A stretch of DNA of 64,000 bases from Stegostoma tigrinum (lineage: Eukaryota). This document shows positions 1 to 64,000 of this stretch, piece by piece. The translations under genes were made by a program, and so were the position numbers. The stretch is taken from positions 88,382,838-88,446,837 of the forward strand of contig NC_081359.1 in assembly GCF_030684315.1 (NCBI RefSeq), read 5' to 3'. The notes beneath the pieces are model-generated. The model was not told the DNA's origin, searched no databases, and was given only the letters and a program-made list of their open reading frames with translations. Each line of letters begins with the position of its first letter. Within the stretch, counting starts at the first letter, position 1.

Positions 1-301
1 TTAATTTTACTGTGTTTAATTTTGTGCTACAATTTAATATAGGAGCCAAATCAGGAAAATTTGCACAAAGCCATTTAGGTTTAAGCTTTAGAGTACTCAT
101 AAACCACAATATAATGTTTTAAAAAAGTACTCATATAAATAACATTTCCTTCCTAACCACTAGACACTTATTCTGGTTTTTTCAGGGTGAAACAATCTCA
201 GTGAGATCCATTTTGACACAGTGTTCACTCTATTATTTGACAGGAAATGGTTACAGCGGATTCAGACGGATGACTGACCTTGAACATTCACAACCACTTA
301 C

Positions 302-388
302 TTCAGAGATGTTTTTGTCGGTCTCCTTTCGTTTTTCCTCCAACTTCCTTTCAATACCCACAATTCCAGCAGCCCTCACTTTTCCTGT
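302..388 (-). CDS. VPS36: VPS36 coding exon 6 (gene continues beyond the left edge)
   Basis: [29 protein letters not shown]; TTGCAG acceptor, GTAAGT donor; 87 nt. Confidence 0.96.
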
Positions 389-1429
389 CTGCAAGAATAG
401 GAATTTTTTATTAATTTAACATCAAAAGTGCCACACATTCTACTCAAGTTTTTGTTCTCTTACGAATGCAGTTACTTCCTACCACATGTGATTGTTAAAT
501 GCTCTCACAGGAAATGAACTTTGAAGGGAACTCGGTTATTTTTATTATTAGCAGTTGAAATCAGAGTCTGGCTTTTGCGTCCCTTTTTAAAGTTTGATTA
601 TCTTCCTCTCTGTTGTGCACTGTTCCTTGTCTGAGATGCCTGGGTTGGGCAACCTGCTCAATGTTCAGTAACCCTGCTCTTGCATCAGTATCTCTAGGTT
701 GTTTCTTTCCCTGCCTGAAGGGACAGCAAAACATAGGTTCTGCTTTTTTCCTTCACTGGCCTTATTAAAATCAAGAACTAATTCCCTATGAGGAATTACT
801 GGATTGAACTATACCTAACACTTCATTGAACGAATCCACACAGCACAGAACAAGGTCAGTGGCTCATTGTGTCTGCAGCCATGGATTGAAACAGCTGCCT
901 TTCATTTCATTCCCCTATTCTTTCACCATAGTTACATACTTTCTTTTTACTTTTGAAATATATATCCACTTCAGTTGGCTTAAGTTAAGCCCAATATTCT
1001 GTTTTATGAGTAAGGAAACATTATATCAAGTAACAACATTGCATTATAATGTTGCTAAAGTGAAACTGTGTGTCAACAATGGCACAAAATTTTTACAAAG
1101 AATTAAGGTTGTGGAATTCACTTTTGCAGTTAATGATTGAGTTAGATTGGATTGCTAGGTGAAGGAAAAGGGGTGAAAGGGAATCAGAACTATTTATTAA
1201 ATATTGTCATACATTGATTACATTTATTAGTCTAAACTACAAAATATTCTTTTAACAGATAAATAATAAATGCATTTACAATACAATATATAAAACCAGC
1301 ATTCAAGCACAAATATTTAGGCATAACGTAGCTTAAGTATGTCAATTAACTTCAGCTCTGTACTTTCTAAAATTAGTTTTCTGACATCTTTAACAGCATT
1401 AAGTGAACTGAGCCCAAAGAGAGAAAACA

Positions 1430-1905
1430 ACAGTTGGGCAGAGAATGGGTAAAGTGCAGCCTTGGGAGAATCAATAGTTGCTAATAGGGACCATTAGTGG
1501 CTGACAATGGGTTGGTTGTGATAGCAGCCCATGAAATGGCAAGATTTCCCCCAAGGGACCCAGCAGCCTTGAGGACTCAATATCAAGTTCAATAAGTTTA
1601 GTGGCTGAGCATGTCCTTACCTCACCCCCACACACCAGACTATGTCATCACATGGGCTGCTACTACAATCAACCCATTTTCAGCCACTAATTATCTCTCT
1701 GAGCTCCATCTCCACCTATCATTTACTACTCCAACCCTAAAACCCATCTTCAGCATATATACCATGCTTGTCCAGGCTACAATCAGTTCTGAGAAAGGGT
1801 CACTGGACCCAAAACGTTAACTCTGCTTTCTCTCCACAGATGCTGTTTATCCGGAATTTTCTGTTTTTATTTCTGATTTCCAGCAACCACAGCTCTTTGA
1901 TTCCT
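1430..1905 (+). mobile_element. PLE family B non-autonomous pLTR remnant
   Basis: Decayed hammerhead CTGAGAAAGGGTCACTGGACCCAAAACGTT at 1789-1818, then CAGATGCTG...ATTTCCAGCA end shared with 22195-22320, 31005-31500 and 50655-50835. Confidence 0.6.
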
Positions 1906-2345
1906 TTTTAACTGACTGAGAACTGCAACAAAGACGATTCAACTGAAAAACAGATTAGTCGAGAATGAAACCCAAGTGCTTTTCAAAACAGGTCACATGA
2001 AGTTTTAACTCTGCATCTGACCAAATATGTGCTGCACTTGGGAAAACATTCATCCTGATATGTAAATCAAAAATGCATCATTGACCAACATAATTGGCAA
2101 ACCAGTCTCCCCAATACACCTTCCTCATCCCAAATTCTTTTCCTTCCCAATGACAGCTTCTTAATCTGACAATTATCCATTCATTAACACAAACACTGTT
2201 ACTTATGAGCACTAGCTAAAGCAGTGAAGAAATACAAGATAAGTGGTGTATGCAGGGAGGCCTTACATAAATTTTCATAAATGAACAATAAACATTTTAA
2301 ATGATTACAATAAATTAAGGCAGGAAGTCTAGTGTTAACACCTAC

Positions 2346-2435
2346 TTGTGATCTACTGGGTGACTGCATCGGTTGAGATACTGAAATTCGCTCCCATCGC
2401 TTTTGAGACAATTCTTCTGATAATCGTCTATAAAA
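2346..2435 (-). CDS. VPS36: VPS36 coding exon 5
   Basis: FYRRLSEELSQKRWERISVSQPMQSPSRSQ; AAG acceptor, GTAGG donor; 90 nt. Confidence 0.94.
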
Positions 2436-5400
2436 CTTTAAAAACAAAGCTAAATATCAAACAGTTATTCATAACAACAGTTTTGATAAAACGATTCTGA
2501 AACATCGCATAGTAATTTACAATTAGAACTATTATAATAAAGTTAAAGCATCTTGTATGTGTAAGGCACTTTAAATATTAGAAACAACACAAGGTATTTA
2601 AATCGTAGCTGGTTTGGGGGTTTGAATACATTTTACAAAATTAAAAAATCTTAACCGTAGACACACTAGACATCCCAAAGAGTAATCACAGTATTTGGCG
2701 CTCTTACTATAGACCATAAAAGATAACACTCATACTGGGAATTACATGTGTGGATGTTGGAGAAGACAGGATTTGGGTTGGTTGTAAGTTTCTCCATGAT
2801 TAAATAACCGCATGGATAAACAATAACCCAGGTTAAGCACACACCCTGCCATAATCAGTATCTGCAAGATAGGATACCAGTAAGAAGAAAAAAAATAGTG
2901 GAGGGAGAATGAGTAATCTTATATAAACAAATCTGAAATAGCAGAGATGAACTCAAGGTTTGAATGATTCATCAACCAACATACTTCTTGAAATCTCTTG
3001 TAAATTGTGTCTTATCCATCGTCACCTACTATCAATCTGAACCTTGAATTTAATAAGATTTGTGCAGAGACCCAGCTGCGCAAAGAAATTTTTATGCCTA
3101 ACATGTTGAGTGAGAAATAATGTCACATTAAGCATGGGACACCTTGGAGTTAAAATCAATTGGCACACTGCCCTGAAACTCCCAGAAATAAAATCAACCC
3201 TTTGCTCTTTCCCGACTCAATTTGCTTCCGGTGGGAACAAACTCAGAAAAGATAACTTGGGGAATAAATATAAAAACTGAGAGGCAAGTCCATCAGCACT
3301 TCTGCTGGGCAATAATTAGAAGAAAATACTATAAGATTTCAGTGATTACAAGGTTTAATTTCAACAACAAAGATGAACTTAGTTAAAATTAAAAAGTACT
3401 GGTGCTCTAAAAGCATCCTTTAGCCACAACTAATAAACACTGATCGTAATGAGTAATATGTCAAATCGCTACAAAAATACAAGCTTTCTTAATGTACATT
3501 AAATAGATAACATGTCTGCTCCACAGTAGCTTTGTACACTCTATGGTCTACTTTCATCTTCCTATGACATAGGCTGCCAGCATTTAAATAGCCTTGCCAA
3601 ATAGTATTTTTTATGGAGATATCTCTCTGGAGAAATAGACTTTAAAAGCAGGGCTGCAACGTTAAGTTTATATTGAATTTATATGGAATTAAATTTATAT
3701 AGAATACACGACAGTACTGAGCAAAGTCTGGTGTCCAAACTACAAATAGGATGCTAGAACACCAAGGAGAAGATTTAATGGGCAGTTACCAGGTCTGAGG
3801 ACACAATTATCAAGCAGGCTAGGTTTTCCATGAGAAGAGAATTCATTCCTTTTATCTAATTCATGCATGGCACAGGAGCATCGCTGGCAGCAGCAGTGTT
3901 TATTGCACATCCTGAATTGGTCAACAAAGTTATGGCGAGTTACGTATCTTCAATACAACTGAGTTACATGCTGATAGTTAAAAGTCAAACACATTGGTCT
4001 GGATCTGGAGGCACATAGACCAGATTGGGTAATTACGGCACATTTCCTTCCGTAAAGCTCATTAGTGCACCAGACAGATGACTAGCATTTTTTAAATTCA
4101 AAGTTTATTTAAACAATACAGACTCATCAGCTGCTGTGATGGGGTTTGAACTCATATCTCTAGATTGTTAGACCATGTTTTGATTTAATGGCCCAGTATG
4201 TGATTATACAACTGAACACTAACAAGAAAACTGTCTTTAAAAGTGCGAAGAGGTTAAGTAGAGTGGGAGAAACTACTTCCACTTGTGGATGAGTCCAAAA
4301 TTAGGGGGACATAACCACAGCTCAGCTCCTAGAAGATCAAAATAAATAATGAAGAGTTTCTAATACATATTAGATCACCTCATGTCACAGCAAGAGTGGC
4401 TGAAGAAAATGGCACTGATGCTTTTAAGTTGAAAATTGATGCATTAATGAAGGAAGAAATAAAAGACAAATCTATAACCAGAACAACTGAGAAGACTGAA
4501 GTGCAGTATTAGTAAAAAGGGCAGAAAGTCAGGTAGAATAGAAGAAAAGGGATATAATGGAATAAAGAGGCCAAGAGAAATTATCCTGGTTTCTCTCGGT
4601 TATGAACTTATGAATGACAGTCAATGTAAACGTGGCACATACACTGGCTAAACATGCATGGGAAAATGCAATTTAATTGCCAGATTGTTAGCAAGAGGTG
4701 AGTGAGAGGATATGTTAGGTCAATTTTGATCTTTAAAGTTGGCGAACAGAGAACAGCCTGAAAGGGATATGGGAGATAGGAAGTGAAAATGCTAGAGTGC
4801 AGATTCCTAGTCAACAGCCAAGCTTGACTCCTTGTTCCAGAGAAATCAAGTTCATGTTAGGCAAGTTAAGTATGTGGAACTAAATGAATTGTTCTGAAAT
4901 TTAAAAAGACGGCTTGTAAAATCATTGAGCTTAAACATGTATAATAGTAAGCCAACAGAGAATGGCAGTAGAACATGGCAAAATGAATCAGTTAAATAAC
5001 ACAAGACAAATAAACGCAGCTGAGAAATGGAAGTCAGGAAACCAAATTAGGAAAACTTATAGAAAAACCACATACCAGGTACTTAGCAGTTGTAAAAGAT
5101 GAACAAGGGGAGGCAGTTAGAAGAATGAAACTCTGGAGATGATTAAGTGAGAACAACAGGTTAAAAATGCCTCAAATCAGATTTCCATATAAAAGTGACT
5201 GCTAGCTAAATACACATTTATCAAATGGATTTTTTTGGTGTACTAATTAAAGGAAAACAGCCAACTTAAATGAGAACATTTAAAAACTGGAACCAATGCA
5301 AAATCCTAAAAGGATTGCAGGATTTCACTCAATCAAAATTAGTCCTCAAGGTTTGCAGTTACTGACCATTTAAACAATGAGCCGCTTTTGAAGTTTTGAG

Positions 5401-5860
5401 ATCTTTGCTCCATAGGATCAAATAGACAAACTCATTTTACATATAATTTTAACATAATATTGCAAGAAGGAATCAGAGGAAGTGCGTAATCACACTGCTG
5501 AGTGAGACTGCCTCTCACCATACACCTTTATAACTGGGTATAGCCATTCCTTCCTCAAAAAAAATGGTAATGTTCAACTTCTCTTAAAGCTGATGTTGAA
5601 CCTCCAAAGAGATAAATGAGTACTATTTGCATGATGTTGTTCTTTCTTGGGGATTTTATTATAAAACAAATAGTGCAACAGGAATCTGGAATTTGCAAAG
5701 TCATGCCAATCATGTCGGCCAAACTGAAGTACTATCGTCCTGCCTGGTCAACATTCATGGAATTTTTTTTATTGGTGAAACTCTCATTTAGGCACTAACA
5801 AACTTTTAAAAAAGCAGTGAATTGTTTTACATACATTTTAGCAGTCAGCATAATAATTAC

Positions 5861-5975
5861 CTCAATCTGTCCATGTTCCTTGAAAGACAACTTGATGTAA
5901 GAGTATTTGCTACTCCGATATGGACCAGGCTCTTTGTTGGGAGAAGCCGGTTGAAGATGAACTACTATTTTGGCA
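5861..5975 (-). CDS. VPS36: VPS36 coding exon 4
   Basis: (S)[38 protein letters not shown]; TTTCCAG acceptor, GTAATT donor; 115 nt, phase matches exon 3. Confidence 0.96.
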
Positions 5976-6779
5976 CTGGAAACAAAATAAAAGAGTTTGC
6001 TTTTTCAGTCATTTCCTTGATCAAGTACAAAGTGCAGCACTGTAAATGAAGAACCGACAATAGACGGTCATGTTGACACCTCTACATCACAATTTAGCCA
6101 GAACATTACACAATTCAACAAGAGCGCTGTTGGACAATTTCTTCTAAGTGTGTGATTCTCTCATTCTCTGTTGGTCGTCCCTTGAAAAAATGCTCAATGA
6201 TGATGGATACTTGACCAGAAGGGAAAAAAGGAAAGAAAATTCAGAAAGCATGCTTTGTAACAATAGTTCACAGGAATATTAAAAGAGTGTTCACCAAACG
6301 GTTACAGCACGAGACAGCCATTCAGCCCATTGTGCCAGTGCAATAATTCTGCAGAAGTTAATTAACTACTTGCACTCCTGCCTTTTATTCTACAAATTTT
6401 TCTCTAGATAATAATCCAATTTCTTTTTCTTTCCTTTCAATTTGCCCACACTCCTCAGCATGCTGCAGATATAACATCAAAAGGAGCATGCCATACAATA
6501 AACATATTAACTATTAAAAGATAAGGAAATCGAAAGAACTGAAAATGTGGATTTGATAATTTTCTTTTGCAGTACTGTCAAGGGGGCAACAAAAAGAAAT
6601 TACAAGAAGGACAAAGAACACAATACAATTACTAGTTAAATAAAGTTAAAATGCAAGAATATTACAATCATCTGTGGAACTGCAAGATTTTAAAGCACAG
6701 ACACTCAATCCACAAGTCACAGAACCAAAGAGGTTTATAGCACAAGACCATTCAACCAATTTCACTGAGCTGACTATTG

Positions 6780-7440
6780 GCTAAATGAATAATTTATAAT
6801 AATAAAGCGCATTCAACATAATAAAATGCCCAAAGTTGCTGCACTGGAGATCACAAAATAAAATTTGACATTGAAGCAAAAACAAGGTAACCAACAGTTT
6901 GTCAAAGCGGTAAGCTTTAAGGATGATCCATAAGGAAGGAAGACATGGCAAAGTTATGGAGAAAATCTTAGAATCTTAGGCAGCTGAAGACACCAAATTG
7001 TAGGACAAAGAAAATCCTGAGTGTACAAGAAGTCAGAATAAGAGGAGCACAAAGGTCTTGGAGGATTGTTAGCTAGATGAGGTTACAGTGATAGGGAGTG
7101 GCAAGACATTGTAGGGTATTTGAATACAAAGATGAGATCTTTAAAATCACAATATTGCCGGTCCAGGAGCCAATGTAGGTGCTTGTGCACGTGCAGTGAT
7201 GGATGTATGAGACTTGATGGAAGTTAAGATATGGCCAGAGTTCCAGATGAGTTTAAAGCTAAATCCTAACGCGGTTAAAAGTGAAAGCTAGGAGGCCTGT
7301 CATGAGCGAACTGGAAGATTAATGCAAGGGGAGATGTGGTTTCTGCAGCTAATGAACTGAAGTAGAGGCAAGTTTGATGATTATATCAAGGTGGAAGTAA
7401 GTGGTCTAAGTGATGGTGTGGATATAGGTCAGGAATATAA
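6780..7440 (-). mobile_element. Decayed L2-like LINE 3' region
   Basis: L2-like tail and body; further related fragments at ~9050-9440 and ~11850-12210. Confidence 0.45.
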
Positions 7441-8191
7441 ATAATTGTGTGGTAGTACAGAGCTTAAAACATTGCTAAAAGGAAACAAAAAGCAATGTTT
7501 TTGTCTTGCAATCATCAGAACTAGAACACAAGAAACATTTGAAAACAGGAACACTCCCTCATACAGCGTGACAAGAGGGTGCTGATTGATTGGGCCATCA
7601 TTGGCATGGAATGCAGCAAAAACAGTGAACTGTCAATCTTAATTCTCAGGTCAAGCAGGCAAATTCTGATTGATCAGGGAGAAACTATGGGGATGCAGCA
7701 GAGAATTGGCTGTCTCCTTGAACCTTTTCATTTTAAGCAAAAAAGGTGCAATGCATGTTAAAATTATTTTCATTCTTACAAAGCAGGATTGTGTAAATAC
7801 ATATGTACCTTCTACAATCCTTGGGACGTATGGTCTACAAACCTGGCAGCACACGGGTACTGAAACCTACCACATTACGTCCAAAGATGCAGTTCTCCTG
7901 GTAATCAACAAATGTTAGCAACAGCTGGGCCTAGAGATGGGCATTGCCGTGTATTTGAGCTCTCATGGAGTCACCACTCACTGCGTTTTGCTAAAACTCA
8001 TGAGAGGGCCTATGTCCACTACTTTGGCCCTATGCAGTTGCCAATCTACCTCAGATTAGTCTGGAAGTGGAAGGTAACTCTCAAATTTGAACTTCAGGTG
8101 AAACTATGCAGTAAACCCAAGAGATCATCAGCTGCAGCATGATAAATTTGTGCATGCTAGAAACTACAGATATAAATACATACAAAGTAGC

Positions 8192-8374
8192 AAGAACTGC
8201 AGACACTGGAGTCAGAGATAACAGTGTGGAGCTGGAGAAACATAGCAGGACAGGTAGCATCAGAGGAGCAGGAAAGTTCACTTTTCGTGGTGGAACACTT
8301 CTTCTTAAGAAATGTCAACTTTCCTGCTCCTCTGATGCTTGCAGTGTTCCTTCAGCTCCAGATGTGTTATCTCT
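8192..8374. mobile_element. Palindromic non-autonomous element made of two inverted family-A pLTR ends
   Basis: AGCATCAGAGGAGCAGGAAAGTT...AACTTTCCTGCTCCTCTGATGCT inverted arms. Confidence 0.8.
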
Positions 8375-8394
8375 AAACACATACAGCTCTTTTT

Positions 8395-8730
8395 TTGTTA
8401 ATTCATTTATGGGTTGTGGGCATCGATGGCTAGGTCAGCAATTATTGCCCATCCCTAATTGCCCAAAGGGCAGTTAAGAGTCAACCTGTGGATCTGGAGT
8501 CACATGTAGGCCAGGCCAGGAATGGATGACAGATTTCTTTTCCTAAAGGACATTAGTGGACCAGATGGGTTTTCCAACAATTGACAATTAGACTCTTAAT
8601 TCCAGATTTTTAAAAATTAAATTCAGATGCCACTATCTGCTGTGGTGGAATTTGAACACATGTCCCCACACCATTAGCTGGGTCTCTGGCTTAACAGTCT
8701 AGCGGTAATACCACTAAACCATTGCCTCCT
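8395..8730 (-). mobile_element. Second tRNA-derived SINE family (possibly SacSINE1/Deu-type)
   Basis: Shared GGAGTCACATGTAGGCCAG...CTAAAGGACATTAGTG body and reverse box B (GGAATTTGAAC); related copies at ~3845-4220, 42310-42640 (+) and 54365-54740. Confidence 0.55.
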
Positions 8731-11700
8731 CCTTTATGTAGGCAGAAAAGAATTTCTACATGCATTACACCTTGTCAACAAAAAAGAAAGGTGTCATTGA
8801 CACAGCCGATCTCCTGCTGCATCCTCATGGCGAGAACCTTACCAATCAGCCTTTACTTGCCTGGTGTGAGAATTAAGATTGATAGGTAACTGTTCTTGCT
8901 GTATTTGCATGCCACTGATGACCCAGCCAATCAGCAGCCTCTTCTTGTGTTCTTTAATATGCCGTTCCTTTTTTCAAGTCTGTTCCTTGCATCATAATTC
9001 TGATGAGTCAAGACAAAATTCTGCAACTGTTTCCCCTTTTAACAATATGTACAAGTCAGGAGCTTGTCTCAGAGTCAAATCAGCTAATAAGATTGCAAAC
9101 AGACTGCTTCATTCTCAGGCAGCTGGCAGGAAGAGAGATTAGTCAGAAGCTGGGGAGCTGTGTTTCCAGTGGAATCAGAAGACAATGGTTAGAGTCCTCC
9201 CAATACTTATTTGGAGGAGATTTCAGTTCATGCACTACTAGACACCAAACAAGCTTTTCGACATCATAGTAGATTAGGAGAGGTGCAGATGAGGTAGTAC
9301 TGAGTATCATCAGCATACAAGTGGAACTTGATAATATTACTGAAGGACAATATGCAGATCTAAGCAGGAAAAAGGAAACATATTTTGGCGTACTACAGAG
9401 ATAGGAGTGCAGGACCAGGAAGAGCTATCAGGCAGGTGATTCTTTGGCAGAATGTTGTGTTACATTTTAAGTATAATAAATAAAACCCCTTTAAATAAAA
9501 ATAAACAATAAAGCGTATAATGTGGCTTCTTAAACTTTCCACGTGCTACTTATTGAGGCCCAAAGTATAGTATTGTTGTTACAATTATGTTACATTTTAA
9601 AAACAAAAGTGGAAAGATGAGGGTGCTGCGTCCACAAACCTTTCACATCTGACTGCTGGAAGTTATCAAATATCTCAATCCGGACTTCAACACAACCCTA
9701 ACTATCTGCTATACTTCTAACTTTACATCGCTATGTTTTATCAACTTGCCCTTCTATCTCCCCCTTTTTCCAGAAAGCCATCATTAATCTGGGGAAGCCA
9801 AAAGATCAACAGCCAAAGGATTGCAGGCCCTTCCCAGTAGAATAATAAACTAAACTCATTAATTACTGTAAAACCTTTGTTAGAGCACACGCTTCCTAGC
9901 AAAACAAAACCTTCAGTTCCTTCTATTGCCAAGAGAAACACACCAAATATCCTTTTAAGTATGAAAAATATATAAACTTGGAATCTCTTGGGATAAACAT
10001 TGCCCAAGTTATTATTCCAAATTGAATATAACATCTCTGAAATTAAAGAGTATTTCTCTGGCTTTCATTCCAATCCTCTTATTGGCTCACAATCAATTCG
10101 TCCAGTTCCATTACATTTTCCAAATGGGATTTTTAAGCTTAGATATAGTAGATCACTTTAGATATAGTTAAAGCCTACAATTATTTTACAGAACTAAATG
10201 GCAATTATCAAAATCAGAAACTAGAGGAATACCATCCATCCAATACAATAACACCACATTTTAGAGCGTATTTTTACACTGAAACTCTCTAAAGAACAGC
10301 AAATACCGGAAAGTTAATTCTAAATTTATAGATAAAAGCTTTAACTCACAAGGAAAATCTTTAAGAATGAGTTACAGCAATGAAAATGATGGTCCTTCAT
10401 ACAAAATAATTATTCCTTGCATATGGTAATTCATCTTGCCAATCATTCTTCATTTGAAGCAACTTACGTTTTATCTCTCCAACCAGCAGCTTTTTTTGCA
10501 AATAATTTCCACTTTACTACACCACTCCCATACCATTTCAAACATCAACTCTCCATTTAGGTCCTCACCCCATCACCTTGTAATCACCCCCAGAACTCAC
10601 TCTGATCAACAGAGTCCTTTGTGGTAAGCAATTCCACAATCTCAGATTTTTTTTTTCTTCCCCTCTGTTGTCTCTGCTTTTTTGGTCTTGTTTTAAGCCC
10701 TTATCGTTTTGTCATTATATCAGCATAATGTCTGGTGCTCCAATTTCAATCGCTGATCCTAAAAATGGTGTCAATGTTGTTCTAACTTAGCATAAATTCA
10801 TTTTATACTTTACAGATTTCAACTGCAGTCTATTACATGCACTGAAATTGTGTGCCCTCACTAAACCTAAGTGTATTTTTCAACTAGCAGGAATAGCAAC
10901 TTTAAAATGGCTAACAACTATTATAACAATATTGTAGGCTACATGCTAAACTGGACTCTGATTTCCAATCAGAGTATCTTTACACAAGCTGCAGATTACA
11001 GGAAACCTTCATTCAACATTGTTTCACTTTAATGTCAGGACATTATTGGGACCTGAAATCTCAGTGGAACATTGAGACCTCCATTCTGATGGCATTACCA
11101 TACATGATCCAACTGGTGAGATTTGGCACACCTTTCCACACTCTGTGTCTCTACCTGTGCAGCACTGCTCCCTGTACCAGAGAGCCTCCATTCACCAAGC
11201 TCCAAGGCACAGGCTGAAGCCACCGACCACTCCCAGATACACTTCATACACTGTCACGTCAGGCTGTACACCAACAACAAACCTCTAGCAACCAGTTCCC
11301 CCTACTGAGAGGCTGCAGCACCTGTACACCCCCTCCACTGCTGCAAGGCCTACCCAGGCACAATGGAACCATCCCTCCTGGTTGGCTATGGGGCTCCAAC
11401 AAATCCAAAGCATATGTTATGTCCAAGCTCAGAGCTCCCTTCACCCTCCTCACTGGCCCCTGCAGAGCTCAATGCTTCTCTTAAAGTTGTTTCATTTAAA
11501 GTTGAGACTTTTGGGAAAGCAGTCACAAATTTAAAAAGGATTTCCTGCAATTAGATTGTGCTGTCCAGATTAATTACAGTAGCTTTTGTTACATTTAAAT
11601 TACAGTTGGTCCATTAAGTTACAACATTAGAAAGCTTTTTTCCTCCCATATAGACCAGTGGAAAGACTCTTCCAAAAAAGATGTGTTGCCTAGGTCAACT

Positions 11701-12761
11701 GAAAATCCTAAAACTGAGCCTGATGGATTTTTGTTACATGAAGAGGCTAAAATGGTTATCAATTCAAGACATGAAAATGGAGTTTGGTTGTTTACTAACT
11801 AAATGGCCTAACCTGTTGCTAAATTTCCACAGTAATTTCTAACTATACAGCTACTAAAAGGTGCTTCCTAGGCGCAGAATCAAGGAAAAACTGGAATTAA
11901 ACCAAATCAGGAGATGATAGGACGAGTTATCAAATATTTGGCAATATGGATAGTTTTAACACTGTACCTTAAAGGGGATGTGAGGAAAGACAGTTTTAGA
12001 CAGAAAAATTAGACTTGCGGCTTAGACAGCCAAATCCAAAGGCATCAATTAAGATCAATGAACGAAATCAGAAGATGCACCAAAAGCCAAAGTTGGAAGA
12101 ACACAATGTTTTCCAAAGGTCATGGAGCTGAACAAAGTGTCAGAAACAGGGACAGCCAGGGTTGTGAAGAAATTTAAACATGAGAATTAGAATGGGAATT
12201 TTAAGATTTAATCCAGTTTCATGTTCCAAAAGTTCTTGGCTCTGTTACAGGAATGAGCCCTGGTGAACTGCACATATTTTAAAATGCCCTGCTACTTGAA
12301 GCTCAATTGTCCATCTAGCAGTGGAGAAAGCTACATTGCTCCCATACTAAATTCACTAGCTGCTTTGTGAGAACCCACTCTGCATTTTCCCCCGTTAATG
12401 CCCATTCCTTTGTGCACCTCCATCCCACACACAGCTGATGTTACACTTTCATGTATTCCCCTGTTTCAAGGCATATTAGTCACAACAAGAATATGCCACA
12501 CTATTATTGGGTATAAAATTCCAACTTTTGGTCACTTTAAAAGGCAAAGTAAAAAGTCTATGATTTCCAGTTTTGTGCCAAAATGGCCCATTTTCAGCAA
12601 AGTTATCAACTTGTACAATCGCATGTCACAATTTAAAGCCAGAAATATTAAAATCAATGATAAGATGGTTTTCAACATCAGCGTTACAGGGCCATGGAAA
12701 AACAGAAGGCAAATTTGTATAAGTCCAATGTTTCAAAATTATTTTGATGGCGAAGTCTCAC

Positions 12762-12832
12762 CTTTTTCCTATTCCGGCTGCCTGTTCCTCAAAGAAAATG
12801 ATCTGTGACAAAGATAAAGCGATGCAGCAATC
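12762..12832 (-). CDS. VPS36: VPS36 coding exon 3
   Basis: DCCIALSLSQIIFFEEQAAGIGK(S); CAG acceptor, GTGAGA donor; 71 nt; not in the ORF track. Confidence 0.95.
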
Positions 12833-14087
12833 CTGTAGGAAAGGCAAGTGAAGAAATAGCTAAATCCCATCAGCACTTTTAATCTAAACAGTCATAAGAA
12901 CAACTTACCTTCAGAATCCCAATTCAGTAAACTTTAACATACTGAATGCCAGACATAAAATTGTTACACACCAAAGATAAATCTGTATATATGAAAGGTA
13001 ATAAACAATGGCTTTTTTAAAAAAAATGTTGGCTCTAAAGTTGTTATATAACATTTTACAGATGTTTTATCTCACTTTATTCAAGCCTGAGAATGTTACT
13101 AAGTAACCTACTTAGCATAACTTTTGCAATTTAGAATTAGAATAAATTCTAAATTTTACAGTTCATTATTAATGCACCTGAAATAATGGAAACACTTCCC
13201 ACTACATTTTTCCACATCGCTGGCAGCACAGTTTGTTATTCTTAATGTAGTTTATACCATTTACTATAGTTTCTCAGGCTATCAATCCTTTCTACATTCT
13301 TCTTTTCAAAGTACTGACATGTGGTCAGCAAGAATGTTATGCCAGAAAGATTATCTAGGTTAATATAGTTCCTCTCACAGGCCAATTGCCTTTCATCTAT
13401 TCAATGTTGTGGCCACCCATGTGCAACAAGGAGATATTTCTCACTCAAAAGCATTGTGAATTGGTAGAATTCCCCTTCCCTTTAGGTTTGTGGAATATGC
13501 TTAAGGCTGGGATAAACAGATTTTTTTGCCTCTCAGGGAATAGAGGGTCAATGGAGAGCAGGAGGGAAAGTGGGCGTTGAGGCTGATCATTGTATTGAAA
13601 AACATAAAAGGCTCAAATGCCCAAATTATTTACTCCTACTCCTATTTCTTACTTTCTTAGATTAGCACAGGAAACAGGGGTAGACAGCAGGGCAGCGTGG
13701 TTAGCAGAATTTTGCATTTCCTGCCATTTGAGGGTGGGCTTAAATCACAATTCCCTAGTCCACAAAACTTATCCTTGGGCTACTTGTATCCATAGTTATT
13801 TTATCCCCACTAGAAAAAAGCTAATGCTTTTTTGAAAGAAACATTTCATGACTGTTTATTCAAAATTAATCATAGTTTCACCATGCTTGATGGCTAATTA
13901 AGGGTGGGTGATTTGTTCAGTGAGAAAAGCTCAAATAATGGAAATACAATCTTTTTCTTTATTAATATTCTCTCGACATGTCACATATCTTACGGTTGAT
14001 TCTTATTGAAGGGGTATTCCTGACCTATTTACCTTGACATGGCAGTATCAAATCTCAAATTGTACAAATTATTAAAGCTAGCATCAG

Positions 14088-14304
14088 AATGGCAGACGCT
14101 GAAGCATACATATATAACAGTGTGGAGCTGGAGGAACACAGCAGGCCAGGCAGCATCAGAGGAGCAGGAAAGCTGATGTTTCGGTTCAGGATCCTTCTTC
14201 AGAAATTCAGAAACGTCGGCTTTCCTGCTCCTCTGCTGCTGTCTTGCTTGTTTTCCTCCAGCTCCATACTGTCTAATCTCCGACTCCAACATGTGCAGTT
14301 CTTA
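14088..14304. mobile_element. Palindromic non-autonomous family-A pLTR hairpin element
   Basis: GGAGCTGGAGGAA...GAGGAGCAGGAAAG / CTTTCCTGCTCCTC...TTCCTCCAGCTCC arms; hammerhead core at 14175-14202 (-). Confidence 0.8.
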
Positions 14305-14389
14305 CTATCTCAGCGTACATGTGTGTTTCCTTTGGCACTCTTGCTCCAACATCATCCAGCCAAGTAGAACGGAATCAAATAACAGCTAT

Positions 14390-15430
14390 TTTACCTCTCA
14401 AGCCTGGTCACAGTCACCAGAATTGCCCTGTTCCCACATTGTTACCAATCTTTCCATCCCCATTTCCATTTCTCTTCTCCATGCTATCCACACCCCTGGA
14501 CATCACCTCAAAATACAACATTATGTCAACATTTGTGCAACAAAAATGCAGATGACACCCAGCTCCACCTCACCATCACCTCTTGAAATCACTCCACTGT
14601 TTCTGATGTGTTATACTGCTTTCCCTGCAGTTCTCAATGCGCAGCTATTTCGTCAAATTAACTATTGCAAAATCAAAACTACCTTCTTTGTTTCAAGCCA
14701 CAAATTTTGTTCCTAATTTCATTTCTCTCCCGGGCAAACATCTGATGCTGAAACTGACCATTTACAACCTTGCTATTGTATTTGACTCAGAGGTTAAGTT
14801 CCAAGACCACATGCTTCTCTCTCCATCCCTTGTCTCCCTTCATCCGTTGCTGAAACCCTAGTCCAGGTCTCTGTTACATGTGGTAATGCCTTGAATTTCT
14901 CCTCAATGGCCTTCTCTTTTTCATCAGCACCTCCCATAAATCAGAGATTATCCAAAACTCTACTGCCCACAGTCCAATGCACACCAAGTACCGTTCACTT
15001 ATCAACGTTGTGTTCACTGACGTCGACAGGCTCCCAGCCAGGTAATATATTGAATTTAAAAATCTTGCGCCTGTTTTCAAAATTTTTAAATGGCCTCACC
15101 CCTACTTGAGTCCTGCAACCTTTCAAAATCTCTTCACTCTTGCAATTTTGAATATCCCTGACCGCAAATGATCCAACATTGGTGGTGATACTTCCTTTTG
15201 GCTGAACTCCCCTCACTAAGTGTTTCCCCTCACTCTCCCCTTCTTTGAGAAGTTTCTCAAAAGCAACTTCTTTGACCAAGCATTTGGCCACTTTTTCTCG
15301 TACTGCGATTTGCATTCTTGGTGTCAAATATTATCTGCTAATGCTCATTGGAACATTTTACTGTGTTGAAAGGTACTATAAAAATATGAGTTGCTGTCGA
15401 CGCACAATCTTTGAAAAGTATCAGTAATTT
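14390..15430 (+). mobile_element. Decayed L2-like LINE
   Basis: ADDTQLHL (YADD region) near 14549 and L2-type C-terminal remnants. Confidence 0.6.
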
Positions 15431-15479
15431 GATAAAATGTTGGAACAAATAACATCAAAATTATTTCCAAGAAACTTAC

Positions 15480-15548
15480 ATGCTTTTTATGGTCTCTCCA
15501 TAGTAGTCTGTGTGTACTAAGAAGAAGTGTCCCTAAGTCAAATTTTGC
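15480..15548 (-). CDS. VPS36: VPS36 coding exon 2
   Basis: AKFDLGTLLLSTHRLLWRDHKKH; CAG acceptor, GTAAGT donor; 69 nt. Confidence 0.96.
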
Positions 15549-16389
15549 CTGCAATAGACAAATTACATCTAATGAAATTACATCAACAGATACAGTTTCC
15601 ACAATGCCAGAAGATCTTCAATGGTACTGTTCATTACAAGTAATAAGTTTTATAAGAGTAAAAGACAAAAAAAGGCAAAGTAAATTGCACTGGCAATATT
15701 ACTCCAGAACCTGGCAATAAAGGAATGGGATTTACAAGTAGATGGGTTCACAGCGCATGGGAGGCTGCTTCCATGTTTTATATTTTTAAAAGCTCACAGA
15801 AGATCTTGAAGAAATGTTTAACTGAACATATATCATCAAAATTGATGACAGTTAAGAGAGAATTCATATTTTTAGTCAATGCTGAGTCCCCTTTTTAAAG
15901 GATCCCCCCAAAAAAACGTATTTTGTGATTCTCATTGCTGTCTCTCAAATGATATCATCTATCACTATTCACACATTTTCCTTGTTGTGTTGAGGCATTT
16001 AAATCCGAAAAGCACATTTATACAAATACAATAATTGCTTAAAATAAAATCTTTGAAAACTGTTTATTTCAGGCCTGTTGGGAAAACGTAATGAAGCTCT
16101 CAAATCTTCATAGAAAGTGGGAATATACCCTTCCAACCTACAATTTCAAAAGGGACCTTCAAAGATAGCATTTGTTCAGAATATGTAGGTTAAACTGAAA
16201 GCTTTTGCTTAACTGTTGACAATCAAATATTCAGTTAAAGTCCTGGGCTTTTCAAACTGACTGAGGCCTGAATAAAAAGCGGCAAAAGTAAATCCAACAG
16301 ATAAATTATACAATTTTATTATGAAATAGGTATTTTTCAAATTAATTTTGTTTACCTTCTCCATTTGGAAATAGAAATTTCAGGTAACA

Positions 16390-16735
16390 GAAACATAGAA
16401 TACAGGAGCATGTTAGGCCATGCAGCACTTCAAGCCTGCTCTTACACTCAATATTACAGTGATCATCCAACTCAGTAGTGTACCTGTTTTCTCCCCACAT
16501 CATTTCATCTATTTAGTCCTAAGAATTACTCCTACAACTTTCTTGAAAGCCTAAAAAGTTTTGGCCTCAACAGTTTTCTATGGCTGAGAATTCCACAGGT
16601 TCACCACTCTCTAGGTAAAGAAAATGGTTTACCCAATATCCTGAGACTGTGACTGCTGGTTATGAACTCCCTGATCATCAGGAACATGCTGCCTGCATCT
16701 ACCCTGTCTAATCCTGGTAGAATTTTATAGGTTTT
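16390..16735 (-). mobile_element. Older CR1 3' fragment (continues at ~17550-17580)
   Basis: CR1-type 3' UTR (CATAGAA...GGAGCA..TAGGCCAT) and GAATTCCACAGGTTCACCACTCT. Confidence 0.7.
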
Positions 16736-16827
16736 ATTTTTTAAAACCTATATTCTAATCAACTTGTTCAGTGATGTTATTACAAACTCCTGGAACAGAT
16801 GGGACTTGAACCTAGGTCTCCTGGTTC

Positions 16828-17498
16828 ATAAGAACTAGGAGCAGGAGTAGGCCAGCTGGCCCCTTCAGCCTGCCCCACCATTCAATAAGAACATGGCTGA
16901 TCTTTTTGAGGCTCAGCTCCATTAACTGGCCCGCTCGCCATAACCCTTAATTCCTTCACTGTTCAAAAAGGTATCTAGCCTTGCCTTAAAAACATTCAGT
17001 GAGGTAGGTTCAACTGCTTCACTGTGCAGGGAATTCCATAGATTCACACCCTTTGGGTGAAGAACTTCCTCTTGACCTCAGTCCTACATCTGCTTCCCTT
17101 TATCTTGAGGCAATGCCCTCTAGTCCTAGTTTCACCTGCTAGCGCAAACAACCTCCCTGTCTCCACCTCATCTATTCCCTTCATAATCTTATATGTTTCT
17201 TGAAGATCTCCCCTCATTCTTCTGAATTCCAATGAGTATAATCCCAGTCTACTCAGTCTCTCCTCATAATCCAACCCTCTCAACTCTGGAATCAAATGAG
17301 TGAATCTCCTTTGCACCTCCTCCTGTGCTAGTATATCCCTCCTCAAGTAAGGAGACCAAAACTGCACACAGTACTCCAGTGTGGCCTCACTAGTACCTAT
17401 AAAGCTGCAGCATAGGCTCCCTGTTTTTAAACTCCATCCCTCTAGCAATGACATTGTCTTTTTAAATACCTGCTGCACCTGCAATCCCACTTTTCGTG
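16828..17498 (-). mobile_element. CR1 LINE 3' fragment
   Basis: LEYCVQFWSPYLRRDI...VQRRFT...LGLYSLEFRRMRGDL...TRGH is the CR1 ORF2 C-terminus; 3' UTR present. Confidence 0.9.
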
Positions 17499-17642
17499 CT
17501 TCAGGGGTATGGACAGTGCTATTGTGCCACAAGAGCCTTTTTATAAGTTTGAATGAGGTCCATTCTCATTTTTCTAAACGAAATGTAATGAAATAGTAAG
17601 TCAAAATATTTATTCATACCTAAGCTGCGAATGCTGTTCCTA

Positions 17643-17660
17643 GATGCCACCTGGTGGCCA
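17643..17660 (-). promoter_or_regulatory. Candidate CTCF site
   Basis: Minus strand TGGCCACCAGGTGGCATC matches the CTCF core consensus. Confidence 0.5.
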
Positions 17661-18319
17661 AAGTGTAGAGTATTCTTTCACAGGAATGGCAAAATCTTAT
17701 TAGAAAGCTTGGGGTGGGCATTACTAGGTCTAGATACAATTAATATTGAAAAAAAAAGGCAGGCTTGACAATACCACTGAATTATGACAGGGGATGTATT
17801 TTTAAACTTTCAATAAATGAAAACACTAATTTTAGGACAGAAAATCATGAGGGTAACAAGCGTTTTTAAAATATAATTTTACAAAAAGAACTATTTTTAA
17901 GTAGAACAGCTAAGAGAGTGATTCCCATTTTATCTGGCAAGGTGCCATGCACAGGCATATTTTTTCCCCTCAGGATGGGAGAATACATATATCCATGCTA
18001 GCTGTCACCAGTGGACATTCCTTTATTCTTCTACATGCTTAACGCACCATATACTGAGATCTAGCAGCAAGCTATATTTTACAACTCTAACAATAAACAG
18101 TGATTGGTGAAAGAGAAGACAAACATATGATTCCAAGGCAGAGACTGTTCTTGTAAAAACTACTTTGTTTTGAATCCTTATGTAGGCTACAGTCAGAGGT
18201 GCAATGCCTAGGAAGGCATGAAGTACTATTGCTGTAAAGTAACGACCAGGAATAAAGGATCTATCCAACTGTTTCTTTTAAATAACATTACTACTTTGAT
18301 CATTGATGATGATAAAATA

Positions 18320-18885
18320 TTTTGTCAAAGCTTTTCAACTTGCACATGATAACAATCTGTAAGAATGTCAATTAAAGAGAAATAATTTATACTGCATGAA
18401 AGGAGAGTGCTGATTGGTTGACAAGTCCATTTAGTTTCAATTCAGCATCCAATATTAGATGTGATTCTGCAACTGAACTATTACAGACAAGCTTGAGTGT
18501 GTAAAGAATTAGGGATTTAGCAATTTTGAAGTTGTCAGTGGGGCTCACGGTATGCTGCACTTGTGTGTACATGAAACCACATATTAATATACTGGGTCCT
18601 ACTCTTTGCATACAAAATGAACATGTAATGAGCTTGTTTCAACTCAACAAGGTAGGTGGCAACCATTTGCTGACTCGTGTGTCAGGGAAATTTCTCAGGA
18701 TAAAATTTAATCAAAGCCTAGCAGTTAACTGTCAGTCATCACTATCTGGTGTATTTCTCCATGGCAACACCTCTCCAATCAGAATCTTTTTGCCAACCAA
18801 CCGTTTCCCTTTCATGTAGCAAAAATGCTGGTTTTCCCAATGAATTGGTATTCTTGTGAATTCTCCCGAAGACAAAATGGAAAGC
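18320..18885. mobile_element. Decayed family-D-like PLE remnant
   Basis: CATGGCAACACCTCTCCAATCAG tail motif and ILGPTLCIQNEHV, similar to other family-D ends; inverted tail piece at ~18320-18430. Confidence 0.4.
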
Positions 18886-18887
18886 TT

Positions 18888-19231
18888 TCATAGAATCCCC
18901 TACAGTGCAGAGGGGGGCCATTTGGTCCAACGAGTCCACACCAACCCTCCAAAGAGCATACCACCCAGACCCACCCCTCTATGCTATCTCCATAATGTTA
19001 CATTTCCCATGGTTAACCCATCTACCCTACACATTGTTGGGCACTGTGGCATGGCCAATCTACATAACCTGCACATCTCTGTACTGTGGGTGGAAACCGG
19101 AGCACCTGCAAGAAACCCATGCAGAGTGGAGAGAATTTACAAACTCCACACAGACAGCCGTGCAACGCTGGAATCAAACCTGGGTCCCTCATGCTGTGAA
19201 GCAACAGTGCTAACCACCGAGACACTGTCTC
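18888..19231 (-). mobile_element. HE1-like tRNA-derived SINE
   Basis: Pol III A/B boxes (GGTGGTTAGC, GGTTTGATTCC), V-domain-like core, CR1-like tail. Confidence 0.8.
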
Positions 19232-20386
19232 ATTTATTTTAAGCAATGGTCAATTTCCATACTGCCAAATAACTGCTGTTATTTTGCTTTCTTTACCTTT
19301 CTGGGGTAAATTGGCTCCCCTGTCCTGGATATTGAAGTAAGCTAAATTTAAGGTATTTAGTTATGCATCACCTAACTCAAGAAAGATAGTCCTTATCCCA
19401 AATTCCAATGTATTTTCCTATTTTCACAAACACATTAAGACCCCTTTAAATACAAAATTATGTGTCCTTCACAAAACACCTTTCTGTCAGAAAATCTAAG
19501 TGATTTATTCTAGAGTTCCTGGACTCTTTTTGTTGCAACTAACACACCTAACATCTAAGATCAGTGCAAAGTAATCTTCTAGCTACTGACTTAGATGAGG
19601 CAATCCCATTACTGCCTCTAAGGCCAGCATCAGTATTCATCCTTCCCACTAATAGAAAAGCATGGTAACTAGCAATGGTGTTTATTGGTTTCTATCATAT
19701 TAAAAACTAGATCTAGGGAAAGTGACCACATAAGAATGCACTCTAAAAGATATTCAAAGTGTTGATTCTAGCTCCTGAGGATTGATGGCACAAGTGCTGA
19801 ACTCCATGGGGAACCGGCCACCAGCACTGGCACATTAGCAATTAGTGAGGGTATAGCATACAAAATGCAACCAGGGTTTGAGCACATCTGTAATGATATT
19901 GAGAGAGAAACAGAGAGAGAACGTGCCTAACTTGTGCTGTCACTTTTGGCTTTGCAAAAGGGTGAACCATGGACGAATTGCCTCATCATGCCTAGAGGTC
20001 TAACCAAATCTGGCAACTTCAGCCCTATCCTTTCATGGACTGGAGGTCAACAAAAAAACTTCCTAATTGGTGCCAGTGACACCACCACCCATTACATTTC
20101 CAGCAAAGATGCTGTAGTGCTGTGCCAATGAGCCCCTTTTCGATGGTAATAAATGCAGATTTAATTGAAAAGAAGATGACACTAAATGTTATGTGAAATG
20201 TGTTTTGTTTTTAATGTAAGAATCAGGCCTCCCCTGAAAGTGCGAACATAACAGTGTTAATAGCCTCTCCATCTCATTCCCCACTGTCACAGCTCCAGCT
20301 AAGGCTGCAGACACTGAGTTACCAAAGGGCCTGACTCTGCCTGAGACTCGGCTCCAGGCCCTGAACCCAGCTCGGTTCACTTTTAC

Positions 20387-20482
20387 CTTGTCGTCACCAT
20401 CGTACAAGCGGACTCCGCGCTGCTGTATCACCAGGGTCTCGTTAATCTCCAAGAGTCCGCTCGCCCACACGAACCGATCCAT
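20387..20482 (-). CDS. VPS36: VPS36 (ESCRT-II subunit) coding exon 1, start of GLUE domain
   Basis: [32 protein letters not shown] closely matches the recalled vertebrate VPS36 N-terminus; ATG at 20482; donor GTAAAA after 20387; 96 nt, phase 0. Confidence 0.97.
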
Positions 20483-20560
20483 CCCCGGCCCCCGGAACTG
20501 GAGCGACCAAACACCGGCTCACTTCCGGCAGCCGCGACACCCCCATCTATTGGACACTCC
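20483..20560 (-). promoter_or_regulatory. VPS36 5' UTR and proximal promoter, CpG-rich, with ETS (GABP/ELK-type) motif
   Basis: Local CpG enrichment around exon 1; CCGGAAGT on the minus strand at 20521-20528. Confidence 0.6.
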
Positions 20561-21138
20561 ACCTTACTGCAGCAGCCCCACAGTGCTAGTCACTGGAATC
20601 CCAGCACAACCTCCAGAGTTGTGTAATAATACCTTTCAGCTGATTGTTTAGAAAATGTCTACACCACTTACCCTAATTTGTTCCATTTTAAATATAATCT
20701 TTTTCTATTTTCCTGAAAACAGAAGGCTGATGGGTGATCCAACAGAGGTCTTTAAAGTGATTAAAGACATTTAAGAGAGCATTGGATGTGCAAGGGTACG
20801 GGGGAAAGCAGGAGATTGGCACCAGGCAACGCTTGTTTGAAGAGCCGGCGATGGCACTGATGGGCTGAGTGGCTTCTTTCTGCACTGTAACAATTCTGTT
20901 ATTCTGTTTTGGTGGAGAGGGCGTATAAAGAATGTTCCATTTGCTGGATGTTGGCCAAGTAGCAATTTTGCTCAGTTTCATGAAGAGTTCCTTCCGTGAG
21001 ACTTAGTGAGATTTCTCATGCTATTTTCTGAAACACACCTTAATACATACAAACAATATTCTAACGACACCCAGTTCATATCTTCCCTCTACCATCATAC
21101 TCACCACTGTTGGGACATGCTGAGATTCCCAATACTGG

Positions 21139-21888
21139 GAATTGGGGAAATTGGGGAAACCAAGCGGAGGCTTGGGGACCGCTTTGCAGAACACCTCCAC
21201 TCGGTTCGCAATAAACAACTGCACGTCCCAGTCGCAAACCATTTCCACGCCCCCTCCCATTCTTTAGATGACATGTCCATCATGGGCCTCCTGCAGTACC
21301 ACAATGATGCCACCTGAAGGTTGCAGGAACAGCAACTCATATTCCGCCTGGGAACCCTGCAGCCTAATGATATCAATGTGGACTTCACCAGCTTCAAAAT
21401 CTCCCCTTCCCCCACCGCATCCCAAAACCAGCCCAGTTCGTTCCCTCCCCCCACTGCACCACACAGCCAGCCCAGCTCTTCCCCCCCCACCCACTGCATC
21501 CCAAAACCAGTCCAGCCTGTCTCTGCCTCCCTAACCTGTTCTTCTTCTCACCCATCCCTTCCTCCCACCCCAAGCCGCATCTCCATCTCCTACCTACTAA
21601 CCTCATCCCACCTCCTTGACCAGTCCGTCTTCCCTGGACTGACCTATCCCCTCCCTACCTCCCCACCTATACTCTCTCCACCTATCTTCTTTTCTCTCCA
21701 TCTTCGGTCCGCCTCCCCCTCTGTCCCTATTTATTCCAGTTCCCTCTCCCCATCCCCCTCTCTGATGAAGGGTCTAGGCCCGAAACATCAGCTTTTGTTC
21801 TCCTGAGATGCTGCTTGGCCTGCTGTGTTCATCCAGCCTCACATTTTATTATCTTGGATTCTCCAGCATCTGCAGTTCCCATTATCAC
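21139..21888 (+). mobile_element. 5'-truncated Penelope-like element, family A (GIY-YIG C-terminus plus pLTR)
   Basis: IGETKRRLGDRFAEHLHSVR...EQQLIFRLGTLQP; pyrimidine-rich pLTR with hammerhead core; 13-bp TSD TTCCCAATACTGG at 21126-21138 and 21889-21901. Confidence 0.88.
21762..21789 (+). ncRNA. Hammerhead core variant (AUC triplet)
   Basis: CTGATGAAGGGTCTAGGCCCGAAACATC; G>A breaks the ACGT palindrome. Confidence 0.6.
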
Positions 21889-24212
21889 TTCCCAATACTG
21901 GTACCATTTTTAAATGCCGTTGTGCAACATGCCAAGTAAATCCAAAGCTGCCTTGCACAGTTTCTGAAAATTGTTCTACATATGTCAAGCAGAAGAAAAA
22001 CTGGCAACACACATTGTTAATTAGGACCTCAGGACTAATAGAAGAGGCCACAGCATCAGATTTTGCCAGCCTAGTCTAAGGTTACCACATAGGTTAGTGC
22101 GATTTCTACAATCTAAAGGAATGCACAGCAATGTTGTAACAAAAAATAGGTCAATGACCATATCCACATTGAGAGAGTAATCTTTCTGAAGTGTACTGAA
22201 GGTCACTGTACCCGAAACACTGACATTAGCTTTCTCGCCACAAATTCTGCCAAACCTACTGAGTTTCTCCAACTACATATTTTTGCTTCAGATTTCCAGC
22301 ATCAGCATTTCTTTGTTTTTTTGGCCAACGTCTTTTCTCTGCTACTTCCCACCTTCTTTATCTTTGCTATCGCACTCACCTCTAACCAAGCTGACTCTCA
22401 CTACGACAAGCAACCTTGCTCTCAGCCACCTAATCCTCCCACCCATGCACTACCTACTCAGCCGTTCGATACCTTGCCATCTTTTGCCCCCCTCCACCAA
22501 CGCTAGCTGTGCCAGCCTCTTACTCAATTCCTCCATACCAATCATTCTTAGAGAAAATGGCCCACATTTAGGGTGGAAAGAATCAAATTGGGTGGTGGGG
22601 AGCCTGACATGCCCTAGACGTTGCTGGTGAGGACCATTCCTGTGGTTTTGCCTAAATCTCCAAGTCCCACAACCAAGTAAGATTCATTGTCCATGCTGTG
22701 CTGTTCTCCCATTACCTTCACTATGAATGTACTCTTAACAAACCTGAATTTCTACCCTTTTTTAGCAACACGTTCTTTCTCTTGTCACCCCAGGGACCAA
22801 TGACATTTTGCACAGACCCCGCCATCCGGAAAGTGGACTGCAAAACATTTCATCCTCTGTCTCCTAGGAAAAAGCCCTCAGAGGATGCTCAAACACAGCT
22901 GCCTCTCACACCCTCCAACAGCTCAGACACTGACAGCTTGGTATGTATTTTATCTAAATTAGAGTCAGGAACTCTTGCTGGTCAATACACATCACTGCCA
23001 CATCTCCACAACTGATCTTGAAAGAAATGCCCCGGCCTCATTACCAAGCACAGGATTGGCATAGATCAGGAACATGCTCAGGCCAGACAGGAGAGGACCT
23101 GTTGAGTTTTGGAAATTAAGAACTTTAAAATGCACACACAAATACGGGAACAGCAGGTTAATTAGAGGCACTGGGAAATTGACTCAAAAGTTGAAGGACT
23201 CCACTAGTGCTAATTGTACTGTGCTGCTTCTGGCATGCAAGCAGCCAGAAATCTCTACGGACAGGCTGGTGACAGCTATGGAGAGCCAGGTCCAGCACAC
23301 ACAGTGTCTGCTGAATACACACCCAGATCTGCAATCCATAGCTGTAACCATTGGTACTCAGCACTGGTTGTACTGGATCCACAGGACTCGATATGACTTA
23401 ATGCCTGGACTGTAGAGGTACAAACACCCCCTGACCCTGACCACGCCAAGCGGCGGACAAACTGTGCCCAAGTCTCTAGACAGACATTGGAATCGTCTCT
23501 CGACTTACTGTGCCAGGATCCCCTGACTCTAGGGTTTCTCCCTTGATTGACTGAGGTACTAGTTGGACCAAAGAGTCTGTTTCCATGCTGTATGACTCTA
23601 TGACTATTCCTGTTACTCTCTGAGACTTGCCCATTTAGTAGAAGCACATGCAGATTGTTTGCTAGGTATGATGCTGGCTCATGGTGCAGGTGTGAAATTG
23701 ACATAGCGTGGTACCACACAGCAAGATGTCCACCTTCCTGATTGATCATTACTGACAACCATGCCAATTTGCTTTGCTTTTGGCAGCGCTAAACGTCAGG
23801 ACAAGACAGAAATACAATAATATTAACTTTTAAGCTCTGGCCAAAGAAGAAAAATACAAAAAGGCAAGGCAAGGCAGAGATGTTGTGAGCATTCATGTAC
23901 TACTAACAACAGGTGAAGAGCCCCAAGTTACACCCTAGTGAAATCCATGAGCTGGTGCCTGTCTCTGCGCACAAAGTATCCTTGCAGCAGCATTCCAATG
24001 CAAGTTCTTGGTGTGCTCCAAATTACAGCATTGAAGTGCAGAATTGTATTGAAAGTGGGTTGAAGATGTGCCATGACGTGCAGTGAGGCTGGTAACATGG
24101 CAATATCTGTGGATGGGCGTGGGTTTGGTAAGCTCACTGCCCAGGGACTGCATCGTAAGATATTGGTGAGGAACTCACTAGGGGATAGCTGAAACAAAGA
24201 GTATCAATGCTT

Positions 24213-24535
24213 GGGTGGCACAGTGACTCATTGGTTAGCACTGCAGCCTCACAGCACCAGGGGCCCGAGTTCAACTCCTTCTCAGGCAACTGTCTGTGTG
24301 GAGTTTGCACATTGACCCTGTATTTGCATGCGTTTCATCCAAGTGCTCCGGTTTCCTCCCACAGTCCAAAGATGTGCAGGCTAGGTGGATTGGCCATGCT
24401 AAATTGCCCATAGTGTCCAGGGATGTGTAGATTAGGTAGGTTTAGGGAATGAGAATGGGTGGGATGCTATGAGGGTTGGTGTGGACTTGTTCAGCCCAAG
24501 GGCTTGTTTCCCTAGGTATGCTATGGACTCTATTC
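24213..24535 (+). mobile_element. HE1-like SINE
   Basis: GGGTGGCACAGTG..TGGTTAGCACTGCAGCCTCACAGC...GTTCAACTCC head with conserved body. Confidence 0.82.
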
Positions 24536-24929
24536 CATGCCTATAAAGGGAAGCTGGACAACCATAGAAAGAACAAGGGATTAGGTAGATAGTATGATAG
24601 ATTCAAATTAGAAAAGTTGGGATGAAGCTTGAATGGAGCTTAAACACTAGTATGACCAAACGGCCTGTTTCTACACCACGTCTTCAATGTAATACCATCC
24701 GATGTAACAGCATACCATCCTGAATAAGTAGACTTTTAGAACACAGTAAAACATCCATTATATATGCCATCCTGTGAATATTCATCCATGATTAAAATAC
24801 AGAAAACTATAATAGTAACAGTACCACAAAGGATTCTTCATTTTTAAAGGCAGAGTTACTGCTTTGTTGAAAGGATAATGCGAATGTACCGACAGTAAAA
24901 GCAGAAATGAAATTAAAGCGTAGAGTTAC

Positions 24930-25810
24930 AAAGTATATGGTTCTGGGATGTGGGAATTATCCAATGAGGAGCAATTGAATAAATCAAGCCTATATTTTCT
25001 GGAATTAGGAAGAATTAGGAAGAATGGAAGGAGATACCAAGATGGGTGGTATAGTGGACAATGAAGAAGGTTATTTAAGATTACAAAGAGATCTTATCAT
25101 TTGGATCAATGGGTTGAAGTGTGGCAGATGGAGTTTAATTTGCATAAATGTGAGGTATTGTGTTTTGGTTACACAAACAAAGGCAGAACTTATACAATTA
25201 AAAGAAAGCTCTGTATAGTGTTATAGAAGAGAACTAGAGGTTCAGCCTTGAATTCTTTGAAGTTTGTATCATATACAGATAGGGTGGTTAAGAAGGTGTT
25301 TAACGTGCTTGCCTTCATTGATCATACATGTTTGGAAGGATATGGTCCAAGCGCCGGCGGGTGGGACTAGTTTAGTTTAGGATTATGATCGGCATGGTTT
25401 GGTTGGACTGAAGGGTTTGTTTCCATGCTATATGACTCTATTACTTCATAAATATCATTGAATCAAAGTTTTGAAGGGGGTTCGTACAATAGGTGACAGA
25501 AGGACATTTACCTGCCTTGGGCTGGGGGCAGGGTTTCTAGAAGGTGTCTCAGACTCAGAAATAAAGGGCATCCATTTCGGACTCTGAACAAGAACTTTCT
25601 CCAGGCAATGTGCTATGAACCTTTGACATTCTCTGTACCAGACAGCTGTATTTGCTCTGCTGAGCACATCCAAGTCAAATATTGATTGCCTTGGTATCCA
25701 AATTCTATCAAGAGAATAATGACAGGAAGTTGATCTGAGGACAAAAATCAGCCATGACGTTATTAGATGCCGGAGCATGGTCTATCAACTTCTTCCATAT
25801 CTTATGATTT
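24930..25810 (+). mobile_element. Nested CR1 fragments
   Basis: DTKMGGIVDNEEGYLRLQRDL (RT end) and CR1-type tail at ~25330-25440, lying inside an older CR1. Confidence 0.7.
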
Positions 25811-27654
25811 TGTTTACATTCTAATGTAATGCTAATGTGTTAATATTGCTTGTTGAGCCTTCATTAATGTGCTGGGTTAGATTTTCAGCCTTGCCACCCG
25901 TTTGTTAAATAACATTTGAATGAGTTGAGGGAAATCTTGCAGAAACTGTCAGATTTTCCTTTTGGTTACATAAATGGTGCAAAAGTCAGGGGTGTCCTGT
26001 TAATGGTGAACATATTTTCTAATTAACCTGCTCAGGAATGTTACCTATTCCCAGGTGTGGAACTTGTACCCAGGGGTTCCCTGTTAATGGTATATGATTG
26101 TTCTGGAAGGATTCCCACCATTGTACTTCACTTGGGCAGATGAGACAAGAATCTAATCAACTTTATCCCATTAAAAATTTTTTAAAAGTTTATGAATGTT
26201 GAAGGATCAAATTAATAATTGTTAAAATTAGCAGGAAAAAATGAAACATTGCTAAAAAGAGACAAGAAGTTGGATTTTTTGACCTTGCACTAATCAGAAT
26301 TAGGTTCAAGAAATATACCATTTTATAAAACGTGAAAAGAGGGTCTGGATTTGTTGGGCCATCATTGGCATGGAGATGCAGCATGAACAGTTAACTATCA
26401 ATCTTAGTTCTCAGATCAGGCAGGTAAGTTCTGATTGGTCAGGGTATTGCCATAGGGATGCAACATTGATCAGCGAGCTCCATGACGCTTAGCTTATTCA
26501 CTAGCATACTACTTAAAGAAGTCATTGACATTTGCATTATTATGTGGCAACTTAAATGTGCTAACAGCATCTGAAAATACATTCAAATTCATGAACTTAG
26601 CACTTGTGCATTCAGATTCAACTACACCATGTGCACATTGCCACAGAATCCGCTCAAGGTCCAACTCTTACTAACATCTTTGTTGGTTACCATGAGAAAT
26701 GCATTTCAGGGAGAATGACCACTAACCTACTCCCTCTTGCAAAACTCTGATATCTATTTGACGCATTTGCAGTACCTGAACATACTGCTGCCCCAAAGAA
26801 TTTCTTTAAACACAGTTTAATAATCTCCATCCTATACTCAAATTTGCTATTAAAATGGAGTAATTAAACTAGCATTGTTTCCTTGATGTATTAGTTGAGA
26901 AATCCACCAATGGGTTCTCAACTATCTACTGAAAGCTTACATTCCACTCACTACAAGATCAGTTTTACGAACAACTTCATGAATAATCACCTAGTCACTT
27001 GCTAGCTTGATGCTGAAATAGGGCATATCAAAACTATCCTGCATGATAACAGTTACCTTGATCAAATCATCACTTTCTCTATATTGTGAAAATTCATGAA
27101 AATGCCTATTTCAACACCTTTTGGCCAAGAGTAGTACCCTAGAAGGGCAAAGCAACCTCAAAAATTAGAGCAGCAGGTGAATCCAGCGGTCTCATGCTTA
27201 TCACCATGCAGTGAACTCACAAATGGTTTTCTCCACTAACAGGATGCTATCATCATTTATTTATATGATAGGCAAAATGATGATTTGAGTTTCATAATAG
27301 GTGTAGTGCCAGGTATTTAGGCCGTATCATTTGCTATGACATGGAGGTGATGGTGTTGGACTGGGATGGACAAGGTCAGAAATCACACGACACCACTCAC
27401 AGTCCAACAGGTTTATTTGAAGACACAAGCTTTTGGAGTTATTGGGGTGTAACAACCACAATCCCTTTGACTATTTGCAGTAGATTGTGTGCCAATCATG
27501 CTCGACCAGCCTGGATGTTATTCTGTGATGGGAAATAAATGATTAACTAATCTGGATAGTGCTAAGAACTACCAAAAGCTAACTTAGGACCATCAACAAG
27601 GCTCGCAGAATGAAATGTTTGTGCATACTAGAAGCTACATATCAATACAAATGA

Positions 27655-28273
27655 TGTGGAGGTGTCGATGTTGGACTGGGGTGGACAAGGTCAGAAATCA
27701 CACGACACCAGGTTAAAGTTCAATAGGTTTATTTGAAAATACAAGCTTTTGGAGCCTCAGTCCTTCTTCAGGTGTTAGTGAGAGAGCTCGTATCAGACAC
27801 AGAATTTATAAGTAAAAGATCAAAGGTTCACACCATTGATGAGGATGTACTAAACAAACTTAAGACGCTATTAAATCCTTATTCAGTTAGAAGGTTTAAA
27901 TTGATTAACATATTTATGTAAATCCCAGAATTCCTTTCAAGTCACGGTCCTGAGAGAACTAAAGGTTTTATCAGTGTAAAGAAAAGGTAACATTTTAGGT
28001 CAGACAATGCACGTTAGGTGTGAGACTTTGTTTAGAATCTGTTTGTGTTTCAGTTTGGAGTCAGACCGGTTGTATTGTCTAAAGTAGAAATTTATAAAAT
28101 GCCATACTGACCAACTATCTATTAATTGGGGGCTTTTCTGAACAAAATAAAATGTGTCTGCAAATACAAATCCACCCCCTAGATTCATACATATGTGTGT
28201 GAGAGAGTGAAAGAGAGAGTGAGGGGGAGAGAGAGAGAGAATGTGTGTGTGCGCGCGTGTGTGGGTGGGGGGT

Positions 28274-28308
<35 letters not shown>

Positions 28309-28595
28309 AGAGTGTGAGAGAGAGACGGGGGGGACAGAGAGTGTGTGTGAGTGAGAGAGAGAGAGAGATAGGGTGAGAGAGTGAGTGTGTGTGTATGTGT
28401 GTGTATGTCTGTCTGAGTGTATGTATGCATGAGTGAGTGTATAGTGTGGTGGGGTGTAATGCGACATGAACCAAAGGTCCAAGTTGAGGCCATCCTCATG
28501 GGGACTGAACGTGGCTATCAGCCTCTGCTCGGCGACTCTGCATTGTGGTGTATCCCGAAGTCCGACTTGGAAGACATTTACCCAAAGTTCTGAGG
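27655..28595 (-). mobile_element. PLE family C 3' end with microsatellite-rich pLTR
   Basis: Minus strand encodes RVAEQRLIATFSPHEDGLNLDLWFMSHY (GIY-YIG C-terminus), then (CA)n/(CT)n, then a hammerhead-like core at 27743-27771; a partial second pLTR end lies at ~27340-27438. Confidence 0.75.
28193..28440. repeat. Compound (GA)n/(GT)n microsatellite inside the family-C pLTR
   Basis: Directly visible. Confidence 0.95.
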
Positions 28596-28729
28596 ATCAA
28601 CATAGGACAATGTTTAACATAGGCAGAAAGAATTTGTACATGTTCTACTTTTATCATGAGAAAAGTCAAGGAGACAGCCAATGATTGCTGTTTCCCCATG
28701 ACAACACCCTGACTAATCAGAATTGTGAC

Positions 28730-29935
28730 CGAGGTCCTCAAAAGGTCATAACAGATTAACAGTCTGTTCATTCACTTGATCTCCAAGTTTGAATTGCTGC
28801 CATCTAGCGTGCTTTTACAGGATACAGAATTTTAAAACTGTTTTCTCATCTGCAAGTCTATCTTTCTGTAAAGTTGAGCTCACCCAGAATTCAGTTCATT
28901 ATATCCTGCCTAAGTCACTTAGCCGTTATGCTATCTCTGTAACTATATAGAATCCGGATTTACCTGCCTGGTCTGAGAATTAAGATTGCTGGATATTGTG
29001 CTTGCTATATTTCCATGCCAATGATAACCAAATAATCAGCACCCTCGTCTCATGCTGTGTGCAATTGTGTCCTTTTTTTCTCAAGTCTGCTTCTTGCATC
29101 CCTCTGCTGAGTACAAAATGAAAAGGTTTAACTTCTTACTGGCAACATGGAAAATGAGAACAGGACTAGGCCACCTCTTAATCCAACTCAATATACTGTT
29201 ATTGCTTATCCCCCTACCTTTTCATCTCTTTAGGTGTAAGAACTAGATCTAACACCTTCTTGAAAACATTCAATCTTTTGACCTCAACTGCTTCCTGTGG
29301 CAGTGAATTCCAAAGGATCGCTACTGTCTGGGTGGAGAAATTTTTCATCTTAAATGAAAACCTACCTCATCTCCTTGCACTGTGACTCCTGGTTCTGGAT
29401 TCCTCAGTCATCAGGAGCATCATTCCTGCATTTGCATTGTCTGGTCCTGTTAAAATATTTATAGGTTTCTATAAGCTACCCCTTGATTATCTAAACTTGC
29501 CCCCTTTAGCAATGTTTTAAGTACAATAATATTAAAACATATTAAGCCCTGAAGCCTCATCTTCTACATGAATGTTTACACATCAAATAGTAACTAATTT
29601 GATATCATTAATATTGTCTTCAAATCCGTTCTACACAGCTTTGTATACCACTCACTATTTTAGTTATTTAGTTAGATTCTACACAAACAGCAGAAAAAGT
29701 ACAGCTGTTAGATAGCTGGGTTTGAATTCAAAACAGCATTGTAACTGAGGGTCTCAAGAGGTCATAACGGATACACGTTAGTGGATTCACTTGATCTAAG
29801 TTTAAATTGCTGCCACCTAGTGTGCTTTCACAGGATACAGAATTTTAGAACATTTTTCTCATTCATGAGCCTATCTTTCTGTAAAGTTGAGCTCACTCAG
29901 AACTCAGTTCATTATATCCTGTCCAAATCACTTCA
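28730..29935 (+). repeat. Local direct duplication of ~190 bp (28730-28920 and 29747-29933)
   Basis: Shared GGTCATAAC...CAGGATACAGAATTTTA...TATCTTTCTGTAAAGTTGAGCTCAC...CAGTTCATTATATCCTG. Confidence 0.9.
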
Positions 29936-31004
29936 GAGCCAAGATGTTACCTCTGTAATGATACAGAATCAAAGAATTGTTACAGTGCAGATGACAGCTA
30001 TTCAGCTCATATTTGCCTCTGTGCTACAAACAATTACGAATCACTGAGTACCATACTCCTGCCCTTTCCCCATAATCCTGCACAAACTTCCTTTTTTGAT
30101 TACAGTCTAATTCCCTTTTGAATGTTTCAATTGATTTTGCCTCTACCATACAATAAGTGCATTTCAGACCTTATCCATTAGTGCAAAAATATCTTCATGC
30201 CCTACAAACCTCCAAAAAAACTCTTCTGAGCTGCAAGTGTCTTTGAAGTACCTCAAGGACTGAACACCATTATAGGTTATCACCCTCTGATACAGGAGCC
30301 TGTTCTCACATACAAGAACGTTACGATTGCACTACAGATGGTGTAATGCAAATTCATTAGGATGTTGCCTGAGCTGGAGTGATTCAGCTATGAAGGGAGA
30401 CTAAGTAACTGCAGGTAGTTTGCACGGAGAAGATTGAGAGATGGGTATGTGTATGAACCCGATTTGAGGTGTATAAAGTTCTGAGGGCGTTGACAGGACA
30501 GATCGGGAGAAACATTTCTGCTTAGCAGAAGGGTCAATAACTAGGCTTTTAAAGGTAAAGAGCAGGTGGTTTTGAGATTTGAGGATCTTGTGATTTTCCT
30601 AGAAGTTGGTAGGTAGCTGGAACTCTGTCTAAAAGGGGTAGTACAGACTGGAACCAGCAAGATATCGAAGACACACAAGGTTACACTGCAAAGAACTGGA
30701 AAATGGGATTAGAACAGATAGATGACTCATGACAATCACAGAGACAATAGGCAGAAAGGTCTTTTTTTCCATGCTGTAAGAACTATATGACATGACTATG
30801 CCATTTTATACTGTTTATTGCACCAGTCCATTTCATAGCTATATTGAAACTCGAAGCCTAAACACTTTTGATATTGCAACCCAGCTTTACGTGCCATGCT
30901 GAAGATAAACACAGCCTACTGGCAGTGCACCTTCTATGCCACCTCTCAACTTGGTCTGTGCCAGCCAGTTTTGAATGGGTGGATTCCAACAACAGTTGGA
31001 GGGA

Positions 31005-31182
31005 GCAAAAAGAATGGCAATTGCTGGAAAAGCTCAGCAGATCTGGCATCATTTGTGGACTGAAATCAGAATTAATGCTTCTGGTTCAGTGAGCCTTCCT
31101 CAAAACTGCTGGTAGGTAGCAAAATGTCCATTTATGTCCAGTAAGGGACAGGAGGGAGTAAAGGATAAGTGGAGAGAGAGCC

Positions 31183-31227
<45 letters not shown>

Positions 31228-31560
31228 CCTTAGACAGACAAAGGAGTGATAATGGAACAAAAACAAAGTTGCTGGAAAAGATCAGCAGGACTAGCAGTAC
31301 CTCTGAAGGAAAAAACTGAGTTAACGTTTCAGATCCCGTGACCCTTCCTCAGAACTGTTTCTGATTTACAGCATCCACAGTTGTTCTGGTTTTTATTTAA
31401 AGGAGTGATAATGATCTGGCTTCCAGCTATTAATGGGGATTCTTAGTTGCTAACAATGGGTTGTGTAACGTCAGCCTATGCGATGGCAAGGCCTGGTTGT
31501 GGGGGGATTGGCGTAAGTATATGGGAGAGCTCAAGCCCTAAAGTTGTTGAACTCGATAAG
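31005..31560 (-). mobile_element. Nested family-B PLE pLTR pieces with a (GA)n tract
   Basis: Two GCTGGAAAAG.TCAGCAG ends; hammerhead core at 31321-31352; (GA)n at ~31186-31222. Confidence 0.6.
31321..31352 (-). ncRNA. Hammerhead core (family B)
   Basis: Reverse complement AGTT-CTGAGGA-A-GGGTC-ACGG-GATCT-GAAACGTT-AACT; stem I AGUU/AACU, GUU triplet. Confidence 0.6.
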
Positions 31561-32420
31561 AGTCCGGAAGGTAGTAGGAACTGCAGATGCTGGAGAATCT
31601 GAGATAACAAGGTGTAGAGTTGGATGAACACAGCAGGCCAAGCAGCATCAGAGGAGCACGAAGGCTGACATTTTGGGTCTAGACCCTTCTTCAGAAATGG
31701 GGGAGGGGGAAGAGGATTCTGAAATAAATAGAAAGAAAGGGGAGGTGGATAGAAGATGGAATGACAAGAAGATAGGCAGAGAGGAGACAGACAGGTCAAA
31801 TAGGCAGGAATGAAGCCAATAGAGGTGAGTGTAGGTGGGGAGGTAAGGAGGGGATAAATCAGTCCAGGGAGGACGGACAGGTCAAGGGGGCGGGATGACG
31901 TTAGTAGGAAGGAAATGGGAGTGCGGCTTGAGATGGGAGGAGGGGAAAGGTGGGAGGAAGGACAGGTTAGGGAAGCAGGGACAAGCTGGGCTGGTTTTGG
32001 GATGCAGTGGGGGGAGGAGAGATTCTGAAGCTTGTAAAGTCCACATTGATACCATTAGGCTGCAGGGTTCGCAAACAGAATGAGTTGTTGGGTTGCAGGA
32101 ACAGCATTTCATATTCCACTTGGGAACCCTGCAGCCCAATAGTATCAATGTGGACTTCACAAGCATGAAAATCTCCCCTCCTCCCCCCGCATCCCAAATG
32201 CTTGGCCTGCTGTGTTCATCCAGCTCCACACTTTTATGTTGGCTCTTGCAGCATCTGCAGTTCCCATTATCCCAGCTCATCCCCAACTCCTCCTTCCTCC
32301 CACTTCAAGTCCTACCCCCATCTCCTACTTACTGACCTCATCCCACCCCCTTGACCTGTCCATCATCCCCAGACTGATCTATCTCCTCCCTACATCCCCA
32401 AATACACTCAGCTTTATTGT

Positions 32421-32677
32421 CTCAATGATGATGGATACTTGACCAGAAGGGGAAAAAAAGAAAATTCAGAAAGCATGCTTTGTAACAACAGTTCTACAGG
32501 AATATTAAAAGTGTTCACCAAATGGTTACAGCACATGAGACAGCCATTTAGCCCATTGTGCCAGTGCAATAATTCTGCAGAAGTTAAACTACTTGCACTC
32601 TCCTGCCTTTATTCTACAATTTTTCTCTAGATAATAATCCAATTTCTTTTTCTTTCCTTTCAATTTGCCCACACTCC
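32421..32677 (+). repeat. Dispersed duplicate of 6193-6454 (VPS36 intron 3)
   Basis: Near-identical from CTCAATGATGATGGATACTTGACC to CAATTTGCCCACACTCC. Confidence 0.95.
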
Positions 32678-32946
32678 CCCCACTGCATCCTAAAACCAGC
32701 CCAGCTTGTCCCCGCCTCCTTACCTACCCCGTTCTTCCTCTCACCCATCCCTTCCTCCCACCTCAAGCCGCACCTCCATTTCCTACCTACTAACCTCATC
32801 CCGCCTCCTTGACGGGTCCGTCTTCCCTGGACTGGCCTATCCCTCCCCACCTAAATTCTCCTCTCCACCTATCTACTTTTCTCCATCTTCGGTCCGCCTC
32901 CCCCTGTCTCCCTATTTATTCCAGAACCCTGTCCCCATCCCCCTCT

Positions 32947-32974
32947 CTGATGAAGGGTCTAGGCCCGAAACGTC
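32947..32974 (+). ncRNA. Minimal hammerhead ribozyme core (family A), consensus intact
   Basis: CTGATGA-A-GGGT-CTAG-GCCC-GAAAC-GTC; GUC cleavage triplet, palindromic ACGT stem III. Confidence 0.75.
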
Positions 32975-33179
32975 AGCTTTTGTGCTCCTGAGATGCTGCT
33001 TGGCCTGCTGTGTTCATCCAGCTTCACACTTTGTTATCTGCGACTAGAATTGGCAAGTTTGCAATGTACGCGGAGCAGCAAGCCACACGTGGTTAAGCCA
33101 GAGGAAAAGGAATCAGAAAGTAACGCTTTACACATTCCATACTTTATAACATCGCATTCCATTTCAGAACACGCACTCA

Positions 33180-33502
33180 TCCCAGACACCCACGCCTGCG
33201 CAACTACGGTACATGGTCATAGTCTCCTTGTCCTTGTCACGCCTCTTCTCCCCCCGCCCGCAACTACGCATGCTCACAACGCCATTTCAAAGTTACGTGC
33301 CTGACCAGTCTCGGAATGAGCGGATTGGTCAGTTTGTGCGAGGTCATGTGGCTTGTTTTGAGGGGCGAGGGGAAGGCGGTAGCGCAGCCAATCGGTGGCG
33401 CGGGAGCGAAATTCAAACGGGGACAGAGCAGCGCGATTGGCTGGAGCGGGGAGAGTTAACGGCAGCGGAAAGCCGCTCCGATTTTACAAACATAGGTGCA
33501 AC
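33180..33502 (+). promoter_or_regulatory. CKAP2 CpG-rich, cell-cycle-type promoter
   Basis: CCAAT boxes at 33324-33328 (reverse), 33388-33392 and 33436-33440 (reverse); reverse CHR TTCAAA at 33412-33417 next to E2F/CDE-like TGGCGCGGGA; MYB-like TAACGG at 33457-33462. Confidence 0.7.
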
Positions 33503-33560
33503 ATGCTAGCCGCTCACACTGTTACCGGGGCGAAGCCTCGGCAACCCCTGTCATACGCCG
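33503..33560 (+). CDS. CKAP2: CKAP2 coding exon 1
   Basis: ATG at 33503, MLAAHTVTGAKPRQPLSYA+G; GTACTT donor; phase 1 joins exon 2 to give DQRRQKL. Confidence 0.75.
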
Positions 33561-33773
33561 GTACTTTAGTGCTTTTGGGGCGAGTGGTTTCCACCGGGTC
33601 ACTTACAAATGTTGCTCCGGGGTTAGGAAGGAACGGTCGATCGAGGCGGTTGTTTTATTTCTATGTTAACGTTGCTGGTGCTGTTGCCGCTTCAGTTTGC
33701 TGGCCGTTGCTAAAAATGTGGTTGCACTGATGGTGTCATGACTGCTTCTTTTTTGCCTTTACCCCACCCCCAG

Positions 33774-33864
33774 ATCAAAGGCGCCAGAAATTAGAAGAGT
33801 ATCTGCAGAGAAAGAAGTCTGCTAACAACGTGGCGATTCGAGCTAGGAGCCGTTTGGAAAACAG
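33774..33864 (+). CDS. CKAP2: CKAP2 coding exon 2
   Basis: (D)QRRQKLEEYLQRKKSANNVAIRARSRLEN(R) resembles the recalled CKAP2 EQRRQKLKEHLLRRK; pyrimidine tract plus CAG, GTGATG donor; 91 nt. Confidence 0.88.
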
Positions 33865-35507
33865 GTGATGGATGATCTCTGTGTGTATTAAATTGAGTTG
33901 CCAGTGAAATCACACTCCCCTCCTGCCCACACCTTTATCTCGGATTCTCCAGCATCTGCAGTTCCATTATCTCTTGACACTTCTAAATCCTGCTTTCAGA
34001 GGTTCCCCAGTTTGAGCTCCACCACAATATCTAATTCTGTGCATCGAGAGGCATTCCCTAACCTTCTGTGTCAATGCTTCTACCTGTTTTAAAATTTTGG
34101 CAATAACTGCTGGGGTATGGGAGATTTTGAAGCCATCACTTTTTTGCTGCAAGCGCAATAAATAGATTCAAATGCAAAAAGGCTTACTATGTTCCTTGAC
34201 ATTTTAAATCTTGTATTGTTTCCCCGCCCCGGGTGCGACATACCAGCTTTCTATTTTATTTGAGCCGTCATAATGTGCCCTTTATCTTTGCAGATTCTGT
34301 ATTTCCAGCAGAGTTATACCCTAGGTCGAGGCTGGTTTGTTAAGTCGATTATAAGGTTCAAATAGTTCTAATCAGTAAGGGAATCAAGGGTTATGGGGAA
34401 AAGACAGGAAAGAAGAGTTGAGATAACAAGGTGTAGAGCTGGATGAACACAGCAGGCGAAGCAGCAGATGAGCAGGAAAGCTGACGGTTCGTGCCTAGAC
34501 CCTTCAGAAATGAGTTGAAGAATTGAGGTTTATTAGATCAAGTCATGATTTCATTGAATGTTGAAACAGACTTGATGATCTACTTCTGTGTCTCATGATC
34601 ACTGCTGTTGGTTGTTCAGTAAGTTGTGTCTCTGGCTTTCTGCAGTAAGATATGCTTGTTTGGTTTTTTATTGTAGTTCTGTAAATTTATTTATCTTCAA
34701 ATAATTATCCAATTCTCTTTTGAAAATCATGTTTGATCTGCCTTCACTAGGCACTCTAGATTGTATATTTCCAGATGTTGGAATAACCTGTGTGTAAAAA
34801 CAATCAAATCTGTCTTCATTTAGTTCTTTTGCCACTTACCCTTTCTAATCTTAGTTTAGACCATTTTGCTAAAGGGAACAACTACATTTTACTCTGTCCA
34901 TACCTCTTGTGATTTCAAACACCTAGAAACTCCTAAAACACCTAAAGAGAATGGCCCCGGCTTCTGCAATTTGCCTGTGTAGGCAAAGTCCTTATACCTC
35001 CGCAGCAGCTAAAGCCATCTCCGCTTTCCAAATGTACTTTGGATATCTATTCCAATGTCCTTGCAATCAAGACCGCTTGCCTTCCTAATTGCTTGTTGTA
35101 CTTGTGCCTTACTTTAGTGCTCCTCGGACAAGAAATTTATTTACATCTATGCTGGTAGCATTCTGAGTAACATTTGTTTATTTTCTGATTTAGTTCTATT
35201 CCAGTAACTTCGTATATAACCTGATGAGGTTATCTGGTTCACCACGATTTAATGAGCATCAGTTTATAATTTGCAATCTTATCTTTTCACTCCCTTCATT
35301 TGAAATTGTACAATGCTGTCTTGTCATTGTGATGTCATGACAGTGAAAATGTCTTTTCAAAAATGTTTCCCCTTATAGATGTTGAACTATTTTTAATGCT
35401 AATGGTAAGTGTATTTGTTTTCTTTAAGTTATTTGATTTGAAGGAGGCAAGCAATTTCTGACTACAATATTTTCCTGATTTATACTGATCATCATTTTCT
35501 TTTGAAG

Positions 35508-35574
35508 GGTGTATTTGAGAGACAAGACAAACATCGAGAAACTTCAGGCTTCTACAAGGCAGAAAGAGGCAATG
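35508..35574 (+). CDS. CKAP2: CKAP2 coding exon 3
   Basis: (R)VYLRDKTNIEKLQASTRQKEAM; AAG acceptor, GTAGGT donor; 67 nt, converting phase 2 to 0 as required between exons 2 and 4. Confidence 0.75.
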
Positions 35575-36189
35575 GTAGGTACTGGAAGAAAAATATAGAT
35601 TTCCTCCTTTTTCATGTGTTCTATCTTTGGATAGAAATTGCTCTGTTGGCTTTACATTTGAAAGCTTTACAGTTGTAGTTTTACAGGACAGTCTGTCCCA
35701 GGTTGTAAACAGGTTCCGTAGTTGAGTCCGTTCACAAGTTAATTTGTACGCAAGTTGGGACACAATGCAGAACAATATAGAAAGTACAGAAAGTGTTTAC
35801 GTATTGGATTTTCAAAATTATTACATTGTCTGGGATCATGCTCATAAGTACGAGTGTTCATTAATTGGACATTTGAATTCAGGCCCCTATGTACTTTCCG
35901 TTGATAAATGTAAAGAAGTAAACACTTTTTTTTTCATTTGAATTACTCAGTAGAATCTTCACAAGTATTGAAGTGTCAGCCTCCAGTTATTTGCTTGGGT
36001 AAATGCGAACGATTGTTTGTAGTATTATCAGATTCCACAGATCTTCATCCACTGCTCGATTGGTTAAGTCTAACTATGGACTTGAGTGTAAACACTGCAA
36101 AAAGAGCTAGAATCGTGGAATAGACATTTTTTATTGCACTCAATAAAACTGGCTACACACAAATGTTGTTTGCTGTTATCTTTGCAAAG

Positions 36190-36390
36190 CGAGCAGCATC
36201 TATCCAACGGCACCATGGACCTGGGTTCATTTCCACCCTGGGGCAACTATCTGGCCATGTTTTCCCTATGTCTGTGTGGGTTTCACCAGGATGTTATCGT
36301 TTCCTAACTGTAAAAATGATGTGCAAGTTAGGTGGATTGACCATTCTAAATTATCCATAGTGTTCAGGAATGTGTAAGTTAGGTGTGTTG
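36190..36390 (+). mobile_element. Decayed HE1-like SINE fragment
   Basis: GTCTGTGTGGGTTTC...GATGTGCAAGTTAGGTGGATTGACCAT body. Confidence 0.6.
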
Positions 36391-36513
36391 GTTGTGAAAG
36401 GGTTGACCAAAAAAAACTGCACAGTGTTGTTATTGTAAGTGGGTATGAACGCACCCACTTGTCCACTCATTTTTCCATTGTATACCAATAGTTTCTAGCT
36501 TTAAACCTTTCAG

Positions 36514-37028
36514 TACAGTCGGTTATAGAAAATCACACTATAGAAATAATGGGCCCCAATGGGAAAAATGGGGTTGGGGCAGACCACCAAAAAAACCCAT
36601 CAAAATTGCTCAAAAATCATTGATAAGCCTAACACAAAGGATATCAAAATTGGAATAAATGTTTAATGCATATCCAATAATGAAATAAAAGTAAATTTTA
36701 AACACTTTACCTTGGGGGGGCAAAAAAAAGGTCACGATGACTCAATGGGGGAGGAGATTGTATTGTACTTATCTCAGAAAGCACCTCACCACACAGCCCA
36801 CAAAATGATCACGGGATGCCAGCGCAGAGACCCTTTTGGCGCTAACATATACATTCGTGACAAAGCCCATGAAACAATCATGTGATGTTAATGTGTACTT
36901 AGCTCACCAATGGAATCAAGTTATAGCCAACACAAGTTCGCATTTTAGAAATGGCGTTCCTCTGTTTGTCAATCGTGTTTCGCCAATGTGAATGGGCTGT
37001 AACACGTGTTATAACAGAACTGACTAAT
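36514..37028. mobile_element. Probable Tc1/mariner (Tigger-like) non-autonomous DNA transposon
   Basis: Starts TACAGTCGGTT and ends TTATAACAGAACTGACT (imperfect TIRs); a similar TA-CAGG...TG-TA element lies at ~35682-35893. Confidence 0.4.
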
Positions 37029-37222
37029 AGCAGTTGACTGTGACATAAACTAGCTCCTGATGCCAAAACCTTTCCTCCAAGAAATCCAGTGAAACAGTGA
37101 GAGGAAAAATCAACAATAAATTTGGCAAAAAGCAGATTCTATCCACAAAAATAGTCTAATGATGGCATTTGAATTCAGTTTTAAAAAATCTATAATAGTC
37201 AAATTTTGATTTATGAATATCA

Positions 37223-37530
37223 GGGCAGCACAGTGGCTCAGTGGTTAGCACTGCAGCCTCACAGTGCCAGGGACCCACGTTCAATTCCAGCCTTGGTTAA
37301 CCGTCTGTGTGGAGTTGGCACATTCTCCTCATCTGTGTGGGTTTCCTCCAGGTGCTCCGGTTTCCTCCCACAGTCCAAAGATGTGCAGGCTAGGTGGATC
37401 GGCCATGCTAAATTGCCCATAGTGTTCAGGGGTGTGTGGGTTATAGGGGGATGGGTCTGGGTGGGATGCTGTAAGGGGCGGTGGGGACTTGTTGGGCCGA
37501 AGGGCCTGTTTCCACACTGTAGGTAATCTA
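37223..37530 (+). mobile_element. HE1-like SINE
   Basis: GGGCAGCACAGTGGCTCAGTGGTTAGC...GTTCAATTCC head, full body and tail. Confidence 0.88.
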
Positions 37531-37681
37531 TCCAGGTGACTCCTGATCCACAGCAATGTGGTTGACTTTTAACTGCCTACTGGACATTTAGGGACGTGCA
37601 ATAAATTCATTAGACAGTGATGTCCTCGTCCCATGAACAGTTTTTTTTTGTGAAGTAACGTTGCCTCATTTTCATTTATAG

Positions 37682-38658
37682 GTGTCTGGAGGGAAGAAGA
37701 TTGAAACAAAACAAAATATTCAAAATAATAAGTCACTGCAAAACAGAACCATATCCCAATTCTCTACTCAATCTGAATCCACATTGTTGAAAATGGAAAG
37801 CCCATTTGTTAATAATTCAGCCAGTAGGGAAACAGCAATGCCTACAAAGCAAATCACTCCACCTGAGAAACAGCTATTAGCTGCTCAAGAGAATACTTTG
37901 AAAGTAGAACAAAAATTGAAAGGAAATGCCAATGTAGCTGTTAACAAAAGCAAATCTGCTCAACAAAGCACAGAATCAAAGATGCTACCTTTTGGCCAAA
38001 AGTACAATTCTGATGTAGATCAAAAATCAAAAAGTCAACCAAAAGTCCAGAAAGCCACACTCAGCCAATCCTTTCTTGCAGTCAAAAATGAGCGGGCCAA
38101 ATTAATGATTGTTGAAAAGAACAATCAATCAAAGCTGACTAATACTACTTTTAGCAAGCCAGTATTAGGCTCATTTCGTGGTAAGATTGTAGAATCTAAA
38201 ATCCAGTCCTTTAGATTAGGTTCTCGGCAAAAGGAGAGGAAACAGGAGAAAACTGATCTTGTAACACATGCCTCTGCAGAAATGCACAATAAAGAATCCA
38301 GAGGCATAATGCACAAGCCTAGACCGAAGGGAGTAGAAAACGTGCATCCTCTTTGGAGGACAATGAATGTCACGTCCCAGAGTAAACAAAAGAGTTTGAC
38401 TGCAGCAACTGGCCTCTGCACTACAAGCAGCCAGAAACCACTTGTAACTGATGTGCTAAATACAAAGATAGATTTTACACAGTCAGGCCATGGCAACACT
38501 GCAATAGTAGCAACACAGACAATCAGTACAAAGAAAACTACTGTGCCATTCCAAAACCCCTCTAACAGTGTATCTGCAAGACACCCATCATGGAATTTTT
38601 CAAAAGCCGTTGGTAACCTAAAACCTCTAAAACAGAAAGTGCCCGTTGAAGTGAAGAG
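37682..38658 (+). CDS. CKAP2: CKAP2 coding exon 4 (large basic, S/T/K-rich exon)
   Basis: 977-nt open exon with TLSQSFL and KPVLGSFRGKIVESKIQSFR, recalled as CKAP2-family motifs; TAG acceptor, GTAACT donor. Confidence 0.93.
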
Positions 38659-39143
38659 GTAACTTTTTAAAAAAAATTCTGATATAGTGGTGTAGCAGCT
38701 GATAATTATATTAATTTTTAATAATTGCTGCTCTGAAATATTGAAACCAGAAGTGGTGTAAATTTTGTTTCTGTTCAGACAGTTCTCAAAAACTGAACTA
38801 AGTCCTGTATTATAATCTCAAATCTATTACACTTTTTATATTGGAAAAAAATGCATTCAGTGTTTAACTTCGATTAGGAACTGCTTTATGTATATGTTCT
38901 TCATTTTTCCCACCTCTTAGGACTTTACTTTAATCAATGGAAACTGTAATGACTGTACACTTGTCACAGGGAGAGTTTATTTTTTGGACTTTAGCATAAA
39001 AATTGAAATATTTTACACAATGCAAACATACTATTTATGCAGAATAGAAGCTTTAACACCAATATCTGGATTAAAATTTGCAGTTCCAAAGATTTCTGAT
39101 GGTTTCAGTTATATAAATTGGTTTAACTACTTTTGTCCTAAAG

Positions 39144-39339
39144 TGGAACACAGCTAACACAATCGATAGCGTCAAAAGGGAAATTAGTAAAAAGACCAAC
39201 AACGACATTGCAAAGAAAGAAAGTAGTGGAAGAACCAGTGGAATCGCGTTGGACAACAATTGTTGAGGAGGAGAATCGGACCGAACTTGTGGAACAAATT
39301 AATCAGACTCTTTCTAAATATCTGAAGCAGATTAATGAG
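39144..39339 (+). CDS. CKAP2: CKAP2 coding exon 5
   Basis: GTQLTQSIASKGKLVKRP...SRWTTIVEEE...INQTLSKYLKQINE; AAG acceptor (less certain), GTAAAA donor; 196 nt. Confidence 0.85.
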
Positions 39340-40146
39340 GTAAAATTGTATTTTGATTTAGAACCTTTGATAAGAAAAACAACAAAGGTGATTTAAGGAT
39401 AGAAAAAGCATTTCGGAAGACTTGAGAGATTAGAGGAAAGTATTGAGGTAGTAGAATTAAGACATCATATAGTACAATCTGTCATTAAAGTCATCAAAGA
39501 GTATCAACAGGCCAGAAAAGAATTATCATCTTGACTTATCATTAATATTCAACCAATGAAATATTTCTGGAATACACTTTGTGATAGCCAGTTAGGACCT
39601 GATGCATTCCAGTGCACAACTGAAGTTCTTTGCCCTCCCAACCCGTTGCCACATTGTCACTTCTGAGGAATTATGAATCACTTTTGATACATGATTCTGG
39701 CTCTTAGACTGATATCATACTAATGGCAATCAGCTATTTTAAGGAGTTGAGTTATTTTAAATGTCTTTGATCCTGAAATTGCAAACACTAGCTCTTGTCA
39801 ACAGTATGCTTCAATAAGGTGTTGTTCAGCTCCCTTGTAACGTATTTTGAGTATGTTATGGTAAATGGAAAAGACTAGATTTCACATGTATTTCTTTGCA
39901 ATTACCAAAGGATAAAGGTTTTCATTTTTCCAACTGCAAACTTTATTTACCCTTTTCAAGAAGTTGGATGGTCGAAGGGATCTTGATAATCTGGACCTTT
40001 TTGTTTTTAGTTCTAATTAAATTCCTGAAGTTTAATTTGCATGAGAAATTGTAACATAAGTTGTGTTTTTTCACTCTCTGGACCAGCCAATTCAAAAATT
40101 AGAGCACAGAAGTGGATCTTTCATATCTGAATTCTTATTTCCTTAG

Positions 40147-40317
40147 GGTTGTCCAAGTGAAGATTGTTTGAGATCTCTTCAAGCTTTCATTGAGAGTGTT
40201 CCAAAAGCCAAGAAGTTTGCAAGATACTGGATCTGTCTTGCACAGCTTGAACAACGCAAAGGATCTGTCCACGATGTCATGACTATTTATGAACAAGCCA
40301 TCAAGATAGGCGCACAG
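40147..40317 (+). CDS. CKAP2: CKAP2 coding exon 6 (CKAP2_C domain)
   Basis: GCPSEDCL...PKAKKFARYWICLAQLE...IYEQAIKIGAQ; TAG acceptor, GTACTG donor; 171 nt. Confidence 0.95.
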
Positions 40318-42114
40318 GTACTGCTAACTTTGAGAATCTCTTACTTTATTTCTCTATATTTTTAATAATTAGGATTGTCCTGTCTCACTGCAGTAGTGCA
40401 CTGGAAATCATGCCTTGCTATTACTGGAGTTATCGCAATAATTAATGATTTTGTCTTTCTATACACAGATTAATAGAAAGCACAAACCAGGTTTCTGTAC
40501 TTAACAAGAATGTCAGCTTGTTACAAATAAATTCCAGCTACAGGGGAAAAAAATTAAGAACCATCAACATTTAACTCTAAGCCCCTTAAGATTACCTCTA
40601 CCTCTATACACAAATGTAGAATGCAGTGAAATCACCTCCGTTCAAATGTTTCACTGAGATGATCCTTTTTGACTTTGACAGGACTTGCTTCCCCTCATCT
40701 CATCCCACCCCATCTCCCTCTTTCTCTCTTCTCCACATTCTTCCATTTTCCCATTTCAGTTCACAATCAAATGTACAAAAAACTGGTCTTTCCAAGATAT
40801 TAATGAAACATTTTTCACTTATACATGCTACAAGTCTTGGTTGGCATGTTAGGTTTATTCCTGAAGTGACAAAGACACAAATGCTGGTACATCTATGCTT
40901 TCAATGTGTACAAATTTGTTTGTCCAAGATTTTTGCATTCTAGTTTCTACAGTATTTGTCTGTGTTCAGCCATATTGTAATCTCTGCTCTGTATTCCTGT
41001 ACCAAATTCTTCATGTGTGCAGCAGCAAAATGAAAATCATTTTTATTTGGTGCTGGCATGATTGCATTTGCTTATGTCTTTTTAAAAATTAGATAATGTT
41101 AATCATCTGGTCAGTTTGATGGAATAGATTCTTGCCAGAATTGCAGATGGCTTGAGCTGAATCTGTCTGTCTCAGAGAGCACATTTAGGTGTAGGACTGG
41201 CTGGTTCTCTGGAAATTTTTAAAGTTGATATGCCACACCAACCAGTAAAGGCATTCTAAAATTAACTGTTCGAGTAAATTAGCTTACATTGCGAGAGTGC
41301 CATTATAGTTGTCTCCTTGATTTAGGTCAGCAAATAATACAGTCTGGTTTCAACAATTTAGCATTTTTTATTGAATTAAAGCTGGAAATTGTACCCAGTG
41401 TACTCAAATTGTGACCTCTGTTTGTTTATTAATTGATTGAAAGTTTACTTCCATGCAATGATTTAATAGACTAGATATTAAAATACTTAGTTTTATTTAC
41501 TTAAGTAAATTCAATTTTCCAATTAAAAAGCTTTTTCAACAATTAGAAATGCAGGGGCAAAGCATGAGAAACTGTGGTATTCATATTTTTTCAACATGAT
41601 TAATAACAAAAGTTTATCTCAAGCAAAATTACTTTATACATCTCACACTATTTTAAAATTAATTTAAATTTTAAGTTGAACAGCAGTGATACATTTTTTA
41701 TGCAATTCGCACCAAACTCCATTCCTCCTTTTTCTTTATCCTTTCTTTCTTTTCTTTACCCTAGAAAAACCCATATTTTCACCGATTAACCCATATTTAA
41801 AAACTGGCCCAAGATGTTGGCATTAGTAGCAAGATTGATTTCTCTGAATGCTGAAGAAAGTGCTTGGGCAAAAAAGCTGGTTTAATTTAGGATTTGAGTT
41901 GCTGCAAATGTTTTATTGTCTACATAATAGATAGTTATAAGTTTTGCAAACTTTTTTAAATGATTGAGTGTTTCTATTGATCTTCTTGCATCATCTGCAG
42001 CAGATTGTCATAGATTGATGTCACGATTGTGCAGTGGAGGCTTGGTTGATAATTGTAATTAATTGTGGTGCACTTTTTTGCAAATGTTAAGTGTTTTTTA
42101 ATTTTGTTTTACAG

Positions 42115-42187
42115 CCTGCAAATGAATTACGCAATACACTTGTAGATATTTTGAAAAACACCAAAACTCCCAAAAAAACTCATGTGG
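42115..42187 (+). CDS. CKAP2: CKAP2 coding exon 7
   Basis: PANELRNTLVDILKNTKTPKKTHV (compare human PIEEMRHTIVDIL); CAG acceptor, GTAAGT donor; 73 nt. Confidence 0.92.
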
Positions 42188-43339
42188 GTAAGTTGATGCC
42201 TTCTTTATGTATATGTTCTGGAAAATGAGTGCTCCTAGAGAGGGATCATTCTCTACAGCTGAGCCAATTGTGCACCTTTCCTGAATCATGTATGGGGGTG
42301 ATGTTCCGATATTTGACTGAACTTAATCTAGAGTCCCAACCTAATGCTCTGGGAACACTAGTTTGAATTCTATTGATAGATGGTTAAACCTGAATGTCAC
42401 AAGAATCGGGAATTAAAAGCTAGTCTAATCGTGACCATGTAAATGATGTAATTGTCAAAAGTATCTGGTTCACTAATGCCTGTTGGGGAAGGAAATCTGC
42501 TCTACATGTGATTTTCTAGACCCACAGCAATATGACTCTTAACTGCTATCTGAAATGCTGTATCAGGTCAAGGATAATTGAGGATGGGCAGATAATGCTG
42601 ACCAAACCAGTGACACGCACATCCCAGGAATGAATAAAATGTATACTTGGCATCTGAAATACTGAAAATATTCAGTAGTTGGAGACTTTTGATGGATGTA
42701 GGTCTTTTGACCTGAATTTATTTGTCAGCTATGACTCGACTGGGTAGCGCACTCACTTCTGCATCAGAGGTTTGTGGATTAAAATCCTACCGTATGACTT
42801 CACAAAAGTACTGAATGAATGCTGCACTCCCCATTTATCTTCTGAGAAATTCCAGCTCACGCTTTCCCAGAAGAACAGAAAAATTATCATCCTTGTGATG
42901 GCTGATATTTATCCCTCAAGCAACATCACAAAACATTATCTGTTCATTAACATCTTGGTGTTTTTGTGACTTTTATGTACACAAATTGCAGCCGTGTTTT
43001 CTATGCTTCAGAAGTACCTGATTGGCTGTGAAGTGCCTTTAAAATGTGCCATTCAGAATCTCTCGATTATTTCAACACACGTCTTTTTTCCCCTTATTGT
43101 TAATGAGAATAGCTATTTTCTGACATCTAATTTTCAGGAATGCACAATTATACATATTTGTTTACAGCCATCACGTAAGTAATAATCAGCAATTAATGAT
43201 TTGCTACAAGTTATTGCAGTATTCTGCACGGAAGTGTGTGTCACTCTTTCAAATCAGTCATCTATATTGTATACTTTACTTCCTTTACGTCAGTTATTCT
43301 GAGAGCACTGCTGCACTGAAGGCACCAGGAGCATGGATC

Positions 43340-43620
43340 ATCGAATCACAGCATGAAAACAGGCCTTTTGGCCTGACAAATCAACACAGACCCTTACAGC
43401 ATCATACCCAGACCCATCCCCCTATAACCCACCTGATTTACACAGCCCTGAACACTAAGGGCAACTTAGCATGACCAATTCACTTCACTTGCACATCTTT
43501 GGATTGTGGGAGGAAACCCATGCAGACACGGGGAAAATGTAGACTCCACACAGGCAGTCTCCCAAAGGTGGAATTGAACCCGGGTCCCTGGCGCTGTGAG
43601 GTGGCAATGCTAGCTACTGA
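43340..43620 (-). mobile_element. HE1-like SINE
   Basis: Reverse complement of the HE1-like head (GGAATTGAACCCGGGTCCCTGGCGCTGTGAG) and body. Confidence 0.8.
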
Positions 43621-43806
43621 TCATTGAGGATGCCAGGGAATTGAGTGCAATTAGAAAGTGTACGGAATCTTGAACTTCAGAAGTATGTATTGAGCACAAA
43701 AGTAAAGGTTATGCTGAACCATTATAAAGCTGTAATTGGGTATGTTTGGTCACCTTGACTTTTTAATTAAGATGCATATGAGGGATGTTGAGAAGCTGTA
43801 GGGACT

Positions 43807-44107
43807 TCATAGAATGTGGAAGCAGGCCATTCAGCCCATCACGTTTACATGCCCTGCCATAGAACATCTTATCCACACCCCTGCCCTGTCCCTGTAACCC
43901 TGCATTTTTTTCATGCTAATCTCTGGACATAGTGGGCAATTTAAACATGGCCAAACCACTTAGTCTGCATGTCTTTGGACTGTGGGAGGAAACCGGAGCA
44001 GTCAGAGGAAACCCACGCAGACATGGGGAGAATGTGCAAACTCCACATAGACAGCCACCCAAGGCTGGAATCGAACCTGGGACTGAGGCATCAATGCTAA
44101 CCACTGA
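43807..44107 (-). mobile_element. HE1-like SINE inserted in a CR1 remnant
   Basis: GGAATCGAACC...GCTAACCACTG reverse head; conserved body. Confidence 0.78.
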
Positions 44108-44981
44108 CCCTGGGTCTAGGGACAGAGGATCTTGGCTGCAAGGTTGGGTTGGAGAAACTGTATTGTGTCCAACTTGAGGTTGTTTTGAAGCAAAGGAGAT
44201 CTGGTGGATGTATTGAAGAATGATATTTTTGGATAGACTGGACCAGGAAAAGCTGTTCTTGTTAAATGAGCACAGATCTCAGGTTTTGGTCAAGCGGTAC
44301 AGGGGAAGTATGAGGAAGAATTTTTTTCACACAGCATTGAACTGGAATTTGCTGCTCATGAGAATAGTGGAAATAGAGACAATCAATGATTAGTTGAAGT
44401 GGAAAGAAAAATCAATGATTAAGAGGAAATTAGATGCTTTCAGGGAAATAAACTTGCAGTGCTAATAGACGGAATTTCTACCACCAAATTAACTAATTTT
44501 GAAGAATCTTTACCAGAAAAGTGGTTGGCTGGCCTATTTGTTTTGAAATTCTTCAGAACTTGCATTCTCATTACTCACGGTTTTTCAGCTTTTCATTTTG
44601 GAGACTTCCCTTTTGTTTTCAAAGGTACAAAATTTCCAAAGAAATCTTTGAATTTCTTTGGTCCCTTGACTAAACTGTAACATTATCACCGCAGTTTTTT
44701 AGCTCATAGCATTTGTGCAGTTGATAATCTTAAAGTGAATTTCCAATTTACAATGGTTTCCAGGAATTTTAAGACAGGCTTTTAAAATGTGGTTTCTAGA
44801 ATTTGTTGTCTTTGAGACCAATTCAATAATGATTTCAATCCTTTCAGATCCACATCGGGCAAAAATTAAGGACATCCAGTCAATTCAAAACTGCTTGTAT
44901 TTTGAAAATTATTTAAAGCATAACATTTAAGAATCACAGTGCAAAGTTACAAGTTTGATATGTATTTCTTGTCACCAATAG

Positions 44982-45504
44982 CAATGAACAAAACTGAAGA
45001 TGGAGTACTGAAAGATCCAAAGCTGGAACTGTGTTGTGTCACTGAACAGAGTGTTCCTGAAGGAAAAAAAGTGGAGCTGGCAGATATTGAGGAGAGGCCT
45101 TCTATAGAGGAAAATATGGGCTGCACAAATGACAAACAGGATCTCCCTCTAGAGAACCAAGAAATGTGTATTGCTGCAACTGATGATCACAATGTTCCCA
45201 AAGAAAATGATGGAGCCCCCTTGTTTATTAAACAGCAAGTTTCCTGTGATGGAAAAGCAGACCTTGCAGCAGGTGAACTGCAACTTTATGCAAGGGAAGA
45301 ACTGGCGACCACAATGAAAGAACTGCATTCTCCTTCTATGGAACAAGTGGTAAATGAAGCTGATGATGAGGATGATTGTGGAGTGGATGATGTAACAGTT
45401 GACAACATGAAGACCCCACTGAAGCAAATATTGACACCAAGTAAAATAGAAAATAGAGGATCATCTGTTAAGTATAGTGTGAAAGCAACCCCTAGGATTA
45501 AATG
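44982..45504 (+). CDS. CKAP2: CKAP2 coding exon 8 (acidic)
   Basis: (A)MNKTEDG...GSSVKYSVKATPRIK; TAG acceptor, GTAGGA donor; 523 nt; phases 1 and 2 fit the neighbouring exons. Confidence 0.88.
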
Positions 45505-45774
45505 GTAGGAAAATGTTTGATTTTTAACTACTTTCTTTTTAAATAGTAATATTTTGTGCATCTCAATAGCTCAAAGGGATGTTTGGCAATGTTCTGTAAG
45601 GATTGAGGGTTTGGCAAGATTCAGTTCTGTAAAATAGTTGTACTTTATCTGTTCATTTTTATTTTCAATTATGAGTTAATTACTCTGGGATTAAATATGT
45701 TTAATATTGTATTGACTTGATAACTCATAACTTGGTCCTGTTTGTCTTCATAACCAATCGATTCTTTTCTGCAG

Positions 45775-45997
45775 TAACAAAAATATGACTCCGTTGGAAA
45801 ACAGAAACTCTGCAATCAACGTACTGAAATTTCTGACGCCTGTGCGTCGTTCACAACGCATTGAAAAGGCATCTTCCCAAATGCCATTAATGTTGCAGGA
45901 CCATGATCCGTGTGTGTCTTCACTGGAGGATCTAAAAAAATTGGGAGAAGTATCTACAGCCTACTCATTCAGGATGAATAATGCACTACAAGAATGA
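45775..45997 (+). CDS. CKAP2: CKAP2 last coding exon
   Basis: LKFLTPVRRSQRI...MLQDHDPCVSSLEDL...FRMNNALQE* matches the conserved CKAP2 C-terminus; CAG acceptor; stop TGA. Confidence 0.95.
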
Positions 45998-47045
45998 ACT
46001 GATATTTTCAAATGAATATGGATTATCTGTTAACATTTTAATTAAATGCACCTTGTGTCCCAAAGCATCATTTAGTCCAATTGCAGTGCAGTCTGCTTCT
46101 GCATAATTGTTTCCTAGCCATTTCTAAATAGTTAATATTCTGAATTTTATACTGCCTTCAACAAAAGTGTAGAAAATTTAGTGTTTATGGCTACAGTTGT
46201 TTTCAAATACTTTAATGCTCTGCACTATGACAAAGACCTAGAAAACTGATGGATGAAAATGAGCATGGTTTTAAAACTCCCAAGTCTATTGGAGTTCAAT
46301 ACTATGCATATTCTTGTCTTTAGCTGAAGAAATTCTAACTTCTTGATCCAGTGTTGTAAGAAAAAAAATCCTTTTTTTTAATCAAGCAAAGTGCTGTAGG
46401 TTCTAATTCTGAAGTAAATACAAATAAGATTTGTTAAGCATCATCTGAGAGAGAAATGGTTCATGTTTCAGGCCACTGGGTTTTTGTCAGAACTGGGAAA
46501 TGTTAGAGTTGTAATCAATTATTTGAGCAGTGGGTGAATAGGAAATATTGTTTTCTTTCTTTGCTTGTTTTAAGTCTTCCTCCTTTCATTTAGCAACATA
46601 ACTGGTCCAGGCACATCAAGTTTTATTTCTTGCCTCATCTCCACTCCCTCTGGACCTAGAATAGTAACCATTTTGGTTCTTCATTCTCTTCTGTCTTCCA
46701 TTCTTTTACAGTGTTCTTTTAAAATCCTTGTCTCCCACCCCTCACTGACATTTCCCAGTTTTGATGAAAAGTCACTCTCACTTGAAAAACTGACTCATTT
46801 GACTCTCTGCACAGGCATTGTCTAACTGCTGAGCTTTTCCCCACCATTTTTTATGTTTTGCTTTTATTAATGGTTGGTAATGTGCAAAAGTGACCCATTC
46901 TTCCAACCTCAACAAAATTTCTGCAGATATAAATGTTTAATTCTTCAGTTATTAATGCTTGATGTGCACATTTCTAATCTTGTATAAAATATGCAATATG
47001 GTTGCAAAGGAGATTGGAAGATACTGGTAGACATAATGGGTGTTT

Positions 47046-47394
47046 AATAAAGCTATTAATTTAAGGCTTTGACTAAGCTATCTCAGTCCTGGAATTTAAG
47101 TTTGAGCAAACACTAATTGAATCAAACATCTCTTTACTTAGAATTTTCTCTTATTGAAGAAAATAAAACTAGTGGGATTCACCGGTGTGAAGTATTGTCT
47201 CGGTTTTAAAAGTAGTCTTTTTTTGCGAGACATAATGTGGTAATTTTTAATAAGCTTGCAACAAGTATAAACCTTACGAAATAACAATGCAAATGTGTTT
47301 TTAATTTTTAATTTTGCTTTGGCTTAGAAATTCGATATCATTCTCAACTGAAACTTTGTATTTATCTCTTTGTATTGTGCTTATTTTCATTAAA
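47046..47394 (+). terminator. Candidate CKAP2 polyadenylation signals
   Basis: AATAAA at 47046-47051 and 47162-47167, ATTAAA at 47389-47394, in an AT-rich putative 3' UTR. Confidence 0.45.
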
Positions 47395-47977
47395 TGATTC
47401 TTGATACTCTTCGGCTGGATTTCTTTTAAGTATTGCTTAGACATTTATTGGATGTTTCAACCTAAGTATTTCTGCTTGAATCAGTTAATTTTTAACCTGT
47501 TCAGACACCTTGAAGGCAGTTAGGATTTGTACCTGGATGAGCTTGCAGGTAGTGGCATTTCTATGTATCTGTTGCTCTTATCCATCCAAATGGAAGTGGT
47601 TATGGGTCTGAAAAGTGCGAAGGAGTCTTGGTGAAATTTGCACTTCATCTTGCACTGCTACTACTGTGCCTTTAGTGGTGGAGAAAGTGAATATGCTGTT
47701 AATCAAGCTGGTTGCTTTATCTTGGTGTTAAGCTTTGTTTGTTGGAGCAGCACACATTTTGCCAGTTTCATTTAAAGTCATTGAGTTTTTTTGGCATACA
47801 GTGCCATTCTTGCATTTGATCTTTTAAGTAGCTTGTTTCCTACATGTAGGTTTTCGACTCAGCATATTAAATACCTGGTTTGTATCCACTGAGTCTGTGC
47901 CATCATTTGAAAGATTTTTTTTTGCCTCTAATTCTGTGATGATCTGATATCTTGAGGACAGTTTTGAGAGGGGGCAG

Positions 47978-48925
47978 GGAAGGCTTGGAGACCGCTTTGC
48001 AGAACACCTCCGCTCAGTTCGCAACAAACAACTGCACCTCCCAGTCGCAAACCATTTCCACTTCCCCTCCCATTCTCTAGATGACATGTCCATCATGGGC
48101 CTCCTGCAGTGCCACAATGATGCCACCCGAAGGTTGCAGGAACAGCAACTCATATTCCACCTGGGAACCCTGCAGCCTAATGGTATCAATGTGGACTTCA
48201 CCAGTTTCAAAATCTCCCCTTCCCCTACTGCATCCCTAAACCAGCCCAGTTCGTCCCCTCCCCCCACTGCACCACACAACCAGCCCAGCTCTTTCCCCCC
48301 CCCACCCACTGCATCCCAAAACCAGTCCAACCTGTCTCTGCCTCCCTAACCGGTTCTTCCTCTCACCCATCCCTTCCTCCCACCCCTAGCCGCACCCCCC
48401 CACTACCTACTAACCTCATCCCACCTCCTTGACCTGTCCATCTTCCCTGGACTGACCTATCCCCTCCCCACCTATACTCTCTCCACCAATGTTCTTTTCT
48501 CTCCATCTTCGGTCCGCCTCCCCCTCTCTCCCTATTTATTCCAGTTCCCTCTCCGGTGAAGGGTCTAGGCCCGAAACGTCAACTTTTGTGCTCCTGAGAT
48601 GCTGCTTGGCCTGCTGTGTTCATCCAGCCTCATGTTTTATTATCTTGGTTTCTAGGTGGTTGCCTGACATGGAGACAGAGAGGTCCAGGAAGGTGAGGGA
48701 TGTGTTGGAGATGGTCCAGGTGAACTTGAGCTTGCGGTGGAAGCTGTTGGTGAAGGGGATGAACTGTTCCAGCTCCTTGTGGGACACAAAGCAGCGCCGA
48801 TGCAGTCATCAACGTAACAGAGGAAAAGGTGGGATTTAGGGACAGTGTAGCTACGGACGAGGGATTGTTCCACGAAACCTACAAAGAGGCAGGCATAACT
48901 TGGGCCCATGCGGGTGCCCATGACT
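47978..48925. mobile_element. Family-A PLE 3' end (+) joined to an inverted RT fragment (-)
   Basis: RLGDRFAEHLRSVR plus pLTR at ~47978-48648; minus-strand MGTRMGPSYACLFVG...YVDD at ~48650-48925. Confidence 0.85.
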
Positions 48926-49299
48926 AGAAACTGGTCATTCAAGAAATATGCTGCATTCTATCCACTGCATTAACATCACGTCTTTGTACACCCCATCCTG
49001 GATACTTAAAATCGAATCTAGACTTAGCGTTGTGTGGCGTGGTTATTTCAGCTCACCTCATAAAACATAGCAAATTTTGCGCCCTTCAATAAAATTTGTG
49101 ACAGAAACCAAAACCTGAACAGTAACTTTGGGATTTTTAAAATCTAACACTGCGTCCTTTCAGCATAAATAACAATGAAATGAACGTTCGTTTCACAGCT
49201 ATTTTAACACATTGACCTGGGTCACTGGCTCATTGCACAAGCTTTCTATAGCCCTAACACGTGATGATGGTGAACGCCTTCCCATGACCTCGTTTGCAG

Positions 49300-49452
49300 A
49301 TTATTTCCGTTTTGTGTCAAATTTGGGGTGTGGTTTAATGTTTTCTCGTAGTTTAATTGACGGTTTCGTTTCCGGTGCAGTTGAAGAGTAGCACTAGGAT
49401 TAAAAACTCGCTTTTGAATGCCAGACGCGTGTTACATTGTATCAGACTTTCG
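49300..49452 (+). promoter_or_regulatory. Probable NEK3 promoter and non-coding first exon
   Basis: CpG retained over ~48960-49900; ETS-like TTTCCGGT near 49370; candidate donor GTAGGT at 49453; the ATG exon has its own acceptor at 50450-50451. Confidence 0.45.
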
Positions 49453-50465
49453 GTAGGTTACGTGAGCCAGGAATTCCTCTCGTATCCACATCTCTCCAAA
49501 TATGTTTCCGCACCTGCCCCCGGCAAAAAAATTCTCGAAGCAGAATTGAAAAAAAAACGAATTTTTTTTAAAAATTGCGACATCTCCAGCTTGCTACCCC
49601 CATCGATATGCTTATTTTGGAGAATTTGATGAAGTTACAGTTCGTATCGTCCCCATATCAAATAGCGATCCTATTGTACCTTCCATCGATGAAGGCTGGG
49701 TAGCTCACGATATAAAACCTTACGTGTGAAGTGTATCATTCATTACTATCCGCCCACTGTCAACTATCACTGCTGCTTATGCAGTAACATTGTATTCGTG
49801 CCTTTGCTGTGACGTGGATTTATTGTAGCTTGGCGGGGGTTGGATAGTGACTTAGTGCGATCATATGTTAGATCCAAACATTCGGTATCCTCTTTGCAAA
49901 TTTCCAAATGGTTAAAAATCCCGTATCTGAGCAATAACAACACCCCCCCCCCCCCACGCCATCACCACTCCCACCAATCTTCTTAAATATGGTTCAAGAT
50001 TTAAAGTCCACATCCCTCCTTGTTTAAGGAAAACCGGTCTAGGGTGTGTCTGCTTTCCACTGGAGATGGTTTATATATATATAGTGCATAGCTGTCTCCC
50101 GTATCCATACTTTGAATGAAACTCAAATTGTAAAAGTCAGTACAAATTGTTATCGTTAGTGTTGTAGGACGGGACATTTTCAACAAATTACTTTTGAGTT
50201 TCAGTACCTATGCTTGACAAAAGTGGCAGGCAATTTATGTACTTGTGCAGGCAAGACCTACTAACAGGAGAGATAATGGGAGCTGCAGATGCTGGAGAAT
50301 CCGAGATAACAAAGTGTGGAGCTGGATAAACACAGCAAGCCAAGCAGCATCTTAGGATCACCATATTCAACAATTTTTTTACTTAAAGTTCAATAAAGTG
50401 TAAAATAGTACAAACTGCTTTGCTGATAACACATCTGCAATTGTTTTTCAGACAATTACTTGAGG

Positions 50466-50582
50466 ATGGATGCTTACACTGTATTAAAGGTTATTGGGGA
50501 AGGTTCCTTTGGCAGAGCGCTTTTGGTCCAAGCAAATAATGAAAGTCAGCAATATGTCATGAAGGAAATTCATCTTTCAAAG
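50466..50582 (+). CDS. NEK3: NEK3 first coding exon (kinase subdomains I-II)
   Basis: [39 protein letters not shown]; Gly-rich loop and catalytic Lys; GTAAAT donor; 117 nt. Confidence 0.93.
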
Positions 50583-50654
50583 GTAAATAATGATGTGAAC
50601 TTTTGGAGAAAAGTTACTGATTTTCTTTGAAAAGTGTCATGAGACCTTCTATAA

Positions 50655-50835
50655 CGAAAACTGGAATTGCTGGAAAATCTCAGCAGGTCTGGCAGCATTG
50701 AGTTCTGAAAAAGGGCCACTGGACCTGAAATGTTAACTGTGATTTCTGTTCACAAATGTTGCCAGACCTGCTGAGCTTTTCCAGCAATTTTTGTTTTGTT
50801 TCTGATTTTCAGTGTCCACTGTTCTTTTGGGTTTT
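50655..50835. mobile_element. Palindromic family-B pLTR hairpin element in a NEK3 intron
   Basis: AATTGCTGGAAAATCTCAGCAGGTCTGGCA / TGCCAGACCTGCTGAGCTTTTCCAGCAATT arms flanking a decayed hammerhead core. Confidence 0.75.
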
Positions 50836-51297
50836 CTTTTAACAAGATATTCTATGTCCATTTCAATGGAGCAACAAGAGCTCGGTTTAATTCTGGACCT
50901 GAAACGTGGACCGGGGAGAGTGCAGGGAAGTGGAGTTGAAACGCCCATCAGCCATGATTTAAATGGCAGAATGGACTTGATGGGCCGAATGGCCTTACTT
51001 CCACTCCTATGTCTTATGGAAAGGTGGTATGTCTGAAAATGCAGAAGCCCAGGTTATGTACGCAAGTGTTGCACTGGCATTTTTGAGCCTGTGAAAAATC
51101 AATGATAAGAATACTTTACTAGCAATCTGTCAAGTCAGCACTAGGTAGGGGATGCACATTGAGTAGCAATGGCACACCATTTAAGTACACCATATGGCTT
51201 ATGATTTAATTGTAGCAAAGATGAAGTTCCTGGATGTTGTTTACTTTTCACAATGAGGCAAGGAGCCACCTATCTCTTTTTTATCTTACTTATTTAG

Positions 51298-51391
51298 AAT
51301 CCCTCTGGATTACAAAGATCACGGAGAGAAGCCATCCTCCTAGCAAAAATGAAGCATCCCAACATTGTTACATTTATAGACTCATTTGAAG
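51298..51391 (+). CDS. NEK3: NEK3 coding exon 2
   Basis: [31 protein letters not shown]; TAG acceptor, GTGAGA donor; 94 nt. Confidence 0.94.
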
Positions 51392-52325
51392 GTGAGAATT
51401 CGTGGAAGTAATTATCCTCAACAATTCCTTCTCCAATATTGCTCTTTAACTTATTCTAATGTTCCTCTGCTTATTGCTATTTTCCAAAGGAAATGACCTT
51501 CACAGAATTCACAGCATTAAAACAGTTTTACATGCTGCGCATAAGTCTCCCCCATCTCTCTTTAGCTAAACTTTTCTATATATTTTTTCCATTCCGTTTT
51601 CCCAGACGTTATCTAAATTTCCCTTAAATACATCATTGAAGCTTGTGTCAACTATTCCTTGTGATAGCTGGTTCCACATTCTAAATACATTCTCTGTGTA
51701 AAGATAGTTCTCCCAACTTCCCTTTTGATTTTATTAATAGCTATATTATGTTTATAGACACGAGTGCTGCTTTCGCCCACCAGAATCTGTCGGTAGTCTA
51801 GACTTTTGGCGTTAGAACATGAGGCCATTTAGCTCTTCGAACTCTGTCTATGATTGAATGAGATTATGGCAGTTTTGGAACAAAGAACAGTACAGCACAG
51901 GAACAGGCCTTTCAGCCCACCAAGACTGTGCCAACACATGATGCCTTTTTAAATTAAAAATCTTTGCCTCAATGCGATCCATTTTCCTGTATTCCCTGCC
52001 TATTCATGTATCTGACAAGATGTCTCTACTATTGTATTCCCCTCCACCGCCACCTCTGGCAGTTTATTCCAGGCACTTATCACCCTCTGTGCGCAAAGGG
52101 CTTGCTTCTCACATCTCCTTTAAGCTTATCCCCTTTTACCTAAACCCATGTCCCCATTCACTCTGCCCTGACCAATGAAGGCAAGCTTGGCATATGCATT
52201 CTTAACCAGCTTATCCACTTGTGTTCGTGATAATGGGAACTGCAGATGCTGGAGAATCCTAGATAACAAAGTGTGGAGCTGGATGAACACAGCAGGCCAA
52301 GCAGCATCTCAGGAGCACAAAAGCT

Positions 52326-52353
52326 GACGTTTCGGGCCTAGACCCTTCATCAG
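52326..52353 (-). ncRNA. Minimal hammerhead ribozyme core (family A), consensus intact
   Basis: Reverse complement reads CTGATGAAGGGTCTAGGCCCGAAACGTC. Confidence 0.75.
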
Positions 52354-53562
52354 AGAGGGGGATGGGGAGAGGGAATTGGAATAAATAGGGAGAAAGGGGT
52401 AGGCGGACCGAAGATGGAGAGAAAACAAGATAGGTAGAGAGGAGAGTATAGGTGGGGAGGTAGGGAGGGGATAGGTCAGTCCAGGGAAGATGGACAGGTC
52501 AAGGAGGCGGGATGAGGTGGTAGGTAGGAAATGGAGGTGAGGCTTGGGGTGGGAGGACGGGATTGGTGAGAGGAAGAACAGGTTAGGGAAGCAGAGACAG
52601 GCTGGGCTGGTTTTGTGATGCAGCGGGGGGAGGGGAAGAACACGTATCATCCTCCAACAACCTCCGGATACAACGTATCATCCTCCGACACTGCCGCCAT
52701 CTACAATCCGACCCCACCATCCAAACCATTTTTCCATCCCCACCCTTGTCTGCCTTCCGGAGAGACCACACTCTCCGCGACCCCCTTGTCCGCTCCACAC
52801 TCCCCTCCAACCCCACCACACCTGGCACCTTCCCCTGCAACCGCAGGAAGTGCTACACTTGCCCCCACACCTCCTCCCTCACCCCCATCCCAGGCCCCAG
52901 GATGACCTTCCATATCAAACAGATATTCACCTGCACATCTGCCAATGTGGTATATTGTATCCATTGCGCCGGGTGTAGCATCCTCTACATTGGGGAAACC
53001 AAGCAGAGGCTTGGGGACCCCTTTGCAGAACACCTCCGCTCGGTTCGCAACAAACAACTGCACCTCCCAGTCACGAACCATTTCAACTCCCCCTCCCATT
53101 CTTCAGACGACATGTCCATCATGGGCCTCCTGCAGTACCACAATGATGCCACCTGAAGGTAGCAGGAACAGCAACTCATATTCCGTTTGGGAACCCTGCA
53201 GCCCAATGGTATCAACGTGGACTTCACAAGCTTCAAAATCTCCCCTTCCCCTACTGCATCCCAAAACCAGCCCAGTTCTTCCCCTCCCCCCACTGCACCA
53301 CACAACCAGCCCAGCCTGTCTCTGCTTCCCTAACCTGTTCTTCCTCTCACCAATCCCTTCCTCCTACCTCAAGCCGCACCTCCATTTCCTACCTACCACC
53401 TCATCCAGCCTCCTTGACCTGTCCATCTTCCCTGGACTGACCTATCCCCTCCCTACCTCCCCACCTATACCCTCCTCTCTACCTATCTTGTTTTCTCTCC
53501 ATCTTCGGTCTGCCTCCCCCTCTCTCCCTATTTATTCCAATTCCCTCTCCCCATCCCCCTCT

Positions 53563-53590
53563 CTGATGAAGGGTCTAGGCCCGAAACGTC
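53563..53590 (+). ncRNA. Minimal hammerhead ribozyme core (family A), intact, sense to NEK3
   Basis: CTGATGAAGGGTCTAGGCCCGAAACGTC. Confidence 0.75.
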
Positions 53591-54769
53591 AGCTTTTGTG
53601 CTCCTGAGATGCTGCTTGGCCTGCTGTGTTCATCCAGCTCCACACTTTGTTATCCACTTGTGTTGCCTCTTTCAGGGAACTATGGACCAGTAAGCCTAGA
53701 TACCTCTATTTGTTCATGGTACTAAGGGTTCTGTCATTTACTGTATACTTCCGTCCTGCATTGGGTCTCCCAAAATGCATTACTTCACATTTGTCCAAAT
53801 TAAACTCCATCGACCATTTCTCCATCCAAGTCTCCAGCCTATGTATATTGTGCTGTTTCATCTGGCAATCCTCCTCACTGCCCAGAACTCCCCCATTCTT
53901 TGTATTGTCCTCAAACGTACTAATCAGACCACCTCCATTCTGTTCCAAATCAATCTAAAACACAAGTGTCCTAGTACTGATCCTTGAGGAGCATCACTGG
54001 TCACAGATCTCCAGTCTGAAAAAACACTCTTCTACCACTACTCTCTGTCTTCTATGACTGAGCCTGTTCTGTATCCATTTTAACAGCTCACCCCACATCC
54101 AGTGTGACTTCACTTTTGAAAGAGTCTACTATGAGGGGCCTTGTCAAAGACTTTGCTGAAGTCAATACAGATAACATCTACGACACTTCCCTCATCAATC
54201 TTCTTTCTCGTGTCCTCAAAAAATACAATCAAGTTTGTGAGACATGATCTTTCCCACACAAAAGCGTGCTTCTTGTTTGCGAATAAGTCCATATTTTTCC
54301 AAACGTGAGTAAATTTCATCCCTAAAAATTAAATCAAATGATTTCCCTACCCTGTTTGATTTTTATTCTTTCATGGGTTGTGGGCATTGGTGGCTGGGTC
54401 AGCATCTGTTACCCATTCCTTGTAGCCCATGAGCCAGATGCCTTTTGTAGGTCATTGCAGAAGACTGTGAAGTGTTAGTCACATTGATGGGGTCCAGACT
54501 CGCATGTAGGTCAGACTGAGAAAGGATGCAGAATTCCTTAACCAAAAGACATTTGTGAACCAGGTGGGTTTTTATGATAGATGACAGTAGTCATCATTAG
54601 ATCAGCTTTTAATTTTAGATTTTATTGAATTGCAGTTTCACCATTAGCAGTTAACAGTGGGATTTGAACCTCTATCCCCAGGACATTATGCTAGGAGTCT
54701 GGGTTATGAGTCTTGTGATATCACCACTATCCCACCACCTCCCTATCTTCTATGTCAACAACATTTACC

Positions 54770-56230
54770 TGCGTTACCCCTTGATGTTTTTAATATGTGG
54801 AGCTCTATGAATTTCAGTCTTGAACATATTCAACGATTGAGCCTCCACAGCTGTCTGCAATTGAGAATTCTAAACAATTCACTGTCCCGTAAGTGAAGAT
54901 ATTTCACCTCAATTTAGTTCTTAATGGCTTGCCGTTTTTATTTGGAGACTGTGTATTCTTTTCTTCTAACCACTACCCCAGCCTTGACCCATCCTGCATT
55001 GACCCTGTGATCCTGTAAGAATTTTCTATGTTTAAATGAGATCATCTTTCATTCTTCAAAAACACTAAGTAACATAGGGCCGCTCAATTTACTGTTTCCT
55101 CATAGCATGATCTCAGGAGTTAGTATTGGCAAACATTTGTTGCTCCTACTCTATGGCAAGCATGTCTTTCCCTCGCATAAAGAGAACAAAATTACACACA
55201 ATTGTGCAAGATGTCTTTACTCCTGTTGTCAAAACCTCTTGTTATAAAGGCCAACATACTGTTTGTCTGCTTAATTGCTTGCTATACCTGCATGTTAACT
55301 TTAAGTGACTCATGAATAGAGACACGCAAGTCCCTTTGAAGTTCAACATTCCCAAAAATTCTCTCAATTTAAGAAATCCCTCTCTCTGCCCTTTCTACCA
55401 AAATTGATAAGCGCACATTTCTTCACATTGTATTCCTTCTTCCCAATGTTTGCTCCAGTCACTTAGCACCTGTGCATTCCTTTGTAGCAAATTGGTATTC
55501 TCCCTAACTCATATTTCCATCTAGTTTGTGTCATCTGTAAGCTTAGAAATACTACATTTAACCCCATTCCAATTCGTTGATTTAGATTGTGAATAGCTGG
55601 GGCCCACGCACTGAGCCTTACAGTAACCCACTGCCACAGATCCAGCCCGCCAATCTGAAAATTATATTATCTTATTCCTCCTATTTTCTGTCCATTAACC
55701 AGTTCATGATCAATGCTGTACATTCCCAACAATCCCATGTGATTCAATTTTATTTCCATATCCCTGCTTGGAATGCTATTGAAAATGTCAGAAAATTTAA
55801 GTATACAGCATCCACTGCCTCTTCAAAAACTTGAATATGTTTGGAATGATTTTCACCCACAAGTCCATGGTGATTCTTCCCAATCCCACCATTATTTTCT
55901 AAATAATTTGGTGTGAATCCTTTCTTGTAAGTTCTAGCTTTTCCCTATGACTAATATTAGGTTCACATGTCTGTAGTTTTCTTTCTTCCCCTCCCTTCTT
56001 TCTTAAATACTGGGGTTACATTTGCTACCTGTCAATCTTCAGGAATCATTCAGAGTATTTAGAATTTTGAAAATTGATCACCAATACAGCTCCTACCTCT
56101 ATAGCCATATCTTTCAATACTCTGGGATGTAGGTTATTTGCTTTAAGGAACTTACCTACTTTGAATACCATTAATTTCTCTAGGAAAGATTTCTTTATCA
56201 GAATGCCTGCAACTACAGTGACAGGAAAAT
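54770..56230 (-). mobile_element. Decayed CR1 LINE
   Basis: NLHPRVLKDMA and GSVRGPQLF remnants on the minus strand. Confidence 0.65.
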
Positions 56231-56264
56231 TATTTGCAAGTAGTTCATTTTTGGTATAGGCTGT

Positions 56265-58235
56265 ATGAAACCATTTCCACAAACCCGCCTGCCCTGGTCG
56301 ATCCATTGTCTCCGCCTGCTCCTGCCCCACCCAACTTATCTCCACCTATCTGGACTCCATTTTCTCGCTTGGTCCAGGAACTCGCTACTTACGTCCAATA
56401 CACCACCCACACTCTCCACCTCCTCCTGAACTTCCAATTCCCCAGTCCCCAACACCTCATTTTTACTATGGACATCCAGTCCGTATACACCTGCATTCCC
56501 CATGCAGATGGCCTAAAGGCCCTCCGCTTCTTCCTGTCCCACAGGCCTGACCAGTCCACCTCCACTGACACCCTCATCCACTTATCCGAACTCATCCTCA
56601 CCCACAACAACTTCTCTTTCAATTCCTCCCACTTCCTACAGACAAAGAGGGTGGCCGTGGGTACCTGCATGGGCCCAAGCTACGCCTGCCTCTTTGTAGT
56701 TTACATGGAACAATCCCTCTTCCGTACCTACATTGGCTGTAAACCCACCTCTTCCTCTGTTACATTGATGACTGTTTCGGCGCCATCTCCTGCTCCCATG
56801 AGGAGCTCAAACAGTTCATCCACTTCACCAACGCCTTCCACCCCAACCTTAGGTTCACCTGGACCATCTGTAACACCTTCCTGGACCTCTCTGTCTCCAT
56901 CTCAGGCAACCAACTAGAAACCGATATCCATTTCAAGCCCACCGACTCCCACAGCTACCGAGAATACACCTCCTCCCACCCACTTCCTGCAAAAATGCCA
57001 TCCTCTATTCCCAATTCCTTCACCTCCGCTGCATCTGCTCCCAGGTTGAGGCATTCCACTCCTGTACATCTCAGATGTCCTTGTTTTTTAAGGACTGCAA
57101 CATGCCCCCCGCAGTAGTCGAGAACGCCCGCAACCGTGTCTCCCGCATTTCCCGCAACTTATCCCTCACACCCCGTTCCCCGCAATAACAACCAAAAAAG
57201 AATCCCCCTCGTCCTCACATACCACCCCACCAACCTCCAGATCCAACGCACCATCCTCCGACACTTCCGCCATCTGCAATCTGACCCCACCACTGCTTTC
57301 TGGAGGGACCACTCTCTCCGTGACTCCCTTGTCCACTCCTCACTCCCCTCCAGCCCCACCACACCCAGCATTTTTCCCTGAAACTGCAGGAAGTGCTACA
57401 CCTGCCCCCACACCTCCCCCCTCACCCCCATCCCAGGCCAAAAGACGACTTTCCACATCAAGCACAGGTTCACCTGCACATCTGCTGATGTGGTCAACTG
57501 CATCTGCTGTACCCGTTATTGCCTCCTCTGCGTCGGGGAAACCAAGCGGTGGCTTGGGGACCACTTTGTGGAACACCTATGCTCGGTTTGCGACAAACGA
57601 CTGCACCACCCAGTTGCGACCTATTTCTACTCCCCCTTCCACTCCTTGCACAACATGTCCATCCTGGGCCGCCTCCAGTGCCACAGCGATGCCACCCGAA
57701 GATGCAGGAACAGCAACTCATATTCCGCTTGGGAACCCTGCAGCCCAATGATATCAATGTGGACTTCACAAGAGTTAAAATCTGCCCTTCCCCAAATGCG
57801 TCCCAAAATCAGCCCAGCTCGTCCCCGCCTCCCTAAACTGTTCTTTCTCTCACCTATCCCCTCCTCCCACCTCAAGCTGCACCCCCATTTTCTTTGTCCC
57901 AAACGCATCCCGCCCCCTTGACCTGTGCATCCTCCGTGGACAGACCTATCCCCTCTCTACCTCCCCACCTACTCTCACCTCTACTGGCTCCATCGGCGCC
58001 TCTTTAACATGTCTGTCTTCTCTCCACCTATCTCCTCCTCTATCCATCTTCGATCTACCTCCCCCTCTCTCCCTATTTATTTCAGAACCTTCTTCCCCTC
58101 CCCAATTTCTGATGAAGGGTCTAGGCCTGAAACATCAGCTTTCCTGCTGCTAAGATGCTGCTTGCCCTCTGTGTTCATCCAGCTGTATACTTTGTTATCT
58201 CGGATTCTCCAGCATCTGCAGTCCCTATTATCTCT
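56265..58235 (+). mobile_element. Family-A PLE, RT plus GIY-YIG plus pLTR, frameshifted
   Basis: RT motifs FTMDIQSVYTCIPH, VAVGTCMGPSYACLFV and YIDD; GIY-YIG VGETKRWLGDHFVEH; pLTR with hammerhead core. Confidence 0.92.
58109..58136 (+). ncRNA. Hammerhead core variant, sense to NEK3
   Basis: CTGATGAAGGGTCTAGGCCTGAAACATC. Confidence 0.55.
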
Positions 58236-59223
58236 TGGCATGAATTAATCCCATTGATGAAGTGTTTATCGTTGTTATGAAATATGATGAAGGAAGCTAA
58301 TGAAAAAGGGGAAATAAAGGAAAAAAAACTTACAAATATTTAAAATCTTGAGCAGTGGCGGGGATGGATTATTTTAATTTTGAATGTGGATTAAAGCACA
58401 TTTGTAAATTAATGTATAATGTATATGAAAAGGCCATTAAATAAGTATTATTCCTGGTAAGTTCTTAAAGGTGTTTAGGAGAAAAGAAAATAGATAAAGC
58501 TATATTGTTCTGCATCAGCTGGAGAATCTTTCTTGTTTATTTTCCTCTTCGGCTGGCAGATTTTTGTTAATATCCAATATATTCACCATTTTGTTCTTCC
58601 CCGTTTCATGCTCTGAAAGCCTGATACATCTTACAATGAATAATTATTCTTTTAAAGTAGCAGCCATCTATGTATGTACACAGAGAGGCTGTAACTATCC
58701 GGGAAGATTGAAGCAACTTCACAGAACTCTTTTCTCATGGAAAAATGATTAAGAGGTGGTCAAATAGAAGCCTTTACATTTGGAAAGTGTTGAATGATAG
58801 ACATGAAGAAGATGTTTCCATTTGTTGGGAGTCCATAATTAAAGGAAATAAGATTTAATTTATTCCACAAGTAGTGAGAATAATTTAACTGAATAACTTA
58901 GATGCATTTAAAGGAAAGCTTGATAGGTGCAGGGAGGAAAGGAATAGACATGTGGATAGGCTTAGATGAAAAGGGCTCGAAGGAATCTCCTGTGGAACAG
59001 AAACATATAGCTACTAACCCTAGAGATGAGTAAGAGACATAAAGGCCCATTTTTGCTCTTGAATGTTTTTTCTACTTCATAATTTGTGATGAAATATTAT
59101 GGTTTTAGATAAAAAGAATCCTGCAATATAATAAATTGTTGCTTCAGGATCTAATTAATTTATGGTTTCACTATCCTATGCACCATTGCATATTTAATGT
59201 TATGGTTTATTTTCCTATTGCAG

Positions 59224-59321
59224 CTGAAGGGCATCTTTATATAGTGATGGAATACTGTGATGGTGGAGATCTCACAGAAAAACTCCTGCAACAAAAGGAG
59301 AAACTACTTCCAGAGGAAACG
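59224..59321 (+). CDS. NEK3: NEK3 coding exon 3
   Basis: (A)[32 protein letters not shown]; CAG acceptor, GTATAT donor; 98 nt. Confidence 0.95.
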
Positions 59322-60075
59322 GTATATAGCCTGTGATAAAACCCATGAGTGACACCTAATCACAGACTCAGAGGGGCAGGATTCACTTGTGTGAATTGTG
59401 GTGTGCCTAGTTCTGGCAACACTTATGGGATGTCTGGACCTGGCCAGATGTTAGATTAAACCATGGGAAACTGCAAGATTGCCCTTGCTTCTCCTACATC
59501 TTTGGGGGAATGGGCCTTCCTAATTGGGTATTATGCTTGTGAGGTAGCTCATTTGGAATTAACCCCTTTTTGGCTCAACTACCACTCCCAAATAAAAACC
59601 ACAGGCACTTACCCTGGGACCACCAGCTGCTGGCTCTCCAACTGGCCAGCAATACCTATGGATGCTTATCCTTTAAAGGGACAGCAGCTCCAACAGTATC
59701 AAATTACTTGCCAGATGGCAAGAAGTGGCAGAAACTCGGTTGCCCTAGCTTTCTGACCAGTCACCTGAGTCCCCTGTTTGCCAAGAACATCCCTGCGATT
59801 GTAGCCACTTTGTCCATCACAATTTCACTATATGGAACATAAAAATATTTATCTCTTTGATTTTGCTCTTTTACATAGCATTATACCCCAACTGAAATAT
59901 TTCTTTTTTAAAATCAGCCTGAACAATCAGCACAATTTTGATAATTGCAAAATATTTTAAAAACCTACCTCTATAAAATAATAATTTGCCCAGAATCCAG
60001 AGTGCCTCTTTGATGAAGTACTCCCTGTTAGGAATTGATAGCAGAGAAATTATTTTGTTATTTTGCATTTTACAG

Positions 60076-60159
60076 GTGTTGAATCTATTTGTGCAAATTT
60101 GCCTTGGAATGAAACACATACATGACAAACGAGTTCTACACAGAGATATCAAATCCAAG
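60076..60159 (+). CDS. NEK3: NEK3 coding exon 4 (catalytic loop; gene continues beyond the right edge)
   Basis: [28 protein letters not shown]; CAG acceptor, GTATTA donor; 84 nt. Confidence 0.95.
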
Positions 60160-60684
60160 GTATTAAAATAACTTTGGATCTTTAATAAGAATAACAAAAT
60201 GATTGCTTGAGTCCAGGCTAATCTGATAGGATATAAAAGCTAAATTTATGAAGCTTGCCTTTGTGTTACTTAAAGTTTACAATGAATAAGAATTTGGAAA
60301 ATCAGTATCTTTTATCAGTAATGCTTAACTGGCTTGTTTAATTCTTTTTCATCAAGGATCTTAATGGAGGCATTAGCTTACATTGTGTAACAGGAAAATG
60401 CCTCAATTAGAGGAGCTGACTACAGTCATTAACCAGTAAACACTAACAGCGATTTCTAGCTTTTGATTTCAGTTAAGTATTGTATTTGGTTGGAGTTTAT
60501 TGTTAGTATCTTCAAACAATGTTTTGAGGTTTTATGGTGTGTTTTGTATTGTTTTCTGTTGTTAGCCCATGTGACACACAACAGTGTCTGGTTCTTATTG
60601 AGCCAGATATCTAGACATTTAATAACAACAGTGTACACAAATGTGACATCTCAGAGTTCCATAAAGAGCCTGGGTTAAATGATT

Positions 60685-61008
60685 CATAGAATCATAGATC
60701 ATAGAATCTGTATAGTGTGGAAACAGGCCCTTTGGCCTAACAAGTCCGTGCCAACCCTCGCAGCATCCCACCCAGATCTATCCCCTATAACTCACCTGAT
60801 CTACACATCCCTGAACACTATGGACAATTTAGCATGGCCAATCCACATAGCCTGGACTGTGGGAGGAAACTGGAGCACCCGAAGGAAACCCACGAGACGT
60901 AGGGAGAACTTACAAACTCCACATAGACAATCACCTGAGGGTGGAATTGAACCCAGGCTCCTGGAGCTGTTAGGCAGTAGTGCAAACCACTGAGCCACCA
61001 CGCTGCCC
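60685..61008 (-). mobile_element. HE1-like SINE
   Basis: Full reverse copy ending CCACTGAGCCACCACGCTGCCC; (TCATAGAA)n tail. Confidence 0.88.
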
Positions 61009-61031
61009 AAAATTGCTTAGATTACTATTAT

Positions 61032-61140
61032 AGATACTTTTTTTCTAATCAACCTGTTAATACACATCTCCAGAGCAGATAGGACTTGAACCCAGGCCTC
61101 TTGGTGCAGAGGTAGGTACATACCACTGTGCCTGAAAAAC
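61032..61140 (-). mobile_element. Short (~110 bp) tRNA-derived SINE with A-rich tail and 16-bp TSD
   Basis: Minus strand has box A CAGTGGT and box B GGTTCAAGTCC, ending AACAGGTTGATTAGAAAAAAA; TSD CTTAGATTACTATTAT at 61016-61031 and 61141-61156. Confidence 0.8.
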
Positions 61141-61607
61141 CTTAGATTACTATTATGTTACCTTGTTGATTAGTTGGCCAACAGTCTGGCTGGCTCCTTG
61201 CAAATTAACCAACTGACAGTGACTGAATGTACAGAGAGTAATATAGAGACAAGTTAGACCAGAGCCCTCAAATTATAGTGTCATTTGGCTTTGTTAAAGA
61301 TCTATGCAAAAATCTGACATTGCAGATAAAAATGATGCATACAATATCAAAGAAATCTGACACTGGTTTTACACTCTGTGATACCTGCCTGTGACTGTGT
61401 GTTTACAACATTGCCCATTTTTAACTGAGCTACATGAGATGAAAAGCTCACAGGTTTGACTCCCGATCTGTGTTGAAATAGCTAACTAGCCCCATTTGAA
61501 TTGACAATAAGATTGCTATCCTGTTACCCTGTCACTGGCCAGCTTGTTGTTGTAACATGTTGCTGTTGCCCATGGTTTTTTTTCAGTTTGCTGCACTTGT
61601 TCTCATT

Positions 61608-62412
61608 AGCCATAAATGCGAGGTGCTGCATTTTGGAAAGGCAAATCAGTTTAGGACTTATACACTTAATGGTAAGGTCCTGGGGAATGTTGCTAAACGA
61701 AGAGACCTTGAAGTGCAGCTTTATGGTTCCTTGAAAGTAGAGTCTCATATAGACAGGATAGAGAAGAAGGTGTTTGCTTTGCTTGCTTTTATTAGACAGT
61801 GCATTGAGTATTGGCGCTGGGAGGCCATGTTGTGGCTTTTCAGGACATTGGTTAAGCCACTTTTGGAATACTGAGTGCAGTTCTAGTTTCCCTGCTATAG
61901 GAAGAATGTTGCCAAAATTGAAAGGGTTCGGAAAAAATTTACAAGGATGTTGCCCGTTTTGTGGGGTGGGGGGGGGGGGGGGGGGGGGGCGTGTGGGGGT
62001 TGAGCTATAGGGAGGGGATGAATAGGTTGGGGCTGTTTTGTCTGGAGCGTCGGAGTCTGAGGGGTGACCTCTTAGAGGTTTATAAAATCGTGAGGGGCAT
62101 GGATAAGGAAAATAGCCAAGGCCTTTTTCCCAAAGTAATGGAGTCCAAAACTAGAGGCCATAGGTTTAAGGTGAGAGGGTAAAGATTTAAAAGGGATCTG
62201 AGTGAGGGTGGTGCATATATGGAATCAGCTGCCAGAGGAAGTGGTGAAGGCTGGTACAATTACAACATTTAAAAGGCATTTGGATGGATATACAAATAGG
62301 AAGAGTTTAGAAGGGTATGGGCCAAATGTCAGATTAATTTAGGATGTCTAGTTGGCATGATCGAGTTGGTCTCAAGGGTCTGTTCCCAGGCTGTACAGCT
62401 CTATGACTCTAT
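61608..62412 (+). mobile_element. CR1 LINE 3' fragment with internal poly-G expansion
   Basis: KCEVLHFG...LVKPLLEY...LERRSLRGDL...KTRGHRFKV and (CTATGACT) tail; G-run at ~61962-61989. Confidence 0.88.
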
Positions 62413-62974
62413 AATTCATAACAGAACATTATTTTATTGTTATGTCATGTGACATAATGCTGACTTATATTAAATTTGTACATTAATAATTTCCTTACAC
62501 CCAGTCTGGAATGTTGCCATTTTGTCCACACTAACCGCATACCACATTGTTAGTGGGGAAATAGTTTCAAAGCAGTTTTGAATTTGTATTGTTCATCGTA
62601 TCTTCATTCCATTAATTCAAGTATTTTACTGGTCCTGGTGTTCTTTCCGTTCACAGGCTTCAGTTCAATCTCTATTTTGCTCATTCAAATTCGTTTTCAG
62701 CTACTGCTGCACATCATCTCCTCACCAGCCATTACCACCGAGATGGGGAACAGCAACAGATACAGACACATGGAAACATTACTGCTTGCAATTCCCTTCC
62801 ATACCATACACTATTCTGACTTGGAACAATATTGCCAATCTTTCAGTGTCCCTGTCAAAATCTTCAACCTTCCTCCCTGACAGCATTGTGGGTGTACCTA
62901 CACAAAATGGACTGGAATACTTGAAGAAAGTAGTTCAACACCATGTTCTCAAAGGCAACTGGCAACTGTTGGTA

Positions 62975-64000
62975 AAATTCTTGAATCCATTATCAAGGAT
63001 GAGATTTCTAAATTCCTGGAAGTGCAGGGTCAGATTAGAACAAGTCAGCATGGATTTAGTAAGGGGAAGTCGTGCCTGACAAACCTGTTAGAATTCTTTT
63101 GAAGAGGTAACAAGTATGTTAAACCAGGGAAACCCAGTAGATGTTATCTACCCAGACTTCCAAAAGGCCTTTGATACGGTGCCTCACGGGAGGCTGTTGA
63201 GCAAAGTGAGAGCCCATGGTGTTCGAGGTGAGCTACTGGCTTGGATTGAGGATTGGCTGCCTGACAGAAGGCAGAGAGTTAGGATAAAAGGCTCTTTTTT
63301 GGAATGGCAACCAGTGACGAGTGATGTCCCGCAAGGTTCAGTATTGGGGCCACAGCTGTTCACCTTATATATTAATGATCTGGATGAAGGGACTGGGGGC
63401 ATTCTGGCAAAGTTTGCCAATGAATCGAAGATAGTTGGACAGGCAGGTAGTACTGAGGAGGTGGGGAAGCTGAAGAAAGCTTGAGACAGTTTAGGAGAGT
63501 GGTCCAGGAAATGGCTGATGAAATTCAATGTGAGTAAATGTGAGATTTTGCACTTTGGAAAAAAGAATACAGGCATGGACTATTCTAAATGGTGAGAAAA
63601 TTGGTAAAGCAGAAGTACAAAGGGATCTGGGAGTGTTGGTCCTGGATTCTCTAAAGGTTAACTTGCAGGTAGAGTCTGTGATTAAGAAAGCAAATGTAAT
63701 GTTGTTGTTTATCTCAAGATGGTTGGAATATGAAAGCAGCGATGTGCTTCTGAGGCTTTATAAAGCTCTAGTTAGGCCCCATTTAGAATACCGTGTCCAA
63801 TTTTGGGCCCCACACCTCAGGAAGGACATACTAGCCCTGGAGCGTGTCCAGCGGAGATTCACACGGATGATCCCTGGAATGGTAGGTTTAACGTATGATG
63901 AACGGCTAAGGATCCTGGGATTGTAATCATTAGAGTTTAGAAAGTTGAGGGGAGATCTAATAGAAACTTACAAGATAATGTATGGCTTAGAAGGGGTGGA
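62975..64000 (+). mobile_element. CR1 LINE ORF2 RT region (frameshifted)
   Basis: VDVIYPDFQKAFDTVPH, VPQGSVLGPQLFTLYINDLD, degenerate FADD (FANE), LVRPHLEYRVQFWAPH. Confidence 0.92.

Follow-up and report, generated by a model that had tools for sequence, protein, structure and literature searches.

The 64-kb window, i.e. the whole stretch of Stegostoma tigrinum DNA analysed here, contained 19 hammerhead-like cores, which fell into families A (10 cores), B (4), C (1) and D (4). We are confident that most of these are broken copies of the 3' end of repeats with the minimal type-I hammerhead motif, which represent no fewer than three and likely four families, that family A belongs to Penelope-like elements (PLEs), as families B to D likely do, and that the exchange of G12 for A seen in several copies is likely CpG decay.

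The cores were tested with a strict descriptor of the minimal hammerhead, which comprised the core, a stem II of at least 3 bp, GAAA, a palindrome at positions 15.2-16.2, UH and a stem I of at least 2 bp. It was passed by 4 of the 19 cores, with C3 at 32947 and 53563 on the plus strand and at 52353 and 31352 on the minus strand. In shuffled windows the mean number of passes was 0.01, and none of 100 had as many as four. Relaxing the descriptor to A12 brought in the minus-strand cores 31694 and 27771; no D copy passed, whatever setting was tried. A preliminary description of this DNA had named 15 cores, and a hammerhead-like core was found at all 15 places. Its total of about 15 has to be raised to 19 by four further core-bearing copies (A at 34510, A-like at 8309 and B at 31103 on the minus strand, D at 29104 on the plus strand), and several of its minus-strand positions are the low end of the motif; the corresponding C3 positions are 52353 (not 52326), 31352, 31694, 14202, 7518 and 26297. 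Its identification of the motifs as minimal type-I hammerheads of PLEs with a palindromic stem III was upheld, and stem III is indeed self-complementary in A and B (ACGU) and in C (AGCU), while it was unreadable as a palindrome in all four D copies. We could not maintain that the motifs form a dense and diverse ribozyme repertoire: four are complete and the majority are broken, so that the window is better described as a graveyard of copies.

An Rfam scan of the window yielded 14 matches at E ≤ 10 with no hammerhead family among them, a plausible miss for motifs without helix III. The top matches were to mir-761 (E 0.012-0.054, far under the gathering threshold) and sat on inverted-tail hairpins of A copies. 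The hammerhead fold was likewise absent from minimum free energy folds of single copies, which is uninformative because the motifs are of the dimer type.

The complete family A motifs are located at 32945..32976 (plus strand, predicted cut after 32974 in a GUC triplet), 53561..53592 (plus) and 52324..52355 (minus, within an inverted pLTR copy). The core at 21760..21791 (plus) has lost the stem III palindrome by a CpG change, G16.2>A, and that at 58107..58138 (plus) carries two CpG changes, C11.1>U and G16.2>A. U4 and A6 are mutated at 48551..48582 (plus). At 31665..31696 (minus) G12>A and C15.2>U, both in CpGs, accompany a perfectly palindromic stem-loop II (31675-31686), which had been noted before and is confirmed here; the intact A copies have the same feature with one G-U pair. 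Decayed A cores are found at 34481..34512 (minus) and at 14173..14204 (minus), the latter in a hairpin-shaped mini-insertion (14092-14311) in a VPS36 intron. The decayed A-like core at 8278..8311 (minus) is also part of such a mini-insertion (8196-8371). Helix I, the open end of the type-I motif, has 2 bp in A, 4 bp in B and, by family majority, 4 bp in C. The short stem I of family A had thus been read correctly, but the additional distal CAUC/GAUG helix proposed for it was rejected, as it is missing in two older copies, 58109 and 31694.

The coding parts of family A were clearly Penelope-like. A 5'-truncated element at 56143..58250 (plus) comprises RT, a CX4CX2C linker, GIY-YIG and pLTR, and its segment 56143-57770 matched P0007 and P0001 across RT, linker and EN. 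The insertion at 52262..53654 consists of an inverted pLTR (97% complementary over 380 nt), linker and GIY-YIG and a pLTR, with the CX4CX2C linker between RT and EN read in the frame 52587-53240. Further pieces are the C-terminal part of GIY-YIG with a pLTR at 21120..21890 (plus), and GIY-YIG with a pLTR on the plus strand followed by an inverted RT fragment on the minus strand at 47975..48957. Family A matched RVT_1, and 16 homologues reached E ≤ 1e-10, the top-scoring ones being from sharks; its identity to P0007, which itself matches RVT_1 and GIY-YIG, was 60-90%. Neither a full-length element nor an intact family A ORF was present in the window. DNA pattern scans with the A/B pattern returned no match in genomes or in viral sequences.

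The B motif that passed the descriptor (31319..31356, minus) has a 4-bp stem I, a G10.1-U11.1 wobble derived from CpG decay and a GUU triplet. A heavily decayed B core follows head-to-tail about 250 nt behind it (31070..31107, minus). The core at 1785..1822 (plus) carries G8>A and G12>A, and an inverted-tail hairpin at 50650-50800 has a decayed core (50701..50738, plus) in its loop. The inverted pLTR architecture is shared by A and B. In an alignment the two families also had in common the core, the GGGUC start of stem II, the ACGU stem III and a block of the tail. The A-B tail scores were bettered by 1 to 4 of 300 shuffles in three of four pairs, the fourth pair being not significant. These sequences suggest that A and B are sister families of one design.

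The family C core at 27739..27775 (minus) has A12 in this copy, at position 27750, and a CUU triplet, and its 4-bp stem I follows from the family majority at position 27740: the majority letter among C relatives gave back stem I in all four contig runs, at 82-87% of depth. A 3' tail of family C without the CUGA half is located at 27336..27438 (minus). Family C is a very abundant repeat, as 28,089 of 20,502,419 X1 contigs mapped to the 1.65-kb stretch, with nearly all of the depth over the C tail and UTR. An HMMER search with the antisense frame of the C tail gave four matches, two of which were homologues (P0017 and P0018) and two unrelated. A pattern scan of metagenomes with the C tail pattern gave no match.

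All four family D cores are decayed (8996..9030 and 29100..29135 on the plus strand, 7490..7522 and 26268..26301 on the minus strand); complete D copies were thus absent. No outside D copy was retrieved in a metagenome scan with the D core pattern or in a viral scan, and in four contig runs there was next to no cover of the D core by other copies. Beside D 26297 lies an inverted, broken RT remnant of the PLE type (26637..27260, plus), and 7887-7936, upstream of D 7518, is its DNA homologue. One protein search with this remnant gave no homologue among 197 candidates, and a second none with its single candidate.

A GIY-YIG reading upstream of A, C and D had been proposed, with none for B. It is solid for A. 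For C it is suggestive, where the likely C-terminal end of the ORF at 28450..28596 (minus) reached a targeted E of 0.05, and for D none was detected; beside D there are RT remnants instead, with a targeted E of 4e-4 twice and a window-wide E of 0.4-0.6. The statement on B needs a small amendment, since possible last GIY-YIG codons are present upstream of B 1789 (1552..1600, plus): 15 codons, adjoining an inverted UTR piece (1480-1533), weakly match the C-terminal end of the domain (E 0.72, 48 frames). The protein matches of B, C and D are all weak, and Pfam searches with 10 frames on the B-D side returned nothing relevant. We regard B, C and D as likely PLEs.

Minimal hammerheads in the pLTRs of metazoan PLEs, most of whose copies are solo and truncated, were described in 2014 by Cervera and de la Peña (PMC4209133). 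The published consensus CUGANGA-H-G..C-GAAA-palindrome-NUH was matched by A, B and, A12 aside, C. Like the motifs of that study, the complete ones found here have CUGANGA, an unpaired H, a G10.1-C11.1 pair (G-U in B), GAAA, a palindrome at 15.2-16.2, NUH and a short helix I, and those of family A lie behind an ORF; unlike in the present window, cartilaginous fish are not represented among the 56 motifs of its Fig. S3. The unpaired H is missing from D and from two motifs of the 2014 set, and D has a shorter stem II than any depicted there. Several families in one genome have been reported, with six in Latimeria and eight in Xenopus, and a 2-bp helix I is known from Drosophila virilis, Culex and Oikopleura (PMC4209133, Fig. 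S3/S4). The predicted cut sites GUC in A, GUU in B and CUU in C were correctly recognized in the preliminary description, yet all three appear in the same figures and are not novel. Its picture of four different designs is not supported in view of these precedents, of the likeness of A and B and of the likely origin of G12>A in CpG decay (see below).

Family A resembles the Neptune/Nematis EN+ PLEs (Craig et al. 2021, PMC8557442), which consist of RT, a CX2-5CxxC linker and GIY-YIG at the C-terminus, and shares with them a pLTR with a hammerhead and inverted, 5'-truncated copies; in the window, a hammerhead-bearing pLTR behind the ORF and truncated, inverted copies are seen at 52262-53654 and 14092-14311. 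Judged by its linker, family A is probably of the Neptune/Nematis type. Another vertebrate PLE with a pLTR hammerhead is Poseidon PAc of Anolis carolinensis (PMC11167929), which belongs to another clade than family A. Its ORF begins within the ribozyme, cleavage is protein-assisted and dispensable for insertion in vitro, and RNA-seq ends at the cut are lacking. By analogy PAc would be the best functional model for the elements described here. Non-LTR retrozymes, PLE-derived units with type-I hammerheads that a 2026 preprint also reports from one chondrichthyan (bioRxiv 10.64898/2026.07.22.740005), were considered and rejected, since the window holds no tandem array of complete hammerhead units; in its sole head-to-tail pair, B 31352/31103, one core is broken.

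According to the literature stem III of these motifs is a palindrome of 4-6 nt, a single motif does not cleave, and two motifs of one tandem transcript pair via the palindrome, which leads to slow cleavage. The pLTR hammerheads of active source elements would trim tandem transcripts, aided by the ORF protein. Copies may be made from uncleaved RNA, for which reason they would keep the whole motif, and once inserted would decay neutrally, quickest at the CpGs C11.1-G12 and C15.2-G16.2. The absence of an excess of core over tail conservation among copies is as expected because the insertions would be inert: mismatches were 6/90 in the core vs 50/604 in the tail of A (nine of ten copies, leaving out A-like 8309), and 5/44 vs 43/264 in B. 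For the same reason the preliminary proposal that lack of such an excess would speak against ribozymes was ill-posed, although no excess was found in A or B; the core is retained across families though no better kept than the tail among copies. No insertion had two complete cores on one strand and none of the four complete copies lies within a mapped VPS36 intron, so that these four are likely inert.

It is hardly credible that some complete copies were co-opted to cut VPS36 or CKAP2 host transcripts. The core 32947 does lie a few hundred bases upstream of a GC-rich stretch, the putative CKAP2 promoter, but the VPS36-side cores (1789, 7518, 8309, 9000 and 14202) all failed the descriptor, and the complete copies are young, near-identical (97%) and without a partner on the same strand. 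Co-option was rejected on these grounds, and inert copies remain the preferred reading.

G12 is the general base of the hammerhead. The A12 letters in C and in three of four D copies (8996..9030, 7490..7522 and 26268..26301) are as read before; their interpretation as a family design is very unlikely to be right. The motif holds two CpGs, C11.1-G12 and C15.2-G16.2, and the variant position is the G of the first. CpG o/e across the window was 0.28, and in A copies CpG positions mismatched in 16 of 53 cases vs 6-8% at other positions. A 31694 and B 1789, both members of families with G12, carry the same G12>A change, and D 29104 shows the opposite decay product, T-GAAA with G12 retained. That C and D truly use A12 in place of the general base, as a non-canonical or non-catalytic hammerhead fold, would agree with A12 in both C pieces of the window, in three of the four D copies and in P0018, one of two outside C homologues. 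Yet the other, P0017, has G12, and outside C copies with the opposite decay product and an intact G12 exist: among the matches listed, C relatives with G12 comprised 59 X13 contigs, whose loose end starts there with a G12-type letter, together with single groups of contigs from X1 and X15. We thus consider a genuine A12 family very improbable and rejected it as a design; decay of the C11.1-G12 CpG is the best reading of the sequences.

Two proposals concern how the weak ribozymes might be stabilized. Family D could have an architecture of its own, a tertiary-stabilised PLE hammerhead in which a 2-bp stem II is accompanied by pairing of its loop with the segment immediately upstream of stem I. 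Such a match, of 7 Watson-Crick base pairs (-10.1 kcal/mol), is present in the majority sequence of the four D copies and was equalled in 0.65% of 10,000 shuffles and in 52 of 9,115 cases of window background. Other hammerheads (Perreault et al. 2011, PMC3088659) are known to function with a stem II of 1-2 bp and with stem I/II pseudoknots; they have no described tie to PLEs there, the D pseudoknot being sequence complementarity only. Among the 56 PLE motifs published, no stem II is shorter than 3 bp, and such a tertiary contact is undescribed in the 2014 motif set (PMC4209133). On the other hand, the match was noticed post hoc in one of four families looked at, individual D copies were not significant (0.10-0.56 of shuffles as good), there was no compensatory change among the four copies, and this pairing could instead form a hairpin that is inhibitory because it buries CUGAUGA, as in the minimum free energy fold of D 7518. 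The pseudoknot is thus unlikely. Quite improbable, furthermore, is that the self-complementary stem-loop II of A nucleates RNA dimers from a kissing loop to an extended duplex, offsetting the shortness of stem I (2 bp) and stem III (4 bp). Its 12-bp self-duplex was calculated at -22.6 to -23.8 kcal/mol, whereas the hairpin came to -3.7 and stem III to -1.7, pairing in a cofolded pair of A copies runs through stem-loop II, and in A 31694 the self-complementarity survives a one-sided change of U-G to U-A. However, the property is common to all hairpins whose 4-nt loop is palindromic, which is expected for about 1 in 16 by chance, loop II is not palindromic in B, C and A-like 8309, and a two-molecule ring via helices II and III appears sterically unlikely. 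That shark PLEs fix a weak ribozyme in several ways inside a single genome, by a pseudoknot-locked 2-bp stem II in D and a possible dimer-initiation site in A, is a long shot.

On the level of sequence, the 2014 observation of minimal hammerheads in PLEs is extended to sharks, with several families and a very high copy number. A literature search for Penelope hammerheads in sharks returned no relevant paper; one chondrichthyan is, however, included in the preprint cited above. The two CpGs of the motif call for caution, as methylation-driven decay yields spurious core variants, G12A among them. The pseudoknot of D or the palindromic loop of A would, if functional, bear on the slow cleavage of PLE hammerheads in vitro and on dimer formation.

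A hammerhead-like core was seen at every spot named in the preliminary description, and self-BLAST with fuzzy anchors yielded four more (34510-, 8309-, 31103- and 29104+; cores are named by the position of C3 and by strand). The total in the window was 19 cores, ten in family A, four in B, one in C and four in D, plus one C tail without the CUGA half. Completeness was judged with a descriptor patterned after a published one, which demanded the core, a stem II of at least 3 bp, GAAA, a palindromic 15.2-16.2, UH and a stem I of at least 2 bp. Four of the 19 cores passed (32947+, 53563+, 52353- and 31352-). In 100 local-dinucleotide resamplings the mean was 0.01 passes and none reached four. When A12 and a 2-bp stem II were allowed, 31694- and 27771- passed as well, i.e. 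six versus 0.05 in the resamplings. None of the four D copies passed either version. No complete core had a second complete core on the same strand within its insertion, and an Rfam search of the window returned no hammerhead among 14 weak matches.

Judged by its sequence, family A is a Penelope-like element (PLE). At 56143-58250 it has the order RT, CX4CX2C linker, GIY-YIG and pLTR with 60-90% identity to P0007, a protein homologue matching RVT_1 and GIY-YIG; at 52262-53654 an inverted pLTR accompanies a direct copy, with 380-nt arms at 97%. This arrangement is typical, and the linker type is that of Neptune/Nematis as described in PMC8557442; the linker of family A thus points to one of these two. 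For the RT remnant at 56222-56914, 16 of 3,152 candidate proteins matched at E<=1e-10, the best of them from Chiloscyllium, Mobula and Rhincodon, which marks the window as cartilaginous-fish DNA. A 39-nt tandem unit of about three copies lies just 3' of the family A ORF end at 21402-21516 and 48215-48336, its number differing among insertions. Family B displayed a PLE-like architecture with 5'-truncated pieces in inverted orientation at 1480-1533 and 50650-50700 and a head-to-tail pair (31352/31103).

GIY-YIG remnants had been described upstream of the A, C and D cores and none for B. This held for A, while for C an ORF end at 28450-28596 was suggestive only (E 0.05). No GIY-YIG was found beside the D cores in the window; there, PLE-type RT pieces adjoin two copies (E 4e-4 twice in targeted searches, 0.4-0.6 window-wide) and match each other at the DNA level, and two database searches with the RT remnant gave no match. 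For B, a weak 15-codon match to the GIY-YIG end was located at 1552-1600 (E 0.72 in 48 frames). Family C is a very abundant repeat: in one run of 20.5 million contigs, 28,089 map to 26200-27850, and the summed depth, which is not a copy number, is up to 355,000 on the C tail versus about 9-12 on unique parts. At 28600 the putative C ORF end on the minus strand and the start of a D 3' region on the plus strand meet back to back.

The proposal of four families with different ribozyme designs was not borne out. A and B have in common the core, the start of stem II, stem III and, by alignment, one tail block; 1-4 of 300 shuffles aligned as well in three of four tail pairs and 130 of 300 in the fourth. 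The tails of C and D are unrelated to that of A. A12, regarded as a design of C and D, was indeed present in both window C pieces (2/2) and in all D copies except 29104, yet G12>A also occurred in A 31694 and B 1789. G12 is the general base of the hammerhead; core positions are numbered by convention. G12 follows C11.1 and forms a CpG with it, and the CpG observed/expected ratio of the window is 0.28. Nine A copies had mismatches at 16 of 53 CpG positions, 6 of 90 non-CpG core positions and 50 of 604 tail positions; for four B copies the latter two were 5/44 and 43/264. The mirror change C11.1>T was seen in 58109, 31352, 50705 and D 29104, the last of which retains G12; C11.1 is also altered in 31103.

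Other C copies were compared through sequencing runs matched to 26200-27850. Among the matches listed, 59 contigs of run X13 exit the stretch at the G12-equivalent site, where their consensus, read on the element strand, is T-G; G12 is likewise present in contig groups from runs X1 and X15. Of two antisense junk proteins of further C copies, one has a G12 codon (P0017) and one an A12 codon (P0018). The latter is recorded under Proteus mirabilis, on a contig of 297 nt, and represents an antisense translation of a C tail; the bacterial record is likely contaminated with shark DNA. At 27740 the family majority (82-87% of depth in four of four runs) gives back a 4-bp stem I, so the window C copy has decayed beyond G12, too. 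Taken together, the sequence comparisons argue that G12>A is likely CpG decay rather than family design.

Family D lacks an unpaired base ahead of stem II, which has only 2 bp. In the majority sequence of the four D copies, the loop II region is perfectly complementary to a 7-mer lying upstream of stem I (-10.1 kcal/mol; 0.65% of 10,000 shuffles as good, window background 52/9,115). The complementarity was not significant in single copies, and 7-mer and loop did not covary among the four. Other hammerheads are known to form pseudoknots with a stem II of 1-2 bp (PMC3088659); for D we rate a candidate pseudoknot as unlikely. Even more doubtful is a functional role of the computed 12-bp self-duplex of A stem-loop II (-22.6 versus -3.7 kcal/mol for the hairpin), as a palindromic tetraloop is expected by chance in about 1 in 16, and the other families are without one.

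Mini-insertions at 14092-14311, 8196-8371 and 50650-50800 consist of inverted tail, hammerhead and tail and fold into long hairpins (-117, -89 and -74 kcal/mol, respectively). The two A-type ones join at one 4-nt microhomology, the reverse complement of GAAA versus the bases before CUGA; the explanation is either repeated template switching or a small non-autonomous family. VPS36 introns contain two of the mini-insertions, which could give rise to dsRNA. In the insertion at 50650-50800 the hammerhead sits in the hairpin loop, clamped there by the inverted tail next to helix I, which the tail might stabilise in a young copy. In A tails (52240-52320 minus, 58140-58230) and a B tail (50740-50830) a long-range GAUGCUG/CAGCAUC pairing was apparent by eye, with an inner GCUG/CAGC hairpin of differing loops; it is a candidate for an RT-initiation signal.

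The 5' part of VPS36 occupies the minus strand of 1-20480, with exon 1 near 20400 by Pfam and further exons near 5900 and 2400 by matches to PDB chains 2hth/2dx5; all five cores on this side are broken. CKAP2 follows head to head on the plus strand at about 33400-46000 (CKAP2_C domain at 45731-45994). Of the 19 cores, 8 lie in the spacer of about 13 kb, where each of the four families is represented; fragments of different PLE families are concentrated at 26.2-33 kb. A further RT-encoding repeat, presumably CR1/L2-like, has left remnants at 17044-17565, 61500-62182 and 63092-63926 (RVT_1 E 6e-12 at 63092), and a dispersed SINE-like family occurs at 19130-19220, 24290-24434, 37200-37443, 43509-44081 and 60900-61029.

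The preliminary description was largely right in what it observed, and its reading was right on kind: these are minimal hammerheads with dimer-type anatomy, carried by a Penelope-like element in A and probably also in B, C and D. In PMC4209133, six families are given for Latimeria and eight for Xenopus, three listed motifs have a 2-bp helix I, and GUC, GUU and CUU triplets occur; the 56 motifs of its Fig. S3 include none from a cartilaginous fish. A literature search on Penelope, hammerhead and shark found no relevant report; a 2026 preprint (bioRxiv 10.64898/2026.07.22.740005) describes hammerhead retrozymes in one chondrichthyan, and a whale shark paper lists Penelope. The window families add to the known class of Penelope hammerheads rather than a new kind.

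A Schistosoma motif did not cleave as a monomer and cleaved at a low level as a dimer (PMC4209133), and a review gives the dimer model, citing Lünse et al. (PMC6765202). Cleavage of an Anolis Poseidon element requires the element's protein, and insertion in vitro proceeds without cleavage (PMC11167929). Selection was visible between families, not between copies: core letters are kept while stem I varies (CU/AG, AGUU/AACU, ACAC/GUGU). In the source elements the motif would serve for trimming tandem transcripts, copies would arise from uncleaved RNA, and those inserted here would decay neutrally.

Follow-up and report, generated by a model that had tools for sequence, protein, structure and literature searches.

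Several described systems place templated host sequence beside new insertions. Genomic sequence templated from nearby accompanies some L1 insertions (PMC11702581), class 2 templated sequence insertions have been described as polymorphisms (PMC5110952), and capture of host DNA by Penelope elements has already been reported in Adineta vaga (PMC3846280). For L1 chimeras, ligation or template switching has been invoked for partners in sense orientation, and twin priming for antisense ones (PMC13174262). In yeast, repair synthesis favours -1 deletions in short runs (PMC12891019). The late integration steps of Penelope elements are stated to be unvalidated (PMC11167929). Here, we describe such a locus, in which a copy of a VPS36 intron segment adjoins a truncated Penelope-like element upstream of CKAP2.

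A VPS36 intron segment is duplicated upstream of CKAP2

The window, i.e. the whole stretch of DNA analysed, comprises 64,000 nucleotides from Stegostoma tigrinum. Self-BLAST of the window aligned two segments, both on the plus strand, over 267 columns at 92.9% (E=7e-104), with 8 gap openings and 4 mismatches:

6193..6454, plus strand: donor segment, within VPS36 intron 3; three small deletions relative to the acceptor and outgroup
32421..32677, plus strand: piece V, acceptor copy of the intron segment; five small deletions relative to the donor and outgroup

The acceptor copy is 257 bp long and offset from the donor by 26,228 bp. Global alignment of the pair contains four substitutions, 4/4 of them transitions (acceptor positions 32452, 32489, 32523 and 32549), and eight indels of 3, 1, 2, 2, 3, 2, 1 and 1 nt. 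The same-orientation match had been proposed in a sequence-only reading, and both alignments bear it out; the accompanying count of about eight small indels stands, while that of about three substitutions is revised to four. The acceptor right end, CCCACACTCC, leads directly into the C-run of the pLTR, as that reading had also noted. The duplication is confirmed as real, with support that is good but incomplete. The right 60% of the donor is a decayed repeat remnant (62.7% to 29975-30132). Two local direct duplicates elsewhere in the window have an ordinary spectrum: 28715-28954 and 29731-29970 (81%, 3 gaps, 40 mismatches), and 27336-27438 and 27651-27754 (86.5%, 1 gap, 13 mismatches).

VPS36 was placed on the minus strand by six-frame translation, with the exon 1 ATG at 20482, exon 2 near 15515 and exon 3 near 12790. 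Vps36_ESCRT-II Pfam matches on exons 1 and 2 are weak and fall under the curated cut-off. The remaining landmarks of the two host genes are:

5847..5977, minus strand: VPS36 exon 4, from translation and exon order; this exon alone is without a Pfam match
33503..33505, plus strand: putative CKAP2 start codon, 826 bp right of the insert end

It is because of this exon placement that the donor, which starts 216 bp from exon 4, is assigned to VPS36 intron 3. CKAP2 lies on the plus strand, with a CKAP2_C match (E=2.5e-15) on an exon later than the start codon, and the distance to the putative ATG agrees with an earlier estimate of about 0.8 kb.

The acceptor copy lies in a cluster of Penelope-like pLTR pieces

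The flanking family looks Penelope-like, a name that rests on sub-cut-off GIY-YIG and RT leads together with architecture. On other window copies the Atlas feature leads are 0.96 for GIY-YIG (family on 18-40% of cluster members) and 0.92 for RVT_1, while the corresponding Pfam matches (GIY-YIG E=0.26, RVT_1 E=0.012) are both under their cut-offs and there is no intact ORF. The stretch at 52229-53654 is a textbook Penelope-type insertion with an inverted 5' pLTR, a GIY-YIG-like frame and a 15-nt target-site duplication. Its inverted pLTR (52229-52641) is 96.8% alike to 53275-53654 (12 substitutions and 0 gaps in 380 nt), and the GIY-YIG frame at 52587-53153 gives plus as the element sense strand. 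Target-site duplications of 13 and 15 nt are present at 2/3 other family-A copies. The copy at 21150-21888 has the 13-nt duplication, beside which a short tandem duplication occupies the 5' junction (copy taken as 21126-21901). At 47981-48957, a family-A pLTR adjoins an inverted RT-region fragment (82% to 56658-56922) without spacer. Three further sites, 8123-8390, 14018-14410 and 50567-50830, hold inverted repeat pairs that look like element ends placed head to head, their perfect arms being 16-23 nt long.

To partition the cluster around the acceptor copy, we aligned it to five copies from the window, four of family A and one long-form:

31247..31571, minus strand: old pLTR-like piece of a third family; its 5' end adjoins piece I; 66% to 1567-1852
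31569..32090, minus strand: piece I, inverted long-form pLTR with its 3' end leftward, from alignment to window copies
32091..32198, plus strand: piece II, pLTR fragment in head-to-head arrangement with piece I, from alignment to window copies
32199..32271, plus strand: piece III, 73-nt pLTR 3' end between II and IV, nearest to family A (91.8%)
32272..32426, plus strand: piece IV, old long-form pLTR fragment next to the insert on its left, lacking its own 3' continuation
32674..33039, plus strand: piece VI, 5'-truncated family-A pLTR and right neighbour of the insert, 89.0-91.7% to four family-A copies

Across 31247-33039, six pLTR pieces of three subfamilies thus adjoin without spacer. Pieces II and IV are nearly contiguous in element coordinates and are read as a single old forward copy; piece III (32199-32271) sits inside this older copy, with about 5 nt lost and no duplication. 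Two wider schemes for the cluster gained no support. A chain of local templated pieces finds no close window donor for II, III or IV (best 88.0, 91.8 and 78.1% over length), and an old element left of the cluster that resumes at 33040 scores 24 against a shuffle mean of 29.

Piece VI is without an ORF, and its right end coincides with the commonest 3' terminus of the family. Loose contig ends accumulate at 33038-33039 in 4/4 runs (839 to 4250 records at 33039), and VI therefore ends at the usual 3' terminus of the family, i.e. the start of reverse transcription; internal initiation of reverse transcription gives such recurrent 3' ends (PMC11167929). Loose ends at both 32946 and 33039, in hundreds to thousands of contigs per run and in both organisms described below, suggest an abundant solo form of the element end of roughly 94 nt. 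CUGAUGA and GAAA, words of the hammerhead ribozyme core motif, are visible in piece VI. Rfam matched no hammerhead ribozyme in the window or in 31500-33100: there were 0 matches at gathering score in the window, and 5 weak, uninformative ones at E<=5 in 31500-33100. Folding of the pLTR pieces is no better than that of shuffles (pLTR fold z 0.21).

Piece IV is 71-78% alike to every other copy and 74.4% to piece VI, and has part of a roughly 40-nt segment absent from family A. Since IV is long-form and so distant from VI, the insert does not lie inside one element. The earlier placement of the insert between family-A pLTR pieces must accordingly be amended: the right neighbour alone is family A, and the left is an older long-form piece.

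At the right junction, V and VI directly overlap by 4 nt, CTCC, common to donor and element. At the left, the CTC(AAT) of piece IV overlaps the insert start, and CTC, or 5/6 letters, is shared with the long-form copies; this overlap is deduced from those copies, since the continuation of IV is lost. Random breakpoints (100,000 trials each) gave at least 4 nt in 1.3-1.5% and at least 3 nt in 4.4-4.6% of trials. No target-site duplication was found at the cluster, the longest shared word being 4-7 nt in seven boundary pairs. A C-box-like word at the insert start was dropped from consideration, since it is antisense to the host gene.

The two copies compared with public contigs

A run search with the donor region (94 words) listed 16 runs. 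Four runs from one sample of organism B hold 0.95-1.00 of the 94 words, and nine runs from three studies of a relative, organism A, hold 0.11-0.13; three raw bisulfite runs (X14-X16) were left out of the contig comparison, as conversion lowers likeness. Contigs of 4/16 runs were compared with 32272-33600 at 80% likeness, namely X10 and X13 (organism B) and X7 and X4 (organism A). The B sample is possibly the source of the assembly, in which case it tests the consensus and not a second individual.

X10 contains a 1747-nt contig with exactly the differences of the donor (4 letters, 15 gap letters). X13 alone of the two shows a route of acceptor type, with two contigs at 32505-32509, one with AG at depth 12.1 and one without at 11.6, the promoter being at 10.7. 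The X13 donor contig stops at 32550, where the donor and acceptor versions cease sharing 31-mers (C/T at 32549), and the X13 promoter contig extends 24 letters into piece VI. The predicted bubble contigs would be 121 letters long, just below the shortest X13 piece listed. Among the matches listed, no contig bridges either V junction with 31 letters on each side; X10 shows the donor version alone across 32495-32617, with no acceptor-type contig, and both B runs show the donor version alone at 32586-32607. Read support for the acceptor deletions comes to 1/5 (AG), indirectly, through the X13 depth arithmetic.

Depth at 32587-32631 is 4.9 and 17.4, compared to single-copy values of 6 and 10.7; at near single-copy depth the segment is therefore not a many-copy repeat at 80% likeness. 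Many dispersed full-length copies, which the sequence-only reading had named as grounds for abandoning its proposal, did not appear, and the mid-V depth likewise gave no sign of remobilised cargo, with the proviso for both that contigs can hide rare copies. At 33145-33160, both organism-B runs have a second contig at single-copy depth with C>T at 33153, near the contig end; this is a variant or a short second copy in the CKAP2 promoter.

A relative polarises the changes

In X4 and X7 the promoter contig of organism A aligns from 33041, and its next 238-242 letters find no fit in IV, V or VI among the matches listed. The ending of these contigs 238-242 letters to the left of 33041 would be consistent with a relative that lacks the entire 31569-33039 cluster. 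Each site shows one V-like version, which is donor-like. Since V and VI are absent at the site in 2/2 relative runs, both postdate the split. The presence of the donor without the acceptor copy in related sharks had been put forward as a check. In organism A there is a single donor-like copy, and the site itself is free of the insert and of the element to its right.

Gap arithmetic of the relative against the acceptor comprises insertions only (X4, +16/16 gap letters; X7, +5/5 and +11/11). Organism A has the donor length at five sites (the 3-nt purine run, AG, ATT, T and A), of which the purine run is covered by X7 only and ATT by X4 only, and the acceptor length at three (T 32495, AT 32535 and CT 32598). 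Independently, the AT site is ungapped in the remnant at 29975. Parsimony makes deletions of all eight indels, five of them belonging to the acceptor copy and three to the donor; run-shortening accounts for 4/5 on the acceptor side and 1/3 on the donor side. A further 9-nt indel sets organism A apart from both B copies. The four substitutions appear to split about 2:2 between the copies: 32452 alone is read directly, 32489 is deduced from a missing row and the other two are taken from the distant remnant.

One further feature distinguishes the donor:

6227..6437, strand not applicable: perfect 13-nt inverted repeat, donor only; arms 6227-6239 and 6425-6437, 185 nt apart

The arms are set in from the ends of the copied piece by 34 and 17 nt. 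An inverted repeat of 13 nt is reached by 1/500 shuffles, and the best in the acceptor is 9; at least 13 nt is found in 6/487 tiled windows, at the sites of inverted repeat pairs. In organism A the left-arm GG is absent (X7), and two letters of the right arm are swapped.

The indel spectrum is unusual

All indel tests are post hoc, the finding having been chosen out of a very large scan, in part because of its indels, and the values below should be read in that light. The ratio of 8 indels to 4 substitutions exceeds that of the private changes of five family-A copies (7:36; Fisher p=0.0015, post hoc), that of 25 window repeat pairs (94 gap openings, 1040 mismatches; Fisher p=1e-6, post hoc) and that of the differences between organisms A and B in the segment (1 indel, about 10-13 substitutions; Fisher p=0.003-0.009, post hoc). 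The earlier remark that the spectrum is unusually indel-heavy thus holds against both window baselines. Restricted to the four indels with read support, p is 0.055 for the family-A baseline and 0.003 for the repeat-pair baseline. Taken alone, the acceptor deletions are in clear excess (p about 0.004-0.006) and the donor deletions in borderline excess (p=0.03-0.13). The family-A copies have 7 private indels in 1801 nt (0.4%), compared to 5 in the 257 nt of the acceptor (2%; P=0.004).

The sequence-only reading had allowed that an assembly or polishing artefact could also give the indel bias. Copying or polishing error in the new copy does not suffice: 3/8 are donor deletions, present in read-derived contigs, and because of them sloppy copying or polishing cannot explain all eight. 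Among titles and abstract openings we found no description of deletion-only divergence of both a donor and its copy, a weak null given that subscription literature is mostly uncovered.

Substitutions behave differently in the neighbouring element. Piece VI has 11 private substitutions in 358 nt (3.1%), and the V copies have 4 between them (0.8% per copy). Equal age and mutability of V and VI would predict about 15.5 where 4 are seen (P=0.0006); a rough CpG correction for VI lowers the prediction to about 8.5 (P=0.07).

Proposed origin of the intron-derived patch

We tentatively favour, as a possibility somewhat short of probable, that host repair synthesis, copying nearby DNA while the element insertion was being closed, produced the 257-bp piece from VPS36 intron 3. 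Reverse transcription of piece VI, target-primed at 33039, would have halted after about 366 nt. The other chromosome end would have been resected with loss of target DNA, as the about 240 letters of the relative that fit none of IV, V and VI may indicate. One free end could then have annealed to the intron 26 kb away via 3-6 nt of microhomology, to be extended by 257 nt by a slippage-prone repair polymerase and rejoined by microhomology. The acceptor deletions, 4/5 of which shorten a short run, are as expected of repair synthesis; the three donor deletions would represent later drift at a somewhat high rate. The insert corresponds to the donor plus strand and is hence antisense to VPS36 RNA, the element sense being plus. 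Because the template would be DNA, antisense orientation needs no extra step. The reverse transcriptase of the element is seemingly not so deletion-prone, which tips the balance towards a host enzyme working on a DNA template. The weakest step of this explanation is co-insertion of V and VI, against which the substitution mismatch between them (P=0.0006; 0.07 CpG-corrected) speaks. Also against the explanation, no listed contig bridges either V junction. The mild excess of donor deletions (p=0.03-0.13) is unaccounted for, and the acceptor density of 5/257 nt is far over the mutation rate of yeast repair synthesis, about 3.9e-4 per event (PMC12891019).

Routes through RNA were also considered. 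The sequence-only reading had proposed, as one of two routes, that the element reverse transcriptase switched template onto VPS36 pre-mRNA, presumably on the first strand, and V does lie at the 5' end of VI, where such a jump would place a host piece. A first-strand switch predicts sense orientation, however, and the antisense insert would demand an antisense transcript, so that an RNA route needs twin priming. This switch is largely refuted and highly improbable, as is an ordinary dispersed repeat: part of the segment is indeed decayed repeat (62.7% to 29975-30132), but depths of 4.9 and 17.4 against single-copy 6 and 10.7 argue otherwise. Under twin priming, the second chromosome end would have primed on nascent VPS36 pre-mRNA via CTC(AAT), and the Penelope reverse transcriptase would have copied 257 nt, joined at CTCC. 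That would yield exactly the observed antisense orientation from a donor in the adjacent gene; twin priming is also the explanation given for antisense partners at L1 5' ends (PMC13174262), and in vitro an anole Penelope protein both cleaves and extends the two strands (PMC11167929). We nevertheless consider it unlikely, as family-A copies made by the same reverse transcriptase have 0.4% private indels compared to 2% in the acceptor, priming would have relied on 3-6 nt alone, and L1 cases tend to keep a target-site duplication (PMC11702581), of which there is none here. The piece is wholly intronic and therefore carries no mark of RNA processing (splicing, editing or poly(A)). A DNA route without the element is rather unlikely: a later double-strand break between existing IV and VI would have been resected and patched with the intron copy. 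The surplus of private substitutions in VI (3.1%, against 0.8% per V copy) makes VI appear older than the V pair and this later, independent repair a live rival, and the microhomology, lack of duplication and lack of poly(A) match class 2 features (PMC5110952). On the other hand, V and VI are both missing at the site in the relative, the private changes of VI possibly derive in part from its source element, and V lies exactly at the 5' end of VI.

The indels themselves bear on two further readings. In one, which is quite unlikely, both copies were rewritten, in one event or by repeated ectopic pairing, through deletion-prone resynthesis of a folded single-stranded intron piece. All 8/8 indels as deletions, split 5:3, in a segment with otherwise 1 indel compared to the relative (p=0.003-0.009), would follow, and the donor-only 13-nt inverted repeat lies just inside both ends of the piece, with the matching letters absent from the relative. 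The D-loop template strand is moreover a known damage site in yeast BIR (PMC9262586). Against this, the donor excess alone is borderline (p=0.03-0.13), folding of the whole segment is no better than that of shuffles (z -1.25 for DNA, -0.33 for RNA), the inverted repeat, noticed post hoc, is of low complexity, and the donor reporter copy is typically unchanged in yeast BIR (PMC9262586). The finding was, besides, selected from a very large scan partly for indels. Its specific form, in which a Penelope insertion was closed with the folded intron piece and the donor, rewritten too, gained a hairpin-perfecting change, is equally improbable. Were it true, donor loci of templated insertions would keep a mappable mutational scar in the vertebrate germline. 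The other reading is an assembly or polishing artefact, whereby the acceptor copy, or most of its indels, would not exist; we rate this very unlikely. No listed contig bridges the junctions, the X10 and X13 donor contigs cross the right junction unbroken, and the three acceptor deletions at 32586-32617 are absent from both runs among the matches listed. Yet X13 has contigs with and without AG at depths of 12.1 and 11.6, both near the single-copy 10.7, and its donor contig stops at 32550, just where the C/T difference at 32549 predicts a branch. The acceptor further retains three ancestral letter groups lost from the read-supported donor, which is impossible for a chimera of the present donor, and all substitutions are transitions.

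Host repair synthesis from nearby DNA during closure of the insertion accordingly remains the preferred account. The earlier proposal of a templated insertion from a neighbouring locus is upheld in so far as the donor is VPS36 intron 3 and the copy is absent at the site in the relative. To speak of a Penelope-like element picking up host sequence is overstated, the piece lying 5' of a truncated, ORF-less pLTR with no sign of further movement. On this account, the patch took the place of at least about 240 bases, roughly 0.5-1 kb upstream of CKAP2; no signs of function were seen there, and the insertion product is most likely a neutral scar. If the event did cause deletions in both copies, donors are not passive templates, and so abundant an element family would then allow donor-side deletion counts across many patches.

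Comparison with known systems

The locus resembles class 2 insertions (PMC5110952) in its host-derived patch, absence of a target-site duplication and of poly(A), and junction microhomology (4 nt read directly on the right, 3 nt deduced on the left). An intact genomic donor, which defines that class, is present in X10 and X13 contigs, and X4 and X7 have a donor-like single copy. It differs in its local donor (distant in class 2), in the position of the patch at a retroelement 5' end and in the changes to the donor.

Host sequence between pLTR pieces is a trait shared with the Adineta vaga capture (PMC3846280), where duplication-free microhomology 5' junctions also occur. There, however, the cargo is framed by matching pLTRs and a target-site duplication and moved as a unit, whereas the flanking pieces here are 74% alike, belong to different subfamilies and have no duplication. 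Framing by two pLTRs of one element was not found, IV (long) and VI (short subfamily) being 74.4% alike. Antisense RNA/LINE-1 chimeras (PMC13174262) likewise place an antisense host piece at the element 5' end, but are recognised by target-site duplications and endonuclease motifs, neither of which is seen here.

Yeast double-strand-break repair synthesis (PMC12891019) has deletions exceeding insertions, shortened short runs and quasi-palindrome changes in common with the V pair, although its changes are of far lower density, mostly 1 nt, and scored in the recipient copy only. L1 local-template insertions (PMC11702581) offer a 5'-truncated retroelement, neighbourhood host sequence, microhomology and target-site loss; the present case is Penelope-type, germline and deletion-rich, with 257 nt from a donor 26 kb off. 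Our best reading is that the event is a further instance of this known class, a locally templated repair patch, and not capture into a mobile element.
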